A DNA stretch of 44,495 nucleotides from an uncultured Candidatus Saccharibacteria bacterium (GTDB lineage Bacteria > Patescibacteriota > Minisyncoccia > Phycocordibacterales > Phycocordibacteraceae). The stretch is taken from the NCBI GenBank assembly GCA_964371445.1, contig CAYJLK010000004.1:1-44495 (forward strand). Direction: 5' to 3'. How positions within the stretch are numbered: the stretch's first letter is position 1; each line of letters starts with the position of its first letter. The notes below the pieces were generated by a model. That model was not told the DNA's origin, searched no databases, and saw only the letters and a list, made by a program, of their open reading frames with translations. Shown here in pieces: positions 1 through 44,495 of this stretch. The translations under genes and the position numbers were made by a program.

Positions 1-891
<891 letters not shown>

Positions 892-1015
892 AATAGGCGG
901 AACAAAAGAATTCACACATCTTTTCTGCCCGGCACTCGCGTGCCGGGCGTTCACGTATTGTATTGTCAAAGGTCAAAAACAAACCCCGTCCTGCATACGC
1001 AGGACGATAAGAACC

Positions 1016-1044
1016 ATAGTATATGAGGGGTCGAGGGGCGTCAA
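1016..1044 (-). promoter_or_regulatory. sigma70-type promoter of the 16S gene
   Basis: TTGACG-17 nt-TACTAT about 125 nt upstream of mature 16S, followed by a hairpin and boxA-like ACCTTTGACAA (963-973). Confidence 0.7.
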
Positions 1045-1135
1045 GCAGTCAAAACCACGCCAAATGGCATTGTAAACATTGCGCCCTATTGCAGGGGGCG
1101 TATGATACAGGGAGCCGTCATGCTTTGCCTGAGTC

Positions 1136-1828
1136 ATGTCACCTACTAAAGAGCGCATCGTCGTGTCTGTCGGAGGTTCTCTCATTGTCCCCGACGGCAT
1201 TGACACTGTATTTCTCACGCACTTCAAGACGCTCGTTCTTGAAAAAGTGCAGCGCGGGTTTACGTTTTCAATAATTACCGGTGGCGGAAAAACCGCGCGG
1301 CGCTACCAGGACGCGGCGCAGGCGGTGACCGCAGAAATCACTTCACAGGACCGTGACTGGCTCGGTATCCATTCCACACGCCTCAACGCCCAGCTCCTGC
1401 GCAACATCTTCGTCGGCTACGCGCACCCGCAGGTCATCAAGAACCCGACCATCGATATCGAAGCGGAGGAGCCGATTATCATCGCCGCCGGCTGGCAACC
1501 CGGATGCTCGACTGACTACGACGCGGTCTTGATGGCGAAAAATCTTGGTGCAACGCGCCTTGTGAACCTCTCCAACATTGATTACGTCTATGATAAAGAC
1601 CCAAAGAGATATCCCGATGCGAAAAAAATAGAGAAAATCTCGTGGGCAGAATTTAGAAAGATTATCCCCGACCACTGGGACCCGGGGCTCTCCTCCCCCT
1701 TCGACCCCATCGCCGCAAAAGAGGCTGAGGCGCTCGGTCTCGAAGTCGCTATCGTGAACGGCGCGAAGTTGGAAGAATTCTCACACTACCTCGACGGCAA
1801 GCCCTTTACTGGAACGATTATTTCTTAA
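1136..1828 (+). CDS. pyrH: UMP kinase (short/archaeal-like type)
   Basis: VSVGGS, ITGGGKTAR, GWQPGCSTD, SNIDYVYDKDPK and FDPIA motifs of amino-acid-kinase family UMP kinases. Confidence 0.92.
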   Translation: MSPTKERIVVSVGGSLIVPDGIDTVFLTHFKTLVLEKVQRGFTFSIITGGGKTARRYQDAAQAVTAEITSQDRDWLGIHSTRLNAQLLRNIFVGYAHPQVIKNPTIDIEAEEPIIIAAGWQPGCSTDYDAVLMAKNLGATRLVNLSNIDYVYDKDPKRYPDAKKIEKISWAEFRKIIPDHWDPGLSSPFDPIAAKEAEALGLEVAIVNGAKLEEFSHYLDGKPFTGTIIS

Positions 1829-2717
1829 CCCAATTAGCGAGGGGGATATGGCGGGGCTCGGAGCGGACAATTGAGGAGAAGGTGCCGACAACGACACCGA
1901 CGAGCATGACGAGCGCAAAGTCGCGCGTTGCTTCGGCGCCGAAGAATATGAGCGCGATGAGCGCGAGGACGACGGTGAGCGATGTATTGATGGAGCGCGT
2001 CATCGTCTCATCAATAGACTTCCCTATCGTGTCTTCAAACGATTCCTGGAGACCGAGCTTCTCGTTGCGCGCCAAGTGCTCGCGCACCCTATCGAAAATG
2101 ACGATGATGTCGTTCACGACATATCCGAGAAGCGCGAGCATAGCCACGATGAAGAGCGAGTCCACCTGGGCGCCGGTGTAGTGGCAGAGCGCCGCATAGA
2201 AGCCGGCTGGGACGATGAGGTCGATGGCGAGCATGACGACGACCGTGAGACCGTACCCCCAGCTCGGCACCGGCTTCGACACCCTGCGGAAGGCGAAGGC
2301 GATATAGAGCACGATAACGAACATCACCGCAAAGATCGCCCACAACGCTTTATTGGCGAATTGACTCCCGAGCGCCGGACCGATCGAGGTGAAAGAAAGC
2401 TCGGTCGCCACAGAAGAATCAGAGGAGAGTGCGGCAAGCAGCGTATCGTGCTCCTCTGGAGAGAGCGTACGCGTCCGGACGGAAACACCCGTATCGCCGA
2501 CCGCGCGAACGGACACCTCACCTACCGGCACGGCGGCGGCGCGCTCCTGGATATCCGCAAGCGCCGGACGTCCGTCTGGATAACTCGCCTGCATCAGAGA
2601 GCCGCCGGTGAAATCAATGCCGAGCGGGAGACCCCAGAACACGATGGCGCCGATAGCGGCTGCAAGGATGAGTCCCGTAAGCCAGAAGAAGAGTCCGCGA
2701 TGATAAACGATATACAT
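1818..2717 (-). CDS. secF: Protein translocase subunit SecF
   Basis: LGIDFTGG, LGYVVNDIIVIFDRVRE and RSINTS motifs; follows secD. Confidence 0.96.
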   Translation of the reverse strand: MYIVYHRGLFFWLTGLILAAAIGAIVFWGLPLGIDFTGGSLMQASYPDGRPALADIQERAAAVPVGEVSVRAVGDTGVSVRTRTLSPEEHDTLLAALSSDSSVATELSFTSIGPALGSQFANKALWAIFAVMFVIVLYIAFAFRRVSKPVPSWGYGLTVVVMLAIDLIVPAGFYAALCHYTGAQVDSLFIVAMLALLGYVVNDIIVIFDRVREHLARNEKLGLQESFEDTIGKSIDETMTRSINTSLTVVLALIALIFFGAEATRDFALVMLVGVVVGTFSSIVRSEPRHIPLANWVKK

Positions 2718-2720
2718 AAA

Positions 2721-4034
2721 TTATGAATTACGATTCCCCGAACCCATGAGGAAATGCCAGGTGCCTTCATTCTTCTCAGGGACGATGGCAAGCAGGAAGA
2801 CGCGAGAGAGCGAGACTGCCGAGATAAATGAAGCGAGTACGCCGAGCACAAAGACGAGCGCGAAGCCCTGCACAATGGAGGTCCCGAGCCAGAAGAGAAT
2901 GACGCCTGAAATAATCATCGTGAGATGACCGTCGCGAATCGCCGGCCACGCGCGAGAGAAACCGATGTGGACTGCCTCGCGCGGCGACTTCCCTTCGCGG
3001 AGCTCTTCCTTTGTACGCTCAAAGATGAGCACGTTCGCGTCCACCGCCATGCCGACCGATATGATGAGCCCTGCGATACCTGAAGCGGTAAGCGTCACGG
3101 GGATGACCTTGATGACGGCGAGCATGAAGGCGAGATACTCGGCGAGTGCGACAGCCGCGATAATGCCCGGGAGCCGGTACCACGCGATCATGAAAAGCGC
3201 GACAATAGCAAAACCGATGGCGCCGGCGGCGACGCCGGCGTTAATTGCCGCGGCACCCAGAGTCGGACCGACTGCCGAGCTGCTCTCGAGCGTAATCGGC
3301 ACCGGGAGCGCACCGAAGTTCAAGTTGCGCACCAGATCACGTGCCTCTGCTGCCGTAAAACGACCGGTGATGGTCGCCTGCCCGCCCGGAATCGCTTCCT
3401 GAATGACCGGCTCGGAAATCGGCTGGCCGTCGAGGAAGATGGCGAGTTGTTTGCCGACATTCTCGCTCGTAATCTTTTCAAAAAGTTTTGCGCCCTCGGA
3501 GTCAAAATTAAGAATCACTTGCGGCGCGGAAAGACCAGCAGTCGCGCCGCTCCCGAAGCCGAGCGTCGCGCTCGAGAGATAACGACCGTCGAGACCGGTC
3601 GCAAGGTAAGCGACCTGGGTCGTCGTGCCGGTCGTAACAGAAGCCGCAAGCCGGAACTCTAGGGTCGGTGTCTCGCCGAGTGCGGCGACCGCGGCCTTGA
3701 TATCGGTCACGCCCGGCAAATCGACGATGAGGCGGTCCTCGGTGGTGCCTGAAAATGCACCCGCCTGTTCGGTCTGGACCAATGGTTCGGCGACGCCGAA
3801 GAGGTTCACGCGGCGCTCAATAACACCCTGAAGCGCCGACAAAGCATCACCTCGCTCCCCTGACGGGGTCTCCGACATATCTGCCTTATAGACGAGCTCG
3901 GTGCCGCCGGCGAGGTCGAGTCCGAGCTTGAAGCGATATGAGCTCGTCGGATTCGCCTCGGTCGCCCAGACGAAATAGATAAGCAAAAACCCTGCAACGA
4001 GGGCGATGGCGGCAGACACCCGATACTGAGTCAT
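2721..4034 (-). CDS. secD: Protein translocase subunit SecD
   Basis: KLGLDLAGG, RRVNLFGVAEP, GALPVP and GMAVDANVLIFER motifs. Confidence 0.97.
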   Translation of the reverse strand: MTQYRVSAAIALVAGFLLIYFVWATEANPTSSYRFKLGLDLAGGTELVYKADMSETPSGERGDALSALQGVIERRVNLFGVAEPLVQTEQAGAFSGTTEDRLIVDLPGVTDIKAAVAALGETPTLEFRLAASVTTGTTTQVAYLATGLDGRYLSSATLGFGSGATAGLSAPQVILNFDSEGAKLFEKITSENVGKQLAIFLDGQPISEPVIQEAIPGGQATITGRFTAAEARDLVRNLNFGALPVPITLESSSAVGPTLGAAAINAGVAAGAIGFAIVALFMIAWYRLPGIIAAVALAEYLAFMLAVIKVIPVTLTASGIAGLIISVGMAVDANVLIFERTKEELREGKSPREAVHIGFSRAWPAIRDGHLTMIISGVILFWLGTSIVQGFALVFVLGVLASFISAVSLSRVFLLAIVPEKNEGTWHFLMGSGNRNS

Positions 4035-4080
4035 ACGGGGATTATAGACGAATTATTAAAAAAGCGAAGCCCTTGCTGTT

Positions 4081-4899
4081 CTAGGGATGTATTGCCCGCT
4101 CCGCGAGGGTGATAGCGTTCTCAAAGAGACAGGCGACGGCGAGAGGGCCGACGCCGCCGGGGACGGGAGTGAAGAGCGAGCACTTCGCCGCGCAGGCAGG
4201 GTCAGCGTCCCCGACCACTGCCCCGCCCGATTCAGACGTGCCGGCGTCAATGAGCACAACGCCGTTTTTGAGCATCTCTGGCTTGATGAAGTGCGGTGAA
4301 CCTGCACCAGAGATGATGATGTCTGCTTGGCGAAGTACATCTGAAAAATTCGACGTCGAACGACCAACAACCGTGACGTGTGCTCCTTGCTGTGTGAGCC
4401 ACAGCGCCGCGGGTGCCCCGACTAAAAAGCCCCTGCCGATAACAACCGCGTTCTTCCCTGCTACTTCTACCTCTCCTTGTTCTAAAATCTTTTGCACCGC
4501 CCCGACTACCGGCGGCATGAGGGGGTTTCGTAAATCCCCTATCTCGAAACGCGCGCGGGCGGCAGTGGAGAGGACGTCGGCATCTTTATCGACCGGGATA
4601 CTATCGAGGACGGCTTTCGTGTTCATGTCGGCGGGAAGCGGGAGCTGGACAATGACTGCATCTGCATCTTCCGACATACTCAATAGATCTGACGGTCGTA
4701 GAGAACTTTTGACAGGTCTGACTTCGAGAACACATCCCGCGTCTGCGGCGCGCTTTGACTTGATAGCGAGATATGACTTCGTCGCCGCCGTCTCACTCGC
4801 GACGAGAGCGAGCACGCGCGGCGGATGCGAGAGCTTCGCCGCGCGCGCTTTCGCGCGCGCGAGCACTTCACTCGCAAGCATGCGGCCGTCAATAATCAT
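4081..4899 (-). CDS. folD: Bifunctional methylene-THF dehydrogenase/cyclohydrolase
   Basis: MIIDG start (ATGA overlap with the upstream stop), VQLPLP, KDAD, VIGRGFLVG and TPVPGGVGP. Confidence 0.93.
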   Translation of the reverse strand: MIIDGRMLASEVLARAKARAAKLSHPPRVLALVASETAATKSYLAIKSKRAADAGCVLEVRPVKSSLRPSDLLSMSEDADAVIVQLPLPADMNTKAVLDSIPVDKDADVLSTAARARFEIGDLRNPLMPPVVGAVQKILEQGEVEVAGKNAVVIGRGFLVGAPAALWLTQQGAHVTVVGRSTSNFSDVLRQADIIISGAGSPHFIKPEMLKNGVVLIDAGTSESGGAVVGDADPACAAKCSLFTPVPGGVGPLAVACLFENAITLAERAIHP

Positions 4900-5807
4900 A
4901 TGATTCCCCACTCGCGCTTCAGTTCCTCAATACCATCTACGAGCGAAACTGATGCTGTGAAATCTAACAGATTTTTTGCACGCGCCACATCGGCACACGA
5001 GGTCGCAGGTTCTATGCGGGGCGGTAGGTATTCCCGTGGACCGCCAAAAGCATCAGCAAGTTCATTGATCGATGTCCCACGACCAGTGCCGACGTTAATC
5101 ACCTCTCCTTTACCGATCTTAGGAGATTCTCCTGCAAGTACCAGCGCTACAACAACGTCACGTGTGTGGATATAATCCCTCGTATTCGTTCCGTCACCGA
5201 TAATCGTAAGCGGCTTCCCTTCTTTGCAGAGCTTCAAGAACCGTCCGACGACAAGTGCATACGGACCTTCTGGGTCAAGACGCGGGCCGTAGACATTGAA
5301 GAAACGCAGTGACACCGTCTGGACACCGTATAGCATATTCGCGAGTGTGAGATACCGCTCGCTTGCATATTTATGAAGCCCATAAGGACTCACGGGCGCT
5401 ACCGGCAAGCTTTCAGAAAGGAGCGGTACGTCCGTATTGCCGTAGACAGCGGCGGAGGACGCAAGGACAACACGAGTTCCCTCCCCGACCGCCGCAAGCA
5501 CGTTCACCGTTCCTGTCACGTTCACATCGTGGGTCTCTGCGGGATGCTGTATTGAATTCTCAACACGCGGCAGTGCCGCTAAATGAAATATAATGTCAGC
5601 ATCTTTCAGGAGCGATGGGAGTGCATCTCTGTCTCGCACGTCTATTTCGTGTAGCGGCACTCCCACAGGAATATGCTCTCGTTTCCCCGCAACAAGTGAG
5701 TCAATAACCGAAACATCATAGTCACGCGCCATGAGGGCATCTACGAGATGCGAACCGATGAATCCCGCACCGCCGGTAACGACTACCCTCTTTCTTTTGT
5801 TGTTCAT
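4896..5807 (-). CDS. NAD-dependent nucleotide-sugar epimerase/dehydratase (extended SDR)
   Basis: VTGGAGFIGS, SSAAVYG, YGLHK (YxxxK), RFFNVYGP and RDYIH. Confidence 0.93.
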   Translation of the reverse strand: MNNKRKRVVVTGGAGFIGSHLVDALMARDYDVSVIDSLVAGKREHIPVGVPLHEIDVRDRDALPSLLKDADIIFHLAALPRVENSIQHPAETHDVNVTGTVNVLAAVGEGTRVVLASSAAVYGNTDVPLLSESLPVAPVSPYGLHKYASERYLTLANMLYGVQTVSLRFFNVYGPRLDPEGPYALVVGRFLKLCKEGKPLTIIGDGTNTRDYIHTRDVVVALVLAGESPKIGKGEVINVGTGRGTSINELADAFGGPREYLPPRIEPATSCADVARAKNLLDFTASVSLVDGIEELKREWGII

Positions 5808-7024
5808 GTTCCGGAGAAAGAAAGCAGGGCGCGAAGCGTCTTGAGTGCGATGGCGATGTCGAGCCCGAAAGAACGATGCTTCAGATAATACAAGTCGAAC
5901 GAGAGCTTCCGCTTCGTGCGCGCGACGTCGGCTCCACCGCGCGGCGCGTCATAGTCGTGTATCTGCGCCCAACCGGAAAGGCCGGGAGTAATCAGGTGAC
6001 GCATCCGATACTGTGGTATCTCGCGCTCGTATACCTCGGCAATCTTCGGGAATTCCGGCCGCGGGCCGATGAACGAGAGGTCAGCCACAAGCACGTTCCA
6101 TACTTGCGGCAGTTCGTCGATACGCGACTTGCGCAAGAAGCGCCCGACCGCGGTGACGCGATTCTTCTTCTGGAGCTCGGGATCGCCCTGGTCGTTGAAG
6201 AGCATCGTACGCAATTTCCAGAGTCGGACGAGGCGCCCGTTTCTCCCGATGCGCTCCGGACGGATAAAGGGCGCACCGCCCTCTATGAGGAGAGCGAGCG
6301 CGGCGATGCTCACAAATGGAATAGCGATGACGACGAGCATGAGCGCAAGCAAGATGTCAAAGGCGCGTTTGCTTCGATCATAGAACACCCTGCCGCGCGG
6401 CAGAGACTGCACGAGCTCTCGTGCATCAAGATATTCGAGTGGAACGCGATCAAAGATCTCTTCATACAGCATCGCCGTATCCATTGTTACCACGTCACCC
6501 GAATATGCATCAGCAGTATCACATCGACCGACAAACCGAATCGTATACTTATTATTGCTATTCACCTCCTCATACAACTCGTCGGAGGCCGGACCGGAAC
6601 CGACCAGAACAACCGGCACGCGCTTGCCTTCAACCGTCTCTCTATTCATCCTATAAAAACGCCACGCACTCTCAGCAATGACAGAAACGACCAAATACAA
6701 AACGAGTATCGTTTTCGGTGCGATGGAGAGCGGCAGGACGAAGAAGACGATGGCGGCGACGGCAACCGTCGCCGCCTGCGCGCCCAGGATGCGCACGCTC
6801 ATCACGCGCCTGATAGGACGCGTCTGCTTCTCATAGAGACCGGCGATATAGAAGACGACAAGCGAAAGGAGGAATATGGGCAAGAACGGCAACACATTTA
6901 TCTCGAAGTAACCGAACGAGGGTACCGTCAGGTTCCTCAAATAGAGCGCGGCCCAAAGGGACGCGACCAAGATGGAGAAGTCCCCCATAAGGAGAATCGC
7001 CGTTTCGCGACGGTCAAATGCCAT
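5804..7024 (-). CDS. Polyprenyl-phosphate glycosylphosphotransferase (WcaJ/WbaP-like initiating sugar transferase)
   Basis: N-terminal TM helices; C-terminal KRAFD, KLRTM, RIDELPQ, GPRPE, PGLSGWAQ and DLYY. Start placed at MAFDRR, 7 nt after TAGTAT. Confidence 0.92.
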   Translation of the reverse strand: MAFDRRETAILLMGDFSILVASLWAALYLRNLTVPSFGYFEINVLPFLPIFLLSLVVFYIAGLYEKQTRPIRRVMSVRILGAQAATVAVAAIVFFVLPLSIAPKTILVLYLVVSVIAESAWRFYRMNRETVEGKRVPVVLVGSGPASDELYEEVNSNNKYTIRFVGRCDTADAYSGDVVTMDTAMLYEEIFDRVPLEYLDARELVQSLPRGRVFYDRSKRAFDILLALMLVVIAIPFVSIAALALLIEGGAPFIRPERIGRNGRLVRLWKLRTMLFNDQGDPELQKKNRVTAVGRFLRKSRIDELPQVWNVLVADLSFIGPRPEFPKIAEVYEREIPQYRMRHLITPGLSGWAQIHDYDAPRGGADVARTKRKLSFDLYYLKHRSFGLDIAIALKTLRALLSFSGT

Positions 7025-7068
7025 AGGATAGATACTATAACGATAAAATGTATTGTACAGTTGCACCT

Positions 7069-8202
7069 ATGAGCCCCGCACATAAGAAGATACTGTTCGT
7101 CATCACTAAATCAAACTGGGGCGGCGCCCAGAAGTATGTCTATGACCTTGCCACGCACGTGCCCGGAACGACAGTGGCAGTAGGAGGAGACGGGCTCTTA
7201 ATACGAAAACTAAGAGAGAAAGGGGTAGAGGTGATATCCATCCCTGACTTTCAAAGAGACCTATCTTTCCTTAAAGAAATTCGAGCTTTCTTCTTTTTGG
7301 TAAGACTTCTTCGGGCACGGGAATTTGACGTAGTACATCTTAACAGCTCGAAGGCTGGGGGGCTTGGGGCACTCGCGGCGCGGCTCGCCGGCGTGCCACG
7401 GATTATTTTTACTGCCCACGGCTGGCCATTTAAGGAGCCGAGAAATTTTCTCTTGCACGGCCTTATTTATTTTGCGAGCTGGCTTACCGCTTTGTTAAGT
7501 CATAAAATTATTGTCGTCTCAGAGGAAGACACAGTACTGGGTAAGAGGATGTGGCTAGTCGGAGGAAAAATATCTCATATCCCCCTTGCAATAGATGCGC
7601 CAGGGATATGGTCTCGGAATGAAGCTGAGGAGTTTTTGTTTTGGTCCAAAGTTGATTCCAAAATCATCAATTCAGTGAGGCTTGTTACTATTGCAGAGTT
7701 AACGAGAAACAAAGGGGTGGGGTACGGCATTCAAATGATGGCTGAGTTGCAGAAACGGTCCCCAGAAAAATATACTTATACGATATTTGGGGAAGGTGAG
7801 GATATGGTTGAATTGCAAAACCTCACAAAAAAATTATCAGACCCTTTGGCAGTTCGTTTTGCAAACGTCCACATGATCAATTATCCTTCATTAAATTTAT
7901 CAACCGAAGCATCGCGGTTTTTAAAGGCTTTTCATATTTACGTCCTTCCCTCAATAAAAGAAGGGATGCCATACGTTCTATTAGAAGCAGCGGCTGCGGG
8001 GTTACCAATTGTTGCGACTGAGGTTGTTAAGTCTGGAGCTTCCAGTCTGCCAAATATCAAAATTGTTCCCTCGGAATCCGCTACTGCTTTGGCAAATGCC
8101 GTTGAGGAATTTACCAAGAATTTAGAACCTCTCACTTCTTCCATAAAAAGCTCCTTTGAAACGATGTTAAAAGATACAGTAGCGTTATATCTAGCCCCCT
8201 AG
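7069..8202 (+). CDS. GT4 family glycosyltransferase
   Basis: GGAQ, HLNSSKAG, FTAHGW and PSIKEGMPYVLLEA (E-x7-E). Visibly AT-rich. Confidence 0.92.
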   Translation: MSPAHKKILFVITKSNWGGAQKYVYDLATHVPGTTVAVGGDGLLIRKLREKGVEVISIPDFQRDLSFLKEIRAFFFLVRLLRAREFDVVHLNSSKAGGLGALAARLAGVPRIIFTAHGWPFKEPRNFLLHGLIYFASWLTALLSHKIIVVSEEDTVLGKRMWLVGGKISHIPLAIDAPGIWSRNEAEEFLFWSKVDSKIINSVRLVTIAELTRNKGVGYGIQMMAELQKRSPEKYTYTIFGEGEDMVELQNLTKKLSDPLAVRFANVHMINYPSLNLSTEASRFLKAFHIYVLPSIKEGMPYVLLEAAAAGLPIVATEVVKSGASSLPNIKIVPSESATALANAVEEFTKNLEPLTSSIKSSFETMLKDTVALYLAP

Positions 8203-9321
8203 ATACTCGTTTGCACTGAGATCGCGGGAGGCGCCGCGACCGTGGCGCGCGAGCGAGGTAACGATGCCGAGTGCCGCGAACTCAAGAACGAGATGCGAGC
8301 CTCCCGAACTCATAAAGGGCGTTGTTGTCCCTGTCACCGGCAGGAGACCGAGACTGATGCTCGTATGTATCGCCACGTGCGCGGCAAAGAGGATCAGCAC
8401 GCCGAGCGTGAAGAAGGCGTCGAAATTGGTCGCGGAGGCGCGCGCGATCTGCGCGAGCCGCGCAAACAGAAGCACATACATCGAGAGCAGGAGTACGACG
8501 CCGATGAACCCCCACTCTTCCGCGAATGCCGCGAAAATGAAATCGGTCTGGTATTCGGGCAAGAAACGCAGTTTCGATTGTGTCCCGTATCCGATACCTT
8601 TCCCGAACAGCTCTCCCGAACCGACAGCGATTTTCGCCTGATAGGCGTTGTAGCCCGAACCGTGGATATCGCTCGCGGGATTCACGAAAGATATAATGCG
8701 CGTGCGCTGATACGGCTTCAGTCCTTCGAACCACAGCGCCGAGGCTACGATGAGGCCGATGAGACCGAGAATAGCGAGATGTTTCTTCGAAATACCGGAG
8801 ATGAGCATCATACCGAGCCACAGCGTGCCGAAGATAATGGCGTTCCCCATATCCGGCTCGACGAGAATCAGGAGCATCAGCGTGAACGCATAGGCGCCCG
8901 AGACAATGATGTGCCTGAAGTCGCCGATCTCGACATGCCGCCGCGAAAGATATTTCGCAAGAAGCGCGATGAGTGCGAGCTTCGCGAGATCAGCCGGCTG
9001 AAAAGAGATCAGACCGAAGGAGAACCATGCGCGCGCGCCCATCACCGGATGCGCAAAGAGAAGCAGCAGGCAGAGAAGCGTGAGGGAGACCGCGTAGAGC
9101 GCCATGATGACCGGCGTGCGGCGTATGAAGCTCATATCGAATGAGGAGAGCCCGAGATATACGCCGAAGGCGATTGCGAGCCAGAGAAGCTGCCGCGAAG
9201 CGAGAGACGCGCCCTGCCCGAACGTGCTCATGGTGAGGATGCCTATGAGCGAGAGCGTGAGCGCCGGAACGATAAGCGTCCAGTCAAAAAAGAAGCGCGG
9301 ACGAGATATGACCATACGCAC
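8191..9321 (-). CDS. rodA: SEDS family peptidoglycan polymerase (RodA/FtsW)
   Basis: GARAW, FQPADLAK, EPDMG, FLPEYQTDFIFAAFAEEWGF, LPVTG and SSGGS. RodA-like YQRTRI..F..P motif. Start could be ATG at 9315. Confidence 0.85.
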   Translation of the reverse strand: MRMVISRPRFFFDWTLIVPALTLSLIGILTMSTFGQGASLASRQLLWLAIAFGVYLGLSSFDMSFIRRTPVIMALYAVSLTLLCLLLLFAHPVMGARAWFSFGLISFQPADLAKLALIALLAKYLSRRHVEIGDFRHIIVSGAYAFTLMLLILVEPDMGNAIIFGTLWLGMMLISGISKKHLAILGLIGLIVASALWFEGLKPYQRTRIISFVNPASDIHGSGYNAYQAKIAVGSGELFGKGIGYGTQSKLRFLPEYQTDFIFAAFAEEWGFIGVVLLLSMYVLLFARLAQIARASATNFDAFFTLGVLILFAAHVAIHTSISLGLLPVTGTTTPFMSSGGSHLVLEFAALGIVTSLARHGRGASRDLSANEYLGG

Positions 9322-10106
9322 TACGGAAGTCCTATCTGCCGGTCAGGCAAGGGGATACTCGGTACGACTTCTACCGAAGCGGGAATGCTCGGGAATGCCG
9401 TGCTCCACGTAAAGGTCGCCGTCGCATTCCCTTGGGCGGGAATAGTTGAGACTATCGTCTGCGACGCCGCGATGATGTCTCCCTTTTCATTGCGCACGAG
9501 AACAATCACGCGCACGTTCGTAAGTACCGTGATGCTCGGATTTGTGAGCGTCGCTTCGATGCGCGGCGCGCTCGGGGTACCGCCCTGTTTCGTATTTGAA
9601 ACGATCGGTATGACGCGCGAATCGTTTGTAAGCGTGAACCACTGGAGAGAGGACGCATCGACGGTGAGGAAGGCGCTCACGACCGCCTGTCTTCCCGACG
9701 GGATGCTCGGGATGAACACCGGCACCGTCGCGCCGGGCGATAAATCGAATGTGCCGGTAACTTCCTGAATAAACGACTGCTTCGCCCCATACAGTGTCAC
9801 GCGATAGGGAACATTTTTCGCCGCGGCACGAGGATTCTTATTCTCGACAGACGCGATGATACTCGTCCGTCCGACACCATTATTCAGCGCTTTTGTGAAC
9901 AGGACCGTCGGCGGTAGCTGTTCCGCTCTGCAGAGATACGCGCAGCTGCCGCCGCAATCGATACCCGATTCATCTTGATTCTGTATGCCGTCGCTACAGG
10001 TAGGCGTCTCCGAAAATGTCGCGATGAGGATCGTCACAAGAAAGGCGACAACAACCGCGCCGATGATAAGCAAGATAAAAAATCTCCGCCGTGCTGCCCA
10101 GGACAT
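9321..10106 (-). CDS. Membrane-anchored exported protein with a CxDGxxNxxExxxDCGGxC motif and beta-rich domains
   Basis: N-terminal TM after RRR, motif CSDGIQNQDESGIDCGGSC. Start moved to MSWAARRR because the longer ORF runs into the tRNA, and TATACT lies 6 nt before this ATG. Confidence 0.8.
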   Translation of the reverse strand: MSWAARRRFFILLIIGAVVVAFLVTILIATFSETPTCSDGIQNQDESGIDCGGSCAYLCRAEQLPPTVLFTKALNNGVGRTSIIASVENKNPRAAAKNVPYRVTLYGAKQSFIQEVTGTFDLSPGATVPVFIPSIPSGRQAVVSAFLTVDASSLQWFTLTNDSRVIPIVSNTKQGGTPSAPRIEATLTNPSITVLTNVRVIVLVRNEKGDIIAASQTIVSTIPAQGNATATFTWSTAFPSIPASVEVVPSIPLPDRQIGLP

Positions 10107-10120
10107 CTGCCTAGTATAAC

Positions 10121-10149
10121 AAAACGCCGCGCAGGAAACCTGCGCGGCG
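10121..10149 (-). terminator. Intrinsic terminator of the 23S-5S-tRNA unit
   Basis: CGCCGCGCAGG-TTT-CCTGCGCGGCG followed by TTTT on the minus strand, just after the tRNA. Confidence 0.75.
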
Positions 10150-10159
10150 AAATGGACGG

Positions 10160-10234
10160 TTGGGATGGATGGATTTGAACCACCGACCTCAGGGGTATGA
10201 ACCCTGCGCGCTAGCCGGACTGCGCCACATCCCG
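10160..10234 (-). tRNA. tRNA-Met(CAT), initiator type
   Basis: Cloverleaf with C1xA72 mismatch, anticodon arm CAGGG-TTCATAC-CCCTG (three G-C pairs), T-loop TTCAAAT and A73. Followed by CCG, so CCA is not fully encoded. Confidence 0.93.
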
Positions 10235-10264
10235 TCAAAGAACAATTATATATTCGAGTACTCG

Positions 10265-10381
10265 GTTCTGGCGGTTAGCTACTCTTCCCATCTGTAACGA
10301 TGAGTACCATCGCCGCTAAGAGGCTTGACTGCCGTGTTCGGAATGAGAACGGGTATGACCCTCTCGCCAAACCACCAGAAC
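10265..10381 (-). rRNA. rrf: 5S rRNA
   Basis: CCCGTTCTCATTCCGAAC, GATGGTACT and GGGAAGAGTAG motifs; terminal helix GGTTCTGGTGG/CCGCCAGAACC. Ends approximate. Confidence 0.96.
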
Positions 10382-10694
10382 CGAACACTCGAAAATGTTT
10401 CGGTATACGAAATACGAAAAGGTAAATTGAAGTGCAAACAGATGTCTGTGCTATACAGAGTTCCGCACGAGAGACTGGACATATTAGTACTCCTCGGCTC
10501 CATACCTTGCGGTACTTCCACCTAGAGCCTATCAACGTGGTCATCTCCCACGAGTCTCATAACGATTCCTAATCTTGGAGCATGTTTCCCGCTTATATGC
10601 TTTCAGCGGTTATCACGACCCGACATAGCTACCCAGCGGTGCCCTTGGCAGGACAGCTGGTAGACCAGAGGTCAGTTCATCCCGGTCCTCTCGT

Positions 10695-11479
10695 CGATTA
10701 TTCCCCTGTTTCCAGGAGCTCAGACTATATCTTCATCCTTCCCTCGAGGGTTAGGACGATGGCATCTTAGCCATAGGAGCAGTCATTCTCTGATATGGAA
10801 TGATTCCTCAACCTATGACTCCGCGCATCTTTCAGCGCAAGTCGTTACGGGGTCAAACCAAGTATCTGATGCAGCTCTTCTTTTGTCTTCCGTTTCTTGC
10901 TCATGTAGTTTTCATTCTGTATGAGCAGGAGCAGGTCGACGATTTTTCGTATATCCTTCGACTTCATCGTGCGGAGCGTTTGCTTTTCAAGCACCATGCA
11001 CGCCTGAATAAGCAATTTCGCCTGTTTCTTTTTGAAGCGAAGATACGGCAGAAGCATCTCAACCGTTCCTCGCACTTGCGAGAAGCCGTTGATGCGCAAT
11101 TCCGTCATACCATCGTTCCTTTTAGAAACGTAGCCGCATTTGAGCCGCGTTCGAATCCATGAGAGCGGCGCATCGTGGCGACTGTCTTGATAAAGACATA
11201 TCGTCGCCATAAAACGTATTCCCTTGGTCGAATCTGCGCGCTTCTTCAGCTGGAGCATGAGACTTCCGTCTCCGTCCAAGAAGCCCGCGATATACGCGAG
11301 ATCTGCATCGGTATTTGATCGACTTCCCACGGTATTACCATAGTAGCATTCTGGTCCTCAAGCAAGTCTGTTATCCACTGGACCGTCGGATAACGAACTC
11401 TAAGACCAGACGCACCGTAGGCTTCACCGTTATAAGCCATATTGTCATCAGAGATCTCTCTCTGAAGTAGCAATTCTTT
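10695..11479 (-). mobile_element. Group I intron (785 nt) after 23S U2656 in the sarcin-ricin loop; IA-like, with homing endonuclease
   Basis: Exons rejoin as CCCUAGU|ACGAGAGGAC. 5' exon ends in U and intron ends in G. P1 is UAGU|AA with UUGCUA (U.G at the splice site). Core elements: UUAUAACGGUGAA, AAUACCGUG, CCCGUAACGACU, AAGAUAUAGUC, with extra stems between P7 and P3'. Confidence 0.92.
10845..11330 (-). CDS. Single-motif LAGLIDADG homing endonuclease (intron-encoded)
   Basis: YIAGFLDGDGS motif, 161 aa, LLPYLRFKKKQA segment typical of the I-CreI-like family. GTG start. Confidence 0.93.
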   Translation of the reverse strand: MGSRSNTDADLAYIAGFLDGDGSLMLQLKKRADSTKGIRFMATICLYQDSRHDAPLSWIRTRLKCGYVSKRNDGMTELRINGFSQVRGTVEMLLPYLRFKKKQAKLLIQACMVLEKQTLRTMKSKDIRKIVDLLLLIQNENYMSKKRKTKEELHQILGLTP

Positions 11480-11542
11480 ACTAGGGACGACCCTCCTCAA
11501 GAATCAACGCCTGTAGTAGATAGGAGACCAACCTGTCTCACG

Positions 11543-11981
11543 CATCTAGTTTGCCCGCATTACTGCGGGGATCGGACTGTAACTTTATCCACTCTCTTCT
11601 CGAGGTTGGGATAATCAACATTCAGTCTCTCGAGGCGCCGAGATTTTCTTAGCGGTACTCCGCTTTAGAAAATCCAAGTGCAGTCGCTTTCTTAAGCGAG
11701 CTGCCTGCACTTTTTTAGCTTCCTTCGGTGTTGTCCTCGCGTACACAACGCGATTGGATTTCACCGATATAAGTTGATTTCTTCGCATACATTCCTGTAT
11801 GCGACCGCCGTAAGTATGTCTCGCATCCCGTTAGAGACGCTTGCTCGCGCAAGCCAGAACTTTGGTGAAGTTCTTGTCTCTAACGGGACGCACAGTGCGT
11901 CTCCACGCACCTAACAATTCCTCGTGGGTTCAAACCGTTCAATCCTCCATCGCAAGGTTAAACCTTGCGATGAAATGCTGA
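11543..11981 (-). mobile_element. Group I intron (439 nt) at 23S position 2593, ORF-less
   Basis: Exons rejoin as GGGUUCAAACCGU|CGUGAGACAG. U/G boundaries. Core UUAUAUCGGUGAA, AACACCGAAG, CUCGAGAGACUG, AAGUUACAGUCC. IGS CUUACG-GCGGU at 11804-11814. Confidence 0.92.
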
Positions 11982-12642
11982 ACGGTTTGAACCCAGCTCG
12001 CGTACCTTTTTAAATGGCGAACAGCCATACGCTTGGGACCTTCTCCAGCCCCGCGCTAAGGTGAGCCGACATCGAGGTGCCGAACTCCGCCGTCGCTATG
12101 GACGCTTGGGCGGAACTAGCCTGTTATCCCCAGGGTAACTTATATCCGTTAATCTCTGGCCGCATCTAAGGCGTACCATCGGTTCACTATGCTCTGCTTT
12201 CGCATCTGCTTGGGATGTACCCCTTGCAGTTAAGCTCTCTTATGCCATTACACTATCGGCACGGTTTCCATTCGCGCCTAGAGAACCTTAATAGACTCCT
12301 CCGTTACTTTTTAGGAGGATAGCGCCCCACCAAAACTACCCGCCACGCACGGTCCCCCGTTGGATCCCAACGGGGTTAGACATTGCACACAACAAGAGTG
12401 GTATTTCATTGTTGGCTCCACACCAGCCGAAACCGATGCTTCAAAGCCTCCCACCTATGCTACGCATGCAGCACGCAATGCCAATACGAAGCTGTAGTAA
12501 AGCTCCTGGGGTCTTTTCGTCTAACTACAGGTATCCGGCATCTTCACCGGAAGTGCATTTTCACCGAGCGAGTCCTCGAGACAGTTTTCCAGTCATTACA
12601 CCATTCGTGCACGTCGGAACTTACCCGACAAGGAATTACGCT

Positions 12643-12833
12643 CTTCGATTCCTTTTAGCACGCGAAGGACCATATCTTGTTCCCACCGAACGTGGGACTA
12701 CGACGTATGGCCTCTCATGTGAGTCGCTTGTGGACAAGTCACGGATTGCTCCATGACAAGGTAACTTGCGTGTATTCTGTTCACCACTATAACCGTCCTA
12801 GTCCTTCGCGGCGCGACTTGCGTCACGCCGCGA
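12643..12833 (-). mobile_element. Compact group I intron (191 nt) at 23S position 1931, ORF-less
   Basis: Exons rejoin as CCUAAGGU|AGCGUAAUUCC. U/G boundaries. Core UUAUAGUGGUGAA, GAGAGGCCA and AAGAUAUGGUCC, with a UUCG-capped P8. Confidence 0.88.
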
Positions 12834-14279
12834 ACCTTAGGACGATTATAGTTATCGCCGACATTCACCGGGGCTTACACAGTCCAGCCCATCATCTTGC
12901 GACAATGGACCCCCCGTGGTTAACCTTCCGGCATTGGTCAGGTGTCACCCCCTATACTTCCTCTTACGAGTTTGCAGGGAGCTGTGTTTTTGGTAAACAG
13001 TTGCCAGAAAAACTTTCACTGCGGCCCCGCTCTCTTGCGAGAACAGGGCAGGCCTTATCGCTAACTTACGGCCGCTTTTTTGCCGAGTTCCTTGAGGACA
13101 TCTTACTCGTTCGTCTTGGTCTTCTCGACCTGATCACCTGTGTCGGTTTGCGGTACGGTCGTCTCTAGAGTTGATGCGTAGAAGATTTTCTTGAAACCGC
13201 GCTTTGCACTCTCTCTTCCCCCGAAGGAGAAAATTGCGTCGGTACTCGGGATAATGCGCACCGGATTTACCTAATGCGCGCCCTCACACCAGCGACCGAA
13301 ATCCAATTATCGGCAGCACATACAGCAGTCCGTCACTCCATTGCCTCTAGAAACGGTCAGGGAATATTAACCCTGTGTCCATCGGGTGCGGCTCTCGCCA
13401 TCCCCTTAGGCCCGACTAACCCTCAGTTGATCACCATAGCTGAGGAAACCTTGATCTTTCGACGTGCGGGGTTCTCACCCGCATTGTGGTTACTTGTACC
13501 GGCATTCTCACTTGTGTACGCTCCACCTTGGGTTATCCCTTAAGCTTCAGCGCGAACACAACGCTCTCCTACCGCTTGTAACTATTTAAAATAGGTACAA
13601 ACCCGCAATTTCGGCACGACATTTAACCCCGATCATCTTCGGCGCAAGGACTCTCGATGAGTGAGCTGTTACGCTTTCTTTAAATGGTGGCTGCTTCTAA
13701 GCCAACATCCTCACTGTCTATGAGTCCTCACTTCCTTGTGGATGTACTGAATGTCGATTTAGGGGCCTTAAGTGGCGATCAGGGCTCTTCCCCTCTCGAT
13801 CGATGGAGCTTCGCCCCCACCTTCTAACTGCCGCCCGGGCACCGGGTATTCGGAGTTTGATAGGAACCACGAGGTTTCCCCCTGTTGGTCCCTTCCAGTG
13901 CTCTACCCCCCGGCGCACATATGGCGACGCCAGCCCAAAAGCTGTTTCGGAGAGAACCAGCTATTCCCAGATTCGATTAGCTTTTCACTCCTTATCACAA
14001 GTCATCCCAAGACGTTGAACGATCTACGGGTTCGGGCCTCCATCTGTCTTTCGACAAACTTCACCCTGCTCATGACAAGCTCATCTGGCTTCGGGTCGTA
14101 TATATCCTACAGACGCGCTATTCACGCTCGGTTTCCCTTAAGCTCCGCCCCGGAAGGGCTTAGCTACGCAAGATATATACACTCGCCGGCTCATTCTTCA
14201 ATAGGCATGCCGTCACGGAATAAATTCCGCTCCGACCCCTTGTAAGCACACGGTTTCAGGTCTATTTCACTCCCCTCTC

Positions 14280-14326
<47 letters not shown>

Positions 14327-14596
14327 TAGGACGTATTTAGCCTTACCGGTTAGTTCCGGCAGATTCAGTCGAGCTATTCGTGTCTCGACCTACTCAAGAA
14401 TACAAGCAAGAGTCGTCATACATTTCACCTACGGGGCCATTACCCTCTAGGGCGTTGCTTCCCAGCAACTTCGGTTATATAGACAATTTGTAACTCTTCC
14501 CCGATAAATCGGGAGCTCGCATCTTACAACCCCCCACTCCGAAGAGTGAGGTTTGGGCTTTTCCCTTTTCGCTCGCCGCTACTTGGGGTATCACGA

Positions 14597-14644
14597 GAGT
14601 TGCGTTCCATCAGCACGAACATACGCGCCGACGGAACGCAACTC
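14597..14644 (-). other. ~50-nt hairpin insertion (IVS/expansion segment) in 23S domain I near E. coli position ~223
   Basis: GAGTTGCGTTCC...GGAACGCAACTC (12 bp perfect, plus 9 bp with G.U pairs) lies between GAAAAGAGAACAA and CGTGATACCCC, which are nearly adjacent in E. coli 23S. Confidence 0.75.
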
Positions 14645-14990
14645 ATATTGTTCTCTTTTCCTCCTGGTACTGAGATGTTTCACTTCCCAGGGTTCGCATC
14701 ATGCAAGCGTTACCTCGCAGATTCCAGTTCAAAACTGGAGGGTTTCCCCATTCGGACATCTCCGGATCAAAGGCTACAAACCGCCTCCCCGAAGCTTTTC
14801 GCAGGTTAGTCGCGTCCTTCATAGCCGTCCTAGGCCAAGGCATCCACCGTGTGCTCTTATGTCTCTCGTACGGAGACCTGCATATCACACTTCACACTAT
14901 CTGCACGTTGCCCCATGAGATAATGACTCTCGGACGCAGTAAAGCATCGCAAGAAATTATCTCACGGGGTTCAATTACCAATGTATATTC

Positions 14991-15128
14991 GCCCGTACAC
15001 TAATTTTGCCATTGCGCCTACGCTGTTCCGAGAAATCACTCTCTCAAAACCGCGTAGAGTCGCGAACGCTGAGGTGGTCAATCTCGCGATTGGCACAAGA
15101 ACAGCGATGGCAAACTTAGTGTCCGGGT
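14991..15128. repeat. ~138-nt MITE-like hairpin element, copy B (in the 23S leader)
   Basis: Imperfect terminal inverted repeats GCCCGTACACTAATTTTGCCAT/ATGGCAAACTTAGTGTCCGGGT. Homologous to 32092-32225 in the opposite orientation. Confidence 0.75.
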
Positions 15129-15160
15129 TTCGATGTCAAAAATCGGTGTCCCCGCTCGAA

Positions 15161-15190
15161 ACGAAAACCGCCCCAAGGGGCGGTTTTCGT
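15161..15190. other. GC-rich palindrome (terminator- or boxB-like) in the 23S leader
   Basis: ACGAAAACCGCCCC-AA-GGGGCGGTTTTCGT, between the 23S promoter and boxA-like GATTTTTGACA (15134-15144). Confidence 0.65.
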
Positions 15191-15267
15191 GTGCTCTGTG
15201 CACCCGAGGCCTTACGGCCTATCCGCTCCTAAAAATGGTGTTTTTCGGTTCGTAGACACGTAGAGGG

Positions 15268-15296
15268 AGTATAGACGAGGGCATCGGGGGCGTCAA
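15268..15296 (-). promoter_or_regulatory. sigma70-type promoter of the 23S-5S-tRNA unit
   Basis: TTGACG-17 nt-TATACT. Shares GCTTGACGCCCC with the 16S promoter. Confidence 0.8.
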
Positions 15297-15308
15297 GCGC
15301 ATTACAAG

Positions 15309-15342
15309 AAAGACCGCCCCGCCGGAGGGCGGGGCGGTCTTT
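15309..15342 (-). terminator. Intrinsic terminator
   Basis: AAAGACCGCCCCGCC-GGAG-GGCGGGGCGGTCTTT just downstream of the 15352 stop codon. Confidence 0.8.
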
Positions 15343-15351
15343 CAGGAGACA

Positions 15352-16035
15352 CTAGTCCTTGATTTCTGACTGGAGACGATCGAGGTAGCGAGCCGCCGAG
15401 GCTTGGCCGCCAAGCCCGAAGGCGAGACCGATCGCAAGCGATGCGGCGATGACGATGCCCTGGAAGAGCGCCTGGATCAGACCAGTCGCAACGTTCAGCT
15501 GGGAGAGCGCCGCAAGAAGGGCGAATATCCAGATGGCGTAGCGCGCGACCTTGCCGAGAAAGCCGGCCGCATGGAGCGATGCTGCCTTCGCCGAACCGAC
15601 AACGACGCGTTCCGCCGCTTCTGCGACGACTGCCGCGACGAGCAGGATCAACACCGCGACGATTACCTGAGGAAGGTAGCCGAGCACAACGTCGCTAATG
15701 AAGAGATTCACCGTCGAGAGTTTGAGCACATCAAGCGCCGCCACGAGGAAGACGATGATGAAGAACCACTTCACGAGGAAACCGAGGAACTTGCCCGACG
15801 AGAGCTCAAACCCTGCGCGAGAAAGCAGGTGCTCGAGACCGGTCGATCTAAGCGCCTGATCGATTCGCAACGAATTAACGATTTGCGAAACGACACGTCC
15901 GAGTCCGACACCGACGAGCCAACCGACAATGAAGATAACGATTGCGACGACTAAACTAGGAATGAACGCCACCAATCCGTAGAAGAGATTCTGGAAAGAC
16001 TGGCTCAATACATCCGCCCATGTGGTAAAAACCAT
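15352..16035 (-). CDS. MscS-associated TM-helix repeat membrane protein (CmpX-like)
   Basis: Repeated FIPSLVVAIVIFIVGW / YLPQVIVAVLIL helices and C-terminal GLAFGLGG. Confidence 0.8.
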   Translation of the reverse strand: MVFTTWADVLSQSFQNLFYGLVAFIPSLVVAIVIFIVGWLVGVGLGRVVSQIVNSLRIDQALRSTGLEHLLSRAGFELSSGKFLGFLVKWFFIIVFLVAALDVLKLSTVNLFISDVVLGYLPQVIVAVLILLVAAVVAEAAERVVVGSAKAASLHAAGFLGKVARYAIWIFALLAALSQLNVATGLIQALFQGIVIAASLAIGLAFGLGGQASAARYLDRLQSEIKD

Positions 16036-16110
16036 ATGAATAACGCTTTGTTTATGTGATTAATAACTCGCCGACGTACCTGCGAGCTTCTGCCTCAAAG
16101 TGTACCATTT

Positions 16111-16680
16111 TTAGAGCCCTATTTTGTCGATTAACAGGCGGTGTGGATAGTCAAAAACGTCCCGAAGAAGGCGATCATATACCCCGCGACGATACCGGAA
16201 GTCTGCGGTAGCAAACGAGGCATAGCGTATTTCGCGGCCGAGCTCAGCCTCGAGAGACCGCACCGCGCCGAGGAGCGCGCGCTCTTCGAGATTATCGCCG
16301 ACGACGAGAAGATCGATCTGCGGTTCCACGGCACTCGTGAATAGCCCCGAGAGCACGACGAGCCGCAACGTCCCGGCGCGCCGCAGGCCTCGCAGGATGT
16401 TCTGCGGCCGCACCGACGTCGTCTCGCGGATGAATGTATCGAGCGCTGCAAGATGTTCGAACCGAGAATTCACCTGGTACCGCGCGGGAGTCGCCGATCC
16501 CTTCTTGCGCAGGAGGCCGGCAGAAACAAGTTCCGTGACTTCATGCCGTGCGACATCCTTTGCAAGCTTCGTCCGCTCGGCGACTTCGGCAAGCGTGAAG
16601 CCGACGTCCTGATTGAAGAGGAAGAGTCGGAGCGTCTTCAGACGAGCGCCGGAACCGAAGATCTTCATAAGCATTTCCAT
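16111..16680 (-). CDS. Winged-HTH plus degenerate nucleotidyltransferase-like domain protein
   Basis: IFGSGARLKTLRLF..HTH N-terminus; LSGLF...QIDLLVVGD C-terminus. Start at MEMLMK, 7 nt after TACACT; the longer ORF runs through the rplL terminator. Confidence 0.7.
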   Translation of the reverse strand: MEMLMKIFGSGARLKTLRLFLFNQDVGFTLAEVAERTKLAKDVARHEVTELVSAGLLRKKGSATPARYQVNSRFEHLAALDTFIRETTSVRPQNILRGLRRAGTLRLVVLSGLFTSAVEPQIDLLVVGDNLEERALLGAVRSLEAELGREIRYASFATADFRYRRGVYDRLLRDVFDYPHRLLIDKIGL

Positions 16681-16713
16681 AGCCGCCAGTGTAGGCGCTC
16701 GCGGCATAAAACG

Positions 16714-16750
16714 CAAAACACGGTTCTGCCCTTGGCAGAACCGCGTTTTG
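16714..16750 (-). terminator. Intrinsic terminator of rplJL
   Basis: Long stem CGGTTCTGCC/GGCAGAACCG followed by TGTTTT on the minus strand, about 20 nt after the rplL stop. Confidence 0.75.
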
Positions 16751-16772
16751 TTGCGCATTCTTAATGAATGTA

Positions 16773-17138
16773 TTACTTCAAAGTCACCTTCGCTCCGGCA
16801 TCCGTGAGCTTCTTTGCGAGCTCCGCGGCATCCTCCTTTTTCATGCCCGTCTTCAGCATCGAAGGAGCACCGTCGACGAGGTCCTTGGCCTCCTTAAGAC
16901 CGAGGGCGAGCGCCTCCTTCACCGCCTTGATGACGGCAATCTTGCTCGCACCGACTTCGGTCAGCTCGACGTCGGCAGTGCTCTTCCCTTCCTCTTCAGC
17001 GGCACCCGCTGCTGCCGGACCGGCGGCTGCGACCGCGGTCGCAGAAACGCCCCACTTCTCTTCGATGGCCTTGACGAGCTGATTCAGCTCGAGGACGGTC
17101 ATCTTCTCAACTGCTTCGATTATTTGTTCCTGATTCAT
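16773..17138 (-). CDS. rplL: 50S ribosomal protein L7/L12
   Basis: [21 protein letters not shown] and KIAVIKAV...[11 protein letters not shown]. Confidence 0.98.
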
Positions 17139-17144
17139 ACGTAC

Positions 17145-17633
17145 TTATTTAGTCTTCGCCACTTCTCCGAGCGCGATTGCAAATCGCGCACGTGGTGAAT
17201 TGATAATGTTTGCGAACATACCGCGGAGCACGATCATCGGCGGTATAGTTGCGATAACCGTCACACCCTTCGCGTCAAGGAAGGCACCTTCGAACACGCC
17301 GCCGAGGAGCGAGAGTGCACCCTTCAGCTTCTTGCCGAATTCATACACACCGCGCGCCGGTGCGGTGACCTCATCGGTCGTCCACGCGACCGCGACTTCG
17401 CCCGGTAATTCCGGAATTGCTCCGGTATACCCCTGCTCTTCGAGCGCTCGACGAATGAGCGTTTTCTTCGCGACATAGTAGCGCACGCCCGCTTTCTCGA
17501 GTTCCGTGCGCAGACGCGAGGCGTCCTTCACCGTGAACTTCGTAAAGCCGACGAATGCGACCGACGACGCTTCTTTAAAAGCATCGGTTAGTTTCGCGAC
17601 GATAGCGCGTTTCTTGTCTTTTGATATTGCCAT
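17145..17633 (-). CDS. rplJ: 50S ribosomal protein L10
   Basis: MAISKDKK start, LRTEL...VAKKTL and IATIP; directly upstream of rplL. Confidence 0.95.
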   Translation of the reverse strand: MAISKDKKRAIVAKLTDAFKEASSVAFVGFTKFTVKDASRLRTELEKAGVRYYVAKKTLIRRALEEQGYTGAIPELPGEVAVAWTTDEVTAPARGVYEFGKKLKGALSLLGGVFEGAFLDAKGVTVIATIPPMIVLRGMFANIINSPRARFAIALGEVAKTK

Positions 17634-17640
17634 ACGATGT

Positions 17641-17816
17641 TTCGTACGAACGAAATAAAGGAGAGTTCGACCGTTAAGTCTCACCTCGGCAGGATTTATC
17701 CATCTTTAAACGGGTGTCCCTCGGTCATCATAAGATGATGCTCTCGGGATCCACGTTTTTGTGCCCAATCGCTTCGCTCTTGGACAAAAACGGGACCTAC
17801 TGTCTTCGGTTCGTAC
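17641..17816 (-). promoter_or_regulatory. Ribosomal protein L10 leader (autoregulatory RNA)
   Basis: ACCGAAGACAGUAGG ... UUAA ... CCUGCCGAGGU pattern upstream of rplJ, closed by GUACGAA/UUCGUAC. Promoter TGGACA-17 nt-TAGAGT at about 17824-17852. Confidence 0.85.
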
Positions 17817-17852
17817 AGGGGCTACTCTACCAAAAGAGCACTGCCCTGTCCA

Positions 17853-17957
17853 TTAGTTCATTGCGGCGCTCGCGACATGGAGCGTCACGAGAGCAACGGC
17901 GACGATGGCCGCGAACCCGGTAGAGAATTTCACAAACTCCACAAAAAAAGGGAGCAT
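17853..17957 (-). CDS. Putative 34-aa single-TM small protein
   Basis: MLPFFVEFVKFSTGFAAIVAVALVTLHVASAAMN fills the gap 16 nt after the ligase stop and is hydrophobic. Confidence 0.45.
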   Translation of the reverse strand: MLPFFVEFVKFSTGFAAIVAVALVTLHVASAAMN

Positions 17958-17973
17958 GCGTTGCTTGCGTTCG

Positions 17974-20190
17974 TTATTGTTGGGATTCATAAGCGGTAAT
18001 GGCTGAAAGAAATTCCGGATCGGTCTCAAGTATCTCTGGTGCGCGCAGGCGCAAGTCAGCGACCAGAGCGGCGGCGGCGGCCTTATCACCGGTAAGATAT
18101 ATCGCCTTCGCGAGGTCGTATGTCGCGGCGACATCGTCTGGCGCCTCCCGCACAATCGCTTCGAGGAAGAAGCGGGCGTTCTCGAAGTCGCTCACCGCTA
18201 CATAATACCCTAGCGCGCGGCGCGCCGTCTTAAGATCGCCCCGATACGTAGCCTTCCCTTGTGCCGCATCCGCGGCGGCGTCTGCTGCATTGCCTATGGC
18301 GAAATCGAGTTGTGCGAGGACGAAATACGGCTCCGAGAGTCTCGGGACAAGGGCGATATAACGGGAGAGGATATCGCGCGCGGCGGCATATCCGGCGGTA
18401 CGCCCCGTTGACCTCGGAGGATGCTCGTTCGCGTCGCTGATTGAAAGATTCGCGAGGATGTACCAAGGCTGAGAGCGCTTCGGGGAGAGCCGCAGGGCGC
18501 GTTCGAGCGCGGCAGTAAGAAGGCCGCTGTCGGAGGTAGCGCCTGGCGGCGCAAGCGAGAGAATCTGCGCGAGATAGACAGCAGTGCGCGCATCATAGGG
18601 ATACCGCTCGAACGCGTACGTAAGCAAGGCGGCGGCATTTTCGTATGCGGCGTGTAGGTCGTCGCCCGAGAGTCGGTTCACCTGTTCCTCTGTGTATATG
18701 AAATACGCGTTGTATCCGAACTCGAGGTCGGCGTAAGTGCGAAGAGAAAGACCTTTGTCCGTCGCCGCCCGCGCGCGCGGCACATCGACGATTTGGTATT
18801 GATATGCTTCAAACGCAAGCAGATTCGCCTGGAGCGGACGAGCGGCGACGGGGATGACGAGTGTAAGGATGAGCACTCCGACCGTGGCGCCTAGGACAGA
18901 CTGTGAGCTCCCGAACGCAGTCTCCGGCTTCCCCATTGCTCGATGCGCGAGTGCGAGTGCGGCAAACGCAAGCAGAAGCCAGAACGTCACCGCCGTGTCG
19001 AAGACAAAGAAATTTTGCACCGCATACACCCCACTCATGCCGAGCAGGAATACACCGTACCGATTCCCTTCTCTCCAGAGCCGCCACCCTGCGCGGGCGA
19101 CGAGCGCAATGAGCGCGAGATAGAGCAGGAGGCCGCCGATGCCGAACTGCACGAAATAGTCGAGGTAGGCGTTGTGCGAGCGGTCAAACCACTCTTCGCT
19201 CATAACGCTCGGGTCGTACACGCGATCGAACGGTACGTCGATATGCTCCGCGCCGTAGCCGAAGAGCGAATGGCTTAGCGCCTCGCGCGACACGGTACTC
19301 CAGACGAAGAGTCGACTCGAAACCGTCGGGTCGGTAAGCGAAATGGAAGCGAGGCGCTGAATCGGCTCGAACGGTACGCGCGCGAGCTCAGCCCGGAAGG
19401 CGATGAACACTCCGGTAAGCACCACGAGCGCGACGAGCGCTCCGCGCGCATATGTCCGCGCCTTCCCGCTCTTTTGCACTGCGACAAAGAGCAGAGCGAG
19501 ACCCGCAACGGTGACGAGGGCGAGCTGTGTCCCGCGCGTCGCGGTGAGGAGTATCGCGAAGAGCTGGAGCCCGGCGCCCGCATAGAGCGCGCGTCGCCAC
19601 CGCCGCCCATACTCCGGAGCCGCCGCGAGCGCCGCAAAGAATGTCATGCCGAGATAGGCGGCGAGGAAGGCTGCGTTCCCCAGCGTCCCGCCGATGCGTC
19701 CGTTCGGCTGGACGATAAACGGCAGATGTACCCCTCCTGAGACTTCAATCCACTGGAACACGAGATACACGGCGGCGAGCGTCCCTGTCCATCCCGCAAT
19801 CCTGAAGAGGCGCGGCATCCACGACGCCTCGGCAGAGAGAAGCAGGAGGTAGAAATAGCCGACGCAGACGGTGAGGGTCAAGAGCCCGTCGCCGCGCTCA
19901 AACGTCGACCAGAAACTGTGGTAGAAATCGACGCCGATGAGTGAGGCGAGGTAGGCGAGGGCGAGGAGTGCCGCCGGCAGCCATGTGCCCTTTGCCTGTA
20001 GCCTTCTCCAATAGAACGGACGTCCAGCAAGGGCGAGATAGGAGAAAAGCGCGAGCGCAATGACACCGAGGGCGCGAAGCGCGAAAATCTTGGGCGCGAG
20101 AAGCGGATACATCATTCCTTCTATATAGAAGAGCGGCAGGACTGCCGGCAGGAACAGGACCCATTCGTATACGCGCGCAATGTGTTTCAT
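17974..20190 (-). CDS. O-antigen ligase (Wzy_C)-family membrane protein with C-terminal TPR-like region
   Basis: Many TM helices; GTLGNAAFLAAY, LTATRG, SRLFVW, GYGAE and DRSHNAYLD motifs; helical C-terminus. Confidence 0.88.
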   Translation of the reverse strand: MKHIARVYEWVLFLPAVLPLFYIEGMMYPLLAPKIFALRALGVIALALFSYLALAGRPFYWRRLQAKGTWLPAALLALAYLASLIGVDFYHSFWSTFERGDGLLTLTVCVGYFYLLLLSAEASWMPRLFRIAGWTGTLAAVYLVFQWIEVSGGVHLPFIVQPNGRIGGTLGNAAFLAAYLGMTFFAALAAAPEYGRRWRRALYAGAGLQLFAILLTATRGTQLALVTVAGLALLFVAVQKSGKARTYARGALVALVVLTGVFIAFRAELARVPFEPIQRLASISLTDPTVSSRLFVWSTVSREALSHSLFGYGAEHIDVPFDRVYDPSVMSEEWFDRSHNAYLDYFVQFGIGGLLLYLALIALVARAGWRLWREGNRYGVFLLGMSGVYAVQNFFVFDTAVTFWLLLAFAALALAHRAMGKPETAFGSSQSVLGATVGVLILTLVIPVAARPLQANLLAFEAYQYQIVDVPRARAATDKGLSLRTYADLEFGYNAYFIYTEEQVNRLSGDDLHAAYENAAALLTYAFERYPYDARTAVYLAQILSLAPPGATSDSGLLTAALERALRLSPKRSQPWYILANLSISDANEHPPRSTGRTAGYAAARDILSRYIALVPRLSEPYFVLAQLDFAIGNAADAAADAAQGKATYRGDLKTARRALGYYVAVSDFENARFFLEAIVREAPDDVAATYDLAKAIYLTGDKAAAAALVADLRLRAPEILETDPEFLSAITAYESQQ

Positions 20191-20778
20191 TTACTCTCCG
20201 GGATAGTGCGCCGCGAGGAAGTCGGCGAGCGCACGACGATAGTGCGCTACCGGCTCGGCGAGGGCGGCGCGCTCGAGCGCCGTGCGCGCCGTCCTATACG
20301 CGCCGAGGCGGGCGAAGAGCTGACCCGCGTTATGCCACGCGAGGCCGGTATTCGTCGAGTCTATCGCGAGCGCTTTTTGTAAATACGCGAACTCGTTCTT
20401 CCCGTCGCCAAGTAGGTCGTACTGGTTGGCGATGCTTACCAAGAGCGTGTAATCCGGGTACGCATCGGTACCAAGGAGCGCGGCGAGACGCGCGATTTCT
20501 GTATTCGCTTTTACCGTGAGCTCGGCATTGCCGGTGTACGCTCCCTTGAAATCCCAGGAAACAATAGTGTCGGACGGGTTCACTGTGAGCGTCGCCGGCG
20601 CGATAGAGGGAATTCCCGCATCCGGCTTCGATGACGCGACTGTCTCGGTAGACGAAGCCGTTTCGGTCGCATTCTCCGGCAATACCGGCGCCTTTGCCTG
20701 GTATGACCACAAGAAAAATGCCCCTATCGCCACCATAACCCCTATGCCCGCCACTGCCCAATGTTTCTTCGTCTGCAT
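20191..20778 (-). CDS. Membrane-anchored TPR-containing protein
   Basis: N-terminal TM, then YLQKALAID..AWHNAGQLFARLGAY..ARTALERA TPR pattern. Confidence 0.75.
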   Translation of the reverse strand: MQTKKHWAVAGIGVMVAIGAFFLWSYQAKAPVLPENATETASSTETVASSKPDAGIPSIAPATLTVNPSDTIVSWDFKGAYTGNAELTVKANTEIARLAALLGTDAYPDYTLLVSIANQYDLLGDGKNEFAYLQKALAIDSTNTGLAWHNAGQLFARLGAYRTARTALERAALAEPVAHYRRALADFLAAHYPGE

Positions 20779-20805
20779 ATGCGAAGAGGATACCATATGA
20801 AAAAC

Positions 20806-20831
20806 AAAAACCACCCCAAGGGGTGGTTTTT
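20806..20831. terminator. Intrinsic terminator after the S-layer-like gene
   Basis: AAAAACCACCCC-AA-GGGGTGGTTTTT, with T-runs on both strands. Confidence 0.8.
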
Positions 20832-20882
20832 TCGTTTGCTAGGCCAATTCCCTAGCTAGGACTCTTGCGAGCCGGAGACTAG

Positions 20883-23800
20883 TTAGAACGAGACCGAGCG
20901 GTTGCCGATAGTAATCGGCATGGTCTTCACGAGGTAGTCGTTCGCCCAGTCGGTCGCTGCCGTCGCATCCGTGGCATGATCGGTCGCATCGGACCAATCA
21001 GACCAGACGAAGGAGGCATTCGAGGCCGTACCGAGAGTACCGGCGGCATCCGCAAATGCGGCAGTCGTCACCGAAGCGCTCGGCGTGGCGATGCTCACGC
21101 TGAGGTTGACACCTGCAGCGAGACCACCGACCGTACCGCGGAGCTCATACTTGCGCGTCGAGCCGGCACCGACCGTCTGGACACTGTCCGGACGGAAGTG
21201 CAGGAGACCGCTGGTGTTGCCCGCGAGAGCGTCGAGACCTCCGAGGAGGCTACTCGTCGTTGTCGCGAACGTACCTGCGAGACTTGTCGCGCCACTGGTG
21301 ACATCCCAGACCTTGAGGGTCGTGGTCGCACCGATGGTGACGGCGGCACTCTTGTTCACCGTGAACACGACCTGACCCCAGTCCACATCGCCTGCGGCGT
21401 CCGCAGTGACATTGAAGGTACCGAGGACCTGATCAGAACCGGCGTTCAAGGTCGTGCTCGGCGCTGTGCCTGCGGCAAGCGTCGGGTACGACTTACGAAG
21501 GACCATCGTGCCCTTACCGCTCGTGGCGCTCGAAGCGACATCGGCGGTATCATGGAGCGATGTGTCCGCTGTGCCGGACGAGTCAGTCGCGTTGAATCCT
21601 TCGTTGTAGTCGAGGATAACCGTGATTGACTTGCCCGAAGCCGACGGAGAGGACGCGACGGTCGGTGTGTTGACGTACACATCGAGGTCGCGGTTCGTGT
21701 CGGACGGGACGTAGAAGGTGAGGCCCGAGAACGTTGCCGTCGCGTGGGTCTGTGCGCCCGAAGAGAGCGTCAGTGCCTGCGTGGCGGTCTGCGTTGCACC
21801 GGCTTCATCCTTGTACTGGAGGACTACCGCCGAGACGGCAGTCGCCGCTTCAGCCAAGACCTTCACCTTGACCTGGTCAACGCGATACGGCGAGTACTGC
21901 GTGGTGAAGCGGAACGAGCCGACCTTCACCATAGAACTACCCGCAATCACGTTCGCATTGTCAGGCGTGGAGCCTGCGTTCTGCGCGACCGTGAGCGTTG
22001 CCGAGCCGACCGTGATGGTCTGCAAGGTTGCCGCCGTGCCGACCGAGACCGACGAGCCGGTGATAGAACCGGTACCCGTGGTGTTGGTCGAGACGGACAT
22101 TGCCGGGATGGCGCCAATGTTCGCACCGGACTTGACGTTCGCATAGACATCGAACGTCTTTGTGCCGGATGCTGCGATGGTCACGCTACCCGAGAACGAG
22201 CTCGGATCGCTGACCGTCGACTTGCTTGCACCGAACGCTGCGCCTGAATCATGATCCTTGATCATGATGTCGCTCAACGTCGAGGTGACCGCCGAAGCGA
22301 AATCAAGCTCGATAGTGTTGACGTTCGTACCTTCCGTAGAACCGGACGAGAGGGTGAAGGCGCCGAGCTTCACGTTCTGTGCGCCGGCGATCACCGTCTG
22401 GTTGCCGTAATACGAAGCCTTGGTTGCCGAGAGCGAGCTCGCGGCTACCGTGATGCTGTTACCAGTCACATCTGCAGTCGGGACATTGATGCTCGAGAGC
22501 GATACCTGTCCTTGTGCATTGCTGGAACCGACACCGAGGTAGATCTTGACCGTTTCGCCTGCCGTGAGGTTCACCGCAGTCGTCGAGGTCTTCGCGTCAC
22601 CGTAGATGTCAACCGTCGCCGTCGTACCAACCTTCACGATGAAGGACGAGCCGAAGGTGTAGTTGGTCGTGGTGCCGCCGAATTCAGCGATATCCTTGGT
22701 GGAGCCCACCTGGACACCGTTGACGAAGACCTTGCCGTTATCGAGGCCGAGGCCGCTCGAGGACGTATCTGCCGTGACGTTCAAGTTGTCGATCTTCACA
22801 TCTTCGCCGTTGGCGATAATCTTGAAGGTCGCCCACTTGACGTTGCTGGAGCCGTTTGCGACGGCTGCAGTCGGAGAATCTGCCGCGCGAGTGACAGACG
22901 GAGCCGACGTCGAGACCGAGTTAATGGTCGCGAGTGTCGCCGAGTGCGCTGCGAACGCGCCTGATATCGATGTGCCGTTGCCGCGGACCAAAACCGGCTG
23001 GTTGAGGTCCGTGTCATAGAAGATCGCATCAGCCGCATAGCGGAGCGACAGTTGGAAGGTGCGGGATGCACCGCCCACGACGTCAGCAAGAACCTTCACC
23101 ACGCGACCGCCGGTCTCGAGACGGACCGGGCTAGCCGAGATGTCGAAGGTAATCATGTTGTTCGTGTCGAACTTCGCCACTGCGCTACCGGCCATAACGC
23201 CGTCTACGTAGAGACGATAATTGACGACATCGCCGCTCTGGACGGAGCCGATAACCTTAAAGGCAATCGACTTCATCGATACTGCGCGCGTGCCGACCGT
23301 TACCGTGTTCTGCCAGACCGTGTAGTCGGCCTGCGGATCAACCGTAGAACCAGACGGAAGGGTCGTGAGACCGAGATCCACGTTCGCGAGCGTCGCTGCA
23401 GACACTGTCTGGAGACCGCCCGTGACCGGGAAGCTGACCGAGCCATCAAGCGTGCCGGTCGAATTGGCCGAAACGAGCTTGACGCCGATCTGCTGGCCCT
23501 GTGCCGAACTGTCGATATCCGAGCGGACCGAGACCGTGTAGGTCTGGCCTGCCGGAACCGAGAAGAGACCGCCTGAGTTGTTGAAGTTGAACGCGCCGCT
23601 CGATACGCCAGCAGAGTCCGTCAAACGGACCGCACCGGAATAGAGGTACACGTTCGTCATCGTCGAGTCATTGCTGACGCCGATACGATTGAACGTGAGG
23701 CTCGTGACGCTGATAGCGGCAGAGGTCGGGTTCGCGAAGGTGAACTTCGCGAGTTCCGCGGCCGCCTGTCCCTGGACGAGCGCCGCGCCGTTCGGCGAGT

Positions 23801-24344
23801 CGGTTGCGAGCATGATCTTGAGGCCCGTACCTGTACCTGCCGAAGGACCGGTCGTCGTGGTCGTCGTTGAACCGCCGCTAAGATTGAACGCCGCGCGTGA
23901 GATGGGACCGAAGTACCCAACTGCCGGAGCGATATTCTTAGACGACTGCCACGAAGCAACCGCCGTGCGCGTCTGACTACCGAAGTAGCCAGTCGCACCG
24001 GCCGGAATCGAGAAGCCGCCTGCGATAAGCGCCTGCTGGAGGCAGGTTACCTCCATACCGGTCGAACCGATTGTGAGGTCCTTCGAGAAGGTGCACGTGC
24101 TACCCGTTGTGGTAGTCGTGGTCGTTGTCGAAGGTGTGCCGCCCGTAAGCGATGCCTGGACGTTTGCGATTGTCGCACTGTCAGCACCGAACGAGGTGAG
24201 GAGCGAGAGGATCGACTGAACCTGCGCGTTGGTCAGTGCTGCCGCATGCGCGATAGGCGCAAGTGAGAGCATTGACGTCGCCATCGCGAGTCCGGTCGCT
24301 ACTGCCGCGACTTTTGCCATCGCTTTTGTAGTTACCATTTGCAT
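20883..24344 (-). CDS. Large secreted S-layer-like surface protein with N-terminal peptidoglycan-binding domain
   Basis: Signal peptide ending AHA; PG_binding_1-like DLTIGSTGMEVTCLQQAL..GYFGSQTRTAVASWQ..GYFGPISRA; about 1000 aa of T/S/A/G/V-rich beta repeats; strongly biased codons. Start 24344 or 24338. Confidence 0.82.
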   Translation of the reverse strand: MQMVTTKAMAKVAAVATGLAMATSMLSLAPIAHAAALTNAQVQSILSLLTSFGADSATIANVQASLTGGTPSTTTTTTTTGSTCTFSKDLTIGSTGMEVTCLQQALIAGGFSIPAGATGYFGSQTRTAVASWQSSKNIAPAVGYFGPISRAAFNLSGGSTTTTTTGPSAGTGTGLKIMLATDSPNGAALVQGQAAAELAKFTFANPTSAAISVTSLTFNRIGVSNDSTMTNVYLYSGAVRLTDSAGVSSGAFNFNNSGGLFSVPAGQTYTVSVRSDIDSSAQGQQIGVKLVSANSTGTLDGSVSFPVTGGLQTVSAATLANVDLGLTTLPSGSTVDPQADYTVWQNTVTVGTRAVSMKSIAFKVIGSVQSGDVVNYRLYVDGVMAGSAVAKFDTNNMITFDISASPVRLETGGRVVKVLADVVGGASRTFQLSLRYAADAIFYDTDLNQPVLVRGNGTSISGAFAAHSATLATINSVSTSAPSVTRAADSPTAAVANGSSNVKWATFKIIANGEDVKIDNLNVTADTSSSGLGLDNGKVFVNGVQVGSTKDIAEFGGTTTNYTFGSSFIVKVGTTATVDIYGDAKTSTTAVNLTAGETVKIYLGVGSSNAQGQVSLSSINVPTADVTGNSITVAASSLSATKASYYGNQTVIAGAQNVKLGAFTLSSGSTEGTNVNTIELDFASAVTSTLSDIMIKDHDSGAAFGASKSTVSDPSSFSGSVTIAASGTKTFDVYANVKSGANIGAIPAMSVSTNTTGTGSITGSSVSVGTAATLQTITVGSATLTVAQNAGSTPDNANVIAGSSMVKVGSFRFTTQYSPYRVDQVKVKVLAEAATAVSAVVLQYKDEAGATQTATQALTLSSGAQTHATATFSGLTFYVPSDTNRDLDVYVNTPTVASSPSASGKSITVILDYNEGFNATDSSGTADTSLHDTADVASSATSGKGTMVLRKSYPTLAAGTAPSTTLNAGSDQVLGTFNVTADAAGDVDWGQVVFTVNKSAAVTIGATTTLKVWDVTSGATSLAGTFATTTSSLLGGLDALAGNTSGLLHFRPDSVQTVGAGSTRKYELRGTVGGLAAGVNLSVSIATPSASVTTAAFADAAGTLGTASNASFVWSDWSDATDHATDATAATDWANDYLVKTMPITIGNRSVSF

Positions 24345-24677
24345 AACAATTGTTAAGAGTTTAAGGAGCACATAATAATCAAGTTGGATTCGCACGGAGA
24401 GCCCATTCACTTTCACACTACCCCACAGCGCACGGTATCGACCAGTGCGCCATGGGTTAGTTGGCAAGGGTTGATGTCCGTCTGTCTGACGGACTATTCA
24501 GTTATCAAAGTACGCCCTTCGGGAACAAAAGTCCCCGCAAGGACTATTGACTAGTATATAGCGGAGACAAGCGTTCCTGACGACTGACGTGTGGATAACA
24601 ACGAGGAAATAGGCACAGAAATAGAGGCCGTTTCCAGCCTTTTTATGCCCTATGTCCGAGTTACTACCACAGGGGTC

Positions 24678-24706
24678 ATACTACCAAAGACGGAGGAGAG
24701 AGTCAA
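24678..24706 (-). promoter_or_regulatory. Strong sigma70-type promoter upstream of the S-layer-like gene
   Basis: TTGACT-17 nt-TAGTAT with extended -10 TG. Confidence 0.7.
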
Positions 24707-24757
24707 AACCTACAGGCTAGCGGGATAGGTCTCTAGACACTAGGCTCTAGCGAGCGT

Positions 24758-25477
24758 CTAACGAGCTAGTTGATAGGTGCTCCAACGGCGTTCTCCCTGT
24801 TTTAGTACTGTTCCCGCCTCGATAAGGGATGCGAGCTCGCGCTGGATAGTCTTCTCAGAAACACCCCTAATGAGGGTCGAAATGTCCTTTATACTTGCTC
24901 GTCTTTTATTCTTTATAACGGACAAGATAGCTTCTCTCCTGTCCTTTATGTGACTGTCCGATACGATGTCCTTTACATGCCCCTTCCGCCTATCCGGCGA
25001 TTTCTGCGCCGATCGCTTCAACTCTGGAGACGGTCCTGCAGCCGAGAGAGGACTTCGCACGAGCGTCTTTCTGGCGATATCGGAGAGCGTCGGTGCATCA
25101 TCGAAAAAGAGTCTCGGCTCCTCATATGCCGCAACTTCTTGCAGTAATGTATGCGCTTCGCGCGTAATAAGCTCGGCATTCATTGCCGAGAGCAGACCGG
25201 CGGTGCGCGCTATAGAAAGAACGCTCGAGAGCGCGAGCAGTTCCCGCGAGAGAGCAGCGCGCGCCGTCCCCGAGGGCAGAATCGCCGCATCGACGAGACC
25301 GATTGCAATCGTATCGATCCGGTTCCGGAGCGGGAGAGACTCGGCAAAGGCCGGTGCAATAAGATGAATAGCTTTCGCGAGCCGTTCGGCCTTTTTATAT
25401 ATAAATACTCTACGTATGTCCTTTTCGAAAATGTTATTAAATATGCTTTTTTCTAGGACAAAGTCTTCTGAATGCAT
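24758..25477 (-). CDS. Protein with helical N-terminal domain and C-terminal DeoR-type HTH
   Basis: RREAILSVIK..ASIKDI..VSEKTIQRELASL..GERRWSTY. Start uncertain (25477 or 25540). Confidence 0.8.
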   Translation of the reverse strand: MHSEDFVLEKSIFNNIFEKDIRRVFIYKKAERLAKAIHLIAPAFAESLPLRNRIDTIAIGLVDAAILPSGTARAALSRELLALSSVLSIARTAGLLSAMNAELITREAHTLLQEVAAYEEPRLFFDDAPTLSDIARKTLVRSPLSAAGPSPELKRSAQKSPDRRKGHVKDIVSDSHIKDRREAILSVIKNKRRASIKDISTLIRGVSEKTIQRELASLIEAGTVLKQGERRWSTYQLAR

Positions 25478-25661
25478 ATCATTCCCTTTTGCATTTGGTT
25501 TACTGATTTCTGTACTGTGTCCTATATCTCCGTGTCTCATATCGTATAGGACAGTATACTCCCGCCCGCGCACCCTGCAACTTATATGCACCAGAGCCAC
25601 GCGGTCTCTCCACTCTCCTTATCTCTCACCTAGAGAAACCAAGTGTTACAATAGACCTATT

Positions 25662-27884
25662 ATGAGTCGAAGAAACGGCAAGAACGGGGCTGGCGCCAAG
25701 CGCGGTCGCGTGCGCGAAGAGGACGTCAAGGAATACGATGTCCTTATCCGCTGGGCCTCTGCTATCGTGCTCCTGGCCGCGGGCATCTTGCTTCTGCTTG
25801 CGGTATTTGGCGCAGCGGGTCCCGTCGGCACCACTATCTTTACCGGGAGCTATGCGGTCGTCGGCATCGGCGCATTCCTTCTGCCGATTGCACTCATCGC
25901 GGTCGGTTCCTACGCGGGCTTCGGTCGGCCGACTCTTGCCCCGTTGACGACGTCGGGCATTCTCCTCATTTGCGCTTCAGTCCTTGCCTTCGCTGGGCTC
26001 TTCCCCGATGCAGAATTCGGCGGCGTCGCCGGCACTTGGGGAGGTACCCTGCTGTCCGGATTCTTCGGCTTCTGGGGCGCGCTCGTCCTCCTCTTCGCGA
26101 CGGTCGCGATCGGTATCGCAATTGTCAGCGATATCGAAGCACTCGGCATGCTCCTGCGCGAGAATGTGCTCACGCTCTTCGACCGCATGCGCGGGTCGCG
26201 GGGCGACGATGAGTTCTCTTCAGAAGAAGATCTCGCAGTCGTCGGCGTGCCTGAAGACGATGACGACGTCTACGATGTCGAAGAAGATGAGGAAGCCCCG
26301 GCGCCCGAGCATGAACCGGTCGTGAACGTCTTTAACCGTTCTACCGGCGCGGTCGGGACGGGTATCGCGAATTTCGATGCAGAGTACGAGGCTCCTCCCC
26401 TCTCGATACTGGGTGCCGACCGCGGGAAGCCGGGCGTCGGCGATATCAAAGCGAACGCAAATATCATCAAGCGCACGTTCCAGAACTTCGGCATCAATCT
26501 CGAAATGGACGAGGTCTCGGTCGGTCCGACCGTCACGCGCTATGCCGTAAAGCCCGCCGAAGGCGTCCGCCTCTCAAAGATAGTCTCGCTTGCGAACAAT
26601 CTCGAACTCGCGCTCGCCGCACATCCGGTGCGCATCGAAGCTCCGATCCCGGGCAAGTCTCTCGTCGGTATCGAAGTGCCAAATACCGTGAAGGCAATGG
26701 TCGGTCTCGGAGGACTCCTCAATGCTCCCGAATGGAGCGGCAGCGACAAACCGCTCCTGGCCGCGCTTGGTCGGGACATCGCGGGGACGCCGCACTATGT
26801 CAACATCGCGAAGATGCCGCACGGTCTTGTCGCCGGTGCGACCGGGAGCGGAAAGTCGGTCGCCATTCACGCGCTCATCACCTCCTTGCTCTACCGCAAT
26901 GGTCCGAACCAGCTGCGCTTCATCATGATCGACCCGAAGCGTGTGGAGCTCACCGCTTATAATGGTATCCCCCACCTCCTCACCCCCGTCATCACCGATT
27001 CGAAGAAGACGATCTTTTCCTTAAAGTGGGCGGCAAAGGAGATGGAACGGCGCTACAATATCCTCGAAGCGGAACACGTGCGCGACATACATTCGTATCA
27101 CACCACTATCTTTGAACCCGCGAAGAAGCGAGGCGCCGCGGAGATGCCGGAGGCGCTCCCCTATATCGTCATCGTCATCGACGAACTCGCAGACATCATG
27201 CACACCTACCCGCGCGAGCTCGAGGCGTCTATCGTCCGCCTCGCACAGATGTCGCGCGCGGTCGGTATCCACCTCATCCTCTCCACCCAGCGCCCCTCGG
27301 TCAATGTCATCACCGGTCTTATCAAGGCGAACGTGCCGGTGCGCATGGCGCTCCAAGTCGCTTCCCAGATAGATTCCCGAACCATTCTCGACGGCGCGGG
27401 CGCGGAAACGCTTCTCGGCGCGGGCGACATGCTGTATCTCTCGAGCGATATGCAGAAGCCGGTGCGCATCCAGACCGCATTCATCAGCGAGAGCGAGGTG
27501 AAGAAGGTGGTGAGCTACATCAAGAGCCACAACGCCGGAGACCTCTCGAGCATCGATTTCGGCGGAAGCGGCGCTGGTGCAACTGGCGAAGCGAACGATG
27601 TCATCGGGCTCGTAAACGGAAGCTTCGATGACGACGATATCGATGATGATCTCTATGAAGACGCGCGAACTGCTGTAGAAGAAGCCGGACGCGCGTCAAC
27701 CTCGTACTTGCAGCGCAAACTGAAGATCGGTTACTCGCGTGCGGCGCGGCTTATGGATGTACTCGAGGCAAAGGGTGTCATCGGCGCCGCTGACGGATCG
27801 AAGCCGCGCGAGATCCTCACGACGCCCTCAGCGGTGCGACAGGAGGGTGCGTCCGCGCCGGGCGCGGATGAAGACGTATTCTAG
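25662..27884 (+). CDS. ftsK: DNA translocase FtsK/SpoIIIE
   Basis: N-terminal TMs, GATGSGKS, IDPK, IVIDELAD, STQRPS and gamma domain ASTSYLQRKLKIGYSRAARL. Start at MSRRNG after TGTTACAAT. Confidence 0.96.
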   Translation: MSRRNGKNGAGAKRGRVREEDVKEYDVLIRWASAIVLLAAGILLLLAVFGAAGPVGTTIFTGSYAVVGIGAFLLPIALIAVGSYAGFGRPTLAPLTTSGILLICASVLAFAGLFPDAEFGGVAGTWGGTLLSGFFGFWGALVLLFATVAIGIAIVSDIEALGMLLRENVLTLFDRMRGSRGDDEFSSEEDLAVVGVPEDDDDVYDVEEDEEAPAPEHEPVVNVFNRSTGAVGTGIANFDAEYEAPPLSILGADRGKPGVGDIKANANIIKRTFQNFGINLEMDEVSVGPTVTRYAVKPAEGVRLSKIVSLANNLELALAAHPVRIEAPIPGKSLVGIEVPNTVKAMVGLGGLLNAPEWSGSDKPLLAALGRDIAGTPHYVNIAKMPHGLVAGATGSGKSVAIHALITSLLYRNGPNQLRFIMIDPKRVELTAYNGIPHLLTPVITDSKKTIFSLKWAAKEMERRYNILEAEHVRDIHSYHTTIFEPAKKRGAAEMPEALPYIVIVIDELADIMHTYPRELEASIVRLAQMSRAVGIHLILSTQRPSVNVITGLIKANVPVRMALQVASQIDSRTILDGAGAETLLGAGDMLYLSSDMQKPVRIQTAFISESEVKKVVSYIKSHNAGDLSSIDFGGSGAGATGEANDVIGLVNGSFDDDDIDDDLYEDARTAVEEAGRASTSYLQRKLKIGYSRAARLMDVLEAKGVIGAADGSKPREILTTPSAVRQEGASAPGADEDVF

Positions 27885-27892
27885 CGCGCAGG

Positions 27893-28216
27893 ATGACCAA
27901 GTACCTCCTCGCCATAGTCCTCTGCATTCTCGTCGGCTATGGGCTCGTCGAGGCATGGCCGCTTCTCTCCGGTCCCGCGCTCGTCATAGACGCTCCCGCA
28001 GACATGACCCCCTTTCCGGAAGGAATCGTGAGCGTGCGGGGGCAGGCCGCGCGCGCCGCGGAGCTCACGCTCAACGGTGCGCCCCTCCTGCATGACCAGG
28101 ACGGCAACTTTTCGTCAACCCTTACCTTTCCGCGCGGAGGCTCTATACTTACCTTTGTGGCTACCGATCGCTTCGGCAGAACGGTGACTGCGACCCGCTC
28201 TATTTTCGTACCTTAA
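27893..28216 (+). CDS. Small membrane-anchored Ig-like protein
   Basis: N-terminal TM, then LTLNG..DGNF..L..G...ATDRFG beta-sandwich pattern. Confidence 0.75.
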
Positions 28217-28230
28217 TCATTTACTTCACT

Positions 28231-29277
28231 ATGGCCTTCAAAAAAGCAAAAGAGAAAGTGCTGAAGTCGGTATCCGCAGCGAGTACGGATACTAGCGAAC
28301 GGCAAAAATCGATCGAGCAGGCGCTCAAAGAGATCCGCACCAAGTTCGGCGATGAAGCTATCACAACCTACGGTGCGGGCACGCCGCAGAAGATACCGAC
28401 CGTCGCGACAGGGTCTATCGGACTCGATGCGGCGCTCGGCGTCGGCGGTCTCCCGCGAGGACGCATCATCGAGATATTCGGTCCCGAGTCTTCCGGCAAG
28501 ACGACGCTGGCGCTCCACGTCATAGCCGAAGCGCAGAAAGCCGGCGGTATCGCGGCATTCGTCGATGCCGAACACGCGCTTGATCCTGAATACGCGCGAC
28601 GCATCGGTGTGAAGCTTACCGAACTTCTCATTTCCCAGCCGGATACCGGGGAGCAGGCGCTCGATATCGTCGAAAGCCTCGTCCGCAGCGGGAACGTCGA
28701 TGTTATCGTTATCGACTCAGTCGCGGCGCTCACCCCGAAGGATGAAATAGAGGGTGAAATGGGCCAACAACACATGGGTAAGCAGGCGCGGCTCATGAGC
28801 CAAGCGCTCAGGAAGCTGACTGCTATCGCGGCGCGAAGCAAGACCATCGTCATCTTCATCAACCAGATCCGCATGCAAATCGGCGTTATGTTCGGCAACC
28901 CGGAAACGACGCCGGGCGGCAAGGCGCTGAAGTTCTATACCTCGGTGCGCCTGGATATCCGCCGCATCGCTTCAATAAAGAAGGGCGAAGAGGTCGTGGG
29001 CGGGCGCGTGCGGGTGAAGGTGGTGAAGAACAAGGTTGCTGCGCCGTTTAAGACGACCGAGTTCGACCTCTTGTATAACGAAGGCATCAGCCGCGAAGGC
29101 GAGCTCATCGCACTTGGTGAGAAATATGACCTCGTTGCAAAGTCCGGCAATACGTACAAAATGGGCGAGACCAAGCTCGGCGTCGGCTACGACGCCTCGC
29201 GCACCTTCCTCCGCGATAATAAGGACGTCTCAAAAGAGCTCCTGAAACAAATCAAAGAGAAGCTCACGGTGAGTTAG
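28231..29277 (+). CDS. recA: Recombinase RecA
   Basis: [32 protein letters not shown] and GGKALKFY. Confidence 0.99.
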
Positions 29278-29603
29278 GCGCGAGAAGGAGTGAAGAAGCG
29301 GGCAATCTCGCGCGCGAGGAAGAGGAGTGAAGTGAGCGTGAGTACGACGAGCGCCTGCACGATGAGGCGTGTGTGTGTAAAGGCGTACCAGAGATACTCA
29401 ACGCGATCGAAAAGCCCGCCCGGCCCATTCTCGAATACCTTCGCCACCCAGACCTCCTTCCCGATTCCCCAGAGCCCGGCGACGCCGGCGAGTACGGCAA
29501 GTGTCACGGTCGATACAATAAGCAAAAGGATGCGGATGAGGCGCACGCGGCGCATCACGTTCTGTTCGATAGTCGTGGCTTCAATCATATTTTTGTTCAT
29601 CAT
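29274..29603 (-). CDS. Small two-TM protein, possible anti-sigma factor
   Basis: Overlaps the ECF sigma 3' end. Short cytoplasmic IEQNVMRRV helix, then two hydrophobic segments. Confidence 0.65.
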
Positions 29604-30159
29604 ACGCCTCTTTAAATAATTTCTTGGCGCGGTGCACGCGCGTCTTCACCGCGGGTATCGAGAGCTGTTCTGCAGCCGCAATCTCCTCTTGGGTCTTGCC
29701 CTCGATAAACTGCAAGCGCAGTATCTTAGCGGCCGCCTCGGGGAGTTTGGCGAGCGCGGCAATGACTTCATTCCTGATCGAGAGGTCTTCGAGAAACTCT
29801 GCCCGTGAATCGGGGAGCGACTCGTAGTGCTCCGGCTCAAGCTGGACCGTCTTCTCCCACGTCTTGCGCTGCGCAGTGTACCTGGTATACGCGACGCGGT
29901 TGAGGATCGTGTACGCCCACGACGAGAAGCTCGCGCCTTCTTGTTCGTGATACTTGTCGGCATAGAGGTACATCTTGGTGAAGGCGTCCTGCACCGCCTC
30001 CTCGGCATCTTCAGGGCTCTTGAGTATCGTCTTCGCGCGTCGCAGAAGCGCTGCCTCGTAGCGGCGGACGAGGATGGAGAAGAGGTCCGGGTCCTGTCTC
30101 GAGCGCGCAAGCAGCTCCGCGTCCGTGAACGCTGACGAGTCCGCGGTTGAAAAAGCCAT
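29581..30159 (-). CDS. ECF-type RNA polymerase sigma factor
   Basis: Region 2 DAEEAVQDAF..FSSWAYTI and region 4 EGKTQEEIA..VKTRVHRAK. Confidence 0.93.
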   Translation of the reverse strand: MAFSTADSSAFTDAELLARSRQDPDLFSILVRRYEAALLRRAKTILKSPEDAEEAVQDAFTKMYLYADKYHEQEGASFSSWAYTILNRVAYTRYTAQRKTWEKTVQLEPEHYESLPDSRAEFLEDLSIRNEVIAALAKLPEAAAKILRLQFIEGKTQEEIAAAEQLSIPAVKTRVHRAKKLFKEAYDEQKYD

Positions 30160-30270
30160 AATGTCTGCTAGCATACACTAATCCGCCTTTGGCGGTACTT
30201 TTTATAACCGTTTGCTTGGGCTTTAGGTTCCCTGCCTGCTGCCTTCTGCTTACTGCTCACTTCTATAACT

Positions 30271-30846
30271 ATGGCCGTATTAAGCTACAACGAAATTCTC
30301 AAAGGATGCGTCATCGACTACAATGGCGAGCCGTACGAGGTGCTCTCGGCACACATCTTCCGCATGCAACAGAGGAAGCCGGTCAATCAGACCAAGCTCC
30401 GTCAACTCGTGGGCGGCAAGGTCCTCGAGATCTCCTTCCATCAGAATGAGACCGTTACTGAAGCGGATGTGGGTTCGATGCAGGCGCAGTATCTCTACAC
30501 CAATCGTGATGAGAGTTGGTTTGCTGAAGAAGGAAATGCGAAAAATCGTTTCTCGTTCCCTGAAGACTCGGTGCACGACAAGGTGCAGTGGTTGACCCCG
30601 AACAGCGTCGTGGATGTGCTCACGTATGAAGAAAAACCAATGACGATAAAAATCCCCGTAAAAGTGGAGTTGGAAGTAAAAGACGCGCCCCCGGCGGTCA
30701 AGGGCAACACCGTCTCAGGCGGCTCCAAGCTCGCCCTCTTGGTCACTGGCGCCAAGGTGAATGTCCCTCTCTTCATCAACTCGGGCGACATCATTAGAAT
30801 AAATACGGATACTGGAGAATATACGGAACGTGTAGAAAAAGCATAG
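30271..30846 (+). CDS. efp: Elongation factor P (atypical tip loop)
   Basis: QYLY, PPAVKGNTVSGGSK and VPLFINSGDIIRINTDTGEYTERV. Loop reads RMQQRKP instead of KPGKG. Confidence 0.93.
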   Translation: MAVLSYNEILKGCVIDYNGEPYEVLSAHIFRMQQRKPVNQTKLRQLVGGKVLEISFHQNETVTEADVGSMQAQYLYTNRDESWFAEEGNAKNRFSFPEDSVHDKVQWLTPNSVVDVLTYEEKPMTIKIPVKVELEVKDAPPAVKGNTVSGGSKLALLVTGAKVNVPLFINSGDIIRINTDTGEYTERVEKA

Positions 30847-30858
30847 GCAACCGTGCAA

Positions 30859-30890
30859 ACAAAAAGCCCCGCTTTCGCGGGGCTTTTTGT
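30859..30890. terminator. Bidirectional terminator between efp and rpsR
   Basis: ACAAAAAGCCCCGC-TTTC-GCGGGGCTTTTTGT between convergent genes. Confidence 0.88.
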
Positions 30891-31097
30891 TTATGCAGCG
30901 ATATAGGGCATGAGCGCCATGTAGCGCGCGCGCTTCACCGCTTGCATCACCTCGCGCTGCTTGCCCGCAGGAATGCCGGTGCGCTTCTTGGAAAGCATCT
31001 TTGCATGCGGATTGGTGAACAGCTTCAAATATGCGACATCCTTATAGTCGATAAATTTCTTGACTTCAATCTCTTCGCGTTCAGCTTGGTACGCCAT
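30891..31097 (-). CDS. rpsR: 30S ribosomal protein S18
   Basis: IDYKD..L..F, RTG..KQR..AVKRARYMALMPY. Confidence 0.96.
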   Translation of the reverse strand: MAYQAEREEIEVKKFIDYKDVAYLKLFTNPHAKMLSKKRTGIPAGKQREVMQAVKRARYMALMPYIAA

Positions 31098-31107
31098 ACT
31101 TCAATAA

Positions 31108-31554
31108 TTAAAAAGGAATATCCTCTGGATTAATCTCCTCGTCCGGATACTTGATCGCCTCGCCCTCGCTCGAAGCCGGCTGTTCATCGGCCCCTCGACT
31201 GGCGCTCGGAACGCCCCCGCCTTTGGCGTCCGCGCCGAACTGGAAATTATCCACGATGATCTCCGTGCGATAATTCTTCTTCCCGGTCTCCTTGTCGTCC
31301 CACGCGCGCGTCTGGAGGCGCCCTTCGACGAAGATCGGACGGCCCTTCTTCACGTATTGCGCGATGACTTCTGCGGTACGGCCGAATGCGACTACGTTGT
31401 GGAATTCGGTCGCCTCCTGCTTCGCGCCGCTCTTATCCTTGTAAGTACGGTTCGTCGCCATGCCGAAGTTCGCGACCTGACTGCCTGAAGGGAGCGCCTT
31501 CAGCTCAGGATCGCGCGTCAGATTGCCGTAGAGAAATACTTTGTTGAGATACAT
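31108..31554 (-). CDS. ssb: Single-stranded DNA-binding protein
   Basis: LNKVFLYGNLTRDPE, VEGRLQTRAW and C-terminal DIPF. Confidence 0.98.
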   Translation of the reverse strand: MYLNKVFLYGNLTRDPELKALPSGSQVANFGMATNRTYKDKSGAKQEATEFHNVVAFGRTAEVIAQYVKKGRPIFVEGRLQTRAWDDKETGKKNYRTEIIVDNFQFGADAKGGGVPSASRGADEQPASSEGEAIKYPDEEINPEDIPF

Positions 31555-31561
31555 GGTTCTA

Positions 31562-32053
31562 TTATACAACGACGTTCTCGAGCGCGGCGTCGAGCTCCGC
31601 TCCGGCAGCCGCTTCCGGATCCTCCGTGCGTTCCGGCGTCTTCATAGAAATCTCGCGCATCTCGACTGAGTGGCGAGCGGCATCCTTTGTTGTGAGGAGG
31701 TCGATGAAGCGGACGATATGCTTATTCGCGTTCGCTGCCGCAAGAATATCCGCGTGATTCGACGCAGATGCCTCATATACGATCCAAGAAAAGTACGCTG
31801 AATCGAAATCGCGGCGACCGGCGACCTCCTGGCGGGAGATTGTATAGGCGAGCTGGATCTTTTCAGGTTCGCCTTCAGCGACGAGCGTCCCCTTCTCGAG
31901 GATGCTCTCCCGTATCGCCTGGTAGGCTTTCTTCACCTCCTCGGTCGGGAGTTCAGGGTCGAGATGGAAGCCGAGCTCGTAGACGCGCGACTCGCCGCCA
32001 ACGTCATCAAGCGCCTCATCAGCGCGCATCTCTATATCCAGATCTTTCGCCAT
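31562..32053 (-). CDS. rpsF: 30S ribosomal protein S6 (acidic terminal extensions)
   Basis: VYELGF..P and LAYTI motifs; canonical rpsF-ssb-rpsR order. Confidence 0.9.
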   Translation of the reverse strand: MAKDLDIEMRADEALDDVGGESRVYELGFHLDPELPTEEVKKAYQAIRESILEKGTLVAEGEPEKIQLAYTISRQEVAGRRDFDSAYFSWIVYEASASNHADILAAANANKHIVRFIDLLTTKDAARHSVEMREISMKTPERTEDPEAAAGAELDAALENVVV

Positions 32054-32091
32054 AATTCCCGCATCCTAGCACGTGATTTTGACGCTCGCAA

Positions 32092-32225
32092 GCCCGGACA
32101 CTCATTTCGGCATTGCTTTCTTGTGTCATACGTACGGTGACTTTTCGGCTCTTTTAAAGCAGTCCGCGTCTTCCTGCTGATCTGCACAAAAAGCAATGAC
32201 ACGATGCCGAATTGAGTGTACGGGC
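32092..32225. repeat. ~134-nt MITE-like hairpin element, copy A (tatD-rpsF intergenic)
   Basis: GCCCGGACACTCATTTCGGCAT...ATGCCGAATTGAGTGTACGGGC inverted ends. Homologous to 14991-15128. Confidence 0.75.
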
Positions 32226-32247
32226 AAGGGCGGTTTTACGGGCGGAA

Positions 32248-33048
32248 TTAAGGCAATGCGAACATACGTCGCGCATTCTCTAGGAGCGCCATACGGACGG
32301 TTTCAAGGTCTTCACCGCGAATCTCTGCAATCTTCATGACAACTTCGACGGCGGCAAGCGGGTCATTCCGCGTCCCGCGACGAGAGAGGGGTGCGACGTA
32401 GGGGGCGTCGGTTTCTGAGAGGATACTCCCGAGCGTGACGGCCTTGATGACTGCATCATAGTCGCGGGCGAAGGTGATGACGGCCGTGAAGGAAAGCGTG
32501 AAGCCGAGCGCGATGAGTTCTCGCGCCTCTTCTACACCACCGACGAAGAAATGAATGTCCCCGCGCAAGCTTGGGTGCGCATGCTTCGCATCTTTCAGTA
32601 TCCCTATCAGATCATGATACGCATCCATCGTGCCCTTGCTCGGGCGGCAATGGATGACGAGCGGCTTATTGAGGTCAATAGCGAACGCGACGTGCTGTTT
32701 GAAAAGCTCTTTCTGTTTTTCTTTTATCTCTTCATTCACGTCAGCCGGGCGGAAGTAATCGAGCCCGCACTCCCCTATCGCAACGACCTTTGAGTTCTGT
32801 GCGAGCTCGCGAAACGCATCAGTATCGAATGACGCATCAGGCGCGTGGTTTGGGTGCAACCCGACTGAAGCGAACAAGTGCTCGTGCTTTTCTGCGAGCG
32901 AGAGCGCTTCCCTCGACGATTCGAGATCGACACCGACGACGATGCCGGCGACCCCCTCCTCGCGCATTCGTTCGATGAGTTCCGTGTCATCCTGCGCATA
33001 GTCGTCAAACTGCAGGTGACAGTGCGCGTCTATATATTTCACTGTCAT
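32248..33048 (-). CDS. tatD: TatD family metal-dependent nuclease
   Basis: IDAHCHL, VGLHP, IGECGLDY, IHCR and SETDAPY. Confidence 0.94.
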   Translation of the reverse strand: MTVKYIDAHCHLQFDDYAQDDTELIERMREEGVAGIVVGVDLESSREALSLAEKHEHLFASVGLHPNHAPDASFDTDAFRELAQNSKVVAIGECGLDYFRPADVNEEIKEKQKELFKQHVAFAIDLNKPLVIHCRPSKGTMDAYHDLIGILKDAKHAHPSLRGDIHFFVGGVEEARELIALGFTLSFTAVITFARDYDAVIKAVTLGSILSETDAPYVAPLSRRGTRNDPLAAVEVVMKIAEIRGEDLETVRMALLENARRMFALP

Positions 33049-34523
33049 AACCTCGGAAAGAGATTCTCGGGTTTTTTGTTTTCGCGAAATGCAGTCCGGA
33101 TCTTCTCGCTCGTAGCTGGCATAAACGGCTCAAGAAAGTTGGCAATTCGAAACGCGCGCCATACGAAATTGAGTATTTCTTCTTTCCCCTTTTTCGGATC
33201 CTCCTTTATCAAGTGATAAGGCTTTTTCTTTTGAATTAACTCGTCTCCAAAAGCGATAAATTTCCATATCTCATCCAAAGCATCGTTGAAACGAAACTCC
33301 CCGAGAAGAGTGTTTATTCTTGCTTGCCTGTCTTTCGCATCTGCTTCCAGAGTGTCACCCTGAAAGTTTTGGATCTCGTGAACATCCAGATTATCTTCTG
33401 ACATTTTCATCACACGCGCAATGAAATTTCCGAGACCGTTCGTGAGATTGGCGGTATAGTGGTCGTGGATAGCGTCCAGCGTGAGGTCGGAATCTTCAAA
33501 GGAGCTCGTGTGGCGCAGGAGTACATAGCGCACGGCATCGGTGCCATATTTCTCAACAAGGTCCAGCGGATTAATAACGTTACCGAGCGACTTGCTCATT
33601 TTCTGCCCCCCGCTTGTTATAAATCCTTGTATCAGAATTTGCTTTGATGGCGGCAGTCTTGCCGACATCAGCATCGCCTGCCACATAGCCGACTGCTGAC
33701 GAAGGTTATCTTTTCCACCAAGCTGCAACGCATTTGGATGCTCGTGGGTGCCCCAGAATTTCTCAAAATTCTGTGTGTCTTCAGGCCAGCCAAGCGTAGA
33801 GATATAGTTAACGAGAGCATCAAACCACACATACATAACGTGGTCTGGGTCACCGGGAACATCGATACCCCACGGCATTTTCTCTTTGAGCCGCGAAATA
33901 CTGAAATCCTGCAGTCCGCGTTCCACAAACAGGCGGACCTCGTTCAGCCGGAAGTCCGGGACGACAAAATCGGATCGCGCCGCATAAAGATCAAGGAGCG
34001 GTTGCTGGTACCGCGAGAAGCGGAAGAAATAGTTCTCCTCATCAATAATTTCCAGCTCGGCATTCGGATGAAGCGGACAATGCCCATCAACTAGTTCCGA
34101 ATCGGTCTTCTCGAGTTCGCAGCCGATACAGTATTTTATCTGGTAGTTCTTTTTGTAGATATCCGGTCCATCCGGTCCGATGTTCTTTTTGCATCTTTCC
34201 CAAAATTCCTGTGCCGCCTTCTCATGATGCTCATCGGTCGTCCGTATGAAATGCAGGTCGGGGTACAGTCCGAGTTTTTCTTTCAACAATCTAAATCTCG
34301 CCGCATATTCGTCTACATATGTCTGCGGTTCCACACCACGCTTCACTGCTTCCTGCCATAACTTCTGACCATGCTCATCCGTGCCGGTATTAAAGAAGAC
34401 CTCATTGTCCCCTGCATGCCACGAACGCGCAAGGACATCTGCTTTGAGTATTTCAAGCGCGAATCCGACGTGCGGATCCGCGTTCACGTACGGCAAGGTG
34501 GTGGTGAGATAGCGCGCACTCAT
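33045..34523 (-). CDS. metG: Methionyl-tRNA synthetase (short form)
   Basis: TTLPYVN, HVGF (HIGH variant), GTDEHGQK, YVWFDAL and KMSKSLGN. Confidence 0.96.
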   Translation of the reverse strand: MSARYLTTTLPYVNADPHVGFALEILKADVLARSWHAGDNEVFFNTGTDEHGQKLWQEAVKRGVEPQTYVDEYAARFRLLKEKLGLYPDLHFIRTTDEHHEKAAQEFWERCKKNIGPDGPDIYKKNYQIKYCIGCELEKTDSELVDGHCPLHPNAELEIIDEENYFFRFSRYQQPLLDLYAARSDFVVPDFRLNEVRLFVERGLQDFSISRLKEKMPWGIDVPGDPDHVMYVWFDALVNYISTLGWPEDTQNFEKFWGTHEHPNALQLGGKDNLRQQSAMWQAMLMSARLPPSKQILIQGFITSGGQKMSKSLGNVINPLDLVEKYGTDAVRYVLLRHTSSFEDSDLTLDAIHDHYTANLTNGLGNFIARVMKMSEDNLDVHEIQNFQGDTLEADAKDRQARINTLLGEFRFNDALDEIWKFIAFGDELIQKKKPYHLIKEDPKKGKEEILNFVWRAFRIANFLEPFMPATSEKIRTAFRENKKPENLFPRL

Positions 34524-34529
34524 GCTTGA

Positions 34530-35582
34530 TTATGTCTGCGCGTGATGCGCGCGGCGCTTCCGCTTATCGAAGTCAGTGATGAATTCGAGCAGGACTGCCG
34601 CGACGGGGACCGAGAGTACCGCCCCGAGGAATCCGGCGAGCGTGTAGCCCGCGATGAGTCCTACGATAACGAGAAGCGGCGGGATGCCGACGATCTTCTT
34701 CACGATGAGCGGATAGATGAGATTCGACTCGAATTGGTTCACGACGACATACAGTCCGGCGACGATAAAGCCGAGCGAGATGCCGCCGTCGGAATAGGCG
34801 ACGATGACTGCCACTGCCCCCGCTATGATGGAACCGAATACGGGGATGATTTCCGCCATCGCGGTAAAGACGGAGAGGAGGAGGGCGTACGGGATGCCGA
34901 TAATGAGCAGACCGAGATAGACGAGAATCCCGACGATGACTGAGAGGAGTACTTGCCCCTGCATCCAGAGACCGATTTTTTTCTGTGAACGCTTCCAGAG
35001 ATCGACATAATACTCTTCATACTTCACCGGCATCACAAGACGGATAAAGTCATCGACCCCCGTATCTTGAAGCGCAAAGTAGAACGAGAGCACGATGACG
35101 AGCATGAGCGAGAAGATGCCGCCGAAGAATGTGACGAAGAGTTGCAAGATGCTTGCCGAGCTTGACGTAAAGATATTTTGGAACGAGATTAGCGTCTGAA
35201 TAAATGACTGCGCCTGAGGCTGGCTACCGACCGCAGTCGTCGCGGTCGAAAACGGAGTAGTAACATTTATGGTGTCCAGGTATCGCGGCATCGCCGACAG
35301 GAAATTCGCGGCGTCGGCGATGATCGGCGGGAAAAAGAGATATAGAATCGAGAAGACCGAGCCGAAGACGAGCACATAGACGAACAGTGCGGCGACGAAG
35401 CGCGGCAAGTGCTGGCGTATGAAAAACGCTACCCCCGGTTCGATGGCCGAGGCGATGACGATTGCGGTCAAGACGAGGAGCGCGAGGTCGCGCAAAAGCC
35501 AGAAGATATACGCACCGGCGACAATAAGAAGAGCGGTAAATACGGTGCCCGCTGTGATAGAAACGCGTATCTCCTTATCCAT
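34530..35582 (-). CDS. AI-2E (PerM/UPF0118) family transporter
   Basis: WMQGQ, EIIPVFG, QFESNLIYP and GAVLSVP; multi-TM. Confidence 0.9.
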   Translation of the reverse strand: MDKEIRVSITAGTVFTALLIVAGAYIFWLLRDLALLVLTAIVIASAIEPGVAFFIRQHLPRFVAALFVYVLVFGSVFSILYLFFPPIIADAANFLSAMPRYLDTINVTTPFSTATTAVGSQPQAQSFIQTLISFQNIFTSSSASILQLFVTFFGGIFSLMLVIVLSFYFALQDTGVDDFIRLVMPVKYEEYYVDLWKRSQKKIGLWMQGQVLLSVIVGILVYLGLLIIGIPYALLLSVFTAMAEIIPVFGSIIAGAVAVIVAYSDGGISLGFIVAGLYVVVNQFESNLIYPLIVKKIVGIPPLLVIVGLIAGYTLAGFLGAVLSVPVAAVLLEFITDFDKRKRRAHHAQT

Positions 35583-35625
35583 TATTGGAATCCTAACATA
35601 CCCGCCGACAGCAGGCAGGTGTCTC

Positions 35626-36993
35626 CTATTCGATAGCGGAGCGGATGCGCTCGGCCACTTCAGCGACCGAGAGGCGCTCCTGAGAGCCCGAGTCGCGGTG
35701 GCGGAGGGTAACAGTATCTTTTAATTCAGGGGATTCGCCGAGAGTGTCGAAGTCAATCGTGATGCAAAACGGCGTGCCAATCTCGTCCTGCCGGCGGTAC
35801 CGCTTGCCGATGTTGCCGTTGTCGTCCCAGGCGATAGCCGGATGTATCTTCTGCAGCTCGACACGCACCTCGCGCGCCTTCGCTACGAGCTCGGGTTTGT
35901 TTTTCAACAGCGGCGAGACCATCGCCTTGACCGGCGCGATCTTCGGCGCGAGTGCGAGATACATGCGCGTCTCCTCGCCCATCATATCTTCGCGGTACGC
36001 ACTCGTGAGTATGGCGAGAATCGTGCGATCAACGCCCAAGGACGGCTCGATGACGTGCGGGATAAACTTCTCTTTCGTCTCTTCGTCGAGGTACGTGAGC
36101 TCATTTCCAGATGCCTCCGCATGCGCGGAAAGATCGAAATCAGTGCGATACGCAAGACCCCAGAGCTCGTCGCGCTTCGAGGGGAAATCAAACAGAAAAT
36201 CAATCGTACGTTTCGAGTAGTGCGCGCGGTCTTCAGCAGGCACTTCAAGCTCGTGTATCGAGTCTTGCGGAATGCCGACCGCTTCAGCGAAGAGGTGCAA
36301 CATTTTTCGCCACTCCTCGAACGCCTGTTCCCACTCGGACGGCTGTATAAAATATTCGATCTCCATCTGCGAGAACTCGCGCGAACGGAAAACGAAGTCA
36401 CGCGGGGCTATCTCGTTCCGAAAGGCCTTCCCTATCTGTGCTATGCCGAACGGGAGCTTCGGATGCTGGGAATCAACGACATTCTTGAAGTTCGTGAAGA
36501 TGCCGCCAGCCGTCTCCGGGCGTAGATATACCGTTGCTGACTCATTTTCCGCTGCGCCCGCGTGCGTTTTGAACATCATGTTGAACTGGCGTGGCTCATA
36601 GTCATTTTCTGACTTACAACTTCCACATATCCATGTTTTATCAGCATCGATTACCTTGCCCGTCGAATCTTTTTTGAACTCAACGTGATCCCCACGAAAA
36701 CGTAGCCCGCATTTTTTGCACGTCACAAGAGGATCGGAGAAGCCGGCGACGTGACCCGAGGCCTCCCAGATCTTTGGATTCATCAAAATGGCGGCATCGA
36801 CACCATACATATCATCGCGAGAGTCGCGGAACATCTGGAGCCAGAGGCGCTCCACGTTTTCCTTCAATCGGACGCCCATCGGGCCGTAATCGAACGTGCC
36901 GGCGAGACCGCCATATATCTCGGAACCCGGGAATACGAAGCCGCGGCGCTTCGCGAGTGAGACGATCTTTTCCATCAGGTTCTGGTCAGTCAT
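35626..36993 (-). CDS. glyQS: Glycyl-tRNA synthetase, homodimeric alpha2 type
   Basis: KRRGF, DYGPMG, LRPETA, GKAFRNEI, PHVIEPSLG and IGKRYRRQDEIGTP. Start at MTDQN, 6 nt after TACAGT. Confidence 0.96.
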   Translation of the reverse strand: MTDQNLMEKIVSLAKRRGFVFPGSEIYGGLAGTFDYGPMGVRLKENVERLWLQMFRDSRDDMYGVDAAILMNPKIWEASGHVAGFSDPLVTCKKCGLRFRGDHVEFKKDSTGKVIDADKTWICGSCKSENDYEPRQFNMMFKTHAGAAENESATVYLRPETAGGIFTNFKNVVDSQHPKLPFGIAQIGKAFRNEIAPRDFVFRSREFSQMEIEYFIQPSEWEQAFEEWRKMLHLFAEAVGIPQDSIHELEVPAEDRAHYSKRTIDFLFDFPSKRDELWGLAYRTDFDLSAHAEASGNELTYLDEETKEKFIPHVIEPSLGVDRTILAILTSAYREDMMGEETRMYLALAPKIAPVKAMVSPLLKNKPELVAKAREVRVELQKIHPAIAWDDNGNIGKRYRRQDEIGTPFCITIDFDTLGESPELKDTVTLRHRDSGSQERLSVAEVAERIRSAIE

Positions 36994-37025
36994 ATTGCTA
37001 CTGTACGCCAAAAGGATACGAAATC

Positions 37026-38912
37026 CTACTGCACCACTGAGTATGCCGAGACATACCCTGGATCGCCCGTCGTTTCGGTCGTCGCCGGATCGGCGGTTGC
37101 CGCAATCGATACACCCGCGAAGCGATCATACCCGGAGAAGGACACCGCGCCTGTCAGAGACGGTGCGCTCCCCTTCTGCGAAATTGAAGGTGTGAGGGAC
37201 ACTTGGAAGGCGCCCTGGGCGCTCGCCCCCTGTGCGAGGTCGCCGATATTCCAGGTCACGGTACGGGACCGGCTGTCATAAAGGAATGACCCCGAGCCGG
37301 CAGTGCTAGCGGTATAGGAAACGTAGCTCGGCAGGATCGCCGAAACCGTGCCGCCCGCAACTGCGCTTCCCTTGTTCTGTGCGCTCCAGAGGATCGTATA
37401 CGTAGTCGCTTGATCAACGCGCGGTGGGATAGGACCGCTCGTGGTGAGTGGTCCCGAAGAATGCAGCGAAGAAGCGGAGAGCGCGACTATGGTCGCGACC
37501 TTGATAGTCTTCGTCACTGTCGAGCTCACCTCTTCCGGCACATTCGTCTGTCCGACGCGCGTTCCCGACACTGATAGTGTGAAGCTCACGGTCGGGGAAG
37601 AAGCGGATCCTCCCGCCGGAAGGGTCGCGAAGGTGAACGCGCCGACACCGGAAGCACCGGGAGCGAGGGTCGCGAGAGAAGGATCGGTATCTCTGCTGAA
37701 AACGACCGTATGGTTCGAGGAATTATAGAAGCCGCTGGTAGAGCGAATACTGCTATAGTCGACTGCCGAGCCTGAAACAGCAATCGAGACCGTCGCATTC
37801 TTAATACTTGTTGCGAGCGTATTGGTATAGGAGATGGTGACGTTCTGATAGCTCCCCGGAGTAATCGCGACATCCGTTCCCGTATTCCCGTTGAGCGAAA
37901 GCGTCGTATCGATAAAGGGCGCTGCGATGATCACGGTCGCCTCTTGAGTCATATAGGTCACAGCGAGCGATTGGTTATTGGAAGTGTCCGCGGTCCCGAG
38001 AGTGAAACGGAAGACTCGCTGTTCCTTGTTCTGCCCCACGAGCGTCCCTACAAGGGTTATCGTCTTGCTCGCTCCTGGCGCGAGCGTGCCGAGAAGGAAA
38101 CTCGAATTATTCAGCGGAACCGATGATGACTGTACTGAGAAACCGAAGGGGAACGACCCGGCAAGAACGACATTGTGAAGCGGTATCGTCGCATTACTGC
38201 GGACGGTGAGTGTGAGTGTGAGTGGCTTGTTCGAAACCGTTTCCGTGAGCGTATCGATAGTGACGGCGAGCGGCGTCGTAGAAATCGTGAGCGTGTATGA
38301 AGATTTCTTCTGGAAGACGGCGTTTGAACCGGGAGTGTCATAGGAAAAGGAGACCGGGAGCACGATGCTCTGCCCCGCTCCGCCGAAGAGGACGGCCTCT
38401 ACTGATCGCGTGACGACCTCGCCGCTCGCAATCGTACCGAGATTTTCGGCGTAATGCGAATACGCCCGAAGCACGTTCTTCGCATCTCTCGTCCCGTTCG
38501 GGAAATCGATCTCGATAACTGCGTTTTGGATCGCCGAGGGATTCTTGTTTGTAATCGTGAGCGAGAGCGGAACCGTATCGCCGCCGGCGATGGTCGTCGG
38601 ACCCTGGATATCAATGGTGATCTTATCCACCGAGACCGCGTTGGCCCCAAAGTAAAAGAAGAAGCCAGCAATGCCGAGCGCAACGAAGAAAAAGACGGTC
38701 GCCGCAACAAAAAATGTTCCTGCGAGATGCACATGTCGTTCGCCCGTATGCGGTGCTTTTTTCTGGATACGTTCTTCCCATGCATGCGGCAACACTCGCT
38801 CTTCGGGAGCCGCCAGATGCGCATGTTGCGACCGCGAGATCGCACGCGGGTCATAGAGGCGTTCGCGAGCACGCTCAAGCGAGCCAGTATCGTCTTCGGG
38901 TACAGGTGACAT
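37026..38912 (-). CDS. Single-pass membrane protein with tandem Ig-like/DUF11-like domains
   Basis: One TM at aa ~62-87, then repeated LTITN..LGTL.PG beta-sandwich motifs and SGPIPP. Confidence 0.8.
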   Translation of the reverse strand: MSPVPEDDTGSLERARERLYDPRAISRSQHAHLAAPEERVLPHAWEERIQKKAPHTGERHVHLAGTFFVAATVFFFVALGIAGFFFYFGANAVSVDKITIDIQGPTTIAGGDTVPLSLTITNKNPSAIQNAVIEIDFPNGTRDAKNVLRAYSHYAENLGTIASGEVVTRSVEAVLFGGAGQSIVLPVSFSYDTPGSNAVFQKKSSYTLTISTTPLAVTIDTLTETVSNKPLTLTLTVRSNATIPLHNVVLAGSFPFGFSVQSSSVPLNNSSFLLGTLAPGASKTITLVGTLVGQNKEQRVFRFTLGTADTSNNQSLAVTYMTQEATVIIAAPFIDTTLSLNGNTGTDVAITPGSYQNVTISYTNTLATSIKNATVSIAVSGSAVDYSSIRSTSGFYNSSNHTVVFSRDTDPSLATLAPGASGVGAFTFATLPAGGSASSPTVSFTLSVSGTRVGQTNVPEEVSSTVTKTIKVATIVALSASSLHSSGPLTTSGPIPPRVDQATTYTILWSAQNKGSAVAGGTVSAILPSYVSYTASTAGSGSFLYDSRSRTVTWNIGDLAQGASAQGAFQVSLTPSISQKGSAPSLTGAVSFSGYDRFAGVSIAATADPATTETTGDPGYVSAYSVVQ

Positions 38913-38966
38913 TGCCTACCAGTATACCCCAAGGAGCAGCGGCACTTTGCGAGACAAATGGGACTT

Positions 38967-39536
38967 TTAGAGACCTGACGCGGCAATACCTCGATTGATG
39001 CGTGCTATGTACTTCGCGCGCTCCTTCCCGATTCGAGCGAGCACGGGAGCGGAGAAATCGGAGGCCGCACCGGGGATGCCTCCCCCATCAAGTCCGAGCG
39101 CGGCAAGCGTACGGAGCGCGGCAAGCATCTCAGCGGCTTCGTGCATTTCTTCAGGGAGCGTCCCAAGTGCTTCAAAAAAGCTCCGCAGGATCGAAAAAAG
39201 TTCAGGTTCGCGCGCTTCACCGGCGACAAAACGCAAGAGAAGACCCGATACACGAGCCGCGCGCTCGCGAGCTGACACGGATCCTATTCGCGCGAACCAC
39301 GGTTCCTCAAGCACGGCGCCCGCGATGCGCCACCCTTCGCGCCCGCGCACGAGCACGAGAGAGCTCTCGGCGAGTGTCGCGAGTGCGGCGGCAAGCTTCG
39401 CACCCGGCTTCCGCACGCCCTGCGCGCGAGCGCGCAGGAGGCCGAGCTCGCCCGTAAGCAGAGTTACCGATGCGTTCGATTCCCCCAGAGGAGATCGTGC
39501 GAGTATGATGCCGCGTGTCTCGTATTTATGACGCAT
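38967..39536 (-). CDS. recO: DNA repair protein RecO (short)
   Basis: [39 protein letters not shown]-fold; overlaps the ileS stop. Confidence 0.85.
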
Positions 39537-42500
39537 CCCGAATGAGGTTGAAGCGCGCGACGCCGGTCGAGAGTATGACCGAATGCTTCCCTTCCGGACT
39601 GGCTTCCGCGTGCACCGTATCGTGCGTGAGGAATCCTTCGGTCTTGCGCGCCTCGGCGACCGCACGCGCCATCTCTCGCTCGTCGCCGAGCACGATGAGG
39701 TCGGGAGTCAGCACGATATCGAGTTCGACCATCGAATGACCGGTTGCTACATGCTTCACATTCACCTCGTCGGCGAGGATGGCCAAAAGCTCTTTTGACA
39801 ACAGATCGGGTACCGAGAGTTTCGCGAGCGGCTGGCGCACCTTCATGCCAGCCTTCTGTCGCGCTTGGAGCGCGTCGGAAGCGAGCGCGCGCACCCGCAC
39901 CATACCCGCAAGCAGATCGTGGCGATCTTTGCGACCGAGAAACGTACCCCAGAAGCCGGTTCCCTTCGGCCAGTCGCTGAGGTGTACGCTGATCGGATCT
40001 TCGTCCGAGCGCACCTTCGCAAATACATCTTCGGCAAGGAACGGCGCAAACGGCGCAAGAAGAAGCGCCGATACGCGGAGCGTCTCGCGGAGCGTCTCGA
40101 GCGCGGCGCGGTCGCCCCCGCGAGCGCGGTCACGGATGCGGCGCACATACCACTGCGAGAGGTCTTCTGCGAGCCCTGCAATCGCACGCGTCGCTTCAAA
40201 CGGTCGATAGTCGTCCATCGCGTTAGTGACGGTCGAGACGGCAGCAGAAAGTCGCACCTGCATCCAGCGATCCATGACAGTCGGCGCAGATTCCGTCCGA
40301 GGAACATCTTTAAAGAGATCATAGAACTTCGCGCTGTTCTCCACCCACGAGAGAACCTTCGCCGCTTCTTTCACCGTCTGTTCGTCATAATTCTTAGAGT
40401 CGCCGGGCCCCGTCACGCTGTACATCCAGAACCGGAGTGCATCGACGCCCCACCTCTCTATCTCGATCCACGGGTCGACGACATTCCCCTTCGACTTGCT
40501 CATCTTCTGTCCTTCGGCATCCAAGAGATGCCCGAGCGATATGGCGTTCTTGAAAGAAGCACCGCGCCCGGAAAGCACGCCGACGGCAAGCAGGGTGTAG
40601 AACCATCCGCGCGTCTGGTCGATTGCCTCGCAGATATAGTCGGCCGGATAAGAGACTTTCTTGAGGAATGCCTCGAGGGGCTCAGCACCGCGCTCACGCG
40701 CGGCCTGTGCAAACGGCATCGCGCCGGAATCAAACCACACGTCCATAACCTCTTTCACCCGACGCAGTTCCGTCCCCTTCTCCGACACCAACACAACATC
40801 GTCAATGTACGGCCGGTGCAGGTCGAGCTCATAGTTCTCATTGTGCGGAAGTGGAACAAATGGAATCTCTTCAACTTCAGCTGTGTGAGGCTTTTTGGTC
40901 GCAATCCTCTTTGACTCTTCCGCCGAGACTCCTTGAGCGACTGCCGGAAGCGTCTCTAGACCGATACCGTGCGAAACGATAAGGATATTCGTGTTCTTAT
41001 ATTTTCGTTCGAGATCATAGAGTACCGCACCGAATCTGTTTTTTGCATCTTGATAGCTCTCCCCATTTGGAAAGGGGTCCGTATAGCGGAGCTGCTTCCG
41101 GTGCTCGTAGAAAGCATCGAGACCTGATGTGCCGTCAAAGTCGCCAAAGTTGAGTTCCCGCAGTCGTTCGTCGATAACGATATTCTCTTTTGGTATGCCC
41201 AGAATTTCTGATGCAATATCCGCAGTCTCGCGAGTTCTTGTGAACGGTGAGACGTACACGTGCGTGATGTGACGACCACGAAGCTTTGAGGCATTTGTTT
41301 TTACCTCTTCACGACCTTTCTCACTGAGACCAAATTTCTGCGAATCGGTACAGTCGAATATTTTGTGCGTACTGTTACCCGCTTCTCCGTGCCGCATGGC
41401 GAAATATGTATTGCCGGATTTCTTCGTGTGCTTCTTCAGCATTTCAACCGAGTCCACGACAAGCTGTTCGGTGCCGTCTGCACTCTGCCAGACCGGGAGC
41501 GGCGTGCCCCAGTACCGCTCGCGACTTATCGCCCAGTCCTTGGCGCCCGCGAGCCACTCGCCCATGCGACCGTCGCGGATATAGGTCGGCTCCCAGTGTA
41601 TCTTCTTGTTCTCGGTGACGAGCTTGCCGCGCAGGTCAGACATGCGGATATACCACGAGTCGCGCGCATAGTAGATGAGCCGCGTCTTGCAGCGCCAGCA
41701 GAAGGGATAGGTGTGCGTGTGGGATTCTTTTTTGAAAAGCAGGTTGCGCGCCTGCAGGTCTTTCAGTATCTCGACCGACGTCTCTTCTTCCACGACCGAA
41801 CGACCGGCGAGCATGCCGGTGCCGTCTACGAACTTCCCTTCCGGATTTACGAGGTGCACCTTCGGCAAGCCTACCTTGTTCCCGAGCTCGAAATCTTCCT
41901 GTCCGTACATCACTGCCGTATGCACGATGCCGGTACCGTCCTCGGTCGTGACAAAGTCTGCCGCGTACACCTGGAATGCTTTCCCAAATTTTGATTTCTC
42001 GCTTTCGGGTGCGAGACTCTTAGCAAAATCGTAGAGCGGTTTGTATTTCTTACCCACGAGATCGCGACCTTTTATGAGCCGTAAAGGTTGCAAGGAATTT
42101 TCTATAGCGACTTTTGCGGCGAGAATCACTTTCTGTTCACCAGCCTCATATACTCCATATTCAATGTCTTCCCCGACGGCGAGCGCGACGTTCCCCGGCA
42201 ATGTCCATGGTGTGGTCGTCCATGCGAGGAGAAAAGTCCCCGGCTCGTCCGCCAATTCAAACTTCGCAGTAATCGTCAGGTCTTTGACATCTTGATATCC
42301 CTGCGCGAGCTCGTGGCTGGAGAGCGCGGTACCGCACCGCGGGCACCACGGCACCACCTTGTAGTCCTTATAGAGACGTCCGTCCTTCGCCGTCTTGGCG
42401 AACAGGTGCCAGAGCATCTCCATATACGCGCTATCGAAGGTGAAGTACGCCTTCGTCTCGTCCACCCAGTAGCCGATGCGCTTCGTAAACTTCGCCCACA

Positions 42501-42885
42501 GGTCAATGTAGGTGAACACGCTCTCGCGGCATTTCTTGTTAAATGCAGCGATACCGTAGGTCTCTATGTCCGGTTTGCCAGAAAAACCGAGCTGTTTCTC
42601 AACCTCAAGCTCCACCGGCAAGCCGTGCGTGTCCCAGCCGGCGCGACGATTGACGCGATAGCCGCGCATCGTCTTATAGCGTGGAATAGCGTCCTTAAAT
42701 GCGCGCGCTTCGAGGTGGTGGATACCGGGCTTGCCGTTGGCGGTCGGCGGCCCTTCGTAGAAGATGAAATCGCCCTTGGGGGACTTCTTCGCGAGCGATT
42801 TCTCAAAGATGCGCTCGCGCTCCCAAAACGCGAGCGTTGCCTCCTCGCGCCTTGCCGCTTCAGACTTCTCGGGCGTATCAGCCAT
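39526..42885 (-). CDS. ileS: Isoleucyl-tRNA synthetase (type 2) with inserted histidine-phosphatase domain
   Basis: [62 protein letters not shown] and KMSKS; RHG...SHG insert. Confidence 0.96.
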
Positions 42886-42926
42886 ATCCGCTTATCCTAG
42901 CGTTTACCGGGTGAAAAAGAAACTGG

Positions 42927-44495
42927 CTACATCTTTTCCGGCGTGGGAATACCAAGGAGTGTGAGCCCATTCGTCATCGTGTTCACAAAAGCGCGCGCAA
43001 GCATGAATTTATGTGCTTCATGGTCGCCGCCAATGATGCGCTCTTGCGCATAGAAAGAATTCCACGCTCCCGCGAGTTCGGTGAGATAGGTCACGAGCAG
43101 GTTCGGCGCAAGCTCGCGGGAGGCGCGTGCCGCCACCTCCGGGAAATGCAGCATGAGTCGCTCGAGAAGATAGGGTGTTCCCGGCGCGCCGGATGCCGGC
43201 GCGCCGCCCTCTGCGTGCTTCAGCACCGACCTCGCGCGCACGAGCGCGTACTGCAAGTAGGGCCCAGAGTCGCCAAGAAGCGACAAGGATTTTTCTTCTT
43301 CAAAGATAATGTCCGAGCCGGGCGCCTGTCGCAGAATCATATATTTAATCGCGCCGACGGCGACCTGCTCGGCAATGAGCGGGTCCGGATTCTTTTCGTT
43401 CGCTTTCCCGATGACCTCCCTGATGAAATCGGCGGCGGTAATAATATTCCCTTCACGCGAAGACATCTTCCCCGATGCAAGCTTCAAGAAACCGGTTGCG
43501 AGATGAACTGTCTTCGCGGCGACGAGCGGCGCTATGTCTTCGAGCGCCGCGAGCACTGTCTTGAAACGCCCAGTCTGCTCGTTGCCGGTGACAATGATGA
43601 CTTTGTCTGAAGGCCAGCGCTCTTCCTTGAGAAACGCGAGTCCGATATCCTTCGCCTCGTAGGTGGGCGTGTCGTGTGACGTGATGAATACCATCGTGTG
43701 CACGCCCTTCTTCTCCCCGTTATAAATAATCGCGCCGTCGCTTTTTTGGAATATGCCTCTTGCAAGCCCGTCGTGTACCACGCGCATGCCGGTCTCGGTT
43801 GTGTCGCTGTCGAAAAATTCAAAATCAAAGCGTGTACCGAGGAGCTTCCAGATGCGGCGAAACTCTCCTACGGATACGTCGCGTCCCTTGCGCCAAAGTT
43901 CCATAAGCACCGTGTCGGTGCCAGTGTAAATCGCTTGATTGAGCGCGTCTATCTCTGCCTTCGCCGCGGCGTCCGTCTCGTATGCTGTTGAACCCGCGAC
44001 GTACGCCGCGCCTATCTCGCCTGCCGTCGCCGGTTCGCTGACACCTCCCTTGCGCAAACCCCAGAGCGCCTTCGCCACATTCGGACCGATGTCTCCGCCG
44101 AACGTATCGCGTGCAACGGCACCACCGTCATTCTCAATGAGCCGCGACACCGCTTCGCCCACGATCGTGCCGACCAAGTGGCCGATGTGCATCTCCTTAA
44201 ATGCGTTCGGGTTTGAGTATTCTATAAGCACGCGCTTGTCCGCTTGTACCGTACCCTTCCCCCACTCTGCTCCTTGTGCATCTGCTTCGGCGACTGCGAG
44301 CGTTATCGCTTCCCGCGCAAGCGTGATGTTAATGAACCCCGGTCCGGCGACCGCGACGTGGCTCGCGATATCTGCGCCGAGAGTATCAATGAGAACTCGC
44401 GCGAGCTCGTCTGCAAGCTCCTGCGGCTTCCTCCCTAGTGTTTTCGCCGCCGCGAGCGCGGCGTTGGTGGTGTAGTCTCCGTGCGCGAGGTCCGC
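42927..44495 (-). CDS. argS: Arginyl-tRNA synthetase (5' end beyond the window)
   Basis: Frame is open to the window edge (HGDYTTNAA..GPGFIN); EYSNPN..HIGH, KMSSREG, GPYLQYA and C-terminal PEKM. Confidence 0.96.
   Translation of the reverse strand, partial: ADLAHGDYTTNAALAAAKTLGRKPQELADELARVLIDTLGADIASHVAVAGPGFINITLAREAITLAVAEADAQGAEWGKGTVQADKRVLIEYSNPNAFKEMHIGHLVGTIVGEAVSRLIENDGGAVARDTFGGDIGPNVAKALWGLRKGGVSEPATAGEIGAAYVAGSTAYETDAAAKAEIDALNQAIYTGTDTVLMELWRKGRDVSVGEFRRIWKLLGTRFDFEFFDSDTTETGMRVVHDGLARGIFQKSDGAIIYNGEKKGVHTMVFITSHDTPTYEAKDIGLAFLKEERWPSDKVIIVTGNEQTGRFKTVLAALEDIAPLVAAKTVHLATGFLKLASGKMSSREGNIITAADFIREVIGKANEKNPDPLIAEQVAVGAIKYMILRQAPGSDIIFEEEKSLSLLGDSGPYLQYALVRARSVLKHAEGGAPASGAPGTPYLLERLMLHFPEVAARASRELAPNLLVTYLTELAGAWNSFYAQERIIGGDHEAHKFMLARAFVNTMTNGLTLLGIPTPEKM

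Follow-up and report, generated by a model that had tools for sequence, protein, structure and literature searches.

The rRNA genes of the window (the whole analysed stretch of DNA, 44,495 nucleotides) were located with Rfam, and all of them lie on the minus strand. The features of the rRNA region and of the insertion described here are as follows:

14870..11949, minus strand, 23S rRNA (Rfam)
10695..11479, minus strand, group I intron of 785 nt at 23S position L2656 (blastn, exon/intron reading)
10845..11330, minus strand, LAGLIDADG homing endonuclease gene of 161 aa with a GTG start and one motif, in the P6 loop (ORF and Pfam)
10379..10266, minus strand, 5S rRNA (Rfam)
10234..10160, tRNA, called tRNA-Met by ARAGORN (Rfam and ARAGORN)
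891..1, minus strand, 16S rRNA, 5′ part only (Rfam)

The 23S numbering follows the E. coli 23S gene (L001:1070-3973), which was compared with the window using blastn. E. coli positions 1600–1931, 1932–2592 and 2657–2782 correspond to window positions 13157..12834, 12642..11982 and 10694..10569, respectively, and the 3′ third of the 23S gene of the window contains three insertions. The L2593 site is already occupied by an intron lacking an ORF. Positions 2654–2665 of the E. coli 23S rRNA read AGTACGAGAGGA; together with the blastn map, this places the insertion studied here between U2656 and A2657. The 5′ exon of the window ends with ...CCCUAGU, the intron starts with AAAGAAUUGCUAC and the 3′ exon starts with ACGAGAGGACC, the split being AGU/ACGAGAGG. 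Intron position p equals window position 11480 − p. A preliminary description of this DNA had proposed a 785-nt group I intron at 10695–11479, splitting the sarcin-ricin loop at L2656 as AGU/ACGAGAGG. The coordinates, the length and the split were all found to be exact, the element lying on the minus strand, and the location in the sarcin-ricin loop at L2656 was confirmed by the blastn map, E. coli positions 2654–2665 and the junctions.

The endonuclease gene

The stretch 11330..10845 is the only long ORF on the rRNA strand within the insertion. Its product matches Pfam LAGLIDADG_1 in one stretch, residues 14–105, with a score of 38.8 bits, above the cut-off of 23.1 (E 1.9e-9), and the alignment of relatives contains a single LAGLIDADG motif. 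The closest relatives with a solved structure are I-CvuI (E 6.6e-17), I-MsoI and I-CreI. An AlphaFold2 model based on 27 relatives had a mean pLDDT of 89.2, and a Foldseek search with this model gave a TM of 0.86 to I-CvuI (5a74) and of 0.80–0.83 to I-CreI and I-MsoI (0.82 for I-CreI). Residues D21, Q48 and K100 are invariant in 27/27 aligned relatives and align with D, Q and K of an I-CreI-derived chain; we take the catalytic residues of I-CreI to be D20, Q47 and K98. The model shows an I-CreI-like fold, and the catalytic residues are conserved. D20N and Q47E are named in two PDB titles among the structural matches.

The dN/dS values for 66 pairs of the 12 closest genes range from 0.07 to 0.21, with a median of 0.13. 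The endonuclease gene is intact and under purifying selection.

Related loci and their hosts

A search with the endonuclease protein yielded 2769 matches at E ≤ 0.001 among 2779 candidates. Where the source gave organism names among the 120 protein matches listed, all of them were CPR. A locus scan with one genome per species found at least 598 pattern matches, at least 513 of which encode a relative, and the best 80 loci were used further. In all 80 of these best loci, the endonuclease lies directly upstream of the same 3′ exon, which is present from its first base. The presence of the same gene at the same junction in 80/80 best related loci is more than chance. Both intron ends were resolved with simple junction rules in 78 of the 81 sequences (80 loci and the window), while L037, L047 and L078 failed the 5′ pattern and were excluded from the 78-intron set. 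The junctions TAGT/intron and G/ACGAGAGGACC are exact in every resolved intron. The resolved introns are 724–975 nt long, with genes encoding 155–173 aa.

According to their titles, the hosts of the best 80 loci are all Patescibacteria with the exception of L059 (‘proteobacterium’); in the host rRNA tree, L059 forms a pair with a Yanofskybacteria record (100*). The window belongs to a 10-row clade of this tree (99*) together with Kaiserbacteria and Paceibacterota records, and hence its rRNA groups with Kaiserbacteria-type genomes. Six records titled ‘Saccharibacteria’ are scattered among Paceibacteria-type lineages (6 changes in 6 rows); one of them, L030, has a Zambryskibacteria record as its sister (100*). 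The ‘Saccharibacteria’ titles of these six records are probably unreliable. In a survey of CPR rRNA genes (Tsurumaki, Sato, Saito and Kanai 2024, J Bacteriol; PMC11270868), Saccharibacteria are described as being without such introns; given the scatter of the six records in the host tree, their titles were set aside as a contradiction of that statement. No match to the endonuclease protein was found among phages with tblastn, and no match to the intron was found among plasmids with blastn.

Comparative structure of the ribozyme

The Rfam model Intron_gpI (RF00028) matched 10820..10702, 119 nt at the 3′ end, with 27.6 bits and E 6.5e-5 in a search of 821 nt. This alignment takes in P8, AAGAUAUAGUC and P9, and the string of J8/7 and P7, AAGAUAUAGUCUG, is matched as well. 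The score lies below the Rfam gathering score of 50, probably due to the 486-nt gene in P6 and to extra helices, and for this reason the attribution of a full core rests on the comparison of 78 homologous introns. The non-coding parts of these introns were aligned together with 30 nt of each gene end, and the structure was proposed by hand. As covariation controls, 200 column shuffles were made and the partners were slid by +1, +2 and −1; the percentage of paired positions and the number of double-change cells were taken as measures. The structural elements, all on the minus strand, are as follows:

11468..11483, minus strand, P1, exon UAGU (11483..11480) and intron AA with UUGCUA (11473..11468); exon UAGU and intron A1-A2/7-12; from sequence reading
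11449..11464, minus strand, P2 hairpin with the GNRA loop GAGA; intron 16-21/26-31; 99.6% paired, 172 double-change cells (shuffle maximum 59)
11436..11440, minus strand, P3 5′ strand AUGGC, partner 10763..10759; intron 40-44/717-721; 70 double-change cells (shuffle maximum 33)
11425..11429, minus strand, putative P4 5′ strand CGGUG, partner UACCG at 11334..11330; intron 51-55/146-150; invariant
11338..11421, minus strand, P5 (11421..11418 with 11342..11338) and its extension including P5a; intron 59-62/138-142 plus extension; covariation
11384..11380, minus strand, terminal loop GGUCC of the P5 extension; GGUCC in 53/78 introns
11319..11328, minus strand, putative P6 5′ strand GGG-AA-GUCGA, partner 10856..10849 (UUGACCCC); intron 152-161/624-631; near-invariant
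10840..10844, minus strand, putative P7 5′ strand CGACU, partner AGUC(U)G at 10726..10721; intron 636-640/754-759; four pairs invariant in 78/78
10839..10822, minus strand, P7.1; intron 641-658; 140 double-change cells (shuffle maximum 64)
10820..10769, minus strand, P7.2; intron 660-711; 119 double-change cells (shuffle maximum 42)
10759..10763, minus strand, P3 3′ strand GCCAU; covariation with the 5′ strand
10734..10758, minus strand, P8 hairpin; intron 722-746; 95.4% paired, 59 double-change cells (shuffle maximum 25); P8 of the Rfam model
10703..10718, minus strand, P9 hairpin with the GNRA loop GAAA; intron 762-777; 100% paired, 56 double-change cells (shuffle maximum 18)
10695..10695, minus strand, terminal G (omega G); intron 785; G in 78/78 resolved introns

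Helices P2, P3, P5, P7.1, P7.2, P8 and P9 exceeded all 200 shuffles in both measures and also the three slid controls. For example, pair 41/294 of P3 is UA in 44 introns, CG in 29 and UG in 5, pair 42/293 is GC in 68, UA in 9 and AU in 1, and pair 59/142 of P5 is UA in 56 and CG in 19. P5a is weakly supported, lying above the shuffles only narrowly (17 double-change cells, at most 12 in the shuffles). Loops L2 and L9 are of the GNRA type in all 78 introns. The string TGCTAC occurs within the first 45 nt in 77/78 introns, and some relatives have an extra hairpin in the P1 loop.

The strands of P4, P6 and P7 are sequence-invariant and follow one another in the expected order, with a single alternating pair in P6. 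Such invariance gives no covariation information for or against pairing. These three helices were assigned, as candidates, by their order and by likeness to the group I consensus, their strands resembling the classic P, Q, R and S elements. P4 can pair in 73–77 of the 78 introns, the remainder being gaps due to the way the segments were cut, bar one U-U at the fifth pair. The predicted pairing of P6, without covariation, is present in 73/73 non-gap rows, and its sole alternating pair, 160/199, is GU in 67 and AU in 6. Pairing of the guide region with the 3′ exon (P10) is weak, about 1 bp by eye.

Several other pairings were considered. A helix proposed by RNAalifold between intron positions 52–59 and the last codons, a rival for part of P4, was rejected as clashing with P4 and because base 59 covaries in the Watson–Crick manner with base 142, whereas its combinations with base 196 are UG 45, CG 18, UA 11 and CA 3, the G being mostly kept whatever the base at 59. 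The GGUCC loop (96–100) and an internal GGACC (123–127) display no compensatory change, and their pairing overlaps the weakly covarying P5a. In the 3′ part, AUGGC/GCCAU and AGAU/GUCU could each form a local hairpin, but these were replaced by the long-range P3 and P7.

P7.1 and P7.2 (10769..10839) are additional helices that follow P7 and precede the 3′ strand of P3. Subgroup IA was reportedly defined by Michel and Westhof in 1990, with extra P7.1 and P7.2 helices between P7 and P3′, and we take two helices in this place to be the mark of the subgroup. The intron has two covarying helices there, at 10839..10822 and 10820..10769.

The preliminary description had also attributed to the element a U.G pair in P1, a terminal G, a full core and an intact LAGLIDADG ORF, and all four attributions were borne out. 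The U of UAGU stands opposite G, with TAGT ahead of the intron in 78/78 introns; window base 10695 is G, as is the corresponding base of all 78 introns; P2–P9 are in place in the comparative analysis of the 78 homologous introns; and the ORF of 161 aa scores above the LAGLIDADG_1 cut-off.

Gene ends within the ribozyme core

The endonuclease gene begins and ends inside the core. P4 is closed by the G of the GUG start codon, codons 1–4 (GUG GGA AGU CGA) and the last codons (UUG ACC CCG) provide the 5′ and the 3′ strand of P6, respectively, and the UAA stop codon is located in J6/7, immediately 5′ of P7. The strings GTGGGAAGTC and TTGACCCCGTAA are each present in 77/78 introns, across CPR lineages. 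This overlap accounts for the invariance of both protein ends among the relatives, and it suggests that folding and translation may be mutually exclusive.

A further proposal, tentative and rather doubtful in our estimation, is that gene and ribozyme act as an interlocked switch, complemented by a loop–exon pairing in place of P10. Positions +7..+11 of the 3′ exon read GGACC and could form base pairs with the GGUCC loop of the P5 extension; this pairing would take the place of the weak P10 and keep the 3′ strand of the sarcin-ricin loop in position up to ligation. If the proposal is true, the start codon would be masked in an intron folded for splicing, a ribosome on the gene would unfold the catalytic core, and making the enzyme and repairing the sarcin-ricin loop would exclude each other.

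Proposed splicing and homing

The element is best explained as a member of a family of group I introns at L2656 of CPR/Patescibacteria, which is spliced from the 23S rRNA and encodes a homing endonuclease; we assign this reading a probability of about 0.85. It is carried by the position, the junctions, the conserved structure, the intact gene under selection and the constant association of this gene with the site. The intron would be transcribed as part of the pre-23S rRNA, fold and remove itself by two guanosine-initiated transesterifications, rejoining AGU to ACGAGAGGACC and restoring the sarcin-ricin loop. The endonuclease, being of the I-CreI/I-MsoI/I-CvuI type, presumably acts as a homodimer. 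It would cut intron-less copies of this rDNA site with a 4-nt stagger, no more than a few bases away from the insertion point, and the intron would then spread when the break is repaired from an intron-bearing copy (homing). Removal of CPR rRNA insertions from transcripts is mentioned, with reference to Brown et al., in the introduction of PMC11270868.

Mobility and vertical descent

Host rRNA identity and endonuclease identity to the window rise together, with a Spearman coefficient of 0.49 over the 52 loci having more than 500 host columns. This correlation agrees with another view of the element, in which it is an old, immobile resident inherited vertically, and the LAGLIDADG protein is kept as a maturase or in another role beneficial to the host, and not for homing. 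Host and endonuclease trees were built for those 52 of the 78 rows that have 600 host columns or more. In the endonuclease tree, a starred clade unites nine of the ten members of the window’s host clade (99*) and leaves L020 outside, and the AU test did not reject a grouping of all ten in this tree (p 0.26). The locking of the gene ends into the ribozyme core also speaks for this view, and homing endonucleases may have maturase activity according to the introduction of PMC11270868.

Against this view, L020 is an outlier, with a host rRNA 95.7% identical to that of the window, ribozyme parts 80.8% identical and an endonuclease only 61.9% identical; the nucleotide identity falls to 42–58% over intron positions 300–600. 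The reverse pattern was found for L070 compared with L048 and L079, where the endonucleases are 84% identical and the hosts 79%. Both cases suggest gene exchange or horizontal transfer, as judged from sequence identities. Horizontal transfer among proteins of the same site is reported in PMC11270868 as well. Moreover, the D, Q and K residues aligned with those of I-CreI are invariant in 27/27 relatives and would be superfluous for a pure maturase. We regard an element without homing as improbable. Regarding the proposed spliced intron with a homing endonuclease, its mobility is plausible, and mostly vertical descent fits the data equally well.

Target site

Exon positions −4..+11 are invariant among the 78 hosts and position −5 is 96% conserved, whereas in the upstream arm the conservation varies from 50% to 94% per column over positions −12..−6. 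Of the seven positions −12..−6, four have another base in E. coli than in the window. Universality is confined to the downstream half-site, the upstream half being variable. The preliminary description had centred the recognition site of the nuclease on GTAC and had foreseen a potentially very broad target range; the variable upstream arm, and hosts that by title are all Patescibacteria apart from L059, weaken the case for such breadth. The site of the host itself, being split by the intron, should be immune. A scan for pseudo-palindromes over 26 centres gave 6/9 arm matches for AGTA, 5/9 for TACG, 5/9 for GAGA and 3/9 for GTAC, where about 2.25 matches are expected by chance and no centre is significant after 26 trials. 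GTAC is not the best pseudo-palindromic centre.

The enzyme might instead cut another rDNA site, for instance an intron-less L2593. The best solved relatives are I-CvuI, I-MsoI and I-CreI, which we take to be L2593 enzymes. In addition, when seven co-resident endonucleases from 15 extra LAGLIDADG reading frames were compared with the L2656 protein, the closest were putative L2593 genes, those of L028 (E 2.5e-22) and L075 (E 1.4e-16). In these two loci, the second endonuclease lies between exon stretches ending near E. coli 2592–2593 and resuming at 2657, and it can be read as an L2593 gene. L028 and L075 therefore appear to hold a distinct gene for L2593 beside the L2656 one, the two being separate lineages with 28–33% identity, which makes L2593 an unlikely target of the L2656 enzyme. 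The location at L2656 in all of the best 80 loci and the ORF-less intron already filling the L2593 site of the window also speak against cleavage elsewhere, which we regard as very improbable.

Significance

A single cut in the sarcin-ricin loop inactivates ribosomes. The supposition that the insertion is not spliced at all, but is excised without ligation as an RNase III-type intervening sequence or resides in a dead 23S copy, is very improbable: some bacterial 23S insertions are indeed removed without ligation (PMC11270868), but with a break at this position the sarcin-ricin loop would be in two pieces, exon positions −4..+11 are intact and without variation in all 78 sequences, the ribozyme core is maintained through compensatory changes, and CPR genomes usually have one 23S gene according to the same source.

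The sarcin-ricin loop is required by the translation GTPase factors, and hence every ribosome here depends on exact intron removal. The element represents a natural test of the risk that a selfish element can put on an essential RNA. Since the L2656 site is published and common in CPR genomes (PMC11270868), the value of the present case is in the details, namely the comparative structure, the subgroup-IA-like layout, the overlapping gene ends and the universal downstream half-target. The predicted endonuclease would be an interesting specificity case for meganuclease biochemistry.

Comparison with known systems

The phage T4 td intron presumably belongs to subgroup IA and carries its gene in the P6 loop. 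Like the L2656 intron, td has P7.1 and P7.2 in the stretch from P7 to P3′, a gene located in the P6 region and a gene start buried in RNA structure. The likeness lies in the layout, and no phage record matches the endonuclease in tblastn.

I-CreI, I-MsoI and I-CvuI are, we assume, encoded by green-algal chloroplast 23S introns at site L2593. The window enzyme resembles them in fold (TM 0.80–0.86), in having one motif and about 160 aa, in the D/Q/K residues and in its location inside a 23S group I intron. In contrast to them, it has a bacterial host, and its sequence is 21–29% identical to theirs. The intron of the window lies 63 nt further downstream in the rRNA than L2593, and thus the target sequence differs from that of the I-CreI group.

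The closest counterpart is found in the CPR survey mentioned above. Position 1952 of its list of insertion sites presumably corresponds to L1951. As the list in PMC11270868 gives 1952 for that site, a one-base difference in convention is likely, and ‘2657’ of this list can be read as L2656. This work describes 14 hot spots in 348 CPR 23S genes, with LAGLIDADG_1 predominating at 1917, 1931, 1952, 2593, 2604 and 2657 (23IS6–8 and 23IS12–14) and with 23IS14 counted among the group I intron sites. The novelty of an L2656 intron, which the preliminary description had left to be checked, does not hold, since the site is already in the survey as 2657/23IS14 and at least 80 public genomes carry the element. 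A search of the literature for introns at L2656, 2656 or 2657 and for group I introns in the sarcin-ricin loop found only PMC11270868. In PMC3984707, ‘2657’ refers to a page and not to an insertion site.

The element of the window and 23IS14, as the latter is described in PMC11270868, share a CPR host, a 23S position within one base (E. coli ~2657), a group-I-like insertion and a single-domain LAGLIDADG_1 protein, and no difference between them was found, the identity of the position following from the reading of the convention above. I-ShaI, encoded at 23IS7, is the only CPR rRNA-intron endonuclease assayed in this work; it cuts its own insertion site and forms dimers. The L2656 enzyme is likewise a single-domain LAGLIDADG_1 protein in a CPR 23S group-I-like insertion, but it belongs to another site and another protein lineage than I-ShaI and is known from its sequence and a model. 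The element is already known as a class, of which the window contains one of many copies. The sections of PMC11270868 considered here present 23IS14 without a secondary structure, a subgroup or a gene–ribozyme overlap, and what is added here is the comparative structure, the overlap of gene and ribozyme, and caution regarding the centre of the target.

Organisation of the rRNA genes and further insertions in the 23S gene

The rRNA genes of the window (1-891 and 10160-14870, minus strand) are unlinked and their order is unusual. On the minus strand, 23S, 5S and tRNA-Met are followed by about 9 kb of protein-sized reading frames of the same orientation and then by the 5′ end of the 16S gene. Besides the L2656 intron, a group I intron with a LAGLIDADG gene located in the sarcin-ricin loop, the 23S gene contains two other insertions (sites are numbered after E. 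coli 23S) and one expansion.

11543-11981, minus strand: third insertion, site L2593, 439 nt, ORF-less
12645-12833, minus strand: second insertion, site L1931, 189 nt
14596-14648, minus strand: 53-nt expansion near 23S model position 229 (2 nt in the Rfam consensus)

Both insertions are preceded by U and end with G. The L2593 insertion is separated from the L2656 intron by only 63 nt of exon; its Rfam group I score is 19.4 bits (E 0.12) and its fold z-score is −9.65. The L1931 insertion is flanked by CCTAAGGT before the 189 nt and AGCGTAATTCC after them. It contains no ORF and has no match in Rfam, and the string AAGAUAUGGUCC inside it resembles a J8/7-P7 element. As a group I intron it would be very small.

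Intron sequence matching a strand of the sarcin-ricin loop

Two short elements of the L2656 intron match or complement its 3′ exon; counts refer to the 78 relatives with both intron ends resolved.

11353-11359 (intron 121-127), minus strand: GAGGACC, invariant in 76 of 78
11380-11384, minus strand: terminal loop GGUCC, present in 53 of 78

GAGGACC is identical to positions +5 to +11 of the 3′ exon, where the sarcin-ricin loop has its 3′ strand, and the GGUCC loop is complementary to GGACC both within the intron and in the 3′ exon. This sequence identity and complementarity may be due to chance.

Related loci and their hosts

The host rRNA and ribozyme of the related locus L020 resemble those of the window's close kin, but the 3′ half of its endonuclease gene (intron positions ~300-600) shows an identity of only 42-58%; either this part of the gene was replaced or it diverged fast. 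Additional LAGLIDADG genes were found in the 23S genes of ten loci (L017, L023, L026, L028, L033, L053, L062, L065, L069 and L075), approximately at sites L1917-1923, L1931, L1951 and L2593. The motif GYVDGEGCF is common to the L1951 genes.

The L2656 intron also occurs in six records titled “uncultured Candidatus Saccharibacteria” (L017, L030, L045, L057, L062 and L066), although a survey of CPR 23S rRNA genes describes the Saccharibacteria as almost devoid of introns (Tsurumaki et al. 2024, PMC11270868). In the host rRNA tree, these loci are dispersed over Paceibacteria-type lineages, a placement that makes their titles look unreliable. Loci L081 and L049 show greater divergence and may be genuine Saccharibacteria.

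Follow-up and report, generated by a model that had tools for sequence, protein, structure and literature searches.

An intron-encoded helix across the 5' splice site of L2593 group I introns in Patescibacteria: conservation and a possible role as switch and exon clamp

The window analysed here, a stretch of 44,495 nt from a genome of the Patescibacteria (CPR), carries an intron at position L2593 of the 23S rRNA gene, and the question raised by this locus is why the intron should hold, inside its L1 region, an antisense copy of its own 5' splice junction. Positions 11925-11941 (TGGGTTCAAACCGTTCA) are the exact reverse complement of 11979-11995, as a preliminary description of this DNA had stated, and with one G.U pair the pairing run reaches 18 pairs (11925-11942 with 11978-11995). 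The 17-nt repeat has exactly two matches in the window versus 0.00 expected from 100 shuffles, and at 2000 random window positions the median best exon-like run was 8, a run of at least 16 occurring at 3 of the 2000. The 18-pair run closes a quasi-palindrome of 71 nt (11925-11995), here called the rod, whose two 35-nt arms are 86% complementary. No further copy of the anti-exon tract was found in the genome. A fold-back assembly artefact had been named beforehand as a possible refutation. This is ruled out by the identical contigs of two separately assembled runs, X1 and X2, each of which covers 11400-12120 in one contig with 0 differences, and by the recurrence of the same structure in more than 100 other assemblies; the two runs are perhaps the source samples, and their contigs are public per-run assemblies, separate from the window's genome.

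The L2593 intron and its guide sequences

The intron is numbered along the minus strand from 11981 to 11543, with U11982 as the last exon base and omega-G at 11543 (Table 1), and a 57-aa ORF inside it (11615-11788) has no Pfam match. The exon boundary is backed by contigs of other runs, in which ...CGTGAGACAGGT runs straight into 11982; these junction-spanning contigs possibly come from intron-less relatives, and the joint 11545->11981 in run X5 is ambiguous. The Rfam model Intron_gpI (RF00028) matches the intron weakly over 11553-11834 (19.4 bits, E = 0.12), short of its gathering score of 50, and it covers this subfamily poorly, since the second intron of the window also scores just 27.6 bits. 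By its sequence, the intron nevertheless has the features expected of group I: a P1 with a U.G wobble and a P10 guide, the core fold, and omega-G. Among 36 relatives, 94.3% of the cells in 37 pairs of P2, P3, P4, P5, P7, P8 and P9 are paired versus 74.4% in shuffled alignments, and 28 pairs changed on both sides, which 0 of 500 shuffles equalled, with the P3/P7 pseudoknot counted in. The group I core fold, including this pseudoknot, is thus intact.

The internal guide sequence (IGS) begins 168 nt inside the intron, directly 5' of P2, in agreement with the roughly 170 nt and the 5 bp given in the preliminary description. The stretch ACGGCGG adjoining P2 is invariant in 36/36 introns (alignment A2), and the P10 guide reads NUCACG or NUUACG in 81 of 103 relatives. 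Both the exon and the IGS are invariant, so that covariation gives no information on P1 and P10, whose support is at the sequence level. In the 98.9%-complete genome, the intron and its flanking 23S sequence were matched at one locus only, from which we infer a single 23S gene and, accordingly, that splicing has to work despite the rod. By the L2593 convention, we take exon positions -14..-1 to correspond to 23S positions ~2580-2593, which belong to the peptidyl-transferase ring and form the 5' strand of H93. No rod is present in L2657, the other intron of the window, where the best exon-like run is 8, the background value.

Table 1. Features of the L2593 intron and its flanks (window coordinates)
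Feature	Position	Strand	Details
L2593 group I intron	11543..11981	-	439 nt; no recognisable ORF
Intron ends (slash, junction)			5' exon ...GGGUUCAAACCGU/; 3' end ...CUAGAUG/CGUGAG
Omega-G and first six 3'-exon bases	11537..11543	-	omega-G 11543; CGUGAG 11542-11537; G before CGUGAGAC invariant, 36/36
Ribozyme core	11554..11778	-	P3 = 11773-11778 with 11614-11619; P4-P6 in between
Core, repeated P6 module	~11635-11708	-	
Core, P7 to P9		-	P7 = 11623-11627 with 11575-11579; then P8; P9 = 11554-11570
P2 hairpin	11783..11803	-	directly 3' of IGS; compensatory changes in 8/8 pairs
P1 guide (IGS) GCGGU	11804..11808	-	partner exon ACCGU; U11982.G11808 wobble = U(-1).G at splice site
P10 guide CUUACG	11809..11814	-	partner 3' exon CGUGAG; duplex -4.9 kcal/mol
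67-nt three-way-junction element	11822..11888	-	termini CCCGUUAGAGAC...GUCUCUAACGGG; UGCG duplication at flanks
Small hairpin, L1 linker	11894..11911	-	stem GUGCGUG/CGCAC...; present in many relatives, absent from others
CGAGG motif	11920..11924	-	directly 3' of rod; GAGG at most 9 nt after helix A in 72/103 rod introns
Anti-exon tract	11925..11942	-	UUGAACGGUUUGAACCCA
Upper rod	11943..11977	-	2x2 internal loop, 14-bp stem, 3-nt loop
Intron +1..+4 (UCAG)	11978..11981	-	pairs with 11939-11942; base of helix C
5' exon -14..-1	11982..11995	-	rod 5' strand: helix A + P1 target ACCGU

Structure, conservation and origin of the rod

Within the rod, the 3' half of the anti-exon tract faces exon -14..-6, its middle ACGGU faces the P1 target and its 5' end faces intron +1..+4, and the splice-site phosphate lies inside a continuous helix. 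The unconstrained fold has an MFE of -124.4 kcal/mol (z = -12.7), and the hairpins with which L1 had been said to be filled fold as claimed. The rod base and P1 claim the same exon bases, so that the two helices are mutually exclusive. Two microRNA families, MIR9746 and mir-203, match 11925-11995 at 27.6 and 23.4 bits, far under their gathering scores, and reflect hairpin shape only. A search of 10000-15200 at E <= 1 gave no riboswitch family, and neither an aptamer nor a known regulatory RNA family was detected in the intron. A riboswitch-controlled (allosteric) ribozyme was accordingly rejected, as no aptamer coupled to an alternative helix had been detected.

A U.G wobble is needed at the 5' splice site of group I introns. 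The duplex across the splice site instead pairs U(-1) with A, as had been pointed out before, and it is extremely improbable that the rod is itself the P1 of the first splicing step. Although the rod has the topology of a P1 with its loop, and U(-1) faces G in 12 of 103 rods (L008 is an example), which shows that rods do not strictly avoid the wobble, the base opposite U(-1) is A in 83 of the 103, no P10 guide lies beside the tract, and the canonical P10 and P1 guide beside P2 is invariant and is shared by homologues that have no rod.

The tract is present in all 36 introns obtained by the genus search together with genome G039, 29 of which have at least 17 contiguous pairs. In the rod alignment of these introns (A1), 94.4% of the cells are paired versus 85.8% in shuffles, with 0 of 500 shuffles as good, and changes on both sides affect 8 of the 23 pairs (73 cells), slid controls giving 10-53%; the covariation between exon and antisense tract that had been proposed as a check is therefore seen. 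Exon -6 and its partner read AU in 27 and GC in 9 of the 36 genus introns and are never broken, and the pair at +1 reads UA in 23, GC in 8, AU, CG and UG in 1 each, and otherwise in 2. On the intron tree, exon -6 changed 15 times, its partner 15 times and the pair 16 times, and supported branches leave 3 independent paired changes at exon -6 and 5 at +1, numbers too small for a sign test to reach significance. In both length and sequence the upper rod is free to vary, and the five pairs above the 2x2 internal loop covary (columns 23-27 with 134-138). G.U pairs are strand-specific, being found at +4 in 33/36 introns and as exon G(-11).U in 10/36. As the opposite strand would carry C.A mismatches at these places, the retention of G.U on one strand points to selection on RNA rather than on a DNA palindrome.

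In the larger set, helix A has 10/10 pairs in most rods and at least 9/10 in all 103 counted. The partner of G(-2) is C in 96/103 rods (in the wide sample, C in 63/70 and U in 6/70). C(-3), on the other hand, is unpaired in 54/70 wide-sample rods, most relatives having a C(-3)xA mismatch, and the perfect form without this mismatch is found in 29/33 introns of the genus versus 16/70 of the wide sample; the perfect 17-18 bp rod is a derived minority state. Whether the rod is perfect shows no clear relation to whether P1 has 5 or 4 bp: with G facing C(-3), U stands at the fifth IGS position 29 times and C 15 times, and with A facing it, 22 and 23 times respectively, so that rod perfection appears independent of IGS strength.

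A wide scan found both the IGS and the rod at 69/87 loci with the CPR-type exon (A/G)ACCGU, and neither of them at 27/30 loci with a GAACGU exon. While the rod is kept in 103 introns across distant CPR lineages, six loci in Acidimicrobiia and two CPR genomes (L074, L082, L110, L115, L076 and L108) have rod-less homologues. These share with the rod introns the homologous core (CUCAUAUCGGUG..., ACCGAGGGAAG, GUAUAGUC), the short P2 and an IGS adjoining P2, but in them splice site and IGS are 8-15 nt apart, their L1 is small and they have no anti-exon tract. As their L1 is of the ordinary short kind, the rod has been inserted into L1. A 9/10 antisense-like match to the exon, ~212 nt into the Acidimicrobiia L2593 introns, was discarded, since it falls within a LAGLIDADG ORF (...RFGFYIR...).

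These data also bear on whether the rod is a neutral relic of a fold-back duplication, a DNA palindrome maintained through templated repair, or an artefact of assembly. An inverted duplication of the junction is its simplest origin, and the rod-less relatives do reveal the insertion in L1. However, the presence of the helix in 103 introns of distant CPR lineages, its compensatory changes and its conserved G.U pairs, together with the identical contigs described above, leave these explanations, the inverted-duplication relic of the preliminary description included, with a barely credible share.

A second insertion had been suggested as well, and one exists, though the antisense tract is not part of it: it is the 67-nt three-way junction between the IGS and the rod. 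Among 17 complete introns extracted, the intron of genome G016 (L005) alone shares it, a contig of run X5 lacks 11822-11888, and copies with variable inner hairpins occur at other loci of relatives. With dispersed copies, terminal repeats and a target duplication, as in MITE-like elements, this junction is a separate mobile hairpin element. The rod itself was also considered as a MITE-like mobile hairpin and rejected, one of its arms being the exon itself and its tract having no other copy in the genome. The resemblance of GAUG-CGAGACA in this region to the 3' junction turned out to be fortuitous, as it is made up of the end of the inserted element and its TGCG duplication, next to an AGACA motif whose GACA core is at the same place in 54/103 relatives. 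A weak pairing between the P10 guide and the CGAGG that follows the rod is conceivable.

Possible roles of the rod in splicing

In our preferred reading, to which we give a probability of about one half, the anti-exon tract would be a conserved functional RNA element of one L2593 intron subfamily of Patescibacteria (CPR), acting as a two-state P1 switch and an exon clamp. The rod would be the first to form as the RNA is transcribed, its 3' strand following the exon by ~40-60 nt, and it would park the splice site and the single-stranded segment of the peptidyl-transferase ring and H93 in an inert Watson-Crick helix with U-A at the junction. Once the core has folded, the IGS GCGGU would take over the last 4-5 exon bases through local strand exchange, and the swap of ACGGU for GCGGU would create the reactive U.G wobble. 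The lower helix (helix A, in which exon -14..-6 faces the tract's 3' half, -12.1 kcal/mol alone) would remain paired as a second exon-binding site and hold the 2.6-kb 5' exon through both steps, while the upper helix would play the part of a P1 extension and leave the P10 guide free. The C(-3)xA mismatch of most relatives could serve as the nucleation point of the exchange, and the switch would be tighter in the host genus, which has G-C at -3. Among the three roles put forward in the preliminary description, a switch that sequesters the splice site fits best, given a conserved, covarying helix that excludes P1.

The energies are consistent with a local exchange, the duplex of ACCGU with its rod partner being worth -5.0 kcal/mol and that with the IGS -5.3 kcal/mol. 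Against the switch, the full rod duplex amounts to -29.1 kcal/mol, and the rod would far outweigh P1 if it had to melt as a whole; the hairpin is predicted at -50.6 kcal/mol when closed and at -34.8 kcal/mol with the five bases opened. The small number of supported paired changes on the tree, the independence of rod perfection from IGS strength and the 12 rods with U(-1) opposite G also count against it. Helix A and P1 together make a pseudoknot that lies outside the folding tools, and their coexistence is suggested by nearest-neighbour sums and topology. Between helix A and the IGS, the linker measures 13 nt or more (median 55, 103 introns), which would leave room for both guides on adjacent exon segments.

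The same stability suits a pure brake or timer, the main idea of the preliminary description, which finds partial support but is a possible rather than a likely alternative, in which the rod would only delay or gate 5' cleavage, for instance until an assembly factor, a helicase or a ribosomal protein opens it, and would throttle 50S maturation without any tether. Such a role is favoured by the splice-site dinucleotide, which by the counts given above is almost always paired, if one includes the U(-1).G rods, and by the perfect form of the genus, which drops the C(-3) mismatch. However, the best-kept part of the rod is helix A (exon -14..-4), which is unneeded for hiding the splice site and yet covaries with the host exon, most relatives retain the weak point at -3, and the intron holds none of the regulatory RNA families searched for.

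We think it quite unlikely that the rod works as an intron-encoded chaperone or checkpoint, which would mask the ring bases (~2580-2593), guarding them against misfolding and too early an assembly, until the ribozyme folds and so couple the last step of 50S maturation to splicing, the freed 14-nt tract perhaps acting in trans on nascent 23S rRNA; CPR bacteria are reported to possess about half of the usual ribosome-biogenesis factors (PMC12641178). A role after splicing or in assembly is improbable. The tract would then mask the peptidyl-transferase ring in cis, like a snoRNA, or, as the free 14-nt tract of the excised intron, bind nascent 23S rRNA in trans and slow ribosome production. Its complementarity to 23S ~2580-2593 suits this role, as does the fold of the excised intron, which keeps only UCAG/UUGA of the rod base paired, and relatives of the intron occur in an RNA library, where DNA carry-over is possible. 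That library (run X16) was available as contigs only, and its one related-intron contig covers 11720-11918 and ends before the rod; since contigs break at inverted repeats, nothing is inferred from this end. On the other hand, the covariation at +1..+4 argues for selection on a pairing specific to the precursor, and the MFE structure of the excised intron pairs part of the freed tract with the intron 3' end. The pairing in that structure of GGUUUG in the tract with CAAACU near the 3' end was itself rejected as a candidate element, as relatives with a CAGACC exon have, by eye, no matching change at the 3' end.

Finally, the duplex might mark unspliced precursor for cleavage by RNase III or for other processing or decay, as the preliminary description had offered. 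The length of the duplex, 18 + 14 bp, would suit this idea, and an RNase III gene is present (G000:C1:124994-125377, 143.9 bits). We nevertheless hold this to be very improbable: a cut in the rod would presumably lose essential bases of the peptidyl-transferase ring from what is apparently the sole 23S gene, the group I core, the IGS and omega-G are conserved, and the intervening sequences known from CPR 23S genes lie, in the portion of the catalogue available, at other sites (PMC11270868). An intervening sequence excised by RNase III was likewise rejected as a class for this insertion, which has a full group I core and a stem that includes essential exon bases.

Comparison with known systems

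Insertion sites in CPR 23S genes, including group I introns at 2593, have been catalogued (PMC11270868, J Bacteriol 2024), and the L2593 introns in the available part of that catalogue agree with ours in insertion site, host group and intron type; the neighbouring intron at ~2657, with its LAGLIDADG_1 ORF, is also of a kind listed there. In the accessible main text of that paper, the terms 'splice site' and 'internal guide' are absent and no exon-pairing rod is described, and our literature search found no description of the rod helix. Cyanobacterial L2593 introns are described, in the part of the source at hand, as having a short P2, a short P5 and P7.1/P7.2 (PMC1995217), and are likened to the present intron by this published description, not by sequence. 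In the c-di-GMP group I ribozyme of Clostridioides difficile, alternative folds set the use of the 5' splice site, but, as far as the available text goes, this ribozyme binds its ligand through an aptamer, and the splice site that it shifts is that of an mRNA leader (PMC3984707), whereas the rod intron has a fixed site and no aptamer was found in it.

The Tetrahymena intron resembles the CPR intron in that the helices at its 5' splice site, P1ex and P10, form and then give way, and an over-stable P1ex is thought to hinder splicing; on the evidence of the source as available, however, the 3' strand of P1ex is the P10 guide itself, and P1ex leaves the exon uncovered (PMC7877785). In the CPR rod, in contrast, the upper helix uses a separate strand, the P10 guide is free, and 14 exon bases are covered. 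P1 also has competitors elsewhere that sequester 5' exon bases, namely the P(-1) exon hairpin in Tetrahymena pre-rRNA and, in intron-bearing pre-tRNAs, the anticodon stem. Whereas these are exon-exon helices of the host, the competing strand of the rod comes from the intron itself and covaries with its exon partner. Over 100 variants of the rod occur naturally; they differ in whether position -3 is mismatched and in whether the splice site has U-A or U.G, and make up a ready mutational series for experiments.

The 5' splice site of a group I intron is normally set by a single short guide helix, whereas the large natural subfamily described here has a second, longer exon-binding strand, at the most critical part of an apparently sole 23S gene, and energy sums suggest that this strand is exchangeable with the true guide at near-equal energy. 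If the hand-off and the clamp are real, the rod would be a simple model of strand-exchange switches that form during transcription, and it might be part of the reason why CPR bacteria, with their few assembly factors, can cope with many rRNA introns. Group II introns bind their exons in a bipartite manner, through IBS1/IBS2 with EBS1/EBS2, and engineered trans-splicing group I ribozymes have been given extended guide sequences. As in the rod, a second intron segment pairs there with adjoining exon bases for a firmer hold on the exon, but group II introns are another class of ribozyme and the extended guides are man-made, whereas the rod, in addition, shares bases with the primary target and hides the splice site. 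Under the same proviso, group I introns would have in the rod a natural counterpart of two arrangements, the bipartite binding of exons by group II introns and the extended guides of engineered ribozymes.

Organization of the L2593 intron and its 5' splice site

The window is contig C4 of a genome (745,727 bp, 98.9% complete) whose size, rRNA introns and relatives assign it to the Patescibacteria (CPR). It carries a 23S gene on the minus strand with two group I introns close to its 3' end, at sites that are both already catalogued in CPR 23S genes (PMC11270868). The first intron, at the L2593 site, has the junctions ...GGGUUCAAACCGU|UCAGC... and ...CUAGAUG|CGUGAGACAGGUUGG, and this locus is the genome's sole match to the intron together with its flanking 23S sequence. 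The second intron splits the sarcin-ricin loop (5' junction ...CCCUAGU|AAAGAA...), encodes a LAGLIDADG_1 protein (ORF 10845-11330, 38.8 bits) and starts with a short P1 of the usual kind. There is no linkage between the rRNA genes: the 23S gene is followed by a 5S gene and a single tRNA, and a 16S gene in the same orientation, some 9 kb beyond, is cut off by the window edge after its 5' part (window coordinates noted for this layout, 1-891 and 10160-10379).

Features of the two introns in the window
Feature	Position	Strand	Remarks
L2593 intron	11981->11543	-	439 nt; no recognisable ORF
Sarcin-ricin loop intron	10695-11479	-	3' boundary ~10695 judged by eye; 63-nt exon between introns
P10 guide CUUACG	11814-11809	-	sequence reading
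P1 guide GCGGU	11808-11804	-	forms U11982.G11808
P2	11803-11784	-	immediately after P1 guide
Small L1 hairpin	11894-11911	-	predicted fold

The L2593 intron scores just 19.4 bits against Rfam. Across 36 relatives, however, pairing reaches 94.3% in helices P2, P3, P4, P5, P7, P8 and P9 (the P3/P7 pseudoknot among them), with both-side changes in 28 of 37 core pairs (equalled in 0/500 shuffles), and ACGGCGG and the terminal intron G (omega-G) are invariant. Both this kind of intron and its insertion site are already known. In the literature searched, which covers recent papers better than older ones and includes the text of PMC11270868, no description of an intron-encoded helix burying the L2593 5' splice site was found.

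The preliminary description had reported an antisense copy of the 5' splice junction within the intron and had placed the guide about 170 nt further in, and both observations were reproduced. Positions 11979-11995 are the exact reverse complement of 11925-11941; these two are the only matches in the whole window (0.00 expected, 100 shuffles), and the run lengthens to 18 pairs when one G.U is counted. At 2000 random window positions the median best comparable run was 8, and a run of at least 16 occurred at three. The resulting 71-nt hairpin in L1 (11925-11995), hereafter the rod, has a basal helix of 18 bp and an upper one of 14 bp, with a 2x2 internal loop between them and a 3-nt loop at the tip; the intron strand of its base forms an anti-exon tract. 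No such rod was found in the second intron, where the best antisense run was 8, the background value. A 21-nt exact copy of the rod's palindromic tip (…CGCAAGGTTTAACCTTGCG…) is also present elsewhere in the genome, on a different contig (G000:C9:15772-15792; L003 ~1500-1521), and similar CAAGGnnnnnCCUUG tips occur on the rods of several relatives. The region 11400-12120 is covered by one contig in each of two runs with zero differences; the runs are possibly source samples, and their contigs are public per-run assemblies separate from the genome assembly of the window. Since two separately assembled runs carry identical contigs, it is very unlikely that the repeat is a fold-back error of the genome assembly, against which the preliminary description had cautioned.

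Conservation and covariation of the rod

Within the genus, 88 of 222 genomes have a match to the intron core. From the best-matching loci, at most 30 per search, we extracted 36 introns, 35 of them from this genus and one (G039) from a different family. The anti-exon tract is conserved in all 36, with at least 17 contiguous pairs in 29. In the alignment of these introns (A1), pairing over 23 rod pairs was 94.4%, versus 85.8 +/- 0.6 in shuffles (0/500 as good), and eight pairs were altered on both sides, in 73 cells, with slid controls at 10-53%. Exon -6, which is either A or G, is matched by its tract base with zero breaks (AU 27, GC 9; n=36), and intron +1 covaries with its partner (UA 23, GC 8, AU 1, CG 1, UG 1, other 2; n=36). 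G.U pairs are kept on the transcript strand, at +4 in 33/36 and at exon G(-11) in 10/36, an indication that selection acts on the transcript rather than on a palindrome in the DNA. A quick tree of 75 complete introns, based on core columns alone, shows 15 changes at exon -6, 15 at its partner and 16 of the pair. Independent contrasts on supported branches are few (three for exon -6, five for +1), so that sign tests have too little power; the exon -6 contrasts ran in the same direction in nearly all random pairings and in opposite directions in none, and the +1 contrasts included one opposite change in 1/200 random pairings. The suggestions that the rod is a neutral relic, for instance of an inverted duplication, or an artefact are contradicted by this covariation and by the independent contigs.

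Distribution of the rod and of other modules

A wider scan, using one genome per species and requiring the exon followed by any base but C, yielded at least 120 loci, 117 of those listed being distinct with enough intron sequence. Among the matches listed, an ACGGCGG-type guide and a rod accompany an (A/G)ACCGU exon at 69 of 87 loci, the remaining 18 including truncated loci and other intron types, and neither is present at 27 of 30 loci with a GAACGU exon. Rod-bearing hosts among these matches belong to many CPR lineages (Saccharibacteria, Parcubacteria/Paceibacterota, Nomura-, Kaiser- and Moraniibacteria), and the rod is widespread among CPR L2593 introns. Rod-less homologues in Acidimicrobiia (L074, L082, L110, L115) and two CPR introns (L076, L108) share the core and have the guide 8-15 nt from the splice site. 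The rod is therefore an insertion into L1 of one L2593 subfamily. Other insertions at or beside 23S 2593 (L048, L059, L093, L096, L126, L142, L143, L145, L158) begin with UGUGAG or UGCGAG and are found without a group I guide in Chloroflexota, Actinomycetota, archaea and others; they could represent a different intron class.

In 103 rods, counting facing bases as if there were no bulge, the base opposite U(-1) is A 83 times, G 12 times, C 7 times and U once, and the base opposite G(-2) is C 96 times. It is unlikely that the rod itself is the working P1, since U(-1) mostly pairs with A, no P10 guide adjoins the tract, and the canonical guide is invariant and common to rod-less homologues. For C(-3), the opposite base is G in 29 of the 33 rods of the window's genus, and A 46, G 16, C 7 and U 1 in the wide sample (n=70); thus, the perfect 17-18 bp helix is a derived minority state, and the common form of the rod comprises helices over exon -14..-4 and -2..+9 with a C x A mismatch between them.

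The remainder of L1 is predicted to fold as the small hairpin and a three-way junction. The latter (11822-11888), noted in the preliminary description, is a separate mobile element. It is shared by only one relative's intron (G016) among 17 complete introns compared, and exactly these 67 nt are missing in a contig from another study. Its conserved 12-nt termini, CCCGTTAGAGAC...GTCTCTAACGGG, define a dispersed family of about 65 nt, whose copies elsewhere in relatives' genomes (L168-L172; G009, G033, G005) differ in the two inner hairpins and are flanked by short target duplications; three of six lie directly after ATG. The likeness of GAUG-CGAGACA to the 3' junction is accounted for by the end of this element plus its TGCG duplication, beside an AGACA motif. 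The GACA core of this motif (window 11817-11821) stands before the P10 guide in 54/103 introns, and a second motif of the L1 linker, GAGG (window 11920-11924), follows the rod in 72/103. CGAGG at 11920-11924 resembles the 3' exon start, and weak pairing between it and the P10 guide is conceivable. The P6 extension, at ~11635-11708, contains a module of about 70 nt (…GCAGCUCGCUUAAGAAAGCGACUGCACUUGGAUUUUCUAAAGCGGAGUACCGCUAAGAAAAUCUCGGCGCC) that is also found at several further loci of relatives (G061, G099, G103, G227 and others) and occurs twice within the G001 intron (L006); it resembles a peripheral RNA module that is reused or mobile.

A possible role in splicing

The window locus is the sole match in this near-complete genome; should it be the only 23S gene, the intron must be able to splice in spite of the rod. 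The burial of the splice site agrees with a pure brake, as first proposed, but such a brake leaves unexplained why the lower helix (helix A, exon -14..-6) is the best kept. As an RNase III site, also proposed, the rod could be met by the RNase III gene present in the genome, but a cut within it would destroy nucleotides of the peptidyl-transferase ring. A chaperone-like or trans-acting role of the tract may also be considered.

The exon ACCGU has computed energies of -5.0 kcal/mol with the tract ACGGU versus -5.3 with the guide GCGGU, which differ solely in the base facing U(-1); the values for helix A alone, the full duplex and P10 are -12.1, -29.1 and -4.9 kcal/mol. The linker from helix A to the P1 guide is at least 13 nt in 103/103 introns (median 55). 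Helix A and P1 could both be present at once, as a pseudoknot in which two intron segments occupy adjacent stretches of one exon strand. Given the near-equal energies and this possible coexistence, we propose that the strands exchange locally, without the rod having to melt. The rod itself would form first, during transcription; the folded core, recognising the wobble pair, would then capture exon -5..-1 by the guide, while helix A would hold the 5' exon through both splicing steps. The usual -3 mismatch would serve as a nucleation point; in the window's genus, which has lost this mismatch, the exchange should be slower. The upper helix would act as a P1 extension. In Tetrahymena (PMC7877785) the P1 extension uses up the P10 guide, whereas the upper helix of the L2593 rod would leave it free.

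What the first reader, a model, noticed from the sequence alone, without database searches (positions are those of the whole stretch)
14991..32225. Unannotated ~135-nt hairpin element family: two diverged, covarying copies 17 kb apart
Seen: copy A (32092-32225, +) begins GCCCGGACACTCATTTCGGCATTGCT-TTCTTGTGTCA and ends CACGATGCCGAATTGAGTGTACGGGC. Copy B (15128-14991, -) begins ACCCGGACACTAAGTTTGCCATCGCTGTTCTTGTGCCA and ends CGCAATGGCAAAATTAGTGTACGGGC. Lengths are 134 and 138 nt. Stem differences are compensatory (CTCA/TGAG vs CTAA/TTAG; TTCGGCAT/ATGCCGAA vs TTTGCCAT/ATGGCAAA). Both keep the same G/A mismatch (GGAC vs GTAC) and a second mismatch 8 nt further in. Possible 4-nt flanking duplications are CAAG/CAAG (A) and CGAA/CGAA (B, off by one nt). 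Orientation relative to transcription is opposite, which favours a DNA element. No transposase is present in the window. Inference: a non-autonomous mobile element or folded-ssDNA recombination site, conceptually like attC or REP, one copy of which sits in the 23S precursor leader.
Basis: partly seen in the sequence, partly recalled or inferred. Interest (0 to 1): 0.7.

Follow-up and report, generated by a model that had tools for sequence, protein, structure and literature searches.

The report
Small mobile hairpin DNA element family
The two hairpins are copies of a roughly 135-base mobile DNA element of ultra-small (CPR) bacteria that duplicates four bases where it lands, and in one relative it sits inside the 23S rRNA gene at the sites of the long-unexplained rRNA 'intervening sequences'.

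Summary
They fold as long hairpins (z -5.4 and -7.3) and differ by compensatory changes.

They belong to a family. This 746-kb Kaiserbacteria-like genome holds 5 copies. A covariance model finds copies in 19 of 151 genomes of the same order.

The elements are insertions. The core (CCC...GGG) is flanked by a perfect 4-bp direct repeat in 20 of 42 copies, against 0.7% at control offsets. Orthologous sites in sister species are empty for all four copies tested. One copy landed in the first bases of tRNA-Phe, and the duplication rebuilt the tRNA 5' end.

In relative G056, four copies lie inside the 23S gene and a fifth lies in its leader. One internal copy maps near E. coli position 1175 (helix 45). 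A diverged look-alike maps near position 552 (helix 25).

No Rfam family matches. No transposase with matching ends was found.

Best reading: a non-autonomous DNA transposon (MITE-like) whose transcript hairpin is probably removed by RNase III, as for 23S intervening sequences.

One feature is unusual. The inner repeats are interleaved (a-X-Y...X'-Y'-a'), which gives two mutually exclusive stem extensions.

The parts
32093..32224 (+). Copy A, element core (CCCGGACACT...AGTGTACGGG), 132 bp. It lies in the tatD-rpsF spacer, antisense to both genes.
   Evidence: (121.5 bits). Absent from the orthologous spacer in G102, G109, G129 and G006.
32089..32092 (+). Copy A, upstream target-site duplication CAAG.
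   Evidence: A single CAAG is present at the empty sites of G102 and G109.
32225..32228 (+). Copy A, downstream target-site duplication CAAG.
32092..32113 (+). Copy A, 5' arm 'a'. It pairs with 32204-32225.
32114..32128 (+). Copy A, inner repeats X (32114-32122) and Y (32123-32128). X pairs with X' 32187-32195 and Y pairs with Y' 32197-32202, in crossing order.
32187..32225 (+). Copy A, X' (32187-32195), Y' (32197-32202) and 3' arm a' (32204-32225).
14992..15127 (-). Copy B, element core, 136 bp, plus one extra A at 15128. It lies in the leader of the 23S rRNA gene, sense to it.
   Evidence: (126.6 bits). Absent from the 23S leader of G124 and G109. The homology of G102, G124 and G109 stops at the base before the element.
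15129..15132 (-). Copy B, upstream target-site duplication CGAA.
   Evidence: Relatives read ...TTGACATA-CGAA-TACGC... once at this site.
14988..14991 (-). Copy B, downstream target-site duplication CGAA.
15091..15128 (-). Copy B, arm a (15128-15107), X (15106-15098) and Y (15096-15091).
14991..15029 (-). Copy B, X' (15029-15021), Y' (15019-15014) and arm a' (15012-14991).
15268..15296 (-). Promoter-like site TTGACG-17-TATACT upstream of copy B and the 23S gene. If it is used, copy B is transcribed within the 23S precursor.
   Evidence: 10 of 12 consensus matches. This is a consensus match only.
11949..14870 (-). 23S rRNA gene. Copy B lies 121 nt upstream of its 5' end.
   Evidence: RF02541, 2066.7 bits, model positions 1-2925.

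Best explanation
A and B are two of five copies in this genome of a non-autonomous, MITE-like DNA insertion element. The element is about 127-143 bp long, with shorter and longer variants, and is widespread but patchy in Parcubacteria/Paceibacteria (CPR).

Shown: it enters DNA at loosely palindromic 4-bp targets (mostly Y-W-W-R, such as CAAG/CTTG, TAAA/TTTA and TATA) and duplicates them. It consists of two 22-25-nt terminal inverted arms (a/a') and two interleaved inner repeat pairs (X/X', Y/Y') around a dispensable, unconserved centre.

Inferred: a transposase supplied in trans makes a 4-nt staggered cut. That enzyme has not been identified and appears to be missing from this genome.

Inferred: once inserted, the element is co-transcribed with its surroundings in either orientation and folds into a long imperfect hairpin. 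RNase III, which this genome encodes, can cut that hairpin out. This would explain why copies are tolerated in the 23S leader (copy B), directly against the 5' end of tRNA genes (copy D and a G013 copy), and inside 23S rRNA helices (relative G056), where they behave like classical intervening sequences.
For: Family and structure.
- G000 has 5 copies: A, B, C2:83994-84132, C5:34833-34973 and C3:65350-65491.
- Covariance model R1 finds matches in 12 of 61 genomes (relatives draw, G000 included; 7 of 36 other species of the genus) and in 19 of 151 genomes of the order, spanning 18 of 132 genera.
- An exact 20-mer of one subfamily occurs at 55 loci among 185,579 species genomes. Almost all are Parcubacteria MAGs. 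23 loci carry an inverted pair 130-136 nt apart.

Target duplication.
- Of 42 copies, 20 have a perfect 4/4 direct repeat flanking the core and 9 have 3/4. At control offsets the rates are 0.7% and 6.2% (n=1008). A 5-nt repeat is perfect in 0 of 42.

Empty sites.
- Copy D: in 9 sister species the two flanks lie 19-31 nt apart, against 150-159 nt in G000.
- Copy A: 4 of 5 relatives lack 135-170 nt.
- Copy B: 2 of 5 relatives lack 159-171 nt, and 3 matches end exactly at the base before the element.
- Copy C: G124 is contiguous across the site and G109 lacks 142 nt.
- Copy D's duplication (CTTG) lies inside tRNA-Phe positions 2-5. The element's last G supplies tRNA position 1.

Recent activity elsewhere.
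- G049 has 8 paired copies and 6 solo arms sharing a near-identical 21-mer: 22 hits against 0 for the control pattern.

Hairpin.
- Outer stem: 22 pairs, 94.9% of cells paired, 18 pairs with both-side changes.
- Whole structure: 84.9% paired against 71.6% in shuffles (0 of 500 reach it) and 34-45% when slid.

rRNA link.
- In G056, four copies lie inside the 23S gene and a fifth in its leader.
- A diverged look-alike hairpin lies near E. coli position 552.
- An RNase III gene is present in G000.
Against: No autonomous partner was found.
- The multi-copy genomes G243, G215, G013 and G049 have no DDE_Tnp_1 or DDE_Tnp_1_4. G000, G049, G243, G013 and G056 have no DDE_Tnp_4.
- The IS1380-like hits (4 of 401 genomes) and the IS481-like genes of G049 and G056 have unrelated ends.
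- The solo arms in G049 are truncated copies, not ends of a longer element.

The five G000 copies are old and diverged (A and B align at 75%, with unalignable interiors), so activity in this genome is not recent.

Arm-to-arm covariation at 18 of 22 positions, with several arm variants coexisting in one genome (G243), is not what a sequence-reading dsDNA transposase would be expected to produce. It suggests that pairing itself is selected, which an ordinary MITE model does not explain.

RNase III processing is inferred only.
Confidence: 0.8

Rival explanations
1. REPIN-like element. The hairpin would be a doublet of inverted repeats moved as folded single-stranded DNA by a RAYT-type (IS200-like, HUH/Y1) transposase encoded elsewhere in the genome.
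For: G000 encodes one Y1_Tnp homologue (C1:77911-78573, 221 aa, 24.9 bits against a cut-off of 23). The H-x-H motif in its printed sequence was identified by eye. Such genes occur in 91 of 151 genomes of the order, often in several copies. They occur in 15 of 19 element-positive genomes against 76 of 132 element-negative ones. Covariation of the arms shows that pairing is selected, which suits an enzyme that reads hairpins.
Against: Variable 4-bp target duplications are not produced by Y1 transposition as I recall it. G243 (about 10 copies), G262 and G041 have elements but no Y1_Tnp hit. The Y1 genes are not flanked by the elements: none lies on G000 contig C1, and those in G049, G056 and G013 are kilobases away. 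The enrichment is weak.
Confidence: 0.1
2. A host-encoded structured RNA: a processing signal or regulatory leader that is kept for its function and only looks repeated.
For: Two of the five G000 copies lie sense in leaders of stable RNA genes (23S and tRNA-Phe). There is strong structural covariation.
Against: The copies are absent from the orthologous leaders and spacers of sister species. They are flanked by target duplications. They occur in both orientations and at unrelated loci, including inside rRNA helices. No Rfam family matches.
Confidence: 0.04
3. attC-like recombination sites of an integron-type system, or another site-specific recombinase substrate.
For: The layout resembles attC as I recall it: an imperfect palindrome of similar length, conserved ends, a variable centre and conserved unpaired bases.
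Against: The copies are dispersed singly and are not arrayed with cassettes. The one cluster (G056) lies inside a 23S gene. Variable 4-bp duplications do not fit conservative site-specific recombination. No integrase is adjacent in the window.
Confidence: 0.02

Closest known systems
[quoted passage not shown]
   Same: Both are a stem-loop formed by terminal inverted repeats, with a sporadic distribution and a location in 23S helices. G056 carries family copies near E. coli positions 1175 and 274, 599, 925, plus a look-alike near 552. Passages of PMC4990558 name helices 9, 25 and 45 as the common IVS sites and say the origin of IVSs is unclear. Passages of PMC11270868 report many short non-intron inserts in CPR 23S genes at known IVS sites.
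   Different: Most family copies are outside rRNA genes: only G056, among 13 element-positive genomes with a detected 23S, has copies inside it. They carry target duplications and have empty sites. These two papers (abstract and passages seen) do not describe such a dispersed genomic population. RNase III excision is not shown here. The helix numbers assigned from the coordinates are recalled.
Correia elements (Neisseria), ERIC, Rickettsia palindromic elements and other bacterial MITEs (recalled, not searched)
   Same: All are about 100-150 bp and non-coding, with terminal inverted repeats and a short target duplication. They are multi-copy, are transcribed with neighbouring genes as hairpins, and Correia transcripts are cut by RNase III (recalled).
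   Different: The sequence, the host clade (CPR) and the 4-bp Y-W-W-R target differ. The inner repeats are interleaved. Copies insert into rRNA helices and at tRNA 5' ends. No partner insertion sequence is known.
REPINs with RAYT transposases
   Same: A hairpin made of two inverted conserved units around a spacer. Y1 transposase homologues are present in the genomes.
   Different: Target duplications are present. The elements do not flank the Y1 genes. Some element-rich genomes have no Y1 hit.
IS1380 / piggyBac-type DDE transposons (recalled)
   Same: A 4-bp target duplication with an AT-rich centre and element ends that start with a run of C. This is why the family was tested.
   Different: DDE_Tnp_1_4 was found in only 4 of 401 genomes of the order, and none has matching ends.
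Integron attC sites
   Same: An imperfect palindrome of similar length with conserved ends, a variable centre and conserved unpaired bases.
   Different: No cassette arrays, no adjacent integrase in the window, and variable target duplications.

Membership tests
MITE (non-autonomous DNA transposon) | Short and without coding capacity | tested here: met
   Typical copies are 127-143 bp, with minis of 57-72 bp and long forms of 226 and 286 bp. The interiors are unconserved.
MITE (non-autonomous DNA transposon) | Terminal inverted repeats | tested here: met
   22-pair outer stem with 94.9% of cells paired in 39 copies.
MITE (non-autonomous DNA transposon) | Target-site duplication of fixed length | tested here: met
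   20 of 42 copies are perfect at 4 bp and 9 of 42 match 3 of 4. Controls give 0.7% and 6.2%. A 5-bp repeat is perfect in 0 of 42.
MITE (non-autonomous DNA transposon) | Insertion polymorphism (empty sites) | tested here: met
   Empty orthologous sites were found for copies A, B, C and D.
MITE (non-autonomous DNA transposon) | An autonomous element with the same ends that encodes the transposase | tested here: not met
   PF01609, PF13701, PF13359, PF00665, PF07282 and PF05635 were searched in element-rich genomes or the order. No hit has arm-like ends. The search was limited to these families and genomes.
23S rRNA intervening sequence (IVS) | Lies within a 23S rRNA helix, extending or replacing its tip | tested here: met
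   Not in this window, where the 23S gene has no such insert and copy B is in the leader. Met in relative G056 at about E. coli positions 274, 599, 925 and 1175.
23S rRNA intervening sequence (IVS) | Excised from the precursor by RNase III, leaving fragmented 23S rRNA | not testable with these tools
   An RNase III gene is present. The public runs laid gave no RNA contigs over the leader.
REPIN/RAYT system | A cognate Y1 (RAYT) gene flanked by, or co-distributed with, the repeats | tested here: not met
   Y1 homologues exist but are not adjacent to elements. They are missing in the element-rich genomes G243, G262 and G041.
Integron attC | Arrays of sites separating promoterless cassettes next to an integron integrase | tested here: not met
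   Copies are dispersed singly. The only cluster lies inside a 23S gene. No integrase is among the 34 window ORFs. The attC core motifs were not searched.
Any Rfam RNA family | Match to a curated covariance model | tested here: not met
   No match at gathering score. In the permissive scans of both copies, the only match overlapping an element scores 16.7 bits against a threshold of 101.

The most novel reading that the evidence does not exclude
These hairpins may be the mobile form of bacterial rRNA intervening sequences. One family would supply both dispersed genomic copies with target duplications and inserts in 23S helices, which would settle the 1990 proposal that IVSs are relics of transposition. 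They may move through a folded single strand that is recognised by shape: a 22-bp stem with a conserved purine-purine mismatch and two mutually exclusive extension helices (a-X-Y...X'-Y'-a'). The enzyme would be none of the known insertion-sequence transposases, since none with matching ends was found in genomes with near-identical copies.
Probability: 0.25. Interest if true: 0.8.

Novelty: new variant of a known kind. Interest (0 to 1): 0.55.

Why it matters
Where 23S rRNA intervening sequences come from has been open since they were described. Passages of PMC4990558 list 'remnants of a transposition event' only as a hypothesis. CPR bacteria carry inserts in most of their 23S genes, and the short non-intron ones are unexplained (PMC11270868).

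This family gives a concrete, testable case. The same hairpin element is seen with target duplications and empty sites at ordinary loci, in an rRNA leader, at tRNA 5' ends and inside 23S helices.

It is also a repeat family in genomes of about 0.7 Mb that otherwise carry few mobile elements. Its interleaved inner repeats and arm covariation point to a structure-dependent step that has not been described.

In practice, the element explains length variation in rRNA operons and breaks in assemblies of these MAGs.

Tried and rejected
- Expression. One search of public runs and one laying were done. RNA run X15 gave contigs only over 14631-14878, which is mature 23S and comes largely from relatives. 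Nothing covers the leader, so nothing can be said about transcription or processing. DNA run X6 gave contigs that skip 243 or 268 nt around the element, but at 85% likeness these come from relatives and are not precise excisions. DNA run X5, from a different study, holds a contig over 14919-15277 with 1 difference, so the element is present there at the same site.
- 23S_rRNA_IVP protein (PF05635) as a possible cargo or partner. It is found in 80 of 151 genomes of the order but not in G000, G041 or G049. Its genes are flanked by unrelated TAG-rich inverted repeats. Rejected.
- IS1380-like contig G262:C27. It is low in GC, has different ends and sits next to what looks by eye like a Bacteroides-type ECF sigma gene, so it is probably bin contamination.
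- IS481-like genes in G049 and G056. No arm-like ends.
- TnpB domain. Found only in G262.
- Viral contigs. 0 matches to a subfamily 20-mer.
- The 1-kb extra DNA at copy C's site in G102 is a 349-aa ORF; no family search was run on it.
- A possible partial copy at C4:~47110 was seen and printed. It shares only the first 10 nt plus a short inner motif and was not pursued.
- A crude 8-mer test of X:X' pairing did not differ from shuffles because the arm boundaries were badly set. It was replaced by the two-helix test and the alignment count.
- Literature. 'miniature inverted-repeat' + 'intervening sequence' + '23S' gave 1 paper, a eukaryote rDNA review. 'MITE' + 'Patescibacteria' gave only papers on arthropod mites among the 10 of 29 listed. 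Within that library I found no description of this family.

Full report
**1. The observation**

The window is contig C4:1-44495 of a 745,727-bp, 23-contig genome with about 56% G+C and 98.9% completeness. Its methionyl-tRNA synthetase is closest (73% identity) to a 'Candidatus Kaiserbacteria' MAG. All other near hits are Parcubacteria or Patescibacteria, so the organism is a CPR bacterium.

As RNA each folds into one long hairpin: -52.9 kcal/mol (z -5.37) and -65.8 kcal/mol (z -7.26), with 0 of 200 shuffles folding as well. The reverse strands fold equally well. The two copies align at 75% mean column identity, with conserved ends and unalignable centres. The same G/A mismatch and a second unpaired position 8 nt further in are present in both.

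**2. It is a family**

- A termini scan of the genome found two more full copies: C (C2:83994-84132, +) and D (C5:34833-34973, -).
- Covariance model R1, built from the four copies, scores them at 114-134 bits. It also finds a fifth copy, E (C3:65350-65491, 43 bits), which has the same architecture and a CAAG/CAAG flank.
- R1 matches 12 of 61 genomes in a draw of relatives (G000 included; 7 of 36 other species of the genus) at E<=0.01.
- R1 matches 19 of 151 genomes of the order, in 18 of 132 genera, at E<=1e-5. Some genomes have up to about 10 copies, for example G243.
- A 21-mer of the G049 arm, allowing up to 3 mismatches, occurs 22 times in G049 against 0 for the control pattern. This corresponds to 8 paired copies (six of about 132 nt, one of 226 and one of 286) plus 6 solo arms.
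- An exact 20-mer of another subfamily occurs at 55 loci among the 185,579 species genomes. Nearly all are Parcubacteria MAGs (Kaiser-, Zambryski-, Taylor- and Nomurabacteria, Paceibacterota). 23 loci carry an inverted pair 130-136 nt apart and two carry minis of 57 and 72 nt. It is not found in viral contigs.
- No Rfam family matches either window copy, at gathering or at permissive thresholds.

**3. The copies are insertions**

*Target duplication.* Taking the core as CCC...GGG, the four bases on each side are direct repeats. Of 42 copies from 17 genomes, 20 are perfect (4/4) and 9 match 3/4. At control offsets the rates are 0.7% and 6.2% (n=1008). A 5-nt repeat is never perfect (0 of 42). 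The targets are mostly Y-W-W-R: CAAG/CTTG, TAAA/TTTA, TATA and TATG.

*Empty sites in sister species.*

| Copy | Result |
|---|---|
| D | In 9 species (G109, G129, G006, G141, G086, G066, G028, G068, G140) the upstream gene and tRNA-Phe lie 19-31 nt apart, against 150-159 nt in G000. Three others (G124, G076, G102) have 92-116 nt. |
| A | 4 of 5 relatives lack 135-170 nt. In the fifth only one flank was matched. |
| B | G124 and G109 lack 171 and 159 nt. The matches of G102, G124 and G109 all end at query base 372, the last base before the element. In G006 and G129 the flanks lie on different contigs. |
| C | G124 is contiguous across the site (query bases 393-529 are missing) and G109 lacks 142 nt. 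G102, G129 and G006 carry other DNA there. |

The aligned empty sites show a single CAAG (copy A) and a single CGAA (copy B).

*Copy D and tRNA-Phe.* Copy D is the most telling case. Its duplication CTTG is positions 2-5 of tRNA-Phe, and the element's terminal G provides position 1. The insertion therefore landed in the tRNA gene and the duplication restored it. It lies 5 nt after the stop codon of a 93-aa membrane protein gene. A G013 copy likewise abuts the 5' end of a tRNA.

**4. Context in the window**

Copy A lies between tatD (32248-33048, -) and rpsF (31562-32053, -), upstream of ssb, and is antisense to them.

Copy B lies 121 nt upstream of the 23S gene (11949-14870, -). It is downstream of a promoter-like site (TTGACG-17-TATACT, 15296-15268) and of a hairpin followed by a T-run. 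It therefore plausibly lies within the 23S precursor.

None of the 34 ORFs scanned is a transposase. Five have no Pfam match.

**5. Anatomy**

An oriented alignment of 39 copies was scored against a stated structure.

| Helix | Pairs | Cells paired | Pairs with both-side changes |
|---|---|---|---|
| Outer stem (a:a') | 22 | 94.9% | 18 |
| X:X' | 9 | 63.1% | 9 |
| Y:Y' | 6 | 80.1% | 6 |

Overall, 84.9% of cells are paired, against 71.6% in shuffles (0 of 500 reach it) and 34-45% when the partners are slid. The covariation score is 0.424, against 0.184 in shuffles and at most 0.123 when slid.

Position 6 is unpaired in 15 of 39 copies. In G000 and its near relatives this is a purine-purine mismatch.

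The inner repeats are interleaved. X follows arm a directly and pairs with a segment about 8 nt before a'. Y lies about 8 nt after a and pairs with the segment adjacent to a'. An independent test on 41 copies gave these results:
- The crossing arrangement scores higher than a nested one in 35 copies and lower in 2.
- The matched score averages 11.6, against 4.3 (sd 5.4) when the 3' part is taken from a copy in another genome.

Both helices cannot form together, because there is no linker between X and Y. Minimum-energy folds of different copies take one or the other. The arrangement is the same on both strands.

The centre is dispensable, as shown by minis of 57-72 nt and long forms of 226 and 286 nt.

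**6. Link to rRNA intervening sequences**

In relative G056, all five R1 hits lie in one 2.2-kb stretch that Rfam identifies as the 5' two-thirds of the 23S gene plus its leader. I aligned that gene with this window's 23S gene and with an E. coli 23S gene. The four internal copies fall at about E. coli positions 274, 599, 925 and 1175.
- The copy at 925 is a clean insertion with a TAAA duplication.
- The copies at 274 and 1175 replace the tip or the whole of a native hairpin.
- A further ~125-nt hairpin at about position 552 has family-like arms but was not detected by R1.

By my recollection, positions ~550 and ~1170 are helices 25 and 45. Passages of PMC4990558 name helices 9, 25 and 45 as the usual IVS sites and state that the origin of IVSs is unclear, with transposition as one hypothesis. 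PMC11270868 (abstract and passages read) reports inserts in 82% of CPR 23S genes. [quoted passage not shown] It contains no occurrence of 'hairpin', 'inverted repeat' or 'palindrom'.

The rRNA location is the exception, not the rule. Of 25 element-positive genomes, 13 had a detectable 23S gene, and only G056 has copies inside it.

G000 encodes RNase III.

**7. What moves it is not known**

- In the multi-copy genomes G243, G262, G215, G013 and G049, DDE_Tnp_1 and DDE_Tnp_1_4 hit only a short, low-GC G262 contig with unrelated ends.
- DDE_Tnp_4 hit none of G000, G049, G243, G013 and G056.
- DDE_Tnp_1_4 occurs in 4 of 401 genomes of the order, none with arm-like ends.
- The rve hits in G049 and G056 are IS481-like, without arm-like ends.
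- The TnpB domain occurs only in G262.
- IVP proteins are common in the order (80 of 151 genomes) but absent from G000, G041 and G049, and they have their own, different inverted repeats.
- Y1_Tnp (RAYT-like) homologues occur in 91 of 151 genomes. That is 15 of 19 element-positive genomes against 76 of 132 element-negative ones. G000 has one, but G243, G262 and G041 have none, and they are not adjacent to elements.

**8. Interpretation**

The evidence shows a mobile, non-coding DNA element with a fixed 4-bp duplication. This is a MITE in every tested respect except the missing partner.

The RNA-level half of the model (hairpin removal by RNase III, which would explain tolerance in stable-RNA genes) rests on analogy with IVSs and, from recall, with Correia elements. 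It is not shown here.

The covariation of the arms, the conserved mismatch and the interleaved inner repeats are not explained by a simple end-binding transposase. They keep open a structure-dependent (single-strand) step.

The public runs gave no information on expression.

Noticed in passing
window 1-891, 10158-10379, 11949-14870 (all - strand): The rRNA genes are unlinked and in an unusual order on one strand. 23S, 5S and tRNA-Met come first. Eight protein genes follow over about 9.3 kb (FtsW/RodA-like, glycosyltransferases, SecDF and others). Then comes the start of the 16S gene, which is cut by the contig end. No 16S gene lies upstream of the 23S gene.
   Followed up: partly
window 10845-11330 (-): A 161-aa LAGLIDADG homing-endonuclease ORF (PF00961, E 1.9e-9) lies in the 1.57-kb gap between the 3' end of the 23S Rfam match (11949) and the 5S gene (10379). 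Whether it sits in an intron near the 23S 3' end or is free-standing was not examined.
   Followed up: no
window 39526-42885 (-): A class I aminoacyl-tRNA synthetase (Ile/Val/Leu type, 1119 aa) carries a histidine phosphatase domain (His_Phos_1, residues 496-663, E 5e-31) inserted within the synthetase.
   Followed up: no
L138-L149 (relatives, order-wide): Genes for the 23S_rRNA_IVP protein family occur in 80 of 151 genomes of the order, with up to 9 matches per genome. In 8 of the 12 loci inspected they are bracketed by inverted repeats, many built of short TAG-containing units (for example 31-nt arms in L148). This is a second, ORF-carrying hairpin element type, unrelated in sequence to the one studied.
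   Followed up: partly
G000:C1:77911-78573 and order-wide: IS200-like Y1 (RAYT-type) transposase homologues of about 220-300 aa are found in 91 of 151 of these tiny genomes, with up to 13 copies each. G000 has a single copy between a LamG-like surface protein gene and what look by eye like a LamG-type surface protein gene and gap.
   Followed up: partly
window 14517-14571 (own 23S positions about 300-354): Where G056 carries an element copy (near E. coli position 274), this genome's 23S gene has a 22-nt hairpin (ACCTCACTCTTCGGAGTGGGGG). Its ends resemble the outer ends of the element, so it may be a relic of an old copy or may simply be the native helix.
   Followed up: no
window 15139-15134 (-) and 32079-32084 (+): Copies A and B both landed 3-6 nt after a TTGAC(A/G) motif that is partly conserved in relatives (a mismatch or more in G124, G102 and G109). 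For B this could be the -35 box of an ancestral 23S promoter that was split by the insertion. The consensus scan reports only the upstream promoter-like site.
   Followed up: partly
L150 (G262:C27), G000 contigs C11, C15, C22, C23: There are signs of bin contamination. One is a 1955-bp, low-GC IS1380-like contig in G262 next to what looks by eye like a Bacteroides-type sigma-factor gene. The others are four short G000 contigs with 62-70% G+C, against about 56% for the rest.
   Followed up: no
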